Notes: generated by a model not told the origin, from the sequence alone. Positions 1-64,000 are shown, counted from the first letter of the stretch. The stretch: 64,000 nucleotides of DNA from an uncultured Actinomycetes bacterium (GCA_963704725.1 OY969934.1:1504001-1568000); one strand, 5' to 3'. A program made the numbers and translations.

Positions 1-353
1 TCTCGGTTTCCTTCTACGACGGGTTCGATTGGCGACTGCTGCCGCGGATGTCGGATCCGTGGTGGGACGAGTCGCGCGCGCTCGTCGTCCTCAGCGGCGC
101 CAACGCCGGCTACTTCCTCCGGCTCCACGGGAGGGTCGTGTTCCTCTGGGGGGACTTCGGCTCGACCTGTTGCGCGAGAGACCCGGTCACGCGCCCTTCG
201 GCGAACGTCCTCAGCGTTACCTTCGACCCTTGCTCGTACGCGTACGGAGAGGAGCTCGACATGGCGATGGGCAGGAGCTTCTGGCGCCCCCGCCGTGTCG
301 GAGCCGTGGACGAGACCGAGGCCGTGCGCTATGCGCACCCTGAATGTGACTGA
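1..353 (+). CDS. Hypothetical protein, 5'-truncated by the window edge
   Basis: The frame of ORF 48..353 is open back to position 3 (SVSFYDGFDWRLLPRMSDPWW...), so the start probably lies upstream of the window. No family recognised. Confidence 0.5.
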   Translation, partial: SVSFYDGFDWRLLPRMSDPWWDESRALVVLSGANAGYFLRLHGRVVFLWGDFGSTCCARDPVTRPSANVLSVTFDPCSYAYGEELDMAMGRSFWRPRRVGAVDETEAVRYAHPECD

Positions 354-410
354 TTCGAACCGGCCGTGCTCGGGTGTGGCGGCGCCGAACTACAGCACGG
401 AGCTCATCTC

Positions 411-1331
411 TCAGCCGACGAACGCATCGATTCGTCGGCGCACGACGGGATCGTCCGCCATGGATGGCAAGATCCGAGTTCGTTGGGCCTGCGCCCGCAG
501 TTGCCGCTCGAAGAGGCCGCTCAACTCCTCGTCCGAGGCCTTCAGCAGCGTGGCCGACAAGCGGGCCGCCCACTCGAGGAGCTCGAACGCGATGTCTTTG
601 TTGAGTGTGTGGAAACGAACACCCTGCGCCTCGAGGAGTCGCATGCCCTCGACATGCGTCGCGAGTAGGACGTCCGGCCCGGCCGAGGGTACGACCTGCG
701 CGAGTGCGGATTGGCGGTCGTCGAGAGCGGCGTTGCCTCCGAAGCCCGTCGTTGCGAAGACGCCCCGGTGATCGACGACGAACGACCGCACGGTCACACT
801 GACAGACGGCCATAGCCGGAGGAGTCGTGCGCGAAGGACCTGCGCGACGACTCCGTCCCCCGGCCTGAACAAGATCGAGGTCATCGCGCCGACCCCGTCG
901 AGTCCCCTCATCAGCGGCAGGAACCCCTGTCCTTCGAACCACACCGTAGCGGTCTCAACCCCGCGGGACAGCCTGGCGGGCGTCAGCCGATAGCCGTTCT
1001 CGATCCGGCGCCGGAGCTGCGCGCGGAGGCCGAACGCGTTGAGCTTCCTTCGACCCCACGGCGTGACGACAACGAGGAACGCCAGGGAGAGGAACAAGAG
1101 GAAGCCGGCGAAGACGGCACCGGCAAGCCGGGCCACCCCAACCGGGAGGAACAGGCACGCCACCCCCGAGACGGCCAGCATCAGGAGCCGGCTCCGGAAC
1201 GGGAGCGTCCTCATCCAGCCTGCCCAGACGGCTACGGTGAGGCCAAACGCAAGGATGAACCAGACCATCGCCAGGACGCCGGAGAGGCTGTTCAGGTCCT
1301 GGAAGAGGAACCTCGCCTGCTCGGACTCCAT
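411..1331 (-). CDS. Hypothetical membrane protein (about 3 N-terminal TM segments, soluble C-terminal domain)
   Basis: ORF 411..1352. Likely ATG at 1331 (MESEQARF) after GAGGG. Hydrophobic runs VLAMVWFILAFGLTVAVWAGW, LLMLAVSGVACLFLPVG and AVFAGFLLFLSLAFLVVV. Confidence 0.65.
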   Translation of the reverse strand: MESEQARFLFQDLNSLSGVLAMVWFILAFGLTVAVWAGWMRTLPFRSRLLMLAVSGVACLFLPVGVARLAGAVFAGFLLFLSLAFLVVVTPWGRRKLNAFGLRAQLRRRIENGYRLTPARLSRGVETATVWFEGQGFLPLMRGLDGVGAMTSILFRPGDGVVAQVLRARLLRLWPSVSVTVRSFVVDHRGVFATTGFGGNAALDDRQSALAQVVPSAGPDVLLATHVEGMRLLEAQGVRFHTLNKDIAFELLEWAARLSATLLKASDEELSGLFERQLRAQAQRTRILPSMADDPVVRRRIDAFVG

Positions 1332-1473
1332 CGGTGCCCTCGCGCCCCTCACATGTACTCCGGCCCCGTCCGGCGAGGCCTACCCTGCCCATCGGTCGAA
1401 CGACGCAGATCCCTGAGTTCTCCGGGGAAACGAGGGAGTGGTTCCCAATGGGACGGTTGGTTCTTGTCCGCCT

Positions 1474-1576
1474 CTGACCTGCGGAAGCGCGCCGGGGAGG
1501 GATCGAACCTCCGACCCGCTGCTTAGAAGGCAGCCGCTCTATCCACTGAGCTACCGGCGCTCGCTGACCTGCGGAA
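1474..1576. repeat. 13-bp direct repeat CTGACCTGCGGAA on both sides of tRNA-Arg (1474-1486 and 1564-1576)
   Basis: Exact 13-mer read directly on both flanks of the tRNA. Confidence 0.9.
1488..1560 (-). tRNA. tRNA-Arg (TCT)
   Basis: Reverse complement GCGCCGGTAGCTCAGTGGATAGAGCGGCTGCCTTCTAAGCAGCGGGTCGGAGGTTCGATCCCTCCCCGGCGCG folds as a cloverleaf. Anticodon TCT, GTTCGA T-loop, no encoded CCA. Confidence 0.96.
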
Positions 1577-1714
1577 CCGCGCTCTTCGGCGATTGCATGC
1601 CGCATGGAGATTGTAAGCACATCAGACCTGACAACTGAGGTAACGAGCATGCAGGGTCGTAGACGACCTGTTCGCCCGGTGGAGACCGGCGACCGCGAAC
1701 AACCCCGTCAGACG

Positions 1715-2722
1715 CTAGCCCTGACGCTTGTAGCGACTCGCTCGGTATTCATCGACCCAGTTGCGTGTGCTCCGCCACTGGCCTCGCTCGTCTCGTTGCG
1801 CTCGCAGGCGTCCGCGCTCGGCCGCCGCGCGGAGGGCACGGGCCGTGATCTCACGATCGGCGAGCGCGGCGAGCGGCACGAGTCTCGCCGGTCCCGCAAC
1901 GGCGGGCACGATGAAGCGCATGAGCGTGTCGATGATCGCCCGAGCGATGAACTCGCCGAGCGGACCGGGATCCCCCGCGTCGGCTCGCCGAAGTGCCGTC
2001 AGGTATCGGGTCCGTTCCGCCTTGCGGATGATCGCGGGCGGGTACCCGAGCCGTATCAAGAGGAGGTTCGTCACGAGGCGGCCCGTCCTGCCGTTGCCAT
2101 CTAGGAACGGATGGATCCGCTCGAACTCCGCGTGGATGGCAGCGAGGGCCTCGGGGAAGGGCCCCTCGGCTTCGCGAAGGGCCGACGCTCGGGCGACCCA
2201 GTCGGTCGTTAGCGCTTGGACCTCGGGCCAGTCCGGGGGCCGCATGCCGCCGGGGAAGGGGTGGATGTTGTGCTGTCGGAGCGAGCCCGGCCCTTCGTTC
2301 GGGGCGGCGTCCGGGTGTGGCGCGACCTCCCACACCTTCGATATCGCAAGCGTGTGGACGTGTCGAACTTCGGTCAGCGAGATGAGGTCGCCGGTCGTCC
2401 AGTCGCCCGGGGACAGGCCCTGCTGGTACACCCATTGGGCCGCGTCCGCGTACCCCCGGACCTCCAGGTACTCGGCGAGCTGCTTGTCACCGATCGCCCT
2501 GCCCTCGCGCAGCAGGATCTCGACCTCTCGGAGGACGAGCGTGTTGCCCTCGATCGCCGTCGAGTTGTGGGCCTCCTGGAACCAGATGTCCCCCCAGATG
2601 TCCTCCGCCTCGACGGGGGAGGGGAGGCCGCCGAGGCGGCTTCGCAGCTCCTGGACACCCTCGGTGAGCTGCGCGTAGATCGCCTCTCGGCTCCGGCGGC
2701 CTCCGCGGCGCTCGACAGCCAT
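1715..2722 (-). CDS. Fic family protein (AMPylase-type) with N-terminal inhibitory motif and probable C-terminal helix-turn-helix
   Basis: Canonical Fic motif HPFLDGNGRTGR. STAIEGN matches the (S/T)xxxE(G/N) inhibitory helix. The C-terminus LVPLAALA...ARALRAAAERGRLRAQRDERGQWRST resembles an excisionase-like HTH. ATG at 2722 lies 6 nt after TACCCT. Confidence 0.9.
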   Translation of the reverse strand: MAVERRGGRRSREAIYAQLTEGVQELRSRLGGLPSPVEAEDIWGDIWFQEAHNSTAIEGNTLVLREVEILLREGRAIGDKQLAEYLEVRGYADAAQWVYQQGLSPGDWTTGDLISLTEVRHVHTLAISKVWEVAPHPDAAPNEGPGSLRQHNIHPFPGGMRPPDWPEVQALTTDWVARASALREAEGPFPEALAAIHAEFERIHPFLDGNGRTGRLVTNLLLIRLGYPPAIIRKAERTRYLTALRRADAGDPGPLGEFIARAIIDTLMRFIVPAVAGPARLVPLAALADREITARALRAAAERGRLRAQRDERGQWRSTRNWVDEYRASRYKRQG

Positions 2723-2743
2723 GGAGCCAGGGTAGCGCAGATG

Positions 2744-2838
2744 TTGTGTCGCTGTCGGCGAACAAACGAGCACGACACAAAGTAGCTGCCGCGGAGGTTT
2801 GTGTCGTGGGGGCCCCAGAAGAATCGGCACGACACAAA
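2744..2838. promoter_or_regulatory. Four alternating-orientation CACGACACAAA boxes upstream of the Fic gene (candidate operator)
   Basis: TTGTGTCG 2744-2751, CACGACACAAA 2771-2781, TTTGTGTCGTG 2798-2808, CACGACACAAA 2828-2838. The repeats are seen directly; the operator role is inferred. Confidence 0.6.
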
Positions 2839-3048
2839 CCGCCGGTCCGTGTGAGAGGCGACCAGCCCCCTGCGAGCACCTGTCACGCTTTGCTCTTGCG
2901 CGTGATCGGACGGCGCGAGGCTCACCTGTTGTCGTCGACGCGCTATTCGGCCACTCGCATCACCTGGCCCAGTTCGACGGCCACCCGGGTCGAGAGCGCG
3001 TATGACACGACCTGTGAGCGCTGCCGCGCCTGCAGGTACATGAGCATT

Positions 3049-3064
3049 CCGAACACGGGTTTGG
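3049..3064. promoter_or_regulatory. Candidate LexA/SOS box
   Basis: CCGAAC-ACGG-GTTTGG versus the Gram-positive/actinobacterial core CGAAC-N4-GTTCG (one mismatch), in an intergenic position. Confidence 0.4.
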
Positions 3065-3124
3065 AGATCGATTCGACGGGGGATGCTGGTCTTTCTGTCC
3101 GTGTCCGGACGGTAGGAGTTCGAG

Positions 3125-3355
3125 ATGACCGCTTCAGTCGAGGGGCGCCTGCGGTCGACAACTCTCGAAAGACGTGGGGGTCGAAGGCGTGACCGGATGG
3201 TGAAGCTGCTCATCGGGTGGGCGGTGGTCTCCGTACCCGTCGGGGTGCTCGTCGGAACGGCCATCCGACTCCGCGAGCGCTCTCCGGAGACCCGGATCTC
3301 CAGGCAGGACCGGGACATCGAGCCCGACGAGGCTCCCCGCCGGGCCGCGAGCTAG
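3125..3355 (+). CDS. Small single-pass membrane protein (hypothetical)
   Basis: AGGAG upstream of ATG 3125. Hydrophobic segment LLIGWAVVSVPVGVLVGTAI. An alternative start (MVKLLIG) is possible. Confidence 0.5.
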   Translation: MTASVEGRLRSTTLERRGGRRRDRMVKLLIGWAVVSVPVGVLVGTAIRLRERSPETRISRQDRDIEPDEAPRRAAS

Positions 3356-3419
3356 GCACCACACGATCGCCAGATCATCCCGAGCCGGCCGGGGCGGTCG
3401 CGCCGGTATCGTCGACCAC

Positions 3420-4106
3420 ATGTTCCGCCGTGCTCTCTCCTTCGTCGCCGCCCTGACGGTCGCAGCCGGCCTGGCCGCCTGTGCGCAGAGCCAGCCGGAC
3501 CCTCCGGCCGGCGCCCGCAGGATCACGATCCGAACGCCGGACGGCGAGCGGCTCGTCGCGGTCGAGCTCGGGGGAGGCGATCGGGTCGCGGTGCTGTCCC
3601 ACGGGGCGACGGGGACGAAGGAGGACTTCTACGGCCTCGCCTCGGCGTTCGCCGACGCCGGCTGGCTCGCGATCGCCTACGACGCGCGCGGCGTGGGCGA
3701 CTCCACGGGGGCACGCGGCGAGAGCCGCGACGTGGACCTTCGGGCGGTGGTCGAGTGGGCCCGGTCGGAGGGTGCGGTCTCGATCGTCCTGGTCGGCGGC
3801 TCGCTCGGGGCCTCGCTCTCGGTCGCGATGGCGGCCGAGCTCGAGGCCGACGCCGTGGTCAGCCTGTCGGCGCCGGCCGATGCGTTCGGGGCGCTGGCCG
3901 CGGCGGGGGATCTGCGCGACCGGATCCCGGTGTTCGTCGCCGCGGCGAAGGACAACCAGCCCTACGCCGACGATGCCCGGGCCATCGCCGACGCACTCGG
4001 CGTCGAGCCGACGATCGTCACCGGCCGGGGCCACGGCACGGGGATGTTTCTCGACCACCCCGATCTCGTGGACACCGTCGTCGAGTTCGCGACCTCGAGC
4101 GTGTGA
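3420..4106 (+). CDS. Alpha/beta hydrolase lipoprotein
   Basis: Signal peptide with lipobox LAAC. SHG oxyanion region, YDARG, nucleophile elbow GGSLG, C-terminal GHG. Confidence 0.85.
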   Translation: MFRRALSFVAALTVAAGLAACAQSQPDPPAGARRITIRTPDGERLVAVELGGGDRVAVLSHGATGTKEDFYGLASAFADAGWLAIAYDARGVGDSTGARGESRDVDLRAVVEWARSEGAVSIVLVGGSLGASLSVAMAAELEADAVVSLSAPADAFGALAAAGDLRDRIPVFVAAAKDNQPYADDARAIADALGVEPTIVTGRGHGTGMFLDHPDLVDTVVEFATSSV

Positions 4107-4112
4107 CGGCTC

Positions 4113-4490
4113 TCACGCGGCCCGCAGGACCAGGAAGCCGGTGACCCGCATCGCGCGCAGGAGGGGCCGGATCAGGGGCGGCGCGATCGCCGCCCGGACG
4201 TCGGTCACGATGCGCGGATCCTCGAGCGCGACCACGAGTCCCCGGGTCTCCACCTCGCACCGACCGGCGGCCATGACGTTGTGGACCCAGTCGCGATCGA
4301 CCCCGTACGTGAGCGCGATCACGTAGCGCTCACCCGATCGGAAGAGGTTGACCGGTGTTCGGTACCGGCGCCCGCTCCGCCGGCCGACGTGCCGCACGAC
4401 GGCGAAGCCCGGCAGATGGCCGGCGAACCTGCGGGACACGGCGTTGGTGCCTCGGCGGTTGAACCTGGCGAGCCATCCGGGGAGTGGCAT
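4113..4490 (-). CDS. Nitroreductase family deazaflavin (F420)-dependent oxidoreductase
   Basis: HVGRRSGRRYRTPV and YGVDRDWVHNVMAAG motifs typical of DDN-like proteins. Confidence 0.85.
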   Translation of the reverse strand: MPLPGWLARFNRRGTNAVSRRFAGHLPGFAVVRHVGRRSGRRYRTPVNLFRSGERYVIALTYGVDRDWVHNVMAAGRCEVETRGLVVALEDPRIVTDVRAAIAPPLIRPLLRAMRVTGFLVLRAA

Positions 4491-4529
4491 CTCAGGCGGG
4501 ACTACCCGTTCGGGCGACCGGGCACGCGA

Positions 4530-5174
4530 TCAACCCTGCAGGATCTGACGCTTCTGGGCCTCGAACTCCTCGTCGGTGAGCACGCCCTGCTCCTTCAGCT
4601 TGGCCAAGCGCTCGAGCCGGGCCAGCCGCTCGTCCACGACGTCGTCCTCGGCGGGTGGCGCCGGAGGAGGCGGCGGCGCAGCGCCGCCCTGCTGGGCCGC
4701 GAGCGCGTCCGGATCGATGCCGAGCATCCGGAGCTTGGCCTTCTGCTCCTCGGAGATCTGGGACAGATCCCGGCCGGACAGGTTCACCACCATCGGACCG
4801 CCCGCTCCGCCCGCGGGTGTCCCGGTGGGCGCTCCCTCGCCCCGCATCATCGCCGCGAGGTTCTCCGCGCTCTGGCGGGACCGGTCCCCGGACGACTGAA
4901 CCTCGTCCCACTCGATGTCGACGCGCTGCGGGTCGGCCCGGTCCACGGTCACGGGCAGGACCATGCCCGGCATCGGCCAGCGGTCGCGGTGCACGAGCCC
5001 GTGGTGCGCGACGGCCGTGGGCGGGACGCCCTCTGCCTGCACGACGAACTGGATCGTGCACATCTGGAGCACGCCGCGGCCTCGGTTCATCGACGCGGAG
5101 ACCACCTGGGCGGTCCCTCGGACCGGGTCGCGCATGCCCCCGGCGCCGCCCTTGAGCAGATCCTTCAACCCCAT
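4530..5174 (-). CDS. SHOCT domain-containing protein
   Basis: C-terminal LERLAKLKEQGVLTDEEFEAQKRQIL is a SHOCT signature. Start at MGLKDLLKG (5174). Confidence 0.8.
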   Translation of the reverse strand: MGLKDLLKGGAGGMRDPVRGTAQVVSASMNRGRGVLQMCTIQFVVQAEGVPPTAVAHHGLVHRDRWPMPGMVLPVTVDRADPQRVDIEWDEVQSSGDRSRQSAENLAAMMRGEGAPTGTPAGGAGGPMVVNLSGRDLSQISEEQKAKLRMLGIDPDALAAQQGGAAPPPPPAPPAEDDVVDERLARLERLAKLKEQGVLTDEEFEAQKRQILQG

Positions 5175-5247
5175 CGCGGCGCGGAGCGTACCGTGCCGCG
5201 GGGGCCGATGGGTGGGGCGGAGGCACGGCGGTAGCGGGCGGAAGCGC

Positions 5248-5679
5248 CTACAGGGCCGGCGTGCCGAGGATCTTGCGGGTCCGCCGGGCCATGCCCTCGA
5301 GCAGCTTGAGCCCGAGATCCGGCTCCTCACGCAGGAGCCGGCGGAAGGCGGTGCGCTCGATCCGGATGGTCACGAGGGGTGTCGCGGCGATCACGGTGGC
5401 CACCCGCTCGCCCCCGTCCAGGAGCGCGAGCTCGCCGAAGAAGTCGCCCGGCCCGAGCTCGGCCTCGCCCCGGGCGGTCACGATCTTGCCCTTCACGACC
5501 TTGGCCCGCCCCTCCACGATCACGTAGAAGGCCCGTCCCGGGTCGTCCTTCTTCACGATGACCCGGCCGGCGTTGTAGGCGGTCTGCTCGGCGAGGGCGG
5601 CGACCCGCCCGAGCTGGGTGCGCGACAGCCCCGCGAACAGGGGGACCTGCGACAGGAGCTGGATCTCGGGGCGCGGCAC
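5248..5679 (-). CDS. Stand-alone cyclic nucleotide-binding domain protein
   Basis: LSQVPLFAGL, FYVIVEG and the phosphate-binding cassette GDFFGELALLDGGERVATV. No HTH (143 aa). Confidence 0.88.
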   Translation of the reverse strand: MPRPEIQLLSQVPLFAGLSRTQLGRVAALAEQTAYNAGRVIVKKDDPGRAFYVIVEGRAKVVKGKIVTARGEAELGPGDFFGELALLDGGERVATVIAATPLVTIRIERTAFRRLLREEPDLGLKLLEGMARRTRKILGTPAL

Positions 5680-5810
5680 GCGGGTATTTCACCAGCCGGC
5701 GGCCGACCTGACAGCCGCGCGTGCCTGGGCTGCTGGGGGGTACGGTGTAGTGCAGCGCGGCGGAGAGGGCGCCGCGGCTTCTGCACGCTCGAAGGGGGAT
5801 CGGCATCGCG

Positions 5811-7813
5811 ATGACCGAGGAACGTCCGCGCGTCGCCCAGCGGCGCGGCACCTCCGCGGCCGACGGGGCCCGCGTCGTCGTCGAGGGGCTGTGGCCCGAG
5901 ATCGACGCCGGCAGGTTCCCCATCAAGCGGATCCCCGGCGAGACGGTCTCCGTCGAGGCCGACGTGTTCGGCGACGGGCACGACCTGGTCGCGGCTGCGC
6001 TGCGCTACCGGCTCGCCGGCGAACGCGAATGGCGGGAGACGCGGATGGAGCCGCTCGGCAACGACCGGTTCCGAGGGCGCTTCTCGGTCGAGGCTCTCGG
6101 CGAGTACCGGTACTCCGTGTCGGGGTGGATCGACCGCTTCGAGACCTGGCGTCGAGACCTGCGCACGAAGGTGGACGCCCGTCGCGACGTCGCGGGCGAG
6201 CTGCTGGTCGGCGCCGAGCTCGCGGCGGCCGCGGCCCGGCGGGCGTCCGGTCGCGAGCGCGATCTGCTCAAGGACGCCTCGCGGGCGCTCGCCGGGGACG
6301 ACGCCGCCCGGGCCCTCGAGGTCGCGCTCGACGAGAAGCTCCGCGAGCTGATGTCGGCCTATCCCGACCGGCGGCAGCAGGGCGCCTTCCCTCGGGAGCT
6401 ACGCGTCGTGGTCGACCCGCCGCGGGCGCGGTTCGGGGCGTGGTACGAGCTGTTCCCCCGCTCGACCTCGACCGAGCCGGGGCGGCACGGGACGTTCGAC
6501 GACGTGATCGCGCGACTGTCCTACGTGGAGGAGCTGGGGTTCGACGTCCTGTACCTGCCGCCGATCCATCCGATCGGCCACGCGCGGAGGAAGGGCCCGA
6601 ACAACGCCCCGTCGAGGAGCCGCGACGACCCCGGGAGCCCGTGGGCGATCGGCGCGGCCGAGGGCGGGCACACCGCGGTCCACCCGGACCTCGGGACGAT
6701 CGAGGACTTCGAACGGCTGGTCGCGGCGGCCGGGCGCCGGGGGATCGACGTGGCGATCGACGTGGCGTTCCAGTGCACGCCCGAGCACCCGTGGGTCCGC
6801 GAGCACCCCGAGTGGTTCCGCCACCGGCCCGACGGCGAGATCATGCATGCCGAGAACCCACCGAAGGTCTACGAGGACATCTACCCGCTCGACTTCGAGA
6901 CGAAGGACCGGCGGGGCCTGTGGGACGCCCTCCGAGACGTCGTGCGGTTCTGGTGCGATCGGGGCGTGCGCGTCTTCCGCGTCGACAACCCGCACACGAA
7001 GCCGTTCGCGTTCTGGGAGTGGCTGATCGCCGAGATCAAGGCCGAGCACCCCGACACGATCTTCCTGGCCGAGGCGTTCACGCGGCCGAAGGTGATGTAC
7101 CGGCTCGCCAAGCTCGGGTTCACGCAGTCCTACACGTACTTCACGTGGCGCAACAGCAAGCACGAGCTCACCGAGTACGTCACCGAGCTCACGCGGACCG
7201 GCGCGGTCGAGTTCTTCAGGCCGAGCTTCTGGCCGAACACGCCCGACATCCTGCACGCGTTCCTGCAGGCGGGCCCCCGGAGCGCGTTCGAGATCCGGCT
7301 GATCCTGGCCGCGACCCTCTCGTCCATCTACGGGATCTACGGCCCGGAGTTCGAGCTGATGGAGCACACGCCGCGCGAGCCCGGATCGGAGGAGTACCGG
7401 GGCTCGGAGAAGTACGAGATCCGGCGCTGGGACCTCGAGCGGCGGGACAGCCTGGCCCCGATGATCGGCATGGTGAACCGGATCCGGCGCGAGAACCCCG
7501 CGCTGCAGGACAACCGGAGCCTGCGCTTCCACGGCGTCGGGAACGATCAGCTCATCGCGTACAGCAAGTCGACCGAGGACCGCTCGAACGTGATCCTGAG
7601 CATCGTGAACCTCGACCCGCGCTCCGCGCAGTCGGGGTGGACGTCCCTGGACCTGGGTGAGCTCGGCGTTCCGGGCGACGAGCCGTTCGAGGTCGAGGAC
7701 CTGCTCACGGGGGCGGTCTACGTGTGGTCCGGCCCCGGCAACTTTGTCCAGCTCGATCCGGTGGATGCGGTGGCCCACGTGCTCAGGGTCCGGCCGGCGG
7801 GAGGACCCGCGGC

Positions 7814-7817
<4 letters not shown>
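5811..7817 (+). CDS. glgE: Alpha-1,4-glucan:maltose-1-phosphate maltosyltransferase GlgE
   Basis: WYELFPRS, YLPPIHPIG, AENPPKVYEDIYP, FRVDNPHTKP, LAEAFTRP and NTPDIL motifs. Confidence 0.96.
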
Positions 7818-11142
<3,325 letters not shown>

Positions 11143-11146
<4 letters not shown>

Positions 11147-13209
11147 GGGGGCCGAGCCGGGCGCTGCTCGAGCTGGCCCGGGCGCACGGCGTGCAGCCGA
11201 CCTTCCGCGACACGACCGGCCGCCGGCGCACGGCCGACGTGGAGGCGCTCATCGCGGTGCTCGACGCGCTGGGCGAGCCGCTCTCGAGCCCGGAGGAGGC
11301 CGCGAAGGCCCACGGGCGTCGCCGGGCGGACCGGCAGGGCCGTCTGGTCGAGCCGGTGCTCGTAGCGTGGGACGGGCGCCGCCGGGGCGTCGACGTCCGG
11401 CTCCCTCCCCGCCCCCCCGCCACCCTCCGCGCGCGGCTCGAGCTCGAGGGCGGGCAGGAGCGGGCGTGGACGGTGCGGACCGACGACGTCCTCGGCGCCG
11501 GCGGGGTGGCCACGCTCCGGCTCGGCGGCGAGCTGCCGATCGGCCGCCACGAGCTGCTCGTCGAGGCCGGCCGTCGCAGGGGCGCCGCGACGATCCTGTC
11601 GGCCCCCCGCCGGGTCCGGGCGGCCGACGGCCCGCCGGACTGGGGGGTGTTCCTCCCGCTCCACTCGCTCGTCACCGAGCGCGGGTGGGGGATCGGAGAC
11701 CTCACCGGCCTGGCCGAGCTCGGCGAGCTCGTCCGAGGGCTGGGCGGCGGTCTCGTGGCGACGCTGCCGCTGCTGGCCGGGTTCGCCGGCGAGGCGAGCC
11801 CCTATCGCCCGGTGAGCCGGCTGTTCTGGAACGAGGTGTACGTCGACGTGGAGGCGGCTCCGGGCGTCGAGCGCTCGGCCGCCGTGCGACGGCTGCTCCG
11901 CTCGGCGGGGTTCGAGCGGGAGCTCGCGGCGCTGCGGTCGGGCGACCTGGTCGATCACGGGCGGGCTCTGGCCCTGAAGCGGGCCGCCCTCGAGCGCCTC
12001 GCGGTCTCCCCCGGCGTCGAGGGGGTCCCGGGGTTCCGCCGGTTCCGTCGTGACCGGCCCGAGCTCGAGACGTACGCCCGGTTCCGAGCCGCCGGCGAGC
12101 GGTTCGGCCAGGACCCGCGGGCCTGGCCCGCCCGGGCGCGGGGCGGCGCCGTGCGGCCCTCGGACGTGGATCCGGGCGCGGTGGCCTACCACCGGTTCGC
12201 GCAGTGGGTCACCGAGGAGCAGCTCGCGGAGGTGGGTCGCCGGGCCGGTGACCTGTACCTCGACATGCCGCTCGGCGTGCATCCCGACGGCTTCGACGTG
12301 TGGCGCTACCCGGACGTGTTCGCGCCGGGGGTCTCGGTGGGCGCGCCGCCGGACGACTTCTTCCCCGGCGGGCAGGCCTGGGGCGTCCCGCCGCTGCACC
12401 CGGAGCGAGTTCGGCTGGACGGGTACGGGTACCCCATGGCCTGCTTCCGTCACGCCTTCCGACACGCCGGCGTGGCGCGTCTGGACCACGCGATCGGCCT
12501 GCACCGCCAGTACTGGGTGCCGAACGGCATGCCCGCGGACCGGGGGGTCTTCGTTCGCTACCCGGCCGAGGAGTGGTACGCGGCCATCTCGCTCGAGGCG
12601 CACCGCACCGGGACCCTCGTCGTGGGCGAGGACCTCGGCACGGTCCCGCTCGAGATCCGCACGACCATGGACCGGCATCGCTTCCTGCGCTGCTACGTCC
12701 TCGAGCTCGAGACGCTGCCGGAGCGCACCCCGCCGGTGCCGAACCCTTCGGCCCGATCGCTGGCCACGCTGAACACGCACGACCTCCCCACCTTCGCGGC
12801 GTACTGGCGGGGGACGGACATCTCGGAGCGGCTCGAGGACGGGTTCCTCGCACCCGGGCAGGTCGGCGAGGAGGAGCGGCGGCGCGCGGCGATGCGATCG
12901 GACGTGGTTCGGGCTCTCGTCCGGGCAGGGGCGCTCGACCCCGCGCGGGTGGACGACGAGCGAGCGGTGCTCTCGGCGAGCCTGGCCTGGCTCGCGGCGT
13001 CGCAGGCCCGCTTGGTGGTCGTCAACCTGGAGGACCTGTGGGGCGAGCTCCGGCAGCAGAACGTGCCGGGGACCACCGACCGGCCGAACTTCCGGCACCG
13101 CGCCGCCCGATCGCTCGAGGACCTTCGCTCGTCCCGCGACGTGCTCGCGATCCTGCGGCGGGTCGAGGCCGCCCGCCGCGGCGCACTCATGGAAGGTGAT
13201 GCGGCATGA
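11143..13209 (+). CDS. malQ: 4-alpha-glucanotransferase (GH77)
   Basis: WGIGDL, SPYRPVSRLF, GAPPDDF, RLDHAIGL, VGEDLG, THDLPT and QNVPGT motifs. GTGA overlap with treS. Confidence 0.92.
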
Positions 13210-15113
13210 GCTCGACCCATCACGACGTGACGCTGCTCTCGGACCAGGACGTGTACCTGTTCAACGAGGGGACGCACGCCCGCCTGTACGAGCGCCTGGG
13301 CGCGCATCCCATGGAGGTCGACGGCGAGGCCGGGACGTACTTCGCCGTGTGGGCTCCGAACGCCGAGGCCGTCTCGATGGTCGGCGACGCGAACGGCTGG
13401 GACCCGCGCTCGCACCCGCTCCGACCGCGGGGCTCCAGCGGGATCTGGGAAGCGTTCGTGCCGGGCGTGGGTCCGGGCGCCATCTACAAGTTCCACATCG
13501 TGTCGAACGTCGGCGGCTATCGCGTCGACAAGGGCGATCCGTTCGCGGCGTGGTGGGAGGTCCCGCCGAAGACGGCGAGCGTCGTGTGGGACACCGCGTA
13601 CGACTGGGGGGACGGCGACTGGATGCAGGTCCGCGCCGGCGCGAACGCGCTCGACGCTCCCGCCAGCGTCTACGAGGTGCACCTCGGCTCGTGGAGGCGG
13701 GACGAGGAGGGCGGGATGCTCGGGTACCGCGAGCTCGGCGAGCGACTGGCCGAGCACGTGCAGGCGCTCAACTTCACGCACGTCGAGCTGCTGCCGATCA
13801 TGGAGCACCCCTTCTACGGCTCCTGGGGGTATCAGACGACCGGGTACTTCGCGCCGTCGAGCCGGTACGGCACGCCCCAGGACCTCATGGCGATGATCGA
13901 CCTGCTCCATCGCGAGGGCATCGGCGTGATCCTGGACTGGGTGCCCTCGCACTTCGCCTCGGACGAGTTCGGGCTGGCCTACTTCGACGGGACTCACCTG
14001 TTCGAGCACGCCGACCCGCGGCAGGGGTTCCATCCGGACTGGGGGAGCTACATCTTCAACTACGGGCGCAACGAGGTCCGGAGCTTCCTGCTCTCCTCCG
14101 CCACCCACTGGCTCGACCGGTACCACGCCGACGCGCTCCGGGTCGACGCCGTCGCGTCGATGCTGTACCTGGACTACTCGCGCAAGGCGGGGGAGTGGAT
14201 CCCCAACGAGCGGGGCGGGCGCGAGAACCTGCGCGCCGTGGAGTTCCTCCGGGGCCTGAACGCCGCCGTGTACGCGAGCCATCCGGGGATCCAGACGATC
14301 GCCGAGGAGTCGACGGCCTGGCCGTCGGTGTCGCGCCCGATCGAGCTCGGAGGGCTGGGGTTCGGCCTCAAGTGGGACATGGGGTGGATGCACGACACCC
14401 TGCAGTACCTGTCGAAGGACCCCGTGTACCGGACCCACCAGCACGACATGATCACGTTCCGCATGCTGTACGCGTTCAACGAGAACTTCGTGCTCCCGCT
14501 GTCGCACGACGAGGTCGTGCACGGCAAGGGGTCGCTCCTGGCGAAGATGCCGGGAGACGACTGGCAGCGCTTCGCGAACCTCCGGCTCCTGTACGCGTAT
14601 CAGTTCGCGCAGCCCGGCAAGAAGCTGCTGTTCATGGGGGCCGAGCTGGCCCCGTGGAGCGAGTGGAACCACGACGCCGAGCTCGAATGGGACCTCCTGC
14701 AGCACGCCTCGCACGAGGGCATCCGCCGGCTGGTCGCCGATCTCGGGAAGCTCTACCGGGAGCATCCGTCCATGCACCAGCTCGACGCGAGCCCCGACGG
14801 GTTCGAGTGGGTCGACTCGTCGGACCGAGCGGCGAGCGTGCTCTCGTTCCTGCGGAAGGACCGCGCCGGCAACCCCGTCCTGTTCGTGGCCAACTTCACG
14901 CCGGTGCCCCGGCACCGCTACCGGATCGGCGTTCCCGAAGGGGGACGGTGGACCGAGCTGATGAACACCGACGCCGAGGTGTACGGCGGCAGCGGGCAGG
15001 GCAACTACGGGGGGCTCGAGGCCGACGACGTCGCGATGCACGGCCGGGAGCGGTCGCTCGCGCTCGTCCTGCCGCCGCTCGGCGCCGTCTTCATGACCCC
15101 GGAGGGGCGCTGA
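13206..15113 (+). CDS. glgB: 1,4-alpha-glucan branching enzyme
   Basis: [40 protein letters not shown] and [11 protein letters not shown] motifs. Confidence 0.97.
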
Positions 15114-15132
15114 CCCCCGTGGCGAGCGCGGC

Positions 15133-17247
<2,115 letters not shown>

Positions 17248-17324
17248 GCGCTCGAGCAGCGAAGCGGTAGCGCCACGGTCGCGAGGTCGCCCCGCGACGT
17301 CGCGACCGGCTTAGGATCGGCGGG

Positions 17325-18884
17325 ATGACCCGGACCGTCTCCTCGTTGATCGACGGCGCGTGGCGCGAGGACGCGCCCGGCGGCACGCTCGCCATCGCGA
17401 ACCCCGCGCTGCTGGACGAGCCCGTGGCGGAGGCGCGACTCGGCGACGCGACGACGTTCGTGGAGGCCTGCCGCGCTGCCCGCGAGGCGCAGCTCGCGTG
17501 GGCCCGCGTGCCGGCGCCGGTACGAGGGCGCGCCGTCCAGCTGCTCGGCCGGCTCGTGGAGGACAACGCCGAGGCGCTGGCGCGGACGCTCACCCGTGAG
17601 ATCGGCAAGCCGGTCCGCGAGTCGCGGGGATCGGTGCAGGAGGTCGTCGACACGTGCAGCTTCTTCGTGTCGGAGGGCCGCCGCCTGTACGGGATGACGG
17701 TGCCGAGCGAGCTCCCCGACAAGCAGCTCTTCACGTTCCGCAACCCCGTCGGGGTGGCGGCGATCGTCACGGCCGGCAACTTCCCGGTGGCCGTGCCCTC
17801 GTGGTACCTGGTGCCGGCGCTCCTCTGCGGCAACACCGTGGTGTGGAAGCCGGCCGAGTACGCGCCGGCCACGTCCGAGGCCCTGGCGCGGCTCTTCACG
17901 CACGCCGGGTTCCCGCCCGGCGTGTTCAACATGGTGCTGGCCGAAGGCTCCGTCGCGTTCGAGGGGCTGGAGTGCGCGCTCGGCGAGGGCCTGGTGGACA
18001 AGGTCGGGTTCACCGGGTCGACCGAGGTAGGGCGGCGGATCGGCGAGCTCTGCGGTCGCCACCTGCAGTCGGCGTGTCTCGAGCTCGGGGGCAAGAACCC
18101 GCTCGTGGTGATGCCGGACGCCGACCTCGAGCTCGCGGTGGAGGGGGCGCTGTTCAGCGGGTTCGGCACGGCGGGGCAGCGGTGCACGTCGCTCGGGACG
18201 GTGATCGTCCACGCGTCCGTCCACGACGAGTTCGTCCGAGCGCTGTCGCGCGCGGTCGCGGACGCGGCGATCGGGGATCCGTTCGCCGACGTGCTCTACG
18301 GGCCGATGATCAGTGCGCGGTTCTGCGATCGGTTCCTCGGCTGGCTCGACTGGGTGCGGCCGCACCACGCGCTCCACGGCTCGAGCGGGACGGGACGCAT
18401 CACCGCGGCGAACCCCCGGGCCGGCTTCGTCGGCGATCCCGACGACGGTCTGTTCTGCCACCCAACGATCGTCGACGGCGTGACGATGGACGACGACCTG
18501 TACAAGCAGGAGACGTTCGGCCCCATCGTCGGCGTGGCCACGTTCGACACCTTCGACGAGGCGATCGCCCTCGCGAACGGCCACGGGTACGGGCTCTCGT
18601 CGTCGATCTACACGAACGATCCGAAGAGCGTGTTCCGGTTCCGCGAGCGCGTCTCGGCCGGGATGGTGAGCGTCAACAACTCGACCTCCGGCGCCGAGGC
18701 GCACCTGCCGTTCGGCGGGAACGGGCGCAGCGGCAACGGTTCGCGCCAGTCGGGCGTGTGGGTGCTCGACCAGTTCACGCGGTGGCAGGCGATGAACTGG
18801 GACTACAGCGGCCGGCTGCAGAAGGCCCAGATGGACGTGACCGACCTGGCCGCCGACTCCGCGTTCCGGCTCCCCGTCGACTGA
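17325..18884 (+). CDS. NAD(P)-dependent aldehyde dehydrogenase
   Basis: GNFPVA, FTGSTEVG, LELGGKNP, catalytic GQRCT, ETFGP and PFGG motifs. Confidence 0.93.
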   Translation: MTRTVSSLIDGAWREDAPGGTLAIANPALLDEPVAEARLGDATTFVEACRAAREAQLAWARVPAPVRGRAVQLLGRLVEDNAEALARTLTREIGKPVRESRGSVQEVVDTCSFFVSEGRRLYGMTVPSELPDKQLFTFRNPVGVAAIVTAGNFPVAVPSWYLVPALLCGNTVVWKPAEYAPATSEALARLFTHAGFPPGVFNMVLAEGSVAFEGLECALGEGLVDKVGFTGSTEVGRRIGELCGRHLQSACLELGGKNPLVVMPDADLELAVEGALFSGFGTAGQRCTSLGTVIVHASVHDEFVRALSRAVADAAIGDPFADVLYGPMISARFCDRFLGWLDWVRPHHALHGSSGTGRITAANPRAGFVGDPDDGLFCHPTIVDGVTMDDDLYKQETFGPIVGVATFDTFDEAIALANGHGYGLSSSIYTNDPKSVFRFRERVSAGMVSVNNSTSGAEAHLPFGGNGRSGNGSRQSGVWVLDQFTRWQAMNWDYSGRLQKAQMDVTDLAADSAFRLPVD

Positions 18885-18911
18885 CCGGCCCGCCCGATAC
18901 GCTTGCGCCCG

Positions 18912-20156
18912 ATGGCTCCGGAAGCGCTCACGTTGGTCCGCGCGGGGCACCTGCTCGACGTCGTCGCCGGCGAGCTCCGGCCTGCGCAGGCGATCTCGGT
19001 CCTGGGCGAACGGATCGAGTCGGTCGGGCCGGACGACGGCGTCGTGCCGCCCGGAGCCCGCGTGATCGATCTGTCGGATCTCACAGTCCTGCCGGGTCTC
19101 ATCGACTGCCACACCCATCTGGTGGGCGAGATCGAATCGGGGCACGGGTACTCGGTGCTCGTCGAGCGCACCGGCGCCCAGGAGGCGCTCGCCGGCGTTC
19201 GCAACGCGCGCGACACGGTGCTGGCCGGCTTCACCACCGTCCGCGACGTCGGGACGTTCCGCGCGCTCGTCGACGTCGCGCTGCGCGAGGCGATCGAGGC
19301 CGGCGACGTGCTCGGCCCGAGGATGCGGTGCGCGGGCGCCTACGTGACATGCTCGGGAGGGGCGGGAGACGTGACCGGCCTCGCCCCGGACGTCGACGCC
19401 GTCGTCCCTCGCGAGCTCCGCTTCGGCGTGGCCAACTCCGTGGACGAGGTGCGCGACGCCGTCCGGCGGATCCTGCACGGCGGCGCCGACCTCATCAAGA
19501 TCATGGCGACCGGCGCCGTGCTGACCGAGGGGACGACCCCCGGCGCGGCCGAGCTCTCCGAGGCCGAGCTCCGGGCGGCGGTCGAGGAGGCCGCCCTGTA
19601 CGGGGCGCCCGTGGCGGCGCACGCGCACGGCGCCGAGGGCATGAAGCGCGCCATCCGCGCCGGGGTCCGCTCGATCGAGCACGGCTCGCTGATGGACGAC
19701 GAGGCCATCGCGATGCTCGCCGAGAGCGGCACCTATCTCGTCGCCGATGTCTACGACGGCGACTGGATCGCCGAGCAGGGCGCGGAGCAGGGCTGGTCCC
19801 CGGAGGTGCTCCGCAAGAACGAGGAGACGACGCAGGCTCAGCGTGACGGGTTCGCGAGGTGTGTGGAGGCGGGGGTTCGCCTCGCGTTCGGGACCGACAG
19901 CGGCGTCTACCCGCACGGGCTGAACGCGCGGCAGCTCGCGTACATGGTCAGGTACGGGATGACTCCGTTGCAGGCGATCCGAAGTGCGACCGTCGTGGCC
20001 GCGGACCTGATCGGGTGGCCGGACCGCGTGGGATCGATCGAGCCCGGTCGCCTGGCCGACCTCGTCGCGGTGCCCGGTAATCCTCTGGAGCGGATCGAGC
20101 TGCTCGAGGACGTGCCCGTGGTGGTCAAGGGCGGTGCCGTCCTCGAGGGTCTTTGA
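18912..20156 (+). CDS. Metal-dependent amidohydrolase (Xaa-Pro dipeptidase-like)
   Basis: PGLIDCHTHL, AGFTTVRDVG, IKIMATG, AHAHG, IEHG and FGTDSG motifs. Confidence 0.9.
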   Translation: MAPEALTLVRAGHLLDVVAGELRPAQAISVLGERIESVGPDDGVVPPGARVIDLSDLTVLPGLIDCHTHLVGEIESGHGYSVLVERTGAQEALAGVRNARDTVLAGFTTVRDVGTFRALVDVALREAIEAGDVLGPRMRCAGAYVTCSGGAGDVTGLAPDVDAVVPRELRFGVANSVDEVRDAVRRILHGGADLIKIMATGAVLTEGTTPGAAELSEAELRAAVEEAALYGAPVAAHAHGAEGMKRAIRAGVRSIEHGSLMDDEAIAMLAESGTYLVADVYDGDWIAEQGAEQGWSPEVLRKNEETTQAQRDGFARCVEAGVRLAFGTDSGVYPHGLNARQLAYMVRYGMTPLQAIRSATVVAADLIGWPDRVGSIEPGRLADLVAVPGNPLERIELLEDVPVVVKGGAVLEGL

Positions 20157-20228
20157 CCCCGCGGAGACTCGCGCCGCCCCCGCGGGCGGCGGTAGGCTGT
20201 CGCCGGCTCGCACCCGAAGGAGCGATCG

Positions 20229-20780
20229 ATGAAGACCTGTCCGTACTGCGCCGAGGAGATCAAGGACGCCGCCATCCGATGCCGGTGGTGCCTCACCTGG
20301 CTCGTCGAGGAGGTCCCGGCGGGCGCCGAGACCAAGCCGTCGATGGCCGCCGAGCCGGCGGAGGCGCCCAGGGAGTACCCGCAGGCCACGATCGTCCAGG
20401 CCGTCCCCGTCGAGGCCAAGGTGGAGGAGCCCGCCGTCCGGGAGCCGGTCGCGGCGGAGCCCGTGGTGACCTCGGCGATGGAGCCGGTGGTGGCGCCCGC
20501 CCAGCTCGAGCCGGCGGCTCAGGCCGCGCCGGCAGAGGCCGCCGCCCAGGCAGCTCCCGCTCCGGCTGCCGCGGACACCAAGATCGAGTTCACCCACACG
20601 GGCACGCGCTACCTGCTCGGCTACGGCGGCGACTACTTCGGCATCTGGGACCGGAACGCGCCCCAGCAGGCGCTCGAGCGCTTCCCGCGCAACGACGAGG
20701 GATGGGCGAGCGCCTGGCAGCGCTATTCCGTGATCGAGACCAATTGGATGGACCTACGCACGGGGCAGAAGTCGAGCTGA
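20229..20780 (+). CDS. Zinc-ribbon protein with Pro/Ala/Glu linker and aromatic-rich C-terminal domain
   Basis: RBS AAGGAG. N-terminal KTCPYCAEEIKDAAIRCRWC. Function not recognised. Confidence 0.8.
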   Translation: MKTCPYCAEEIKDAAIRCRWCLTWLVEEVPAGAETKPSMAAEPAEAPREYPQATIVQAVPVEAKVEEPAVREPVAAEPVVTSAMEPVVAPAQLEPAAQAAPAEAAAQAAPAPAAADTKIEFTHTGTRYLLGYGGDYFGIWDRNAPQQALERFPRNDEGWASAWQRYSVIETNWMDLRTGQKSS

Positions 20781-20818
20781 TCAGGTTCGGCACCCGGCGC
20801 TGCTAGGCTTCGAAATCC

Positions 20819-20889
20819 GCGGGCGTAGCTCAATGGCAGAGCTCCAGCCTTCCAAGCTGGTCATGCGGGTTCGATTCCCGTCGCCCGCT
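20819..20889 (+). tRNA. tRNA-Gly (TCC)
   Basis: GCGGGCGTAGCTCAATGGCAGAGCTCCAGCCTTCCAAGCTGGTCATGCGGGTTCGATTCCCGTCGCCCGCT cloverleaf, with -10-like TAGGCT upstream. Confidence 0.96.
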
Positions 20890-21206
20890 CCGCTGCTCAG
20901 GGCGCGTCTTCGCAGGTCAGACGTCTGATCGGGGGCGCGCTCGCCTTCTCGCTGCCACGCAGCGTTGCTCGTCGTTTCGTGCTCTCGCCCGGAACGGATG
21001 CGGGACAGGCCGGGACGTGCCCGGAGCAGCAGACGGGTCCCCAGCGTCCCTCCTCGAATCGAGGAGGCCATCGTCGATCGCCTCGACGCGTTGCTTCGCG
21101 CGTCCCTCCAGGTTGAGTTGGCCGCCGGCTAACGCCTTGGCTCTGGGCGCGAGCGCGCGGCAGATGGGTGTTGCATTGGCTTAGCCGGAAAGGCGGAGGC
21201 GCCGAT

Positions 21207-22154
21207 GTGAACTCCGTGCGACGCGTCCAACGCCCCCCCGCCGGCGTCGGCCTCATGGCTGGCCTGTTTGCGTTCGTGGCCCTGAGCGCTCTCTTCATGG
21301 GCGGCGCCGCGCTATCCGCCGATGCTGATCGAACGAATCGAATCATCGCGATCGGGATGTTCGTCTCGCTGCTCGCCTCGTCGGTCGTGCTCGCGAGGTC
21401 GCTCTTCCTGGCCGTCTTCGGCAGTCGGATCGCCGCGCGACGCTGGTCGCGGATCAACCGCGAGCTGCATGACTTGGGGTTCCGGGATGCGGTGCCTCAC
21501 GAGGTGAGCGACACCCTGGGTCTTCCAGTCCAAGTGCTTGCGCCGTACATGCTGGCGCGAAGGAGGGGGGGCGGGATCGACCACCTAACGCTTGGAGAGG
21601 TCGACGGGCGCGAGATTCGTTGCTTCAACGTGCGGATTCGAGGCGGCGGTTGGGTTGATGTCCCTGCTGTGGCCATGAAGATCGACGCCTCCCTCTCGGC
21701 AACCGTGATCCGGCCCTTCAAGAGCCCGATTGCGCCTCGCCCCGACATGAAACGGGCCCTATTCGAGCATGAGGAGTTCAATCGCTCGGTTGCCGTCTTC
21801 TCGGTCGACGCGTTCTTCGCGAGCGCGATGGTTGATGCTCGGATGATGGATTGGCTCCGCAGGAACCTCCGGAGGACGACCATCGAACTCGCCGACCGGT
21901 GGGTGATCGCCTGGAACTGGCCCGGCCGCAGATTCGGTCGACGCCCCTTGGAACTCATCGACCTGCTTCTCGACTTCGATGGGCGAATCCCGCGCGCTCT
22001 CCCCTCGTTGTTCCCCGGGCGACATGACCACACAAGGTGGCGCCACCGGGCCGCGAGGTCGTCGATACGAGCCCCGGTCGACCAGGCGCGGAGCGAGCGC
22101 GGAACAGAGCGGATGACGGTGCGTTTGCGCAGGTCAGGGCTTAAGAAGTTCTAG
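21207..22154 (+). CDS. Hypothetical membrane protein (2 N-terminal TM segments), islet cargo
   Basis: ORF 21168..22154. GTG at 21207 follows GGAGG. The stop overlaps the att-like repeat. Confidence 0.65.
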   Translation: MNSVRRVQRPPAGVGLMAGLFAFVALSALFMGGAALSADADRTNRIIAIGMFVSLLASSVVLARSLFLAVFGSRIAARRWSRINRELHDLGFRDAVPHEVSDTLGLPVQVLAPYMLARRRGGGIDHLTLGEVDGREIRCFNVRIRGGGWVDVPAVAMKIDASLSATVIRPFKSPIAPRPDMKRALFEHEEFNRSVAVFSVDAFFASAMVDARMMDWLRRNLRRTTIELADRWVIAWNWPGRRFGRRPLELIDLLLDFDGRIPRALPSLFPGRHDHTRWRHRAARSSIRAPVDQARSERGTERMTVRLRRSGLKKF

Positions 22155-22190
22155 CCTTCCAAGCTGTCATGCGGGTTCGACTCCGTCACC
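22153..22190 (+). repeat. attR-like degenerate copy of the tRNA-Gly 3' half
   Basis: AGCCTTCCAAGCTG-TCATGCGGGTTCGACTCCGTCACC versus tRNA AGCCTTCCAAGCTGGTCATGCGGGTTCGATTCCCGTCGCC. Confidence 0.88.
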
Positions 22191-22226
22191 GGATCGCTGC
22201 GAGCGACGACTCCGCCGCCCGGATCG

Positions 22227-22535
22227 CTAGGCGAAGAGCCGAGCGATCGCCGTCCCTGCCGCCGCCACGACCACCACCACCAGGAGCGGTGCCTTCCGCC
22301 ACAGTGCGATCGCGGCGGCGGCCACGCCGATCAGCCGGGCGTCGAACGCGAGCGCTTGGCCGTTCCCGAACGTCTGCACGGCGACGAGGGCGCCGAGGAG
22401 CGCCGGTGCGAGGAGCTCGACGACCCCGGTCAGGCGAGGGGGGAGAGGCCGCCCGCCGAGCAGGACCGGACCGGCCGCCTTGATCGCCACGGTCCCGACG
22501 CCCACGAGCGCCACGACGAGCCAGGTGTCGCTCAT
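22227..22535 (-). CDS. azlD: AzlD-domain branched-chain amino acid transporter small subunit
   Basis: 102-aa hydrophobic protein (LLAPALLGALVAVQ, DARL) coupled to the AzlC-like gene. Confidence 0.82.
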   Translation of the reverse strand: MSDTWLVVALVGVGTVAIKAAGPVLLGGRPLPPRLTGVVELLAPALLGALVAVQTFGNGQALAFDARLIGVAAAAIALWRKAPLLVVVVVAAAGTAIARLFA

Positions 22536-23203
22536 CGCCGTGCTCCGAGGAGACAGGCCGCGCTCGCCGCAACGATCGGTACGCCGGCGGGTGCGACCGG
22601 TGTGAGCGCGAGGGCGATCGCTCCGCCGAGGAGCGCCGCCTGGACCGGACGCCGCCCGCGGAGCTGCGGGACGAGCAGCGCGAGGAACAGCGCCGGGAAC
22701 GCCGCGTCGAGCCCGATCGTGGAGGGATCACCGAGCGCCTCCCCGCCGAACGCTCCGATCGCGGTGCCGGCCAGCCAGCTCACATACAGCACGAGGCCTG
22801 CGCCGATCAGCACGCGGGGGTCGAACCGGCCGTCGCCCTCGGCCGCGACCGCCCAGGACTCGTCCACGACCAGCTGGGAGTGCAGGAGGCGGGAGAGCGT
22901 CGACCCCTCGAGGTAGGGAGCGACCGAGACGCCGATCGGTCCGTACCGGGAGTTCAGCAGGATCGCCGCGGTGACGGCGGCCGCCACCGTCCCACCGTCG
23001 CCGAGGATCGAGACGGCGGCGAACTGCGCGGAGCCGGCGAACGTCGTGGCCGACATCACGATCGGCGCCAACCAGCCGAGACCGGCCGCGCGAGCGAGCA
23101 CGCCGAACGAGACGCCGAACCCGACGACGGCGACGGCGAGGGGGGCGACGGCCCTGGCCCCGTGGCGGTACCCCTTCGATGCGATCCCGGCCTCCCGGCT
23201 CAC
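22532..23203 (-). CDS. azlC: AzlC family amino acid exporter permease
   Basis: GVSFGVLA, MSATTFAGSAQF, LLNSRY, VDESWA and GLDAAFPALFLALL motifs. Confidence 0.88.
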   Translation of the reverse strand: MSREAGIASKGYRHGARAVAPLAVAVVGFGVSFGVLARAAGLGWLAPIVMSATTFAGSAQFAAVSILGDGGTVAAAVTAAILLNSRYGPIGVSVAPYLEGSTLSRLLHSQLVVDESWAVAAEGDGRFDPRVLIGAGLVLYVSWLAGTAIGAFGGEALGDPSTIGLDAAFPALFLALLVPQLRGRRPVQAALLGGAIALALTPVAPAGVPIVAASAACLLGARR

Positions 23204-23400
23204 GGTCCGATCCGAGGCCAGTCTCCCGGTTCGCGCGAGTCGACGCCCGCCGCCGAGGCCGCCGCGCCGACGACGCCGAGCGCGGCGGGCACCGCCACCA
23301 ACGCCCATCCGGCCGCCCACCCGATCGCGGTGACCGCGACCAGCAGGAGGACGACCAGGCCGGCTCGAGCGGACCCATCGGGAGAGGGACGCCGGTCCAT
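23200..23400 (-). CDS. Small hydrophobic protein (66 aa) coupled to azlC
   Basis: Strong RBS AAGGAGG before ATG 23400. Stop overlaps the azlC GTG. Two hydrophobic runs. Confidence 0.6.
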   Translation of the reverse strand: MDRRPSPDGSARAGLVVLLLVAVTAIGWAAGWALVAVPAALGVVGAAASAAGVDSREPGDWPRIGP

Positions 23401-23551
23401 CGCAACCTCCTTCCGGTCCGCGCCATCCAATCCCCCCACCAATCGGGCTTGTGACGACGCGTCTCAGGGGCGATACTCGACCCCTACGCCAGACCATTTC
23501 TACGGCCAATCGAGCCAGATTGGAATGAAGATGGCCACGTACCCCGCTGCG

Positions 23552-25027
23552 ATGCCGGGATCCACCCCCACGGCTCCGACCCTCACCGGGTGGACGAGCG
23601 CGTCATCCGGTCCGCTGTACCGGCGCCTGGCCGAGGCGATCCGGGCCGCGATCCGCCGCGGCGAGCTCCTGAGCGGGTCCCGCTTGCCCACCGAACGGGC
23701 GCTCGCCTCCGAGCTCTCGGTGAGCCGGAGCACGGTGGTCGCCGCCTACGACCTCCTCCGCGGGGAGGGGTGGCTCGAGAGCCGGCAGGGGAGCGGGACG
23801 TGGGTCCGGCGCCACGCCTCGGTCGTGCGATTCGGCGAGGACCGGCCGGGGTTCCTCGGCCGGTCGACGGTGACCTTCCGCGCGTTGATCGAGGGGCCCG
23901 GCGAGGGCATCGAGTTCACGACCGCCGCGCTGACGGCCGGCGACCTGTTCGAACGCCCCTCGATCGCCCGGGCGGTGGAGGACCTCGCGTCGTTCGCCCG
24001 CTCGGCGATCGGGTACGAGGCCGTCGGCCATGGGCCGCTTCGCGCCGCGATCGCGGATCACCTCACGCGCCGGTGGTACCTGCCCACCGCCGAGGAGGAG
24101 GTCATCGTGACCACGGGCGCCCAGCAGGCCATCGGGCTGGCGGCGTCGCTGTACGCCAGGCCCGGCGAGGTCGTCGCCGTCGAGGACCCGACGTACCTCA
24201 CTGCGATCGACGTGTTCACGGCCGCCGGCGTCCGCCTGCTCCCGATCCCCATCGGCGTCCAGGGGATGCGGCCGGAGCGCCTGCGCGAGGTGCTGCGCGA
24301 GTCTGCGCCCCGGTTCACCTACCTCATGCCCACGTACCAGAACCCGACGGGCGCCTCGATCCCCGAGCGGGAACGCCGCGAGATCGCGTTCCTCGCCGAG
24401 GAGCTCCAGGTCCCGATCGTCGAGGACCTGACCGTCGCCGACCTGTACCTGGGGGACCCGCCCCCGCCTCCCATCGGGGCCTTCCAGGGCGAGGTCCCGG
24501 TGCTCACGATCGGTTCGCTGTCCAAGGTCTTGTGGGGTGGGCTCCGGGTCGGTTGGATCCGCGCCCCCGCCCCCGTGATCCAGCGGCTGGGACGGATGAA
24601 GCTCGTCATGGATCACGGCAGCTCGACCGTGAGCCAGATCCTGGCGCTCCGGCTGATGGGCGAGCTCGACGAGGTCGCGGACGAGCGCCGCGCCCTGGTC
24701 CGCGAGCGGAAGGACCGGCTCGAGGGCCTCCTGCGAGAGCTCCTGCCTACGTGGACGTGGGACCCGCCGGCCGGCGGGCTCTGCCTGTGGGTGCGGCTGC
24801 CGGCCGGCGACGCGACGTCGCTCTCCCACGTCGCCACGCGCCACGGCGTGACGCTCGTCCCCGGGCCGATGACGTCGGTGGACGGCAACTTCGGCGACCG
24901 CGTGCGCCTGCCGTTCGTGCTCGAGCCGGGGGAGATGCGCGAGGGCGTGGAGCGGCTGGCGCGAGCGTGGGCGGAGTACGAGCCGACCATCGGCGCCGCA
25001 CCGAGGGCCGTCCGCGTCGTCGTCTGA
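23552..25027 (+). CDS. MocR/GabR family regulator (GntR wHTH plus PLP aminotransferase-like domain)
   Basis: RLPTERALASELSVSRSTVVAAYDLL, TTGAQQA, PTYQNPTG and GSLSKVLWGGLRVGW motifs. Start uncertain (23525, 23531 or 23552). Confidence 0.92.
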   Translation: MPGSTPTAPTLTGWTSASSGPLYRRLAEAIRAAIRRGELLSGSRLPTERALASELSVSRSTVVAAYDLLRGEGWLESRQGSGTWVRRHASVVRFGEDRPGFLGRSTVTFRALIEGPGEGIEFTTAALTAGDLFERPSIARAVEDLASFARSAIGYEAVGHGPLRAAIADHLTRRWYLPTAEEEVIVTTGAQQAIGLAASLYARPGEVVAVEDPTYLTAIDVFTAAGVRLLPIPIGVQGMRPERLREVLRESAPRFTYLMPTYQNPTGASIPERERREIAFLAEELQVPIVEDLTVADLYLGDPPPPPIGAFQGEVPVLTIGSLSKVLWGGLRVGWIRAPAPVIQRLGRMKLVMDHGSSTVSQILALRLMGELDEVADERRALVRERKDRLEGLLRELLPTWTWDPPAGGLCLWVRLPAGDATSLSHVATRHGVTLVPGPMTSVDGNFGDRVRLPFVLEPGEMREGVERLARAWAEYEPTIGAAPRAVRVVV

Positions 25028-25042
25028 GGAGAAGGAGCTCCG

Positions 25043-25918
25043 ATGCGCATCCCCTTCCGCCTCGTCGACGTCTTCACGCCGCGGCCGCTCGCCGGCAACC
25101 AGCTCTGCGTGGTGCCCGAGCCCGTCGACCTGGACGAAGCGGCCATGCTCGCGCTGGCCGGCGAGATCGGCTTCTCGGAGACGACGTTCGTCACGGAGGC
25201 CGCCGGCGCCCGCTACGCGATGCGGATCTTCACGCCCGATCGCGAGCTGCCCTTCGCAGGGCATCCCACGCTCGGCACCGCGTACGTGATGGTGAGCGAA
25301 GGGCGGGTGTCGTCGCCGGCGACGCAGGTCGTGCCCGCCGGGGAGATCCCCGTCCAGGTCGACGTCGCGGCCGGCATGGCCTGGATGACCCAGCTCCCGC
25401 CCGAGTTCGGGCCGGAGTTCGGGGACCGGGAGCTGCTCGCCCGGGCCACGGGCCTGGAGCCCGCGGACCTCCGAGACGACCTCCCCGTGCAGACGGTGTC
25501 GACCGGACTGCCTCCGCTGATCGTCCCGGTCCGTGACCTCGACACCCTCCGGCGCGCTCGGATCGACCTTCCCGCGGTGGCCGAGGCGTGCGAGCGATCG
25601 GGGGGCGACGAGCTCTACCTGTTCGCGGTGCACGACGGCGGTGTGACCGCGCGGTTCTTCGGACCGACGCACGCCATCGTGGAGGACCCGGCCACCGGCT
25701 CTGCCGCGGGGCCGCTGGGGGCGTACCTCGCCAGGCACGGCCTCGCCGGGATGCCGGGGGCCGTGCTGATCCGTCAGGGGGAGCAGGTGGGGCGCCCCAG
25801 CGAGCTGCACGTGGAGGTCGAGCCGGCCGGCGACACGTTCCGCGTGCGGGTCGGCGGCGGCGTTCACGTGGTCGGCGAGGGAGCGTTCACGCTGTGGGCA
25901 GGGCGTTCGCGGGCCTGA
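25043..25918 (+). CDS. PhzF family isomerase/epimerase
   Basis: VDVFT...GNQL, SETTFV, RIFTP.RELPFAGHPTLG, EDPATGSA and QGEQVGRPS motifs. Confidence 0.93.
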   Translation: MRIPFRLVDVFTPRPLAGNQLCVVPEPVDLDEAAMLALAGEIGFSETTFVTEAAGARYAMRIFTPDRELPFAGHPTLGTAYVMVSEGRVSSPATQVVPAGEIPVQVDVAAGMAWMTQLPPEFGPEFGDRELLARATGLEPADLRDDLPVQTVSTGLPPLIVPVRDLDTLRRARIDLPAVAEACERSGGDELYLFAVHDGGVTARFFGPTHAIVEDPATGSAAGPLGAYLARHGLAGMPGAVLIRQGEQVGRPSELHVEVEPAGDTFRVRVGGGVHVVGEGAFTLWAGRSRA

Positions 25919-25951
25919 CGGATCGCGCAGGCGCGCGATACTGTCAGCGCC

Positions 25952-26359
25952 GTGCGCGTCCGGGTCGTGGTCTTGCTCGTGCTGATCGCGGGCAGCCTTG
26001 CGTGGGTCGGCTCGAGGGCGCTCAACGGAAGCCTCGTCTACTACGTCACGCCGACCGAGCTCCTCCAGCAGCAACCGACCCCCGGCGAGCGACTCCGTCT
26101 CGGCGCCCAGGTCGTGCCCGGCTCGGTCCGCGAGGTGGACGGTGCGCTCGACTTCGTCGTGACCGACGGCACGACGCGGATGTCCGTGGTCCACCGGGGC
26201 GGCACCCCGTCCCTGTTCCGCACCGGCATCGGCGTGGTGCTCGAGGGCACGTACGGCGCCGACGGCGCGTTCCACTCGGACACGATGCTCGTGAAGCACA
26301 GCGAGGAGTACCGGCCGCCGGCGCCGGGGCAGACCCCGTCGCCCGCGCAGGTCGGCTGA
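25952..26359 (+). CDS. ccmE: Cytochrome c maturation heme chaperone CcmE
   Basis: N-terminal TM, YYVTPTE, RLGAQVVPGSV, PSLFRTGIGVVLEG and heme-binding KHSEEY (HxxxY). Confidence 0.92.
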   Translation: MRVRVVVLLVLIAGSLAWVGSRALNGSLVYYVTPTELLQQQPTPGERLRLGAQVVPGSVREVDGALDFVVTDGTTRMSVVHRGGTPSLFRTGIGVVLEGTYGADGAFHSDTMLVKHSEEYRPPAPGQTPSPAQVG

Positions 26360-26360
26360 C

Positions 26361-28380
26361 GTGGTCTCGTTCGTCGGCACCGCCGCCCTGGCCGTCGCGC
26401 TGGCGTTGGCGGCCTACGGGGCCGTCGTCTCCGTGGTCGGCGCCCGCACCCACAACCCCGGCCTGATCGAGAGCGCCCGCACCTCCGCATACTCACTGTT
26501 CGCGCTGGTGGTCGTCGCGAACGTCGTGATGATGATCGGCCTGTTGTCGAACGACTTCTCCGTTGAGTACGTGGCCTCGAACTCGAGCATCGAGACCCCG
26601 ACGTTCTTCAAGGTGCTCGCCCTGTGGTCGGCGGACGAGGGCTCGCTCCTGCTGTGGAACCTGATCCTCGGCGGGTACCTCGCCGCGATGGCCTTCCGCT
26701 TCCGCCGCCGCCGACCCCAGACCTTCCCGTGGGCCCTCGCCGTGATGAACGTCGTGAGCTTCTTCTACCTGCTCCTCGTGCTCGGACCGACGACGCCGTT
26801 CGCGAGCCTCGACGCCGTTCCCGCGGACGGCCGGGGACCGCTCCCGCTGCTGCAGAACCATCCGCTCATGGCCGCGCACCCGCCGTTCCTGTACCTCGGG
26901 TTCATCGGGTTCACCGTGCCGTTCGCGTTCGCCGTCGCCGCGCTCGTCACGGGCCGTGTGAGCGACGAGTGGATGCGGATCACGCGCCGGTGGACGCTCG
27001 CCGCCTGGGTCTTCCTGACGATGGGCCTCGTGCTCGGCGCGCTGTGGTCCTACGGGGTGCTCGGGTGGGGCGGGTACTGGGCGTGGGATCCGGTCGAGAA
27101 CGTCGCCCTGCTCCCGTGGCTGACCGGGACGGCGTTCGTGCACTCGGTCATGGTGCAGGAGCGGCGGGGCATGCTGAAGGTCTGGAACCTCGCCCTGATC
27201 GTCGGGACGTTCTCGCTCACGGTGCTTGGGACGTTCCTCACGCGGGGGAGCATCCTGTCCTCGGTCCACACGTTCGCGCAGTCGATCGTCGGGTCCGATG
27301 TACCTGGGGTTCCTGACGATCGTGCTCGTCGGCGGGTTCGGGCTCATCGCGTGGCGGCGCGACGCGCTTCGATCGGAGGCCGCGTTCGATACGCCGCTGT
27401 CGCGCGAGAGCGCCTTCCTCGGGAACAACGTGCTGCTGCTGGTGGTGACGTTCACGGTGCTCGTCGGGACGATCTACCCGCTCCTGGCCGAGGCCGTCAC
27501 CGACCGCAGGGTCTCGGTGGGCGGTCCGTACTTCAATCGCAACGCCGCGCCGATGGCGCTCCTCCTGCTCCTGTTGATGGGGGTGGGGCCACTCCTGCCG
27601 TGGCGGGCGTCCTCCGCCGGCTCGTTCGCCAGGCGATTGCAGGTGCCGGCGTGGTCGGCCGCGGTCGCCGCCGTTGCGCTCGCGATCGCCGGCGCGGGAA
27701 CGGTGGCGATCCTGGTGTTCGGGCTGCTCGCGTTTGTCGCCGCGTCGACCGTCTCCGAGATGGTCCGGGGAGTGCGGTCGCATCACCGGGCGCTCGGCGG
27801 CTCGTGGCCGGCCGCCGCCGCCGGCGCGATGCGCCGGAACCGGCGCCTGTACGGCGGGCTCGTCGCGCACCTCGGGCTGCTCGTGGCGATCGCCGGGATG
27901 TCGTGGTCCGCGCTCGGCGACCGCGCGGGGGAGGTCTCGCTCTCGGTGGGCGAGCGCGCCCCGGTCGACGCGTATGTCCTTCGCCTGGACGACGTGGACA
28001 CGCGGCAGGAGCCGCAGCGGCGCGTCATCGTCGCCACCGTCTCGGTCCTGGACCGAACCTCGGGCGAGCGCGTGGTCCAGCTCCATCCGTCCCTGAACCT
28101 GTACCCGGCGTCCTCTGAGCCGATCGGCACGCCCTCGATCCGGGTGGGGACGCCCTGGAACGGCATGCGCGACCTGTACGCGTCCCTCGTCTCGGTGGAC
28201 GCGAGCGCGCGAACGGCCGCCTTCCGGTTCTTCGTGAACCCCGGCATCGGCCTGCTGTGGGCGGGCGGTGGCATCGCGGCGCTCGGCGGCCTCGTCGCAG
28301 CGTGGCCGTCGCGTCGGCGTGCGCGAGCCCCGGCCCTGCCCCGCCAGGTGGAGGAGCACCGGGAGGAGGTGCGCGTGTGA
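26361..28380 (+). pseudogene. ccmF: Heme lyase CcmF, split by a 1-nt frameshift at about 27291-27293 (real lesion or assembly error)
   Basis: LLQNHPLMAAHPP, WGGYWAWDPVEN and SVHTF lie in ORF 26361. The continuation PMYLGFL...SRESAFLGNN...SVGGPYFN...AHLG lies in ORF 27226..28380. Removing one G from GTC GGG TCC GAT G restores IVGPMY and a 672-aa protein. Confidence 0.88.
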
Positions 28381-28967
28381 GCCTCGACCTCGGCGAGGAG
28401 CCGCGGCGGGAGTCCCCGTCCCCGCGGCGGCACCGGGCCGTCGTCGTCGCGGCCGTGCTGGTGCCCGTGCTCGCGTTCGCCCTCCTGCTCGCGTCCGGTC
28501 TGGGCCGGGACCCTCGCGCGCTTCCCAGCGAGCTCGTGCACGAGCCGGCGCCGGACTTCTCCCTGCCGAGGCTCGGCGGGGGTGAGGACGTCGACCTCGC
28601 CTCGCTTCGGGGGCAGGTCGTCGTCGTGAACTTCTGGGCGTCGTGGTGCGAGCCCTGCAAGCAGGAGCATCCGGCGCTCCGGGCCGCCTGGGACCGCTAC
28701 CGCGACCGCGGCGTCGTGATGGTCGGGATCGACTTCGAGGACACCGCGCGCGACGCCCTCGCCTTCGCGGAGGCCAACGGTGGGGACTGGCCCCTGCTCG
28801 CGGACCCCGGGTCGCGGACGGCGATCGCGTACGGCGTGTTCGGCGTGCCCGAGACCTTCGTCGTCGCCGGCGACGGGACGATCGTCGCCAAGACGGTGGG
28901 CGCGGTCTCGTACGAGTGGCTGACCGACCGGATCGAGGCGGCCCTGCGCGAGGGGACGTCGTCGTGA
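28377..28967 (+). CDS. ccmG: Membrane-anchored thiol-disulfide oxidoreductase (CcmG/TlpA/ResA-like)
   Basis: TM anchor, VVNFWASWCEPC and YGVFGVPETF; located in the ccm operon. Confidence 0.85.
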   Translation: MSLDLGEEPRRESPSPRRHRAVVVAAVLVPVLAFALLLASGLGRDPRALPSELVHEPAPDFSLPRLGGGEDVDLASLRGQVVVVNFWASWCEPCKQEHPALRAAWDRYRDRGVVMVGIDFEDTARDALAFAEANGGDWPLLADPGSRTAIAYGVFGVPETFVVAGDGTIVAKTVGAVSYEWLTDRIEAALREGTSS

Positions 28968-29371
28968 CCGCCACCGCCAGAGCCTGGGCCCTCGTCGCCG
29001 TCGCCGTCGCCGTCGTGGTCGCCGCCGCGCTGCTCAGCGGGGGCGGCGCGGGAGGCACCACGATCGAGCAGCGGGCCCACGATGTCGCGTCGCAGCTGCG
29101 GTGCCCCGTGTGCCAGAACCTCTCGGTCGCCGACTCGCCGTCGGGGCTGGCCGGCGAGATGCGCTCGGACATCGAGGACCAGGTCCGCGCGGGCCGCACC
29201 GACCGGGAGATCGAGGACTTCTACGTCTCGCGGTACGGCGAGTGGGTGCTGCTCGAGCCCACCCGGTCCGGGCTGAACGCGTTGCCGTGGGCGCTGCCGG
29301 TCGCGGCGCTCGCCGTGGGGGTGGCGCTGTGGGTCCGTGTCGTGCGCCGCCGGCCGGGGGAGGAGGCGTGA
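28964..29371 (+). CDS. ccmH: Cytochrome c biogenesis protein CcmH
   Basis: LRCPVCQNLSVADS and RYGEWVLLEP motifs, with a C-terminal TM. Confidence 0.92.
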   Translation: MTATARAWALVAVAVAVVVAAALLSGGGAGGTTIEQRAHDVASQLRCPVCQNLSVADSPSGLAGEMRSDIEDQVRAGRTDREIEDFYVSRYGEWVLLEPTRSGLNALPWALPVAALAVGVALWVRVVRRRPGEEA

Positions 29372-30243
29372 ACGCCGCCCTGGCCGGGGCGAGCGTGGCG
29401 GCGCTCGCGCTCATCGCGGCCGCCGGCGTCGTGGCCGGGTTCCGGCGGCGCGAGCCGGTCCCCGTCGAGCCCGTCGAGGACCCCCTCGAGGATCGCCGGC
29501 TCGCGCTCACCCGCTCGCTCGAGGATCTCGAGGAGGTGCACGCGTCCGGCGCGCTCGACGACGACGGCTACGCCCGGCTGCGCCGGGAGACCGAGGGCCG
29601 CCTGGCGCGCCTGGTCCGCGCCATCGACGAGCGGCGGATCCGAGCCGCAAGCGAACCGGAGATCGCCCCGGCGGCCGCCCCGACCGCGCGAGCGCCGGGC
29701 CGCGTCCCGGTCTGGGCCGTCGCGACGCTCCTCGTGGCGACCGTCGGCGCCGTGCTCGTCGCCGGCCTGGCCCGCGATGCCCAACCGGCGGCCACCGCGG
29801 CCGGTCCCGGCGCGTCGACGTCCGACCCGCTCGCCTTCTTCGAACGCCGGGTCCGCGAGCATCCCGACGACCTGGCGGCGCGGCTCGACCTGGCGCATCG
29901 GTACCTCGACGCCGGGCGCATCGACGACGCTCTCGCCCAGTACACCGAGGCCCTGCGGCTCGACCCGGCCGATGCCGAGGCCCACGCGAACATCGGCCTG
30001 CTCCTGTACCTGGCCGGCCGGCCCGAGGACGCGCTGGCATCCGTCGACCGCGCGCTCGAGACGTCGCCCGACTACCCCGAAGCGCTGTTCTTCCGCGGGG
30101 TGATCCTGCTCCGAGGCCTGGACCGCCCCGCCGACGCGATCGAGTCGCTGCAGCGGTACCTCGACGCCGCCCCGTTCGGCGCGGAGCGCGCGACCGTGCA
30201 GCGGATGATCGAGCGGGCCCGGGCCGAGCTCGCGGACGGCTGA
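29368..30243 (+). CDS. TPR membrane protein, CcmI/CycH-like
   Basis: Two TM segments flanking a helical loop (LEDLEEVHASGALDDDGYARLR), then TPR repeats. Coupled to ccmH. Confidence 0.78.
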   Translation: MNAALAGASVAALALIAAAGVVAGFRRREPVPVEPVEDPLEDRRLALTRSLEDLEEVHASGALDDDGYARLRRETEGRLARLVRAIDERRIRAASEPEIAPAAAPTARAPGRVPVWAVATLLVATVGAVLVAGLARDAQPAATAAGPGASTSDPLAFFERRVREHPDDLAARLDLAHRYLDAGRIDDALAQYTEALRLDPADAEAHANIGLLLYLAGRPEDALASVDRALETSPDYPEALFFRGVILLRGLDRPADAIESLQRYLDAAPFGAERATVQRMIERARAELADG

Positions 30244-30362
30244 GCCGCCGGGTCGGTCCTGCGGCCCCGGTCGCGAACGGGTCGAGGCGCCGGTCGTTGC
30301 ACCGCGGGACGTTCGCCGGCGGGTACTCGAGATCCCTCGCCCCAGGAGCGGCGGAGCGGCGG

Positions 30363-30506
30363 CTACGTCGTGTCGCGGCGGGCGGCGACGGCCTCGGCCC
30401 GGCGACGGGCGTCGCGGGCGCGCACGAACAGGCGGACCGCGTAGCCCCCGAGGGCGACGCCCGTGAGGACGTACCCGGCGATCACGTACTCGAGGTTCTC
30501 GATCAC
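30363..30506 (-). CDS. ccmD: Small membrane protein, CcmD-like (47 aa)
   Basis: VIENLEYVIAGYVLTGVALGGYAVRLFVRARDARRR: one TM plus a basic tail. Start overlaps the ccmC stop after GGAGG. Confidence 0.65.
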   Translation of the reverse strand: MIENLEYVIAGYVLTGVALGGYAVRLFVRARDARRRAEAVAARRDTT

Positions 30507-31240
30507 ACCTCGACCTCCTCGAGCGCGCCGATCCTGGGCGAGAGCGCCTCGCGGGCGGCGCGCTCCTCGAGGCGTCCGACGCGCAGGCGCAGGGTCATGA
30601 GGTACGCGTAGGCGAGCGTGAACGCCGCGACGCCCACCAGCAGGGCCGCGAGCATCGTGCCGTGGATCTCCGGGCCGCCCAGGCGGACCACCGTCGGCCC
30701 CTGGTGCAGCGACCGCCACCACACCACCGACAGGTGCACGATGGGAACGTCGACGAAACCCACGATGCCGATGACGGCCGACCACCGCGCGCGGCGGGTG
30801 GGGCTCTCGGCGATGCGGCGCACGGCCAGGTAGCCGAGGTAGATCAGCAACAGCACCGCGGTCGTCGTCAGGCGCGGGTCCCACGTCCACCACGTCCCCC
30901 ACACCGGCTTGCCCCACAGGGAGCCGAGCGCGATCGCGAGCGCCGTGAACAGGACGCCGATCTCCGCCGACGCCGAGGCCGTCCGGTCCCAGCGGATCCG
31001 GCCGGTGCGCAGGTACGCGATGCTCGAGACGAACACGACGAAGAACGACAGGTACGCCAGCCACGCCGCCGGCACGTGGATGTACATGAGGCGCTGCACG
31101 TTGCCCTGGACCGCGTCGGGCGGCGCGACGGCGAGCGACAGCACGGCGCTCGCGCCAAGGGCCACCACGGTCGCCGCGCCGAGCACGCGCTCGCCGCTTC
31201 GGGTAGTGGCCTTGCCGAACCCGCGCGCCGCGACGTCCAT
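30503..31240 (-). CDS. ccmC: Heme exporter/chaperone loader CcmC
   Basis: YIHVPAAW, WWD motif WGKPVWGTWWTWDPRLT, and IVHLSVVWWRSLHQ. Confidence 0.93.
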   Translation of the reverse strand: MDVAARGFGKATTRSGERVLGAATVVALGASAVLSLAVAPPDAVQGNVQRLMYIHVPAAWLAYLSFFVVFVSSIAYLRTGRIRWDRTASASAEIGVLFTALAIALGSLWGKPVWGTWWTWDPRLTTTAVLLLIYLGYLAVRRIAESPTRRARWSAVIGIVGFVDVPIVHLSVVWWRSLHQGPTVVRLGGPEIHGTMLAALLVGVAAFTLAYAYLMTLRLRVGRLEERAAREALSPRIGALEEVEV

Positions 31241-31911
31241 CAATCCTCCATCAGCGATCCGAACACCAGTATGCCGATCGAGACGAACACGACGTCGAAC
31301 GCGCCGAGCAGGCCGAGCCACGACAGCGCCTCGCTCGCGCGTCCGGTCGTCGCCAGATCGGTGGCTCGCACGCCCGCGATCAGCACCGGCGTGGCCAGCG
31401 GCAGGACGAGCATCGGGAACACCGCCTCCCGGGTTCGGGCGGCCTCGGCGACGACCCCGAACAGCCCGCCCACCGCCGCGAGCCCCAGGCTCCCCAGGGC
31501 GAACGCGCCGGCGAGCGCCGCCGGGCTCCCGATCGACAGGTCGAAGAGCACGACGACGAGCACGAGCACGGCGGCGACGAGCGCGAACAGCTCGAGCACG
31601 ATCGCGGCGGCCTTGCCGGCGAAGACTGCCGCCTTGTCGACGGGGGCGAGGAGCAGGCCCTCCAGGGCGCCGTCCTCGGCCTCGACCTGGTAGGCGCGCC
31701 GCGCGGCCATCGTGCTGGCGAAGAGCACGGCCATCCACAGCAGGCCCGGCGCCGTGCGCTGCAGGACGTCGCGCCCGGGCCCGAAGGCGAAGCCGAACGC
31801 CACGAGGACCGTGGCGGCGAACGGCAGCAGCGTGCCGAGGGCGTGACGGCCCCGGACCTCGATGCGGAGGTCCTTGCCGGCGATCGCCAGCGCCTGGCGG
31901 AGGAAGGTCAC
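31240..31911 (-). CDS. ccmB: Heme exporter permease CcmB
   Basis: KDLRIEVR, APGLLW, EAEDGALEGL and PMLVLPLATPVLI motifs. Confidence 0.9.
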   Translation of the reverse strand: MTFLRQALAIAGKDLRIEVRGRHALGTLLPFAATVLVAFGFAFGPGRDVLQRTAPGLLWMAVLFASTMAARRAYQVEAEDGALEGLLLAPVDKAAVFAGKAAAIVLELFALVAAVLVLVVVLFDLSIGSPAALAGAFALGSLGLAAVGGLFGVVAEAARTREAVFPMLVLPLATPVLIAGVRATDLATTGRASEALSWLGLLGAFDVVFVSIGILVFGSLMED

Positions 31912-32585
31912 GGGACCTCCCGGACGATCCGCCCGCCCTCGACGTGGAGCTCGCGCGTGGCCAGGGTGTCGGGGACCGCGTGGTGGGTGGCCACGAGCGC
32001 GGTCCGACCGTCGCGGCCCGCCTCCCGGATCAGGTCGTCCACGGCGTGGCGGGCCTCGGCGTCGAGCCCGGTGTAGGGCTCGTCGAGCAGGAGCAGCTCG
32101 GGCCGGCGCAGGATCGTGCGGGCGACCGCGAGGCGCTGCCGCATCCCCTGCGAGAAGCCCCGGACGCGCTCGGCCGCGACCTCGAGGAGCCCGACCCGAT
32201 CGAGCGCGGCGTCGATGCGGCCGTCCTCGAGCCCGAGGAGGCGGCACCAGAACCGGAGGTTCTCCGCCGCCGACAGGTCGTCGTACAGGCGGGTGCGGTG
32301 CGACAGCAGCTCGGCCCGCCGCCGGATCTGCTCGCGGTCCCGGGCCAGGTCGAACCCGAGGACCGTGCCCCGGCCGTAGGTGGGGGAGAGCGCGGTCGCC
32401 ACGATCCGCAGGAGAGTGGTCTTGCCCGCCCCGTTGGGGCCGCGCAGGACGACGACCTCGCCGCGCTCGATCCGCAGGTCGGTGCGGACCAGGGCGGGAA
32501 CGACGCCGAACAGCCGCGTCACGCCGACGAGATCGACGGCGGAGGTGGCGGCACCGATCGACGTTCGGTCGGATGAGGCGCGCAT
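31908..32585 (-). CDS. ccmA: Heme ABC exporter ATPase CcmA
   Basis: Walker A GPNGAGKTT, signature FSQGMRQR and Walker B LLLLDEP; coupled to ccmB. Confidence 0.9.
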   Translation of the reverse strand: MRASSDRTSIGAATSAVDLVGVTRLFGVVPALVRTDLRIERGEVVVLRGPNGAGKTTLLRIVATALSPTYGRGTVLGFDLARDREQIRRRAELLSHRTRLYDDLSAAENLRFWCRLLGLEDGRIDAALDRVGLLEVAAERVRGFSQGMRQRLAVARTILRRPELLLLDEPYTGLDAEARHAVDDLIREAGRDGRTALVATHHAVPDTLATRELHVEGGRIVREVP

Positions 32586-32657
32586 CGGAGCCTCCGTACC
32601 CTACCGCGAGTCCACGCCGGCTCGGCCGGCGAGGCGCCGGCCGTAGAATCGTCCTCG

Positions 32658-32732
32658 CGGGATGTAGCGCAGCCTGGTTAGCGCGCGGCGTTTGGGACGC
32701 CGAGGCCGCCGGTTCGAATCCGGCCATCCCGA
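32658..32732 (+). tRNA. tRNA-Pro (TGG)
   Basis: CGGGATGTAGCGCAGCCTGGTTAGCGCGCGGCGTTTGGGACGCCGAGGCCGCCGGTTCGAATCCGGCCATCCCGA cloverleaf, with -10 TAGAAT at 32644-32649. Confidence 0.96.
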
Positions 32733-32910
32733 CCCCGGTTTGGGTCCATCCCCTTGACCGTGTGCGGCCGCAGGCCCGACACTCCCGCCGTGTCCGTGCC
32801 GCTTCCCCGGCCCTGCTCCCGGGTCCGTACCCGGGCTCCCTTCGAGCGGGCCGTGCCGCCCGCCGATGGTGCGGCCGGTCCCGTCACCGGCCGGAGGTAG
32901 CGTCGGCGCC

Positions 32911-33417
32911 ATGCGACTGCGCTCGACGTGTGAGGCACTCCCGGTCCCCACGGTCCGGCGCTTGCTGAGCGGCCTGCCGGAGGCCCGTGGGTTCGAGGTC
33001 GTCGTGAGGCCGCTCCGCTACCGCGAGAAGCCACATCTGGCAGCGCTCACGGACTTCGTGGACCGGACGATCACGCTCCAGGTTCCGGAGCCCTTCTATC
33101 CGTTCGGCGAGGTCGTCGCGTTCGGGGCCAAGCGCCGCCCCGGCCGCACCCTGCGCTTCATCTGGCTGACCGAGGGAGTCACGTTCCGAACGCCGCGGGA
33201 GGTGCTTCGCTTCCTGTACCTGCACGAGTGGATGCACTGGTATCTGAACCAGGAGAGCGGGCGGGGCACGTCCGCCGAGACCACCTGCGACAGGTTCGCG
33301 CTCGTCAACTACCGTCGCCGGAACGTCACGGCCGCCGACGCGGTCGCGTCGCTGCGCAGGACCGGGTCGGAGCCGCCCTCGGCCGCCGCCCGGATCGCCG
33401 CCCGCAAGCGGCTCTAA
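32911..33417 (+). CDS. Hypothetical protein with HExxH motif (possible minimal zincin)
   Basis: LYLHEWMHWY followed by AETTCDRFA. TAGCGT lies 7 nt before the ATG. Confidence 0.7.
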   Translation: MRLRSTCEALPVPTVRRLLSGLPEARGFEVVVRPLRYREKPHLAALTDFVDRTITLQVPEPFYPFGEVVAFGAKRRPGRTLRFIWLTEGVTFRTPREVLRFLYLHEWMHWYLNQESGRGTSAETTCDRFALVNYRRRNVTAADAVASLRRTGSEPPSAAARIAARKRL

Positions 33418-33605
33418 CCGTCCGAACGGATCCTTCCGGCCCTCGCCCGGCCGATCAGGAAGCCGATCACCCCGACGACGAGCGCCGAGGCCAGCGCGCA
33501 CGCGAGCGCGCGACCCCGCATCATGGAGCAGGGCTCGCAGTCGTCCTCGGTGGGGAAGTCGCTCGAAGGTTCCGCGCCGGACCGGTGTTGGATCGAGACC
33601 GCCAT
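33414..33605 (-). CDS. Small membrane protein with CxxC motif
   Basis: GGAGG 8 nt before ATG 33605. DCEPC is followed by the TM segment ALACALASALVVGVIGFLIG. Confidence 0.55.
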   Translation of the reverse strand: MAVSIQHRSGAEPSSDFPTEDDCEPCSMMRGRALACALASALVVGVIGFLIGRARAGRIRSDG

Positions 33606-33746
33606 GGATGCCACCTCCGTACCCCATGCAATCGCGCCGGGAGGGCGCCGACACGCACGAAGGGCCCTGGGCTCGAGGTCCGTTCGGCCTCAGGCGCCGA
33701 CGACGCGTCCCCGTGGCCTCACGGCTCGCCCCGCGTCGATCCGGCG

Positions 33747-34526
33747 TCAGCCGGGTGGGTCGCGCCGGCCGCTCTTCAGCCGGGCCAGGATCTCCTGATG
33801 CAGGACGCCGTTCGTGGTGAGCACGCTCCCGCCGTGCGCGAGCGGCGCCCCGTCGAATTGCGTCATCCGCCCGCCGGCCTCCTCAACCACGACCTCGATC
33901 GCCGCCCAGTCCCACGTCGCCAGCTCGGGCTCGAAGCACACGTCGGCCGAGCCCCGCGCGACGAGCATGTGCCCCCAGAAGTCCCCGAACGCCCGGTTGC
34001 GGCGGGCCTGCCGCATCAGGTCCAGCAGCGGGGGTCCGTGGTCGCTCTCGAGCCAGTCGGTGAGTCCCGCGTGCAGGATCGACGAGCGCCCGATCCGGTC
34101 CGCTCGGGAGACGGCGATCGCGTCGCCGTTCATCGTGGCGCCTCCGCCGCGCGCCGCCTCGTAGCGCTCGCCGAGCGCGGCCGCGTTCACGACGCCGAGC
34201 ACGGGCAGCTCGTCGACGGCGAGCGCGATCAGCGTGGCCCACACCTGGATCCCGTCCGCGAAGTTCCGCGTCCCGTCGATGGGATCGACGATCCACCTTC
34301 GCGAACCGCCGCCCTCCGAGCCGCCCTCCTCGCCGAGCACGCCGTCGGCCGGGTAGCGGGCATGGATGGCGTCGCGGATCATGGCCTCGATCGCCAGGTC
34401 GGCCTCGGTCACCGGGGTCCGGTCGACCTTCGTCCGCACATCGAACGAGCCGCGGAAGAACGAGAGCGCGATCCGGCCCGCCTCGTCGGCCAGCTCGCCG
34501 GCGAACGCGAGCTCCTCCTCGAACAT
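33747..34526 (-). CDS. hisN: Inositol monophosphatase family protein, HisN-like histidinol-phosphatase
   Basis: TPVTEADLAIE, GEE, WIVDPIDGTRNF, RAFGDFWGHMLVARG and WDWAA motifs. Confidence 0.78.
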   Translation of the reverse strand: MFEEELAFAGELADEAGRIALSFFRGSFDVRTKVDRTPVTEADLAIEAMIRDAIHARYPADGVLGEEGGSEGGGSRRWIVDPIDGTRNFADGIQVWATLIALAVDELPVLGVVNAAALGERYEAARGGGATMNGDAIAVSRADRIGRSSILHAGLTDWLESDHGPPLLDLMRQARRNRAFGDFWGHMLVARGSADVCFEPELATWDWAAIEVVVEEAGGRMTQFDGAPLAHGGSVLTTNGVLHQEILARLKSGRRDPPG

Positions 34527-34609
34527 CCGTGCCTCCGCGGTCGTCCCGGGCCCTCCTCCCGCGGAGCGTACCCGGCCCACCACGTCGTGCCTGCTAGATT
34601 CGGTGCTCC

Positions 34610-36037
34610 ATGCAGATCACCGTCGAGGAGACCGACCGGCACAAGGTCAAGCTGACGATCAACGTGCCGCCGGAGGAGTTCGGCAAGGACCTCGACCGGG
34701 CCTACCGCCGGATCGCCCAGCAGGTGCGGATCCCCGGATTCCGCAAGGGCAAGGTCCCCAAGCGCATCATCGACGCCCAGATCGGGCGCGAGGCAGTCCT
34801 CGGCGAGTTCCTCGAGGACTCGGTCCCCACGTACTACCGGGACGCGCTGCGGGAGAACGACCTCGCGCCGATCGCGGAGCCCGACATCGACGTCGAGCAG
34901 CTCGAGGACGGCAAGCCGCTGGTCTTCACGGCGACCGTCGAGGTGCGGCCCCGCCTGCGGCTCGAGCCGTCCGACTATCGCGGGATCGAGGTCGAGCGAC
35001 CCTCCGTCGAGGTCACCGACGAGGACGTCGACCGCCTGGTCGACTCGCTCCGGGAACGCTTCGCCGAGCTCGAGCCCGTCGGTCGCCCGGCTCGATCCGG
35101 CGACTACATGGTGATCGACCTGCGGGCGACCCTGCACGAGGAGGAGATCCCGGAGGCCACCCGCCCCGACTACCTCTACGAGGTCGGGTCCGGCGAGTTC
35201 GGTGACAAGCTCGACGCGGAGCTCGAGGGCAAGCGCTCGGGCGAGATCCTCAAGCACAACGACGTCCTTCCCGAGCGCCTCGGCGAGCACGGGGGCCAGG
35301 AGGTCTCGTTCTCGGTGCTGGTCAAGGAGGTCAAGGCCAAACGGCTCCCCGACGCCGACGACGAGTTCGCCACGACCGCGTCCGAGTTCGACACGCTCGA
35401 GGAGCTGAAGGCGAGCCTGCGCGAGCAGATCCGCAAGAACAAGGAGCGCAGCGGCGACGCGGCGGTCCGCGACCGCGTGCTGCAGGCTCTCGTCGACGGC
35501 ACCGAGGTCGATCTCCCCGAGACGCTCGTCGACGAAGAGACGGAGCATCGCATCACCCATGCCCGCGAGCGGGCCGAGCAGATCGGCATGACCCTCGACC
35601 AGCTCCTGGAGACCCAGGGGTTCGACGAGTTGCGCTTCCGCTCCGACGCGCGGCAGCACGCCGAGCGGGCCATCACGGCCGACCTCGTGCTGGAGTCGGT
35701 CGCTCGCTCGGAGAACCTCGAGGTCACGTCCGAGGAGCTCGGCGCCGAGATCGCAGAGCTCGCCGCTGCGCTCGGGCGCGACGCGAAGGACGTGGCGAAG
35801 AGCCTCGATCGCTCCGGTCAGGTCGTGGCACTGGCCAGTGATATCATCCGCTCGAAGGCGCTCGACGTGCTCGTCGAGCATGCGAACATCCGTCCGGAGT
35901 CGGGCTCGAGCAGGGAAGAAGAGACCGCGTCCAAGGAGGATCCCCCGTCCCTCGAACCGGACCGGGGCCCGTCCGAGGCGTCCGAGGAACCCTCCGAGCA
36001 GGAGTCGTCCGCCCAGGAGCAAGAGGAGACGTCATGA
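34610..36037 (+). CDS. tig: Trigger factor
   Basis: Ribosome-binding signature [10 protein letters not shown]; directly upstream of clpP-clpX. Confidence 0.96.
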
Positions 36038-36663
36038 AGGACTATCTCGTCCCCGTCGTCGTCGAGCAGACCAGCCGCGGCGAGCGCTCGTTCGACATCT
36101 ACTCGCGCCTGCTGAAAGAGCGGATCGTGTTCCTCGGCACGCCGATCGACGACAACGTGGGCAACCTCATCATGGCCCAGCTCCTGCATCTCGAGTCCGA
36201 GGACCCCGACAAGGACATCAACCTGTACATCAACTCGCCGGGCGGGGACATCACCGCGCTGTTCGCGATCTACGACACGATGCAGTACGTGAAGTGCGAC
36301 GTGTCGACCACCGTGATGGGACAGGCGGCGTCGGCCGCCGCCGTGCTCGCGCTCGCGGGGACCAAGGGCAAGCGCTACGCGCTGCCGCACTCGCGGATCC
36401 TGCTGCACCAGCCGCACGGCGGAGCGCAGGGCCAGGCGGTCGACATCGAGATCCAGGCGCGCGAGATCATCCGGTACCGCCAGCTCCTGGACCAGCTCAT
36501 CTCCGAGCACACTGGGCAGCCGCTCGAGAAGGTGGGCAAGGACACGGATCGCGACTACATCCTCACCGCCACAGAGGCCGTCGAGTACGGCGTCGTGGAC
36601 GAGGTCATCACCACCCGCAAGATGAAGCCCGAACTCGCAGCGGCGGCCGCGGGCGGGTCGTAG
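36034..36663 (+). CDS. clpP: ATP-dependent Clp protease proteolytic subunit
   Basis: [18 protein letters not shown], catalytic GQAASA, HQP and DRD. Confidence 0.97.
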
Positions 36664-36720
36664 GATTCCACGCACGAGGCCGCGCGCCGGGCGCGGCCGT
36701 TCGGCTCAGGGGACGGGGGC

Positions 36721-37982
<1,262 letters not shown>

Positions 37983-37986
<4 letters not shown>

Positions 37987-40900
37987 CCCAGAGCCTCCTC
38001 GAGCGCGTGCGCGCGCTCCCGCTCCCGTCTCGCACCCAGCCTCTCGAACACCTCTCCGGCGCTCCGCAACCGTGCGCGAGCCTCAGCCGCGCGTCCTGCG
38101 GGCGCGAGCGCCTCGGCGAGAAAGGTCTGGGTCCGGGCCTCCTCCCAGCGTGCGGACAGCGAGGCGAAGTCGTCGCTCGCCCGCTCGAGGAGGGCGACGG
38201 CGCGCCGGTGGTCGCCGGCGGCGAGGGCGCCCCGCCCCTCGAGGCGATCGACGTGGATGGGGAGGGCTCGGAGCCCGGCCTCGGCCGCGTACGCCCGCGC
38301 AGCCTCGGCGAACGCCGGCGCCCGGTCCCACCGCCCGGACTCCGCCACGTGCTCCGCCTGGACCTGCCGCAGCAGCGGCAGGTGGCCCGAGATGCGGCTC
38401 TCGTCGGCCGCGGCGAGCAGATCCCCGGCCTCGTCGAGCGCGCCGGTGCCCATGAGCGCCCACGCCAGCCACGTCCGGATGTTCCCGCGGCCGATCGTCG
38501 CGTCGACGGCGCCGAGCATCTCGCGCAGGATCCCGACGTGCCGGTCGGCGCGATCGTCGTCCTGGAGGGACTCGATCACGGCCAGCGCGCCGAACATGTT
38601 CGCCGCGAAGTACGGCGGATGCTCGGCACGTGCCGGCCCGAGCAGACGCTCGACCGTCGGGCCGAGCTCGTCGACCACCCGGTACCAGTTGCCGAGCTCG
38701 AGCTCGGCGATCGCGCACCAGCTCAGCCCGTGGGTCGCCAGCCCCTCGGCCCCGAGCTCGATGAGGTCGAACGCCCGGTTCCCGAAGGTCCGGGCGCGCT
38801 CGTAGTCGCCGATCATGACCGCGTTCCACGTGGCCATGTCGTTCACGTCCCCGACCTCCCATGGGTCGTCGAATCCCTCGGCGAGCTCGAGGCGTCGCTC
38901 GAGGATCGGAACCGCGCCGCCGTAGTTGCCGATCGCGATCAGCGAGGAGCCGGCGCCGTCCAGAGCCGCGGACGCGAGGTCGGGCCTGCCGATCGCGAGC
39001 GCGGCGTCCGCCGCCGCCAGACCGGCCCGGTGGCATGCGTCGACCTCCTCGGGCGTCGAGCCCCGGATCGGCGCGAACGCGAAGAGGGTGAACGCGGACG
39101 CGGTCACGAGCCGGATCCACTCGACCGAACCCTCTCGTGCCAGCGCCAGCCCCTGCTCGATGTACCGGCGGACGACCTCCTCGTCGGGGGTCGTCCTCAT
39201 CGACCCGGGCCAGCGCATCGGGTTCTCCACGGCCCGGGCGCAGACCCGCGCGATGGCCTCCCCGTCGTCGGCCACGTCGCGCAGCCGGATGTCCGCCGCC
39301 TCCCGCAGGGACGTCCACGAGAGGTCGCCCTGGTAGTTGGTGCGCGCGATCATGCCCCGCTGCTCGAGGCTCCGGGCCCGCTCCAGCGGCGTGCTGGCGA
39401 GCGCGAGGGCCTTCTCCACGAGCCGGAGGGCGCCGTCGGTGGCGAACCGCCGTCGGGTCGCCTCCGCCGCCTCGAGGAACGCCTCGAACGCCTGGAGGCG
39501 GAGGTGTTCGAGCCGGACGGGATCGTCCCCGCCGTCCAGCGCGCTTCGGTGGGCCTCGGCGTAGTGATGGGCCAGGAGCTCGGCGAACTCCGGACGGCGC
39601 TCGCCCGCCGTCGCCTCGATCCACTCGGCGACCGAGGCGTGTGCCGGACCGCGCTCGCGACGGGGGAGCGTCGCGTAGGCCACGTCCCGCGTGAGGATGT
39701 GCTTGAAGATGAACTCCGGCTCGCCCGCGATCGACGAGGTGAGCCGGCTCCGCACCAGCTCCCGCTCCACCAGCCGATCGAGGGTGTCACGGAGCCGGTC
39801 CCGGTCTCCGTTCAGCAATCTGCCCACCGGCCCCGGCCAGAACACCCGGCCCACCACCGCAGCCCGCTGCAACGCGCGCTTCTCGACCGCGTCGAGCAGG
39901 TCGATCCGGGCGGCGAGCACGCCCTGGACGGTGTCGGGGATCTCGACGTCGCCGATGTCGGGGGAGGCGCGCCACCGGTCTCCGTCGCGGACGATGCGCC
40001 GGTCGTCGATGAGGTGACGGACGATCTCCTCGAGGAAGAAGGGATTGCCCTCGGCTCGCGCGAGGATCTGGGACCGGATGCGATCGGGCAGGTCCTGCAC
40101 CGAGAGCAGCAGGTTGACCAGCCGGCCGGCGTGCTCGGCCGAGAGCGGCTCGATCGCGAGCGAGGAGACGTTGCGGTGACCGCCGCCCCAACCGGGACGG
40201 CGCTCCGTGAGCTCCGGCCGGGACGGACACAGGAACAGGACCGGACCGACGACGCGGTCGATCAGGTGCTCCAGGAGGTCGAGCAGCGCGGGATCGGCCC
40301 AGTGGATGTCCTCGATCACGACGACGAGCGCCGATCGCGCCGACAGCGAGGAGAAGAACACCCGCCAGGCGGCGCGCATCCGGTCCCGGACCTGGCGGGG
40401 CTCCAGCTCGCGCATCGACGCCGTCGGGAACTCCAGGCCGACGGTGTACGCGATCGCTCCGCACGCCGCTGCGGGGTCGATCGACGGGTCCGCGGCGAGC
40501 ACGTCGTCGCACGACGCCTCGATCTTGCCGAGCACGACCTCGGTAGCGTCGGAGTCCAGGACGCCCGCGTGCGACTTCAGGATCTCGGCGAGCGGCCAGT
40601 ACGTGACGCCCTCGCCGTACGGCAGGCAGCGCCCCAGGGCGATCGTGGGTGCGGGCTGCTGCGCCTCGGCCCAGCCGAGGAACTCGCGGGCGAGGCGGCT
40701 CTTGCCGACCCCGGGATCGCCGTAGATCGTGACGAGGTTCGGGCGTCCCTCCGTCACCACGCCCTCGAACACGGTCTGCAGGAACGCGAGCTCCCGGTCG
40801 CGCCCCACCATCGGAGCGTGGAGCCCCGGCACGCCGCGCTGAGGCCGGTCCGGCGCCTCCTCGACGAGCGTCACGGCCGGGACCGGATGCTCCTTGCCGC

Positions 40901-41582
40901 GGAGGTCCTGGGGCCCGAGCTCCGAGTAACGGAACCCCCGTGCGGCTCGGGCCGTGCGCTCGGCCACGACGATCTGGCCGGGCTCGGCGGCCTGCTCGAG
41001 GCGGGCGGCGACGTTCACGGCGTCCCCCGCGACCATCGCGTCGCCGGGGCTCGGGTGGATCGCCGCGAGGACCTCGCCGGTGTTCACCCCGGTGCGGACC
41101 TGCAGCACGACCCCGAACCGGGACTCGAGCGAGCGGTTCACGTCCTGCAGGCGCCGTCGCATCCGAAGGGCGGCGCGAAGCGCCCGGCTCGGATCGTCCT
41201 CGTGGGCCGTGGGGACCCCGAAGGCCGCCATGACGGCATCCCCGATGAACTTCTCGACGGTCCCCCCCTCCGCCTCGATCTCCTCCCGCATCGCGTGGAA
41301 GTAGGTGTCGAGCACCTCCTGGAGCCGCTCGGGGTCGAGGCGCTCGCCGAGCCCCGTGGACCCGACGAGATCGGCGAACAGGATCGTCACGATCCGTCGC
41401 TCCTGGCCCGCCGGCGGCGGCGCGGTCTCGACCAGGGCGGCGCCGCAGCCCGGGCAGAACCGCGCCCCGGCGGGGGGCTCGGTGCCGCAGACCGGGCAGG
41501 CCGGCACGAGCGACGCCCCGCACGACAGGCAGAAGCGCGCGCCCTCAGGGTTCTGCGTCCCGCAGCTCGAGCACCGGGTCAC
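37983..41582 (-). CDS. Double zinc-ribbon, class III nucleotidyl cyclase, STAND/AAA ATPase and TPR-like protein
   Basis: Four CxxC motifs. Cyclase motifs [20 protein letters not shown] and [11 protein letters not shown]. Walker A GDPGVGKS, Walker [28 protein letters not shown], and a helical repeat C-terminus. Confidence 0.92.
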
Positions 41583-41630
41583 GGTTCCCCGAGTCTAGGG
41601 GGACCCGAGCGCCCCGTTAAACTCGGCGCC

Positions 41631-44174
41631 ATGACTGTGCCGGAGAAGCCGAGCCTGGACGGGCTCGAGGCCAAGTGGGACGAGTGGTGGGAGGCGGCGG
41701 GCACGTACCGCTTCGACCGCTCGAAGACGCGCGACGAGATCTTCGCGATCGACACGCCGCCGCCCACGGCGAGCGGATCGCTCCACGTGGGTCACGTGTG
41801 CTCGTTCACGCACACCGATCTGGTCGCCCGGTTCCAGCGGATGCGGGGCAAGACCGTGTTCTACCCGATGGGCTGGGACGACAACGGCCTGCCCACCGAG
41901 CGGCGCGTCCAGAACTACTTCGGTGTCCGGTGCGACCCCTCCCTGCCTCACGATCCGCACTTCGACGTCGACGCGCTCGATCGGCCGGACGGCGAGATCG
42001 TCCCGGTCTCGCGGCCCAACTTCATCGAGCTCTGCGAGCGCCTGACCGCCGAGGACGAGAAGGGGTTCGAGGCGCTGTTTCGCCTCCTCGGGCTCTCGGT
42101 CGACTGGACGCAGACCTACACGACGATCGACGAACGCTCGCGCCGCGCCTCCCAGCGCGCGTTCCTGCGCCTGCTGGCTCGCGGTCTCGCGTATCGCGCC
42201 GAGGCCCCCACGATGTGGGACGTCGACTTCCAGACGGCCGTGGCGCAGGCCGAGATCGAGGACCGCCAGGTGGACGGGACCTACCACCGGGTCCGGTTCG
42301 ATCTGGCCGACGGCTCGGGGAGCGTCGAGATCGAGACCTCGCGGCCCGAGCTGGTCCCGGCGTGCGTGGCCCTCGTCGTCAACCCGTCGGACGAGCGGTT
42401 CCGGTCGCTGGTCGGACGCGCGGCGGTGACCCCGCTGTTCGGCGTGGAGGTTCCCATCGTCGCCCACGAGCTGGCCGAGCCGGACAAGGGCACGGGCATC
42501 GCGATGATCTGCACGTTCGGCGACATCACCGACGTGACCTGGTGGCGCGAGCTGCGCCTGCCCGCCCGGGTGATCGTGCTGCGCGACGGCACGATCGCCC
42601 CGCCCCGATGGGGGGAGCCGGGTTGGGAGTCACGCGACGTCGAGGCAGCCCGCCGGGCGCAGGGTGAGCTGACCGGGATGCCGTCGCGTGCGGCGCGCAA
42701 GCGGATCGCCACGCTGCTGGCGGACTCGGGGCACCTCGCCGGTGAACCGACGCCCGTTCGCCACGCCGTGAAGTTCTACGAGCGCGGCGAGCGTGCGCTC
42801 GAGGTGGTCTCGAGCCGCCAGTGGTTCGTGAAGACGATCGAGTTCCGCGACGAGCTCCTCGCGCGCGGTCGCCAGATCCGCTGGCATCCCGAGCATATGG
42901 GCTCGCGGTACGCCTCGTGGGTGGAGGGGCTGAACGGCGACTGGTGCGTCAGCCGCCAGCGCTTCTTCGGCGTCCCGTTCCCCGTCTGGTACCGCCTCGA
43001 CGAGGACGGCGAGCCCGACCACGACCATCCGCTCGTGCCGAGTGAGGACCGGCTCCCGGTCGACCCGTCGAGCGACACCCCAGAGGGCTACACGGAGGAC
43101 CAGCGCGGGAAGCCGAACGGGTTCGACGGCGACCCCGACATCATGGACACGTGGGCGACGTCCTCACTCACGCCGCAGATCGCGGGGGGATGGGAGGAGG
43201 ACGACGACCTGTTCCGGCGCGTCTTCCCCATGGACCTCCGGCCCCAGGCACACGAGATCATCCGCACCTGGCTGTTCTACACGGTGTTGAAGGCGCACCT
43301 GGAGCACGACTCGCTGCCGTTCACCAACGCGGCGATCAGCGGCTTCGTCCTCGACCCCGAGCGTAAGAAGATGTCGAAGTCCAAGGGCAACGTCGTGACG
43401 CCGACGGAGACGTTCGAGCGCCACAGCGCCGACGCGGTCCGCTACTGGGCGGGGAGCGCCCGGCTCGGGATCGACGCGACCTTCGACGAGCAGCAGATGC
43501 GCGTCGGGCGCAGGCTCGCGATCAAGATCCTGAACGCGTCGCGCTTCGTCCTGTCGCTCGAGGCGCCCGGGGGCCCGATCAACGACCCGCTCGACCGGTC
43601 GTTGCTGCTGGCCCTGTCGGGCGTCGTGTCCGACGCCACCGCCGCGCTCGAGGACTACGACCACGCGAAGGCGCTCGACCTGACCGAGCGGTTCTTCTGG
43701 GGCTTCACGGACGACTACCTCGAGCTCGTGAAGAGCCGGGCATACGGCTCCCACGGTCCGGAGGCGGCCGGCTCCGCGATCGCGTCGCTGCGGCTCGCCC
43801 TTTCCGTCCTGCTTCGGCTGTTCGCTCCGTTCCAGCCGTACGTGACCGAGGAGGTCTGGTCCTGGTGGCGGACGGGCTCGATCCACCGGGCCGACTGGCC
43901 CGAGCTCGGGGAGCTCGATCCGTTCCACGAGGGCGACGCTCGGATGTACGACCTGGCCGCGTGGGTGCTCGGCGAGGTCCGCAAGGCGAAGGCGCTGGCC
44001 AAGCGCTCCCTCCGAGTCGAGGTCGAGCGCGTCGTGGTCCACGACACCGAGGAGCGCCTCAAGGCCCTCCGCGGCGTGGAGCGGGACGTCCGCGAGGCCG
44101 GCAACGTCGCCGCGATCGAGTACGTCGAGGCCACAGAGCCCTCGGTCGAGGTCGTTCTGCCGCCTGCGGAGTAA
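41631..44174 (+). CDS. valS: Valine--tRNA ligase
   Basis: IDTPPPTASGSLHVGH, DWCVSRQR, MDTWATSS and KMSKS motifs. Short form without an obvious C-terminal coiled coil. Confidence 0.96.
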   Translation: MTVPEKPSLDGLEAKWDEWWEAAGTYRFDRSKTRDEIFAIDTPPPTASGSLHVGHVCSFTHTDLVARFQRMRGKTVFYPMGWDDNGLPTERRVQNYFGVRCDPSLPHDPHFDVDALDRPDGEIVPVSRPNFIELCERLTAEDEKGFEALFRLLGLSVDWTQTYTTIDERSRRASQRAFLRLLARGLAYRAEAPTMWDVDFQTAVAQAEIEDRQVDGTYHRVRFDLADGSGSVEIETSRPELVPACVALVVNPSDERFRSLVGRAAVTPLFGVEVPIVAHELAEPDKGTGIAMICTFGDITDVTWWRELRLPARVIVLRDGTIAPPRWGEPGWESRDVEAARRAQGELTGMPSRAARKRIATLLADSGHLAGEPTPVRHAVKFYERGERALEVVSSRQWFVKTIEFRDELLARGRQIRWHPEHMGSRYASWVEGLNGDWCVSRQRFFGVPFPVWYRLDEDGEPDHDHPLVPSEDRLPVDPSSDTPEGYTEDQRGKPNGFDGDPDIMDTWATSSLTPQIAGGWEEDDDLFRRVFPMDLRPQAHEIIRTWLFYTVLKAHLEHDSLPFTNAAISGFVLDPERKKMSKSKGNVVTPTETFERHSADAVRYWAGSARLGIDATFDEQQMRVGRRLAIKILNASRFVLSLEAPGGPINDPLDRSLLLALSGVVSDATAALEDYDHAKALDLTERFFWGFTDDYLELVKSRAYGSHGPEAAGSAIASLRLALSVLLRLFAPFQPYVTEEVWSWWRTGSIHRADWPELGELDPFHEGDARMYDLAAWVLGEVRKAKALAKRSLRVEVERVVVHDTEERLKALRGVERDVREAGNVAAIEYVEATEPSVEVVLPPAE

Positions 44175-44176
44175 CC

Positions 44177-45469
44177 GTGCGCTACGCCGACGCGCTGGCC
44201 GACCTCGACGCGCGCCAGCCCGAGCACATGCCGAAGCCGGACCTGGAGCGGATCCGCGCGCTCGCCGAGCTGCTCGACTCGCCCCAGCTCACCTATCCGA
44301 CGATCCACGTGACCGGGACGAACGGGAAGACGACGATCGCGCGACTGGCGGCCCGGATCGCCTGCGCTCACGGACTGACCACGGGGCTGTTCACGTCGCC
44401 GCACCTGCGTTCGGTGACCGAGCGCTTCCAGCTCTGCGAGGAGCCGATCCGTGAGGGCGAGCTCGGGGCGGAGTACGAGCACCTCCTGCCCTACCTGCGA
44501 ACCGTGGACGAGCGCGTCGGTCGCGTGACGTACTTCGAGGCGCTGACCGCGCTCGCGTACCTGTGGTTCGCGGACAAGCCCGTGGGGCTCGGCGTGTTCG
44601 AGGTGGGCATGGGGGGCACGTGGGATGCGACGAACCTCGTGGCCGGCCAGGTGGCCGTCCTCGGCCCCGTGGGGCTCGACCACCCCGAGCTGGGTTCGAC
44701 CGTGGCCGAGGTAGCGGGGGAGAAGGCGGGGATCGTCAAGCCCGGCACCGTGGCCGTGGTCCGCGAGCAGGACCCGGACGCCCTCGCGGTGATCGAGGCC
44801 CGGTGCGCCGAGGCCGGCGCCCGGATGCTGCTCGAGGACCGTGATTGGGGGCTGGAGACGCGCACGGCGGCGCTCGGGGGCCAGGCCCTCACGATCCGCG
44901 GTCTGCACGGCACGTACGAGGACCTCGGGCTGTCCCTGTTCGGTGAGTTCGCCGCGCACAGCGCCGGCGCGGGGCTCGTCGCGGTGGAGGCGCTGCTGGA
45001 ACGCCCCCTCGAGGACGACGCGGTGCGGGAGGCGCTGCTCGGCGCGACGTCGCCCGGCCGGATGGAGGTCGCCGGCCGGCGTCCGCTCGTCGTGCTCGAC
45101 GGGGCGCACAACCCGGCGGCCGCCGCGGCGCTCGCCGAGGCGTTGACCGAGGCCTTCACCTGGGAGCGGCTCCATCTGGTGATGGCGGTGTTCTCCAACA
45201 AGGACCTCGACGGCGTCGCGGCGCTGCTGGCACCGATCGCGGACGCGGGGTACGCCGCGACGACCGACAGCGTCCGCGCCCGCTCGAGCGAGGAGGTCGA
45301 GGCGGCTCTGTCCACGTACGGTCTTGCCGCGCAGCGGTTCCCGAGCGTTGCCGAGGCGCTGGAGGCGGCACGGGCGGCGGCGTCGACCGCCGATCTCATC
45401 CTGGTGACGGGCTCTCTGTACACTGTCGCCGCCGCCCGCGAGGCGCTCCTGAAGGGACTCTCATCGTGA
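44177..45469 (+). CDS. folC: Folylpolyglutamate synthase/dihydrofolate synthase
   Basis: IHVTGTNGK, FTSPHL, EVGMGGTWDATN, EKAGI and LDGAHNP motifs. Confidence 0.95.
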   Translation: MRYADALADLDARQPEHMPKPDLERIRALAELLDSPQLTYPTIHVTGTNGKTTIARLAARIACAHGLTTGLFTSPHLRSVTERFQLCEEPIREGELGAEYEHLLPYLRTVDERVGRVTYFEALTALAYLWFADKPVGLGVFEVGMGGTWDATNLVAGQVAVLGPVGLDHPELGSTVAEVAGEKAGIVKPGTVAVVREQDPDALAVIEARCAEAGARMLLEDRDWGLETRTAALGGQALTIRGLHGTYEDLGLSLFGEFAAHSAGAGLVAVEALLERPLEDDAVREALLGATSPGRMEVAGRRPLVVLDGAHNPAAAAALAEALTEAFTWERLHLVMAVFSNKDLDGVAALLAPIADAGYAATTDSVRARSSEEVEAALSTYGLAAQRFPSVAEALEAARAAASTADLILVTGSLYTVAAAREALLKGLSS

Positions 45470-45870
45470 CCGTCGAATCGACACTGCTCATCGTCAAGCC
45501 TGACGGCGTTCGGCGAGGACTGGTCGGCGAGGTGCTCCGCCGGGCGGAGGCGAAGGGGCTGCACATCGCCGAGATGAGGATGCTGCAGATCGATCGGGCC
45601 CTCGCCGACGAGCACTACGGCGAGCACCGGGAGAGGGCGTTCTTCGACGAGCTCGTGAGCTTCATCACGTCGGGTCCGGTGGTCGTGGCCCGCCTGGAGG
45701 GCGAGGGCGCGATCGATGTCTGGCGCACGCTCATGGGACCGACCGATCCGGCGAAGGCGCCGCCCGGCACGATCCGGGGCGATCTGGGCCTCATCATCAC
45801 GGAGAACGTCGTGCACGGCAGCGACTCGCCCGAGTCCGCCGAGCGCGAGCTCAAGCTCTTCTTCGGCTGA
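45466..45870 (+). CDS. ndk: Nucleoside diphosphate kinase
   Basis: KPDGV, PGTIRGD and NVVHGSDS motifs. Confidence 0.97.
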   Translation: MTVESTLLIVKPDGVRRGLVGEVLRRAEAKGLHIAEMRMLQIDRALADEHYGEHRERAFFDELVSFITSGPVVVARLEGEGAIDVWRTLMGPTDPAKAPPGTIRGDLGLIITENVVHGSDSPESAERELKLFFG

Positions 45871-45876
45871 CGCCGC

Positions 45877-47490
45877 GTGGACGCGTCGCGCTCGCTGGAG
45901 CGGATCCGGGAGTACGTCGAGGTCCACCGCTACGGGCTGGCCACGCCCGGGCTCTCGCTCGCCGTCACCGACCGGGAGCGCTTCCTGGGCGGCGTGGTGG
46001 ACGGGTTCGCCGACCTCGACGCTCGAGAGCCGGTCGCCGGGCATCACCGCTTCCAGATCGGCTCGATCTCGAAGGGGTTCACCGCGCTCGCGCTGTTGCG
46101 GCTCGTCGAGGAGGGTCGTCTCGACCTCGAGGCCCCGGTCACGACCTACCTCCCGTGGTTCGAGGTGCGCTCGGCGCACCCGCCCATCACGATCCACCAC
46201 CTCCTGTCGCACACGAGCGGCCTCGTGACCGGGACGGACTTCACCGGCGACGCCGCGTCGGAGGTGTGGTCGCTGCGCGAGACGCACACGGGCTTCCCGC
46301 CGGGCGAGCGGTTCCTCTACTCGAACGTGGGCTACAAGACCCTGGGCCTGGTCCTGGAGGCGATCACCGGCCGGCCGTGGTGGGAGTCGGTCCGCGACCG
46401 GGTGATGGCGCCCATCGGGATGCTCGACGCCGACGTCGTGATCACCGACCGGTCCCGAGGTGGTCTCGCCGTCGGCTACTCGTCGCCGTTCTCCGATCGG
46501 CCGTGGCTACCGCGGCACGGGTGGGCGGCGGCGCCGTGGTTCGAGAGCGGCACGGCCGACGGCACGATCTGCGCCACGGCCGAGGAGCTCACGGCGTACG
46601 CGCGACTGCTCCTGGCGGGAGGTCGAGGGGTGGTCTCGCCCGCTTCGTTCGAGCGCATGACGACCCCGTTCGTCCGGGACCCCGAGTCGCCGCAGGAGGG
46701 GTTCGGGTACGGCGTCAAATGGATCGAGGAGCCCGGCCGCGCGCGTCTGCTCGGGCACGCCGGCGGCATGGTCGGCTTCGCCGCGCTCGCGCTCGTGGAT
46801 CCGGAGGCGGGGGTGGGCGCGGTCGCGCTCATGAACTCGGCCTTCGGGAGCCGGGAGGAGCTCGTCCACTTCGCGCTCGACTGTCTCGCCGTCGAGGCGC
46901 GGGGCGCGCCCCTGCCCGAGATCCCGCCCCCCGCGGACCCGCTCCGCGTCGAGAACGCTCCGGCGTTCGAGGGTCGCTACGAAGACCCGGGCGGCGAGAT
47001 GGTCGTGTCGGCGGCGGGCTCCGGGCTCGCGCTCGAGACGGAGGGTCGCCGGGCGGCGCTCGTGCCGGCGGGGACCGACACGTTCGTCGTGGACGACCCC
47101 GAGCTCGAGCGGTTCCCAGTCCGGTTCGTCCGCGAGGGGGGCGCGATCGTCGGCGCGGCCTGGGGGCCGCGCTGGCTCACCGAGCCGTCCCGGCGGGCCA
47201 CGTTCGCCTACCCGGGGGAGTGGTCGAGCCATGCCGGCCGGTACGCCTCGTGGAACCCGTGGTCCCCGGGGTTCCGGGTCTTCCCTCGGGCCGGGTCCCT
47301 GTGGCTCGCGTTCGCCGGCGAGGCCACCGACGTCGGAGGGGAGCGGCGGCTCGACCCGCTGGAGGATGGGACGTTCCGCGTCGGCGAGCCGTGGTCCCCG
47401 GACCGCGTCGCCTTCGACACGGTGATCGACGGGAAGGCGCAGCGGGCCGTGTTCGACGCGGCGCCCTACTACCGGACGTTCGTCGAGTGA
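45877..47490 (+). CDS. Serine hydrolase, beta-lactamase/class C-like, with C-terminal extension
   Basis: FQIGSISK (SxxK), LLSHTSG, YSN and GHAGG motifs. No signal peptide evident. Confidence 0.88.
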   Translation: MDASRSLERIREYVEVHRYGLATPGLSLAVTDRERFLGGVVDGFADLDAREPVAGHHRFQIGSISKGFTALALLRLVEEGRLDLEAPVTTYLPWFEVRSAHPPITIHHLLSHTSGLVTGTDFTGDAASEVWSLRETHTGFPPGERFLYSNVGYKTLGLVLEAITGRPWWESVRDRVMAPIGMLDADVVITDRSRGGLAVGYSSPFSDRPWLPRHGWAAAPWFESGTADGTICATAEELTAYARLLLAGGRGVVSPASFERMTTPFVRDPESPQEGFGYGVKWIEEPGRARLLGHAGGMVGFAALALVDPEAGVGAVALMNSAFGSREELVHFALDCLAVEARGAPLPEIPPPADPLRVENAPAFEGRYEDPGGEMVVSAAGSGLALETEGRRAALVPAGTDTFVVDDPELERFPVRFVREGGAIVGAAWGPRWLTEPSRRATFAYPGEWSSHAGRYASWNPWSPGFRVFPRAGSLWLAFAGEATDVGGERRLDPLEDGTFRVGEPWSPDRVAFDTVIDGKAQRAVFDAAPYYRTFVE

Positions 47491-47494
47491 GGCG

Positions 47495-48739
47495 TCAGTC
47501 GAGCCGGCGGAACGCCACGCACGCGTTGTGCCCGCCGAAGCCGAACGAGTTCGACATCGCCAGCCGGACGTCCAGGGGGCGGGCCTCGTTGGCGACGTAG
47601 TCCAGGTCGCAGTCCTCGTCGGGCGTCTCGTAGTGGACGGTCGGCGGCACGAGACCGCGCTCGATCGCCAGCGCGCACGCGGCGCCCTCCACGGCACCGG
47701 CGGCCCCGAGCATGTGCCCGGTCATCGACTTGGTGGAGGAGATCGGCACGCGGTGGGCGACCTCGTCGCCGAGCGCGGCCTTGATGGCGGCGGTCTCGGC
47801 GGCGTCGTTCAGCTGCGTCGAGGTGCCGTGCGCGTTCACGTAGGAGACCGCGGCGGGCTCCTCCTCTGCGTCGCGGAGCGCCCAGGCCATCGCGAGCGCG
47901 GCGCCCGAGCCCTTGGGGTCGGGAGCCGTGATGTGGAACGCGTCGTCCGAGGCGCCGTAGCCGGCGACCTCGCAGTAGATCCGCGCCCCCCGGGCAAGCG
48001 CGTGGCGCTCGGACTCCAGCACGAGGGAGCACGCGCCCTCGGAGAGCACGAACCCGTCGCGGGCCTTGTCGAACGGACGGGAGGCGGTCTCCGGGTCGGG
48101 GTTCTTGGTGAGCGCCGTCATCTGCGCGAACGCCGCGACCGTGAGGCGGAGGGTGGCGGCCTCGGAGCCGCCGGCGATGGCCAGATCCAGGTAACCGTCG
48201 CGGATGTAGCGGAGTGACTCGCCGATCGCGTGGTTCGACGACGAGCACGCAGAGACCGTGCACAGGTTGGGCCCGGTGAAGCCGTACCGCATGGCGATGT
48301 GCCCGCTCGCGGCGTTGGCCATGAGCGCCGGCACCATGAACGGCGACACGCGGCCCGGACCCTTCTCGAGCAGGACGCTGTGCTGGGTGAGGAGCGTCTG
48401 GATGCCGCCGATGCCGGTGGCGAAGACCACGCCCGCGCGTTCCGCGGGGGCCTCGGGCTTGCCGGCGTCCTCCCACGCGAGCGCGGCGGCCGCCAGGGCG
48501 TAGTGGACGAACCTATCGGTGCGGCGGATCTCCTTGCGGTCGAGCCACAGGCTCGGGTCGAACCCCGGCACCTCGCCCGCGACCTTCACCGGAAGGTCGG
48601 AGGTGTCGAACGCGGTGATGGCGCGGATCCCGTTGCGACCGGTGGTCAGCCCCGTCCAGAAGTCCTCGACCCCCACGCCGACGGGCGTGACGGGGCCGAT
48701 CCCGGTGACGACGACGCGATCGCGGTCGGGCCGAGCCAT
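47495..48739 (-). CDS. fabF: 3-oxoacyl-ACP synthase II
   Basis: VVVTGIG, SACSSS, PFDKARDGFV, NAHGTST, STKSMTGHMLGA and SNSFGFGGHN motifs. Confidence 0.95.
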   Translation of the reverse strand: MARPDRDRVVVTGIGPVTPVGVGVEDFWTGLTTGRNGIRAITAFDTSDLPVKVAGEVPGFDPSLWLDRKEIRRTDRFVHYALAAAALAWEDAGKPEAPAERAGVVFATGIGGIQTLLTQHSVLLEKGPGRVSPFMVPALMANAASGHIAMRYGFTGPNLCTVSACSSSNHAIGESLRYIRDGYLDLAIAGGSEAATLRLTVAAFAQMTALTKNPDPETASRPFDKARDGFVLSEGACSLVLESERHALARGARIYCEVAGYGASDDAFHITAPDPKGSGAALAMAWALRDAEEEPAAVSYVNAHGTSTQLNDAAETAAIKAALGDEVAHRVPISSTKSMTGHMLGAAGAVEGAACALAIERGLVPPTVHYETPDEDCDLDYVANEARPLDVRLAMSNSFGFGGHNACVAFRRLD

Positions 48740-48744
48740 GGGCC

Positions 48745-48993
48745 CTAGGACATCCCCAGCTTCTGCTCGACGAGGGCCACGGCCTGTCCCACCGTCTTCA
48801 CGCCCTCCATCTCCTCCTCGGGGATCTCGATGTTCCACTCCTCCTCGAGCGCGAGGACCGCCTCCACCAGGTCCAGCGAGTCCGCGTTCAGGTCCTCCGC
48901 GAACCGCGCGTCCGGGATGACCTGGGCCTCGTCCACCGCGAGCTGCTCGGCGAGGACCTTGCGGACCCGCGTCTGGATCTCTTCCTTGTCCAT
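48745..48993 (-). CDS. acpP: Acyl carrier protein
   Basis: Phosphopantetheine site DLNADSLDLVE; RBS AAGGAGG. Confidence 0.96.
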   Translation of the reverse strand: MDKEEIQTRVRKVLAEQLAVDEAQVIPDARFAEDLNADSLDLVEAVLALEEEWNIEIPEEEMEGVKTVGQAVALVEQKLGMS

Positions 48994-49053
48994 CGTGTTC
49001 CTCCTTGTTCCCCCCTGCGCCGGCCCATGCTATGGGCTCGGCGCGCACCGCGA

Positions 49054-49800
49054 CTAGGCCGTGAGACCGCCGTCGACCGGTAGGGCGACGCCGTTCACGT
49101 ACGAGGCCTCCTCCGACATGAGGAAGCGCACGACGCCCGCCACCTCGTCGAGCCGGCCGGTCCTGCCGAGCGGCGTCTGCTCGAGGTACACGGCGCGGGC
49201 CTCGTCCGTGAGGTGTGACGTCATGTCGGTGTCGAGCAGGCCCGGGCAGATCGCGTTCACCGTGATGCCCTTGACGCCGACCTCGCGGGCCAGGGACTTC
49301 GTCAGCCCGACGAGCGCCGACTTCGACGCCGCGTACGCGGTCTGGCCGGCGTTGCCTCGGATCGCCACGGCCGAGGACAGGTTGACGATCCGGCCCCACT
49401 TGGCCCGGAGCATCCCCCGCATCGCCGCCCGGCTGCACAGGAACGCTCCGCGGACGTTCGTGTCCATCGTGCGTGTGTACGCCTCGAGGTCGTACGTGAT
49501 CAGCAGGCCGTCCTTGGAGTACCCGGCGTTGTTCACGAGGCCCGTCACCGGGCCGAGCGTCAGCGCGACCTGCTTGAACGCCTCGGTCACCGAGTTCTCG
49601 TCGAGGGTGTCGAGATGGACGACCGAGCCCTCCCCGCCGTCGTCCGTGATGGCCTCGAGCGCCTCCTTGGCGTCGGTGTCGTTCGTCCGATAGCCGATCG
49701 CCACCGACCACCCGTCGGCCGCGAGCGCCTCGGCGCACGCCCGTCCGATGCCACGGGACGCGCCCGTGACGACGGCGACCCTGCGGGCCGGCGCGCTCAC
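49054..49800 (-). CDS. fabG: 3-oxoacyl-ACP reductase
   Basis: VTGASRGIG, NNAG, GNAGQTAYAASK and VDGG motifs. Confidence 0.93.
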   Translation of the reverse strand: MSAPARRVAVVTGASRGIGRACAEALAADGWSVAIGYRTNDTDAKEALEAITDDGGEGSVVHLDTLDENSVTEAFKQVALTLGPVTGLVNNAGYSKDGLLITYDLEAYTRTMDTNVRGAFLCSRAAMRGMLRAKWGRIVNLSSAVAIRGNAGQTAYAASKSALVGLTKSLAREVGVKGITVNAICPGLLDTDMTSHLTDEARAVYLEQTPLGRTGRLDEVAGVVRFLMSEEASYVNGVALPVDGGLTA

Positions 49801-50801
49801 GAGGCCGGCGGCCCGGTCCAGCGGATCAGGTTGGCGCCCCAGGCGAGCCCGGCCCCGAAGGACGTCAGGAGCACGAGGTCGCCCTCGTGGATGCGGCCGG
49901 CCCGCCACGCCCGGTCGAGCGCGATGGGGACCGATGCGGCCGACGTGTTGCCCACCGTCTCGACGTCCACGATCGCGCGCTCGAGCGGGATGCCGAGGCG
50001 CTCGGCCACGGCGATCATGATCCGGGCGTTGGCCTGGTGGGGGATCAGCAGGTCGACGTCGTCGGGTCCGAAGCCGGACTTGTCCAGGAGCTGGCGGCAG
50101 GCGTTCGCCATCTCGACCACCGCGCGCTTGAAGACCTCGCGGCCGTTGGGCATGCGGATCGAATGGTCGCGGGCCTCGACGGTCTCGCGGGTGGGCGGCC
50201 GGGCGGAGCCGCCCGCGGGGATGTACAGGATCTCGGCGGCCCGGCCGTCGGCGCCGAGGACGGAGCCGAGGATCCCGCCGGCCTCGGAGGGGCGCAGGAC
50301 GACGGCCCCGGCGCCGTCGCCGAACAGCACGCACGTGGTCCGGTCCGAGAAGTCCATGAAGCGCGACAGGACCTCGGCGCCGATCACGAGGATCGTCTCG
50401 GCCTGGCCGGATTCGATGAAGGCCGAGCCGGCCGAGAGCCCGTACGCGAACCCGGCGCACGCGGCGTTGAGGTCGAACGCAGGGGCCGTCACGCCGAGCT
50501 TGCGCTGGACCCAGACGGACGCGGCGGGGATCGGCGTGTCCGGCGTGAGCGTCGCGCACATGATCAGGTCGAGCTGCTCCGGGGCCACCCCGGCGGTCTC
50601 GAGCGCGATCCGGGCGGCGCCGACCGCCAGATCCGAGGTGGCCTCGCCGTCGGCAGCGAAGTGCCGCTCGCCGATGCCCGTGCGGTCGCGGATCCACTCA
50701 TCGCTGGTGTCGACGAGCTTCTCGAACTCCTGGTTCGTCACGACCCGGTCCGGGAGCACCGAACCCACCCCGGCCACGGTCGCGCGGCGCTGCGTGCTCA
50801 T
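49797..50801 (-). CDS. fabH: 3-oxoacyl-ACP synthase III
   Basis: DTSDEWIRDRTGI, AACAGF, FGDGAGA, PHQAN and GNTSAAS motifs. Confidence 0.96.
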   Translation of the reverse strand: MSTQRRATVAGVGSVLPDRVVTNQEFEKLVDTSDEWIRDRTGIGERHFAADGEATSDLAVGAARIALETAGVAPEQLDLIMCATLTPDTPIPAASVWVQRKLGVTAPAFDLNAACAGFAYGLSAGSAFIESGQAETILVIGAEVLSRFMDFSDRTTCVLFGDGAGAVVLRPSEAGGILGSVLGADGRAAEILYIPAGGSARPPTRETVEARDHSIRMPNGREVFKRAVVEMANACRQLLDKSGFGPDDVDLLIPHQANARIMIAVAERLGIPLERAIVDVETVGNTSAASVPIALDRAWRAGRIHEGDLVLLTSFGAGLAWGANLIRWTGPPAS

Positions 50802-50921
50802 GGACCCCCTCCCCGAGGCGGACCGTCGCCCGCCCTCGTAGGGGTCCGAGGATATCGTCCGGCGGCCCCAGACGCGGCCGTTCGGCTCCCGAAGCCCCCG
50901 AGGGCGTTCGGCGGCCGGTGC

Positions 50922-51839
50922 TCAGCCCAGCTCGGCGGCGAGGCGCCGGGCCTCCTCCGGCGAGCCCACGGCCACCGCCCGCGCGCCCGGGACGACGCGC
51001 TTGGCCAGCTTCGTCAGCACGTCGCCCGGGCCGGCCTCGACGAACACGTCGGCCCCACCGCCCCGGAGCGAGGCCGCGCACCGCTCCCACCGCACCGGCG
51101 AGACCACGTGTCGCTTCAGCAGGTCGCGGAGCTCCGACGGGTCGGTCACGAGCTCGCCGGTGACGTTGGCCGCGATCGGGAACCGGGGCGGCGAGAACGC
51201 GGCGGCGTCGATCGCGGAGGCGAGGGGAGCCACCGCGGGCTCCATGAGGGGCGAGTGGAACGCCCCGGCCACACTGAGGCGGACCGCCCGGATCCGCCGG
51301 GCAGACGCCAGCGCCTCCGCGCGCTCGACGGCCGGCACGCTGCCGCTGATCACCACCTGCTGCGGCGAGTTCTCGTTCGCGACGATCAGAACGTCCCCGT
51401 CGCGAACCTCGTCGCAGAGCTCGGCGGCTCGGCTCGCGTCCACGCCGAGCAGCGCCGTCATCGTCCCGGGTCGTTCCTGCCCGGCTCGCTGCATGGCGCC
51501 TCCCCGAACCACGACGATCCGCAGGGCCTCGGCGAGGTCGAGGACCCCGGCGGCCACCAGGGCCGAGAACTCGCCGAGGGAGTGGCCCGCGGCGCCCCCG
51601 AACGACGCCCCTTCGGCCTCCAGGACGCGGAACGCGGCGACCTCGAGGGCCAGCAGCGCCGGCTGGACGACGTCGGTCGTGGCCAGGGCGGCCTCGTCCC
51701 GGCAGGCGGTCACGACGTCCCGCCCCATCGCGGTCGAGGCCTCCTCGAGCGCGTCCTTGGATGCAGCGTGAGACATCCACGGGTCGGCCATCCCGGCGAA
51801 CTGTGAACCTTGACCTGGGAACACCACGGCGGCACTCAT
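50922..51839 (-). CDS. fabD: Malonyl-CoA:ACP transacylase
   Basis: FPGQGSQ, GHSLGE and VAGAFHS motifs. Start at MSAAVV (51839). Confidence 0.95.
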   Translation of the reverse strand: MSAAVVFPGQGSQFAGMADPWMSHAASKDALEEASTAMGRDVVTACRDEAALATTDVVQPALLALEVAAFRVLEAEGASFGGAAGHSLGEFSALVAAGVLDLAEALRIVVVRGGAMQRAGQERPGTMTALLGVDASRAAELCDEVRDGDVLIVANENSPQQVVISGSVPAVERAEALASARRIRAVRLSVAGAFHSPLMEPAVAPLASAIDAAAFSPPRFPIAANVTGELVTDPSELRDLLKRHVVSPVRWERCAASLRGGGADVFVEAGPGDVLTKLAKRVVPGARAVAVGSPEEARRLAAELG

Positions 51840-52006
51840 GCTGAGCCTCGTCTCGAGCGACGGTCGACCATCGACGCCGAACCCTACTTCGCCGGTCGAG
51901 GAGAAGGGAAACCGCAGGTCAGGCCATACGTAAACCCTCACCTTGCCTCAACCGACCGTCGAGGGTTGCCACTACCTTGAGGGTCATGTACAACACAGCC
52001 GAACCC

Positions 52007-53095
52007 ATGGCCGACATGGTTCAACGCAAGCTTCCCGCATCCCCGGGTCGCCGAAGCACGGGCGGCGACGGGGTCCTCGGGTTCCTGGGGCAGGATATGG
52101 CCGTTGACCTGGGGACCGCGAACACGCTCGTCTACGTTCGGCGCAACGGGATCGTGCTGAACGAGCCCTCGGTGGTCGCGATCAACACCAACACCGGCGC
52201 GATCCTGGCCGTCGGCAACGAGGCCAAGCGGATGATCGGCCGCACCCCCTCACACATCCAGGCCGTGCGCCCGCTGAAGGACGGCGTCATCGCCGACTTC
52301 GACGTCACCGAGAAGATGCTCCGGTACTTCATCCAGCGCGTGCACAAGCGCCGCCTGCTGGCCAAGCCGCGCGTCGTCGTCTGCGTGCCGAGCGGCATCA
52401 CGGGTGTCGAGCAGCGCGCGGTCGAGGAGGCCACGATCGCCGCCGGCGCCCGGCGCGCCTACATCATCGAGGAGCCCATGGCGGCGGCGATCGGAGCCGG
52501 ACTCCCGATCCACGAGCCGACGGGCAACATGATCGTGGACATCGGTGGTGGGACGACCGAGGTCGCCGTCATCTCGCTCGGCGGCATCGTCACGTCGTCG
52601 TCGCTGCGGATCGGCGGCGACGAGCTGGACGAGGCGATCATCGCGCACGTGAAGAAGGAGTACTCGCTCCTGCTCGGCGAGCGGACCTCGGAGGCCATCA
52701 AGCTCGCGATCGCGTCCGTCTACCCGATGCAGGAGGAGCTGATCGCGGAGATCCCCGGACGGGACCTCGTCTCCGGCCTGCCGAAGACGATCCAGATCAC
52801 CGACGGCGAGATCCGCACGGCGATCGAGGAGCCGGTCACGGCGATCATCGACTCGATCAAGGCGACGCTCGACCGCACCCCACCGGAGCTCGCCGGCGAC
52901 ATCATGCACAAGGGCATCGTCCTCACGGGAGGCGGCGCGCTGCTGCGGGGCCTCGACAAGCGCCTGCGGCACGAGACGGGCATGCCGATCCACATCGCGG
53001 AGAGCCCGCTCTCCTCGGTGGCGATCGGGTCCGGCAAGTGCCTGGAGGAGTTCGAGGTGCTGCAGCGGGTCCTGGTGAGCCCGTCGCGGAGGTGA
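52007..53095 (+). CDS. mreB: Rod shape-determining protein MreB
   Basis: DLGTANT, RPLKDGVIAD, DIGGGTTEVA and LTGGGA motifs. Start uncertain (52007, 52016 or 52097). Confidence 0.96.
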   Translation: MADMVQRKLPASPGRRSTGGDGVLGFLGQDMAVDLGTANTLVYVRRNGIVLNEPSVVAINTNTGAILAVGNEAKRMIGRTPSHIQAVRPLKDGVIADFDVTEKMLRYFIQRVHKRRLLAKPRVVVCVPSGITGVEQRAVEEATIAAGARRAYIIEEPMAAAIGAGLPIHEPTGNMIVDIGGGTTEVAVISLGGIVTSSSLRIGGDELDEAIIAHVKKEYSLLLGERTSEAIKLAIASVYPMQEELIAEIPGRDLVSGLPKTIQITDGEIRTAIEEPVTAIIDSIKATLDRTPPELAGDIMHKGIVLTGGGALLRGLDKRLRHETGMPIHIAESPLSSVAIGSGKCLEEFEVLQRVLVSPSRR

Positions 53096-53102
53096 CGCGG
53101 CG

Positions 53103-53960
53103 GTGGCGCTGCGGAACCGCGCACGGAGCACCCGGCTCCTGGTCGTGACCCTGGTCTCGGCCTCCCTCATCACCATCACCGTCGACTACCGCGAGGGCGA
53201 CTCGGGACCGCTCGCGGCGGCGGGCGACGCCGCGCTCGCCATCGTCAGTCCCCTGCAGGAGGCCGTCTCCCGGGTCACGGACCCCATCGGCAACTTCTTC
53301 TCCACGCTCGTCCACCTTCCCTCGATCCGCCGCGAGAACGAGGAGCTGAAGCGACGGGTCGCCGAGTTCGAGGAGCGCGCCGCGACCCAGAGCGCGGACG
53401 CGGCTGCCCTGCAGGACGCCCAGGCGCTCCTCGGCCTGCAGGAGAACCTCGGTCCCCGGGTCGACACCCAAGCCGCTCAGGTGATCGCGAACGGGATCTC
53501 GAACTTCGAGTGGACGATCGAGATCGACAAGGGCTCCTCGGACGGCATCGGCGTCGACATGCCCGTCATCGCCGCCGCCGGGCTGGTCGGCCACGTCATC
53601 CGGGTCTCCGCAGGCACGTCCGTCGTCCAGCTCCTGATCGACCCGGACTCGCACGTCGCGGGGCGGCTGGTCACGGCGGACGAGTCCGGGCTGCTCGACG
53701 GCCGGGGCGAGGGCGACCTGACGATGTCCCTCGTCAGCCCGGAGGCCGTCGTCGAGCCCGACGACACGGTCGTGACGGCCGGGTACCGCCTCAACGACGG
53801 CAGCCTGCAGAGCCTGTACCCGCCGAACGTCCTCATCGGCACCGTCTCGCACGTGCTGTCCGAGGACAACGCGCTCGAGAAGGCCATCTCGGTGCGCCCC
53901 GCGGTCGACTTCTCCACCCTGGACCTCGTCCTGGTGGTGGTGTCGAGTGGGTCGGGCTAG
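53103..53960 (+). CDS. mreC: Rod shape-determining protein MreC
   Basis: N-terminal TM, coiled coil ENEELK, IDKGSSDGI, GLVGHV and PAVDFS; operon position. Confidence 0.93.
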   Translation: MALRNRARSTRLLVVTLVSASLITITVDYREGDSGPLAAAGDAALAIVSPLQEAVSRVTDPIGNFFSTLVHLPSIRRENEELKRRVAEFEERAATQSADAAALQDAQALLGLQENLGPRVDTQAAQVIANGISNFEWTIEIDKGSSDGIGVDMPVIAAAGLVGHVIRVSAGTSVVQLLIDPDSHVAGRLVTADESGLLDGRGEGDLTMSLVSPEAVVEPDDTVVTAGYRLNDGSLQSLYPPNVLIGTVSHVLSEDNALEKAISVRPAVDFSTLDLVLVVVSSGSG

Positions 53961-53971
53961 CCTGAGCCGGC

Positions 53972-54478
53972 GTGCGCCGAACGATCCTGCTCATCGTCGT
54001 CGTGCTCACGGCCCTGCTCCTGCAGACGACCGTGTTCGCCGACGTCCGCCTGTGGGGCGCGAAGCCCGAGCTGATGTATCTGCTCACGATCGTGTTCGGG
54101 CTGCTGGAGGGCCCGGCCTCCGGCGCGGCGACGGGGTTCGCCGGCGGCATGGCGCAGGACTTCCTGCTGAACACGCCGAAGGGCATCACGGCGCTCACGC
54201 TGACCCTCCTCGGCTACGCGATCGGAACGGCCCGCCAGTACATCGTGAGCCCGTCGCCCGTGCTGCCGGTGGTGCTGGTGGCGACGGGGACGTTCGGCGG
54301 CGTCGTGTTCTACGGCGTCGTGTCCTTCCTGCTCGGGCAGCTCGACACGACGTGGGCGTACCTGATCCGCGTCGCGGCGCTCTCGGCCGCGTACAACGCG
54401 ATCCTCACGCCGCTCGTGTATCCCATCCTGCGACGGGCCGCCGAGGGCTCTCGCTCGCACCGGGTGTTCCGATGGTGA
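53972..54478 (+). CDS. mreD: Rod shape-determining protein MreD
   Basis: Hydrophobic 168-aa protein with GFAGGMAQD, between mreC and mrdA. Confidence 0.9.
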   Translation: MRRTILLIVVVLTALLLQTTVFADVRLWGAKPELMYLLTIVFGLLEGPASGAATGFAGGMAQDFLLNTPKGITALTLTLLGYAIGTARQYIVSPSPVLPVVLVATGTFGGVVFYGVVSFLLGQLDTTWAYLIRVAALSAAYNAILTPLVYPILRRAAEGSRSHRVFRW

Positions 54479-54485
54479 GGCGGCG

Positions 54486-56483
54486 GTGACGGAGGGAAGA
54501 ACCGGCCTTCGGCTGAAGGTGCTCGCGAGCCTCGTCGTGGCGATGTTCCTCGCGCTGTCCACGCGGCTGTGGTTCCTCCAAGTCCTCGCGGCGGAGCAGA
54601 ACCTGCGGGAGGTGAACAACCAGGCGGTCCGGCTGGTCGACACGCCGGCCCTCCGCGGGCGCATCCTGGACGCGTCGGGGACGCCGCTCGTGACCAGCCG
54701 GCTGAGCCTCGTGCTCACGATCAACCGGGACGCCGTCGGGGACCGGGAGGAGGACGTCCTGTATCGGCTGTCCCAGCTCCTCGACGTCTCTGCCTCCGAG
54801 CTCGGTGCGAGGCTCGACCGGGGGAGCACGCTGTACTACTCCTTCTCTCCCATCCCCGTGGCCATCGACGTGCCGGAGAAGGTCGTCGACTACGTCGCCG
54901 AGCACTCGAGCGAGTTCCCCGGCGTCGAGGTGCAGGAGCTCCCCGTTCGGGACTACCCGCTGGGCAATGCCGCGGCCCACGTGCTCGGTTACCTCGGGCA
55001 GATCTCCCCGGAAAAGCTCGCGTCCCCCGCCTTCGCCGGCTACTCGGCGGGGGACCTCGTCGGCGTCTCGGGCGTGGAGTCGGTCTATGAGCACGACCTG
55101 GCCGGAACGCCCGGACTCGTCAAGTACCAGGTCAACGCGACGGGGGACACGCTGCAGACACTCGGGACGCAGCCGTCGATCCCGGGGAACGACGTGTTCT
55201 TGACGCTGGACGCCGACACGCAGGTGCTCGCGGAGGAGAGTCTGCGGATCGGGATGCAGCACGCGAGGACGATCCTCGACGACTCGTCCGGGTCGCTGCG
55301 GTACCTCGCCGCCAACGCGGGCGCCGTCGTCGTCATGAACCCGGAGGACGGCGCGATCGAGGCGATGGCCTCGTCGCCGACGTTCCAGCCCTCGCTGTTC
55401 ACTCGCAGCATGTCGACCGAGGAGTACGAGCGACGCTTCGGGCCGCACAGCGGGTCCCCGCTGCTGAACCGTGCCATCACCGGCCAGTACCCGCCGGGGT
55501 CGACCTACAAGCCGTGGATCGCGCTCTCCGCCCTGCAGCGGGGCCGGGCCACCACGGACCAGTCGTTCGGCTGCCCGAGCACGTGGATCGCGCCGTTCAA
55601 CGAGGACGACCCGAACGCCCAGCAGTTCTCGTTCCACAACTGGACCACCGCGAACCTCGGCTTCATGAACCTGGCGCGGGCGCTGGCCGTCTCGTGCGAC
55701 ACGATCTTCTATCCCCTCGGCTACTCGTACTGGGACGACTACTTCGTGAACGCCGACGAGCAGGCCCACGGCGTCGTGACCAGAGAGCCGCTGCAGCGCG
55801 ACCTCGGCGCGCTCGGGTTCGGACGCCTGAGCCACGTCGACCTCCCCGGCGAAGCCACGGGGCGGGTGCCGACCGCGGAGTGGAAGGACGAGTTCCACCG
55901 CAACAACCCGCGGGCCTTCCCCGAGGGCGAGTGGTTCCCGGGCGATCTGATCAACATGTCGATCGGGCAGGGGGACACGCTCGTGACCCCGCTGCAGCTC
56001 GCGACCGCGTACTCGGGCCTCATGGAGGACGGGCGCGAGTGCACGCCGCACGTCCTCGATCACGTCGCGGAGAGGGACACGGAGGCAACCATCCGGTCCT
56101 ACCGGTCGCGTTGCCATCAGGTGGGCGCGATCGATCCCTCGTACTTCACGTACGTGAAGGACGCGCTCACCGGGACCATTCGGAACGCGGGCGGGACCGC
56201 GACGAGCGCCTTCAGCGGCTTCCCCTTCTCGCAGGTCTGGGTGGCGGGCAAGACGGGAACCGCCCAGGTCCTGGGGACCCCGCCCAAGCAGGACTACTCG
56301 TGGTTCGCCGCCATGACCGAGGCGGGGGGAGAGCAGCACGTCATCGTGGTGCTCGTCGAGCAGGGGGGCCACGGGTCGACGACGGCGGCGCCGATCGCTC
56401 GCCGCATCATCGAGGGTCTGTACGGGATCGACTTCTCCGGGGTCGGTTTGGGCGGCGCGACCAGCCTGGAGGGCACGGACTAA
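54486..56483 (+). CDS. mrdA: Penicillin-binding protein 2
   Basis: RGRILD, PPGSTYK (SxxK), SCD (SxN variant), IGQG and AGKTGTAQ motifs. Confidence 0.94.
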   Translation: MTEGRTGLRLKVLASLVVAMFLALSTRLWFLQVLAAEQNLREVNNQAVRLVDTPALRGRILDASGTPLVTSRLSLVLTINRDAVGDREEDVLYRLSQLLDVSASELGARLDRGSTLYYSFSPIPVAIDVPEKVVDYVAEHSSEFPGVEVQELPVRDYPLGNAAAHVLGYLGQISPEKLASPAFAGYSAGDLVGVSGVESVYEHDLAGTPGLVKYQVNATGDTLQTLGTQPSIPGNDVFLTLDADTQVLAEESLRIGMQHARTILDDSSGSLRYLAANAGAVVVMNPEDGAIEAMASSPTFQPSLFTRSMSTEEYERRFGPHSGSPLLNRAITGQYPPGSTYKPWIALSALQRGRATTDQSFGCPSTWIAPFNEDDPNAQQFSFHNWTTANLGFMNLARALAVSCDTIFYPLGYSYWDDYFVNADEQAHGVVTREPLQRDLGALGFGRLSHVDLPGEATGRVPTAEWKDEFHRNNPRAFPEGEWFPGDLINMSIGQGDTLVTPLQLATAYSGLMEDGRECTPHVLDHVAERDTEATIRSYRSRCHQVGAIDPSYFTYVKDALTGTIRNAGGTATSAFSGFPFSQVWVAGKTGTAQVLGTPPKQDYSWFAAMTEAGGEQHVIVVLVEQGGHGSTTAAPIARRIIEGLYGIDFSGVGLGGATSLEGTD

Positions 56484-57619
56484 TGGACCTCGTCGCCGGC
56501 AAGGCCTATCCGCTCGAGCGCCGTCCGAGCCGCCACGTCGACCCCGTCCTGATCCTGGCCGTGCTGGCGCTCGCGATCATCGGCCTGTTCGCGATCTACT
56601 CGTCGACCCACGTGTCGCTCGAGGCCGTCCGGCTGGACCCCGGGCGGTTCGTCAAGCGGCAGGTGACGTTCCTCGCCCTCGGCGCCGTGGTCGTCATGGC
56701 GGCGGCGAGCTTCGACTACCGGTTCCTGAAGGTGTACGCCGGCCTGATCTACGCGTCGTCGATCCTCCTGTTGCTGCTCGTCCGCACGCCGCTCGGCACG
56801 ACGGTGAAGGGATCGCAGCGGTGGTTCGAGCTCTTCGGGTTCCAGCTCGCGCCGTCCGAGATCGCCAAGCTCGCGCTGATCGGCATGCTGGCCGCGCTGC
56901 TGTCGGAGATCCGGGGCGACCTGACCCTGCAGGACGTGTTCCGGGCGACGTGGCTCGCGGCGTTGCCGGCGGTGCTCGTGTTCTTGCAGCCGGACCTCGG
57001 CACGTCGATCGTGTTCGCGGCGATCCTGGTGGGGATCCTCGTGGTGGCCGGCGCGCGGCCCCGGCACCTCGCGGTGCTCGGCATCACGGCCGCCGTGCTG
57101 ATCTTCGCCGGGTTCCAGGTGGGGCTGGTGAAGGAGTACCAGCTCGAGCGGATCCGGGCGTTCCTCGACCCGGCCACCGTGAGCCCCGACGTCCGGCACA
57201 ACCGCGACCAGGCCGAGATGGCCATCGGGTCGGGCGGTCTCCTCGGCCGGGGGTACCTGAACGGCACGCAGACGAACCTCGACTTCGTCCCCGAGCAGCA
57301 CACGGACTTCATCTTCACGGTCGTCGGCGAGGAGTTCGGCTTCGTCGGCGCGATGACGCTGCTCGGCCTGTACGCGATCGTGGTGTGGCGGGCCTTCCGC
57401 ATCGCCACGATCGCCAAGGACGCGTTCGGCACGTACCTGGCGGCGGGGATCGCGTCGATGCTCGCGCTGCAGATGTTCGTGAACGTGGGGATGACGATCG
57501 GCATCATGCCGATCACCGGGATCCCCTTACCGTTCGTCTCCTACGGCGGCAGCTCGCTGCTGATCAGCTGTGCCGCGATCGGGATCCTGCTCAACGTGCA
57601 CATGCGCCGCCTGACCTGA
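56483..57619 (+). CDS. rodA: SEDS peptidoglycan polymerase RodA
   Basis: GSQRW, PSEIAK, QPDLGT, PEQHTDFIF and TGIPLPFVSYGGSS motifs. Confidence 0.95.
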   Translation: MDLVAGKAYPLERRPSRHVDPVLILAVLALAIIGLFAIYSSTHVSLEAVRLDPGRFVKRQVTFLALGAVVVMAAASFDYRFLKVYAGLIYASSILLLLLVRTPLGTTVKGSQRWFELFGFQLAPSEIAKLALIGMLAALLSEIRGDLTLQDVFRATWLAALPAVLVFLQPDLGTSIVFAAILVGILVVAGARPRHLAVLGITAAVLIFAGFQVGLVKEYQLERIRAFLDPATVSPDVRHNRDQAEMAIGSGGLLGRGYLNGTQTNLDFVPEQHTDFIFTVVGEEFGFVGAMTLLGLYAIVVWRAFRIATIAKDAFGTYLAAGIASMLALQMFVNVGMTIGIMPITGIPLPFVSYGGSSLLISCAAIGILLNVHMRRLT

Positions 57620-57633
57620 GCGGCGGCGGACGC

Positions 57634-58803
57634 TCAGTCGGTCTCGAGCGCGATCGTCCACAGGAACGTCGAGCCCTCGGGCCCCGAGGTCTCGATGACG
57701 ACGTCCCCGTCCATGGCGCGCGCCGCGGTTCGGGCCAGCGCCAGCCCCATCCCGGTTCCCTGGTGGACCCGGACGTTGAGATCCTCGAGCTGCTCGAACA
57801 GGCCGAAGATCCGCTCGCGCTCGTGGTCCGAGATCCCGCCGCCCCGGTCGCTCACGCGCACCTCGATCCGGCCGAGGCCGAGCGTGACCTCGACCTCGAC
57901 CGGCGTGCCGTCGCCGGAGAAGCGCAGCGCGTTGTCCACGAGCTCCTCGAGCACGCGGCGGGCGACGGCGCGGTTGAGGTGCGCGGGGGGGAGCGGCTCG
58001 TTCGAAACGATGTTCACGCGAGCGTTGGCGTCGGCGACCTCGATCGCGACCTCGGCGACGTCCACCTGCTCGGTGAGCCCGGCGTCCGCGGTGAGCTCGA
58101 ACCGCTCGACCAGCCGGGCCATGTCCTTGGCCCGTGCCACCAGCCGCTCCAGGAGCTCGGCCTCCTGGTCGGGGGTGACCCGTCCCTTGGCCAGGGTCTG
58201 CGCGACGCCCAGGATCACCGTCACCGGTGTGCGCAGCTCGTGCGAGAGCCGCGCCACGAGGTCGTGCCGGCGGGCGGCTCTTTCGACGAGCGCCTCCTGC
58301 GCCGCCTCGAGCTCGCGCGTGCGGCGCCGCTCGCGCTCGAGGGCCTCGGTGAGGTCCTCGATCACCCGGGGGGTCACCGCCGGCGAGAGCACGGCGCCGC
58401 CCTCCGCCGCCTTCACCACCGCGTTCAAGATGTCGTCGCCGTCGGAGTCCTTGAGCACGTAGCCCGAGGCGCCGGCGACCAGCATCTCGCGCACGATGTC
58501 CTGATCCTCGTGACCCGAGAGCGCCACGACCCCGATCTCCGGGAAGCGCTCCTTCAGCATGCGGGTCGCCTCGATCCCGTCCATGACGGGCATGCGCACG
58601 TCCATCAGCACGACGTCCGGCTGGAGCGTGGGGACGAGGTCGAGGGCCTCCACGCCGGAGCACGCCTCGCCGATCACGACCAGGTCGGCCACGTCCAGGA
58701 GCGACAGGAGCGACTCGCGGAACCCCGCGTTGTCGTCGACGACCAGGACTCGGATCTGCCGCGTGCGTGCGGCATGGGAAAGGACGGCCCGGTCCATGGC
58801 CAT
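57634..58803 (-). CDS. Cytoplasmic hybrid: NarL-type receiver, HisKA and HATPase
   Basis: VLVVDD, VLMDVRMPVMDG, GASGYVLK, SHELRTP, ELVDNALRF, DRGGGI and GTGMGL motifs. No TM segment. Start uncertain. Confidence 0.9.
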   Translation of the reverse strand: MAMDRAVLSHAARTRQIRVLVVDDNAGFRESLLSLLDVADLVVIGEACSGVEALDLVPTLQPDVVLMDVRMPVMDGIEATRMLKERFPEIGVVALSGHEDQDIVREMLVAGASGYVLKDSDGDDILNAVVKAAEGGAVLSPAVTPRVIEDLTEALERERRRTRELEAAQEALVERAARRHDLVARLSHELRTPVTVILGVAQTLAKGRVTPDQEAELLERLVARAKDMARLVERFELTADAGLTEQVDVAEVAIEVADANARVNIVSNEPLPPAHLNRAVARRVLEELVDNALRFSGDGTPVEVEVTLGLGRIEVRVSDRGGGISDHERERIFGLFEQLEDLNVRVHQGTGMGLALARTAARAMDGDVVIETSGPEGSTFLWTIALETD

Positions 58804-59313
58804 CCGAGTCTGGCGCGGCACCCCGCCGGCGGGAATCGGGCGGCCGCCCGTTTCTCCCGGTGCGCGAGCCGACAACCCTCTAGCCGGAACGGACTAGTGC
58901 AAAGTGCTCCCCCGCTCAGTCCTCGGACCGAGGCGGACGAAAAGTCGACCGCGGTGGGTGAATCCGGGCTGCCGGGCTGCCGAATCGCTTATCCTGAAGA
59001 CAAGCTTTCCTGCCGGCGCGCGGCCAATGGGGCCGCGAGAACGCGCGGCGAGGCATGAGAGGCGAGGCCACGGCCCCGCGCCCCCGGTCAGAGGTCCGGG
59101 TGGACGCAGGCGGCCGGCCCGCCGGGGACAGGGTTTCCGCGTGCGCGATGGAGCGCCGCAGGGGCCCGGCGAACCAACGGTCGCCGCGCCCGTGCGCATC
59201 GAGGATCACACCGGCGATGCCGCCGCGTGTGCCATCGCACGCCGATCGGCCGCCGCACGCGAGGCCACTCCCCGGCTCCGGCGATCGTCTCCCGGAGTTC
59301 GAAGGGAGCATCC

Positions 59314-61371
<2,058 letters not shown>

Positions 61372-61403
61372 GGCCCCTCGGGGCCGCGAACGAGGAGGAA
61401 ACG

Positions 61404-61802
61404 ATGTACGCGGTGATCCGGACGGGCGGCAAGCAGCTGAAGGTGAAGCCCGGCGACGTCGTCGAGGTCGAGTACCTCCACCCCGGCGGCGACACGGTGA
61501 CGCTGCAGCCCCTGCTGGTCGTCGACGACGACGGCAAGACCCACGTCGGCAAGGAGATCGAGCGGGCGGTGGTCACGGCCAAGCTGCTCGGCGAGCAGAA
61601 GGGCGAGAAGGTCAACGTCTTCAAGTACAAGAACAAGACGGGGTACGCCCGCAAGCAGGGCCACCGGCAGCTCCAGACCCTGATCGAGATCGCCGAGATC
61701 AAGCTCCCGGCCAGGCGAGCCGCCGCGAAGAAGGACGCCGCGGAGGCGGCGGCGCCGGCCGAGACCGCGGAGCCCGAGGCGGCGGAGCCCGAGGCCGGCT
61801 GA
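61404..61802 (+). CDS. rplU: 50S ribosomal protein L21
   Basis: [19 protein letters not shown] and GHRQ motifs; RBS GAGGAGG. Confidence 0.97.
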
Positions 61803-61831
61803 CCGGTCCCGTCTGCTACCCTCGACGGGTC

Positions 61832-62086
61832 ATGGCGCACAAGAAGGGCGGCGGCTCCTCACGCAACGGCCGGGACTCCGAGTCCAAGCGGCTCGGGGTG
61901 AAGGCGTTCGGCGGTCAGGAGCTGAGCGCGGGCTCGATCATCATCCGGCAGCGGGGGACGAAGATCCATCCCGGTCGGGGGGTCGGCAAGGGCGGGGACG
62001 ACACACTGTTCGCCACCGTCAGCGGGACCCTGCGGTTCCACGAGTCCCGCGGCCGGCGGTTCGCTTCGGTCGACGCCCCGGAGTAG
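61832..62086 (+). CDS. rpmA: 50S ribosomal protein L27
   Basis: [24 protein letters not shown] and IIRQRGT. Confidence 0.98.
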
Positions 62087-62518
62087 TCAGGCCCGGGTCG
62101 CCGCGACGGCGGTCTTCACCTGTCGCTCCCACTCACGCAGGAGGGCCTTCTTCTCGCGGTTCCACGTCCCCAGGTAGCTCACGTTCTCGCGCCGGATCTT
62201 CCGCTTGGCGTTGCGGACGAACGGACCGAACGTCGGCCGGGGCGGGGCCTCGGGTCGCGTCAGGGCCGGCGGCTGCACGAAGTAGAAGGCCGTCTTCCTG
62301 GGGCCCTCGGGCGTCTCCCGGACGATCATCAGCACCGGCGACCCGCGGAGCCGCCGGATCCGGGTCACCTCGCGCAGCGGGTAGCGGCGCTCGGGGAGCT
62401 GGTCGTCGCGCGGCGTGAACACGAGCGCCTCGCTCGCGAGCGCAAGCGAGCCGCGGATCTCCTGGAGCGAGGAGTGGTTCCCGAGCTCCACGGTCCACAC
62501 GCTGATGGGGGCGGGCAC
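62087..62518 (-). CDS. Hypothetical protein (possibly PH-like fold)
   Basis: Fills the gap between rpmA and obgE on the opposite strand, with normal protein-like composition. Start uncertain. Confidence 0.6.
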   Translation of the reverse strand: MPAPISVWTVELGNHSSLQEIRGSLALASEALVFTPRDDQLPERRYPLREVTRIRRLRGSPVLMIVRETPEGPRKTAFYFVQPPALTRPEAPPRPTFGPFVRNAKRKIRRENVSYLGTWNREKKALLREWERQVKTAVAATRA

Positions 62519-62565
62519 GGCCCCATGATGCCCCGAGGCTCCGGTTTTTCGCCACAATCATGACC

Positions 62566-63822
62566 ATGGCCTTCGTCGACGAGGTGACGGTGATCGCGCG
62601 GGGCGGCCGTGGAGGGGACGGCTCGTCCGCGCTCCTGCGCGAGCCCTTCAAGCCGCGGGGTGGACCGGACGGCGGGGACGGTGGCCGAGGAGGGAACGTG
62701 GTGTTCGAGGTCTCCTCGGGCGTGCGCGACCTCTCGTGGCTGGCCGACCATCCCCACCAGCGGGCGGGCCCGGGAGCCGCAGGCGGCAAGAGCAAGCGCA
62801 CGGGCGCCGAGGGGGAGGACCTGGTCATCCGGGTCCCGGACGGCACGCGCGTCGAGGACGAGGAGGGGCTGCTCGCCGATCTCGTCGGCGAGGGCTCCCG
62901 GGCCGTCGTGGCGCGCGGCGGCCGGGGGGGCCGCGGGAACGCCTCGATCTCCACCGCGCGCAACCGCGCTCCCCGGGCCGCGGAGGCCGGGGAGCCCGGC
63001 GAGGAGCTCCGGCTGGCCGTGGAGCTCCGCATCGTCGCCGATCTCGGCCTGGTCGGCCTGCCGAACGCCGGCAAGTCCACGCTCCTGGCGGCGCTCACGG
63101 CCGCCCGGCCGAAGATCGCCGACTACCCCTTCACCACGCTCACGCCGAACCTCGGCGTCGCCGAGGACGAGGGCCGGCGCCTCGTCGTGGCCGACATCCC
63201 CGGGCTGATCGGCGGCGCGAGCGAGGGGCGGGGCCTGGGTCACCGGTTCCTGCGGCACGTGACGCGGTGTCGGGCACTCGTGCTCGTCGTCGACCTGGCC
63301 GCCGAGGATCCCTCTCGCGACCTCGGGATCCTCAGAGACGAGCTCGGCGCGTACGACTCGGCGCTGCTGGCGCGGCCCTCGATCGTCGTGGCCACCAAGG
63401 TCGATCTCGTGCCGGACGCGGACGCGCAGTCGACGCTCGGAGCCGGCGCGCTCCGGGTCTCGGCCATGAGCGGTGAGGGTCTCGACGGGCTCCGGCGAGC
63501 CCTGACCGAGCTGTCCGCGCGCGCCGTGGCGGCGGCGGAGGAGCGACGTCCGTACGTCGTGCTGCGGCCGGCCCGCCCGCGATTCACGGTGACGCGCGAG
63601 GGTGATCGCTTCCGGGTCGTCGGCCGCGGCGTGGAGCGCTTGGTCGCCGAGAGCGACCTCGACGATCCCCGGACCCTGGCCCGCCTGCAGCGGCGGCTGG
63701 TGAAGGAGGGGGTCGAGCGCCAGCTCACCGCCGCCGGCGCCCGCCGCGGCGACGAGGTCGTGATCGGCGCGGTCGCCTTCGAGTTCCTGCCGGGGGAGGA
63801 GATCGGCGACGGGACGGCGTGA
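62566..63822 (+). CDS. obgE: GTPase ObgE/CgtA
   Basis: FVDEV, GGPDGGDGGRGG, GLPNAGKST, DYPFTTL, DIPG and TKVD motifs, plus the C-terminal OCT domain. Confidence 0.97.
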   Translation: MAFVDEVTVIARGGRGGDGSSALLREPFKPRGGPDGGDGGRGGNVVFEVSSGVRDLSWLADHPHQRAGPGAAGGKSKRTGAEGEDLVIRVPDGTRVEDEEGLLADLVGEGSRAVVARGGRGGRGNASISTARNRAPRAAEAGEPGEELRLAVELRIVADLGLVGLPNAGKSTLLAALTAARPKIADYPFTTLTPNLGVAEDEGRRLVVADIPGLIGGASEGRGLGHRFLRHVTRCRALVLVVDLAAEDPSRDLGILRDELGAYDSALLARPSIVVATKVDLVPDADAQSTLGAGALRVSAMSGEGLDGLRRALTELSARAVAAAEERRPYVVLRPARPRFTVTREGDRFRVVGRGVERLVAESDLDDPRTLARLQRRLVKEGVERQLTAAGARRGDEVVIGAVAFEFLPGEEIGDGTA

Positions 63823-64000
63823 GGGGCTCCTGCGCCGCGAGTCCGAGGGGTGGCGGGCGCTCGAGCGGCGACTCGAGGGCCTGACGCCGGAGCAGCTCGA
63901 GCGAGCCGGCCTGACCCCGGACGGCTGGTCGATCGCGGGTCTGCTGTGGCACCTGGCCGTCTGGTGCGATGAGGCCGCCCGGGTGCTCGGCGAGATCCGG
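63819..64000 (+). CDS. Partial DinB/MDMPI-like protein, runs off the window; start frame disrupted
   Basis: Frame from 63821 reads EGLLRRESEGWRALERRLEGLTPEQLERAGLTPDGWSIAGLLWHLAVW, with a WS...H pattern of the DinB superfamily. No canonical in-frame start. Confidence 0.5.

Follow-up and report, generated by a model that had tools for sequence, protein, structure and literature searches.

The window analysed here, a 64-kb stretch of DNA from an uncultured Actinomycetes bacterium, holds five exact copies of the 10-mer CGCAGGTCAG on its two strands. A preliminary description of this DNA had claimed five, and all were recovered in place and on the strand claimed, each reading in the direction of the adjacent tRNA or of mreB, as had also been proposed. 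Two copies flank tRNA-Arg(tct) (1487 to 1560, minus strand; ARAGORN and Rfam) as direct copies in the orientation of the tRNA, and both extend to the identical 13-mer TTCCGCAGGTCAG. The copy on the 3' side lies at 1474 to 1486 (minus strand; 10-mer part, 1474 to 1483), its 13-mer starting 1 nt and its 10-mer core 3 nt past the tRNA 3' end, and the copy on the 5' side, at 1564 to 1576 (minus strand; 10-mer part, 1564 to 1573), ends 3 nt before the tRNA, which bears out the placement 1 to 3 nt from both ends claimed for this gene.

The third and fourth copies belong to a 1.3-kb islet whose intact, attL-like side is tRNA-Gly(tcc) (20819 to 20891, plus strand; ARAGORN and Rfam). As described earlier, one copy follows this tRNA (cttCGCAGGTCAGac, 20911 to 20920, plus strand, 19 nt 3' of it; repeat D1/D2) and another precedes a second tRNA-Gly sequence (gtttgCGCAGGTCAGgg, 22128 to 22137, plus strand), ending 9 nt 5' of a degenerate, attR-like relic that runs from the anticodon stem to the T arm (22147 to 22184, plus strand; repeats D3/D4). 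Positions 20840 to 20878 and 22147 to 22184 are 90 to 95% identical over 39 nt (D3, 90%; D4, 95%), and the islet is thus bounded, in the manner of a cis-mobilizable element (CIME), by direct att repeats from the 3' part of the tRNA. Its sole cargo ORF (21207 to 22151, plus strand; 315 aa), the final codons of which span the fourth copy, has no Pfam hit, and none of the genome's two Xer-like tyrosine and six serine recombinases is adjacent or could be assigned to the islet as its cognate integrase. A weak motif variant, CCGCTGCTCAG (20890 to 20900, plus strand), overlaps the tRNA-Gly 3' end, in the place that a CCGCTGGTCAG copy takes in the attP of mycobacteriophage L5. The arm-like repeats previously reported for this islet were unconvincing, as only short, weak repeats were found.

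The fifth copy (gaaaCCGCAGGTCAGgc, 51913 to 51922, plus strand) lies in the intergenic region between a gene for a FabD-like acyltransferase (50922 to 51839, minus strand; PF00698, E = 1.6e-40) and the divergent mreB (51986 to 53095, plus strand). The likely mreB core promoter (TTGCCA, 17 nt, TACAAC; 51966 to 51994, plus strand) is present in nearly all family loci and lies about 45 nt downstream of the motif. In the fabD direction, the reverse-complemented motif stops 26 nt short of a -10-like TAGGGT (51881 to 51886, minus strand) that is conserved across the family, and so would abut the fabD -35 position. The earlier assignment of this copy to the mreB promoter was therefore correct as to the intergenic region but loose as to the promoter.

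One hundred dinucleotide shuffles of the window contained CGCAGGTCAG 0.23 times on average (roughly 0.3 chance copies per window had been estimated before), and none of the 100 reached five. Across the 3.45-Mb genome, the 10-mer occurs 19 times versus 12 to 16 expected (Markov orders 0 to 5), and the 13-mer with at most one mismatch occurs 7 times versus 6 for a reversed control. However, 5 of these 19 have a tRNA gene no more than 25 nt away, versus 0.015 expected (Poisson P of about 5e-12), so that the signal in this genome is one of position and not of number. The genome-wide check suggested in the preliminary description gave a divided answer, in that the background frequency of the 10-mer would count against the idea by that description's own standard, whereas its positions depart strongly from background.

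A longer consensus, gcGTTTCCGCAGGTCAGrGsc, has CGCAGGTCAG as its core; the element as a whole is single, asymmetric, and about 19 bp long (gcGTTTCCGCAGGTCAG(A/G)G(G/C)(C/G)), and the 14 nt to its left and right contain no further conserved block. The short A/T run reported 5' of each copy corresponds to the TTT of GTTTCC in this consensus, although the five window copies carry only variants at that position (TTCC, TTCC, CTTC, TTTG, and AAAC). Within the order, 159 of 294 genomes contain the exact 14-mer, 280 times in all (reversed control, 0), and among Actinomycetota it was matched 128 times in 65 of 251 genomes (reversed control, 5), counts in which related genomes are non-independent and exact-match sampling favors orthologous copies. 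It is absent from several families of the phylum (0 of 18, 0 of 16, 0 of 9, and 0 of 9 genomes), and exact copies are rare (0 or 1 each) in the large genomes (5 to 7.5 Mb) of family f41. In IMG/VR, the exact 15-mer occurs in at least 119 stretches, at least 98 of them with a GC content of 0.60 or more, versus 63 and 20 for the reversed 15-mer. The motif is conserved across many Actinomycetota families and their temperate phages; the 10- to 13-mer first noticed in one window is real and is part of an element of about 19 nt that spans the phylum. Full-text literature searches with 10-mers and 12-mers of both strands returned only primers and unrelated sequences, and logos in figures or supplements, which are closed to such searches, could describe the motif; a search on attP host factors in actinobacteria gave nothing relevant among the matches listed.

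The motif recurs at orthologous host promoters. Among 30 atp-operon loci, an unbiased sample collected through AtpB, 5 have the reverse-complemented 14-mer without mismatch and 10 have it with at most three mismatches, placed alike between a Rex-like palindrome and the -35 box, whereas the reversed control always has at least four mismatches. In the rpsA promoter of this genome, the motif forms the spacer (TTGACG-gtgTTTCCGCAGGTCAac-TACCAT); a genome from a different family (L202) matches it exactly, the spacer position shows at most two mismatches in 6 of 30 loci, and 5 other loci have the reverse complement just upstream of -35. The fabD/mreB copy is kept in two families, in 6 of 29 loci of its own family and as an exact 14-mer in another (L043/L104), and the region upstream of the suf operon carries the motif in two distant families. 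We conclude that purifying selection keeps the motif at the atp, rpsA, fabD/mreB, and suf sites; individual sites do turn over, as the degenerate atp site of this genome illustrates. Relative to promoters, the motif occupies the spacer, lies 0 to 14 nt upstream of -35 or about 45 nt upstream, or occurs in 5' UTRs and at tRNA ends, and such a variable position is unusual for a simple activator or repressor.

In phages, the motif is found at attP and cos. Across 80 viral loci, the 15-mer sits amid at least seven families of arm-like repeats that differ from phage to phage, and it does not co-vary with one integrase family, as an arm-type integrase site would. The sole match in the 50 kb of L5 with at most one mismatch directly follows the tRNA-Gly core of attP and precedes repeated TGCAAC-type sequences, which we take to be the arm sites, mIHF presumably acting between them and the core. 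In mycobacteriophage Kersh, copies stand to either side of the attP core, and cos is surrounded by three that share one orientation. In two viral loci (L350 and L412), an integrase gene lies directly downstream of the motif; the only Pfam matches of the L350 integrase are PF00589 and a SAM-like N-terminal domain.

Junctions with tRNA genes recur in relatives, where BLAST places 11 of 53 distinct instances next to a tRNA or a fragment of one, inspection by eye adding a twelfth, and tRNA-Arg is flanked on one or both sides in L002, L004, L005, L011, L008, and L158. Tandem islets occur at tRNA-Val, tRNA-Pro, tRNA-Met, and tRNA-Gly with the layout tRNA-motif ... motif-N15-37-tRNA fragment(-N6-motif), their att-like tRNA repeats bounding cargo, and no integrase was found inside those of L126, L128, L036, L040, and L049. 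Three motif-tRNA junctions (L158, L160, and L162) are directly adjoined by small Xer-like integrase genes (304 to 332 aa; 494 aa as called in L158), and in L160 a 3.4-kb integrase element is bounded by 17-nt inverted copies. These junctions, the viral integrases just downstream of the motif, the att cores with copies on both sides, and the five genomic copies against tRNA genes would all suit an accessory recombination site, read by an integrase, an excisionase/RDF, or a trans-acting recombinase of one tRNA-targeting element family, with the host copies as footprints of past integration. However, the same sequence stands at non-tRNA promoters (atp, rpsA, fabD/mreB, and suf) in families whose proteins are only 40 to 60% identical, and relics of integration would not persist at orthologous promoters in this way. 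Further, it accompanies many sets of arm-like repeats as well as both tyrosine-integrase attP sites and cos, and the only two tyrosine recombinases of this genome are Xer-like in size, with neither near a motif copy. We therefore regard this reading as unlikely. A scan of this genome with simple dif-like patterns gave no match.

Several observations indicate that the motif acts at the DNA level. It lies outside ORFs in 92% of 74 host instances and in 61 of 66 viral instances, and its orientation relative to transcription goes both ways, being sense after tRNA-Arg here and antisense after tRNA-Arg or tRNA-Met in other families. Folding energies around 138 instances equaled those of control windows, with motif bases paired no more than in controls, and the motif matches no Rfam model, the window and 14 motif loci yielding tRNAs alone. 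An intrinsic terminator was rejected, given these folding results, the lack of a hairpin or U-run, and the fact that convergent, terminator-type contexts are the rarest setting of the motif. A search of sequencing runs for this genome returned no RNA run and one DNA run, with a word share of 0.05.

These results bear on a transcript-level alternative, namely, that the motif is a compact alternative-sigma promoter starting a few nucleotides downstream or a signal for tRNA-end processing or termination. Such a promoter would account for the spacing upstream of tRNA genes, where the motif ends 0 to 5 nt before the mature 5' end, whereas the -10 box of ordinary tRNA genes in these genomes lies 7 to 9 nt upstream; downstream copies start 0 to 9 nt past tRNA 3' ends, and 9 of the 11 intergenic copies in this genome face a co-oriented gene or tRNA. 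However, the motif is found either way round at comparable positions (after tRNA-Arg and in rpsA promoters), the atp site is conserved across the family although its forward direction enters the 3' end of a convergent gene, and RNA structure is lacking. At rpsA, the motif is merely the spacer between normal -35 and -10 boxes, and it lacks the TAGACT-like boxes and -35 hexamers of the other tRNA genes here, which led us to reject a sigma-70-type promoter within it. A sigma B/F-type promoter (GTTT-N12-14-GGGTAT) fits one locus only (L046), and an ECF-type -35/-10 arrangement was discarded, as no conserved partner element lies within 14 nt. We give the transcript-level alternative a somewhat slimmer chance than the recombination site.

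An origin of replication was also considered and rejected, as the two loci with DnaA-box-like sequences lie upstream of dnaB (L326) and in a cyclophilin/DUF881 gene interval (L321) and not at dnaA-dnaN. The dnaA neighbourhood of this genome has no motif copy. At one locus of the order (L124), the dnaA reading frame follows the motif at a distance of about 120 nt.

Given both orientations and the lack of RNA structure, a protein binding site is the best reading. A DNA-binding protein probably docks at the motif, and the comparative data suggest, at a little short of even chances, that it would be one sequence-specific host protein exploited by phages and islets. We infer binding by a protein, its encoding by the host, and a bending or organising effect on DNA, such that one host protein would dock on the roughly 19-bp site and act on the DNA itself. 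In the host, the site lies within housekeeping core promoters or a short way upstream of them, and it also abuts the ends of some tRNA genes. Where mobile DNA attaches at tRNA genes, it has this site on one side of its att core or on both; this applies to integrase-less islets (the 1.3-kb Gly islet among them), to small elements with Xer-like integrases, and to temperate phages, and some of the phages have it around cos as well. The factor may thus shape DNA for promoters, recombination, and packaging, as IHF and Fis do in E. coli. The earlier proposal of one host factor for integration sites and promoters is partly supported, since a putative factor of this kind best fits the comparative data, namely, orthologous promoters across families and att cores whose arm-like repeats all differ.

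The best-known candidate for such a factor is mIHF, and mIHF or sIHF might bind the site with a preference at attP, promoters, and replication genes. It is reported to be a host factor required for L5 integration, and when mIHF is depleted, many tRNAs, some ribosomal protein genes, and dnaA/dnaN fall in expression (PMC6155035); these gene classes overlap the motif's neighbours here, and the position of the L5 variant between tRNA-Gly core and TGCAAC-type repeats also fits. However, mIHF is reported to bind independently of sequence (PMC6155035, PMC10028186), with no common motif in 153 ChIP peaks (PMC6155035) and without specificity for attP, as oriC, attB, and a GC-rich control are bound alike (PMC10028186); exact motif copies are, moreover, rare in the large genomes of family f41. 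Therefore, mIHF is probably not the motif's reader, and we consider its involvement improbable. The phylum's named "integration host factor" is reportedly non-specific. Finally, a chance or compositional artefact, a GC-rich word recurring in one window, would suit the near-background 10-mer and 13-mer counts but is refuted by the reversed-pattern controls in the order and the phylum, the tRNA proximity statistic, and the window shuffles.

Returning to a specific host protein, we suggest, more tentatively than for the binding site itself, that many Actinomycetota possess an undiscovered, highly sequence-specific architectural protein, a counterpart of IHF and Fis, whose site of about 19 bp in housekeeping promoters (rpsA, atp, fabD/mreB, and suf) and at tRNA ends has been co-opted by temperate actinophages at attP and cos and is carried by integrase-less cassettes that pile up at tRNA genes. 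Such a protein would be a sequence-specific partner for actinophage integration and DNA packaging, with direct use for integration vectors in Streptomyces and mycobacterial genetics, and would regulate or organise genes central to growth (ribosomal protein S1, ATP synthase, tRNAs, and cell-wall elongation) in soil actinobacteria, Streptomyces-sized genomes, and mycobacteriophage hosts alike. Even without the protein, the motif is a practical marker with which att junctions, cos regions, and degraded islets can be located in genomes and metagenomes of actinobacteria.

Among known systems, mIHF and sIHF resemble the proposed factor through L5 integration and the expression of tRNA, ribosomal, and dnaA/dnaN genes (PMC6155035). 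CIMEs resemble the Gly islet and the tandem islets of relatives in their att-like tRNA repeats and cargo without an integrase, but the concept fits the islets and not the motif, as it predicts no sequence in common with host promoters. The stoperators of cluster A mycobacteriophages are asymmetric, oriented 13-bp sites in intergenic DNA that are bound by the phage repressor; the motif shares the asymmetry, orientation, and intergenic setting but is conserved in host genomes, whereas stoperators are not known to be and number tens per phage genome. Arm-type and RDF sites lie in the P and P' arms near a tRNA-derived core, often as direct repeats, and are specific to each integrase family; the motif is similarly placed in attP arms, yet it is common to attP sites with different arm-like repeats and occurs at cos and host promoters as well. 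The IHF and Fis sites of E. coli and phage lambda are short and asymmetric and occur in both attP arms, around cos, near replication genes, and in or upstream of promoters, including those of stable-RNA genes; their copies are few, intergenic, and oriented either way. The motif is unrelated to them in sequence, its derived consensus showing no resemblance to the E. coli IHF consensus, and it is longer and much less degenerate, with binding and bending putative here, but its settings, low copy number, intergenic position, and use in either orientation are those of the IHF and Fis sites.

The 10-mer CGCAGGTCAG, the core of an asymmetric DNA element of about 19 bp, occurs exactly five times in the window, and a pattern search recovered every copy reported in the preliminary description, with unchanged coordinates and strands; 100 dinucleotide-preserving shuffles held a mean of 0.23 copies, and none of them reached five. 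Two copies, both part of the identical 13-mer TTCCGCAGGTCAG, bracket tRNA-Arg(tct) (1487-1560, minus strand; ARAGORN and Rfam) at 3 nt from each end and in the orientation of the tRNA. The third lies 19 nt 3' of tRNA-Gly(tcc) (20819-20891, plus strand; ARAGORN and Rfam), the fourth lies 9 nt 5' of a degenerate tRNA-Gly 3' part (22147-22184, 90 to 95% identity to 20840-20878), and the fifth is in the intergenic region of mreB and a FabD-like gene. A gene of the Fic/DOC family (1715-2959, minus strand) immediately precedes tRNA-Arg(tct) in the same orientation.

The window covers bases 1,504,001 to 1,568,000 of a single contig of 3.45 Mb (71% GC) from an uncultured soil lineage of Actinomycetota, whose nearest named groups are Nitriliruptorales and Egibacteraceae, with only 77 to 80% MreB identity. 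Over this whole genome, the count that the preliminary description had proposed against a Markov background revealed no excess of the 10-mer (19 copies versus 12 to 16 expected under models of order 0 to 5), and the 13-mer with at most one mismatch occurred 7 times versus 6 for the reversed control. The enrichment at tRNA ends that it had raised is present: a tRNA gene is at most 25 nt away from five of the 19 copies, where 0.015 are expected (Poisson P = 5e-12), the genes being tRNA-Arg(tct) (both sides), tRNA-Gly(tcc), tRNA-Val(gac), and tRNA-Leu(tag), the last with the motif antisense to the tRNA. Hence, the number of copies in this genome is by itself ordinary, but their position is not. 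Four motif or near-motif copies within 8 kb (L195, genome positions g1059701-1067525) adjoin a serine recombinase gene at g1058257 and may mark another mobile region. Most tRNA genes of this genome lack an encoded CCA, and most have a TAGACT/TAGAAT-type -10 box only 6 to 9 nt 5' of the mature end, so that their primary transcripts would be almost without a leader; tRNA genes with an upstream motif have a -10-like box about 30 to 38 nt away instead.

In relatives, the extended sequence cgTTTCCGCAGGTCAg is found 0 to 3 nt 5' of tRNA-Arg(tct) (e.g., in loci L002, L004, L005, and L011, which take in another family) and also a few nucleotides 3' of it (L002, L003, L006, and L008); other relatives have an ordinary -10 box 7 to 9 nt upstream instead. 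The exact 14-mer TTTCCGCAGGTCAG gave 280 matches in 159 of 294 genomes of the order (reversed control, 0) and 128 matches in 65 of 251 genomes of a phylum sample (reversed control, 5), tallies that include some unpublished genomes and related genomes that are not independent. By counts that, like the others, rest on exact-match sampling among related genomes, the 14-mer is frequent in some families (12 of 14, 7 of 9, and 5 of 5 genomes, the last being genomes of 7.5 to 9.2 Mb) and was not found in others of the phylum sample (0 of 18, 0 of 16, 0 of 9, and 0 of 9 genomes). Loci L005 (genome G011), L032/L099, L035/L128, L110, and L143-L145 are from unpublished genomes; L110 (G148:C82) contains a 94-nt tandem repeat, each unit of which has the exact motif amid many AGGCACA-like words. 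A set of 77 non-redundant viral instances gives the longer consensus gcGTTTCCGCAGGTCAG(A/G)G(G/C)(C/G) for the element, with no second conserved block within 14 nt on either side.

The 1.3-kb Gly islet of the window is organized as tRNA-N19-motif, one ORF without a Pfam family, and motif-N9-tRNA fragment, with no recombinase inside it. The whole genome encodes just two tyrosine recombinases, each Xer-like in size, plus six serine recombinases, none of them adjacent to a motif-tRNA junction. In one relative (L126, G163:C1:546500-562500), tRNA-Val(tac) is followed by a stack of two or three cassettes in the order tRNA-N1-motif, cargo, motif-N37-fragment, cargo, motif-N25-fragment-N6-motif; the cargo consists of alpha/beta-hydrolase genes and adenylate-cyclase/AAA/TPR (STAND-like) genes, with no integrase among them. 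The same architecture occurs at tRNA-Val(gac) (L036, L049, and L136), at tRNA-Met (L040 and L051), in L137, and in large, Streptomyces-sized genomes (L318 and L319). The Gly islet and the islets of relatives are of an ordinary kind, namely, integrase-less, tRNA-anchored cassettes. A cyclase-domain gene also adjoins the tRNA-Met fragment in L040, and an open frame 3' of the Gly islet (22484-25027, plus strand) encodes a GntR-aminotransferase (MocR-type) protein with a long N-terminal extension in the stop-to-stop frame and a putative start.

Other tRNA loci show further arrangements. In the unpublished genome G067 (L128), a duplicated segment comprises the upstream flank, the motif, and the 5' half of tRNA-Pro. 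In three loci (L158, L160, and L162), the motif separates a tRNA 5' end from a small, divergently oriented Xer-like integrase gene. In L160 (G031:C3:974000-980000), a 3.4-kb element (1908-5367) adjoining tRNA-Val(gac) is bounded by 17-nt copies of the motif plus spacer, inverted rather than direct, and carries a gene for a 304-aa Xer-like integrase, a 251-aa ORF, and a further ORF that looked primase/Toprim-like by eye but gave no match in Pfam. A different integrated-element family has left repeated arm repeats of the GATGTCTCGGGACATCG type 3' of tRNA-Arg(tct) and of a tRNA-Val fragment in L018 and L036/L100 (G028 and G025). In the source genome, tRNA-Ala(cgc) at g996034, tRNA-Ala(ggc) at g1570366 (about 2.4 kb past the right end of the window), and the tmRNA gene at g2598076 share an almost identical 3' flank of about 45 nt; genes for large serine recombinases adjoin two of these three RNA genes as well as tRNA-Glu(ctc) and tRNA-Leu(gag), which together points to a serine-integrase element family at tRNA/tmRNA 3' ends.

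The motif is also carried by phages. At least 119 IMG/VR stretches contain its exact 15-mer, and 98 of these have a GC fraction of at least 0.60; the corresponding counts for the reversed control are 63 and 20. In the 80 viral loci that we read, it typically lies amid short arm-type-like repeats that differ in each phage, and in other loci it adjoins tRNA 3' parts; ten neighboring ORFs that were scanned included two integrases, one large terminase, and one ERF recombinase. One viral match group comprises 242 phage records, 241 of which are named Mycobacterium phage. In Mycobacterium phage Kersh, two copies are located 50 to 100 nt from the right genome end and a third, co-oriented variant precedes the small terminase gene at about 57 nt from the left end, which places three copies around the packaging site cos. 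The attP core of this phage, which is tRNA-derived and lies upstream of the integrase gene, likewise has motif-like sequences on either side. In mycobacteriophage L5, the first 50,000 bases contain only one match to CCGCAGGTCAG with at most one mismatch (reversed control, 0), directly 3' of the tRNA-Gly part of attP and before repeated TGCAAC-type sequences, which we take to be the arm sites. The tRNA-Gly gene in the window has a weaker variant at the same place.

Host promoters are another context of the motif. From the order, we surveyed 77 loci with 53 distinct instances of TTCCGCAGGTCA: about 21 represent one orthologous place, the atp operon promoter region (14 by script and 7 by eye), 11 adjoin a tRNA (1) or tRNA fragment (10) by BLAST, with one more by eye (L051), and the remainder are in scattered contexts. 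In the atp promoter region, the reverse-complemented motif has a Rex-like palindrome on one side and, on the other, the -35 of TTGACG-N18-TATACT, a promoter that leads into a small gene and then atpB. Among 30 atp loci sampled without bias by way of AtpB, 5 have an exact site and 10 match at the same spot with at most three mismatches, and several further loci are recognizably degenerate, as is the site of the source genome itself; the reversed control never had fewer than four mismatches. The Rex-operator-like palindrome, TTGTGAA-N4-TTCACAA, is kept upstream of this promoter across the order (L042, L058, L108, and other atp loci; g1420790-1420900 in the source genome), and the operon seems to begin with a leaderless small gene, whose ATG follows TATACT at a distance of about 7 nt.

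In the rpsA promoter of the source genome, the motif constitutes the spacer, TTGACG-gtgTTTCCGCAGGTCAac-TACCAT. A genome of another family (L202) has an exact match to this site, and 6 of 30 loci match it there with at most two mismatches; four more rpsA loci have such matches further upstream, and five others have the reverse complement just upstream of the -35. Six of 29 family loci, the source genome among them, retain the fabD/mreB copy, and a genome of another family (L043/L104) has the exact 14-mer in this region, likewise directed towards mreB. The conserved mreB core promoter is about 45 nt downstream, and on the opposite strand the motif abuts the presumed -35 position of a fabD-direction promoter whose -10, TAGGGT, is conserved. 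Further copies precede the suf operons of two distant families (L139 and L324), dnaA (L124), dnaB (L326), and rtcB (L056); others adjoin an OmpR-type regulator gene (L130) or lie in a TetR/glycosyltransferase locus (L121 and L141). The motif could instead be an accessory recombination site borne by mobile elements, with the host copies as relics; we consider this unlikely, as the conserved promoter sites weaken it.

Whether the signal resides in DNA or in the transcript bears on a further alternative. Relative to transcription, the motif is found either way round at equivalent places: copies 3' of tRNA-Arg have the sense orientation in this order and the antisense one in two other families (L323 and L325), and rpsA promoters have it either as the spacer in forward orientation or, reversed, on the upstream side of the -35. 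By crude gene calls (GC3-based ORFs plus Pfam in relatives) and with orthologues only partly removed, 68 of 74 host and 61 of 66 viral instances lie outside ORFs, convergent, terminator-type contexts are the rarest class, and the gene on the 5' side points away from the motif rather than towards it at 44 versus 20 instances in hosts and 32 versus 16 in viral contigs, so that the reverse complement tends to precede a gene start. Around 138 distinct instances there was no excess RNA folding over control windows, the motif bases were paired no more often than those of controls, and Rfam identified nothing but tRNAs. Based on the two orientations, the placement outside ORFs, and these folding and Rfam results, we favor a linear, double-stranded DNA signal rather than an RNA element. 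A signal acting at the transcript level is weakened by this independence from orientation and appears quite improbable.

One long asymmetric site recurs at orthologous housekeeping promoters, at tRNA ends, and at att/cos of unrelated elements, and we therefore tentatively propose, at somewhat less than even confidence, that the motif is the site of a conserved, sequence-specific host DNA-binding protein. The actinobacterial integration host factor mIHF, the obvious candidate, is very unlikely to be that protein, since two studies report no ChIP motif and no specific attP binding for it (PMC6155035 and PMC10028186), and we think for this reason that the motif is read by a different protein. Chance can be dismissed as an explanation of the motif. 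A full-text literature search with the motif sequence in both orientations returned only primers and unrelated sequences (a logo in figures or supplements may exist), and literature searches on mIHF and on attP host factors turned up no account of the motif. For a host-protein site of this kind, the closest functional analogy would be IHF or Fis in E. coli and phage lambda.
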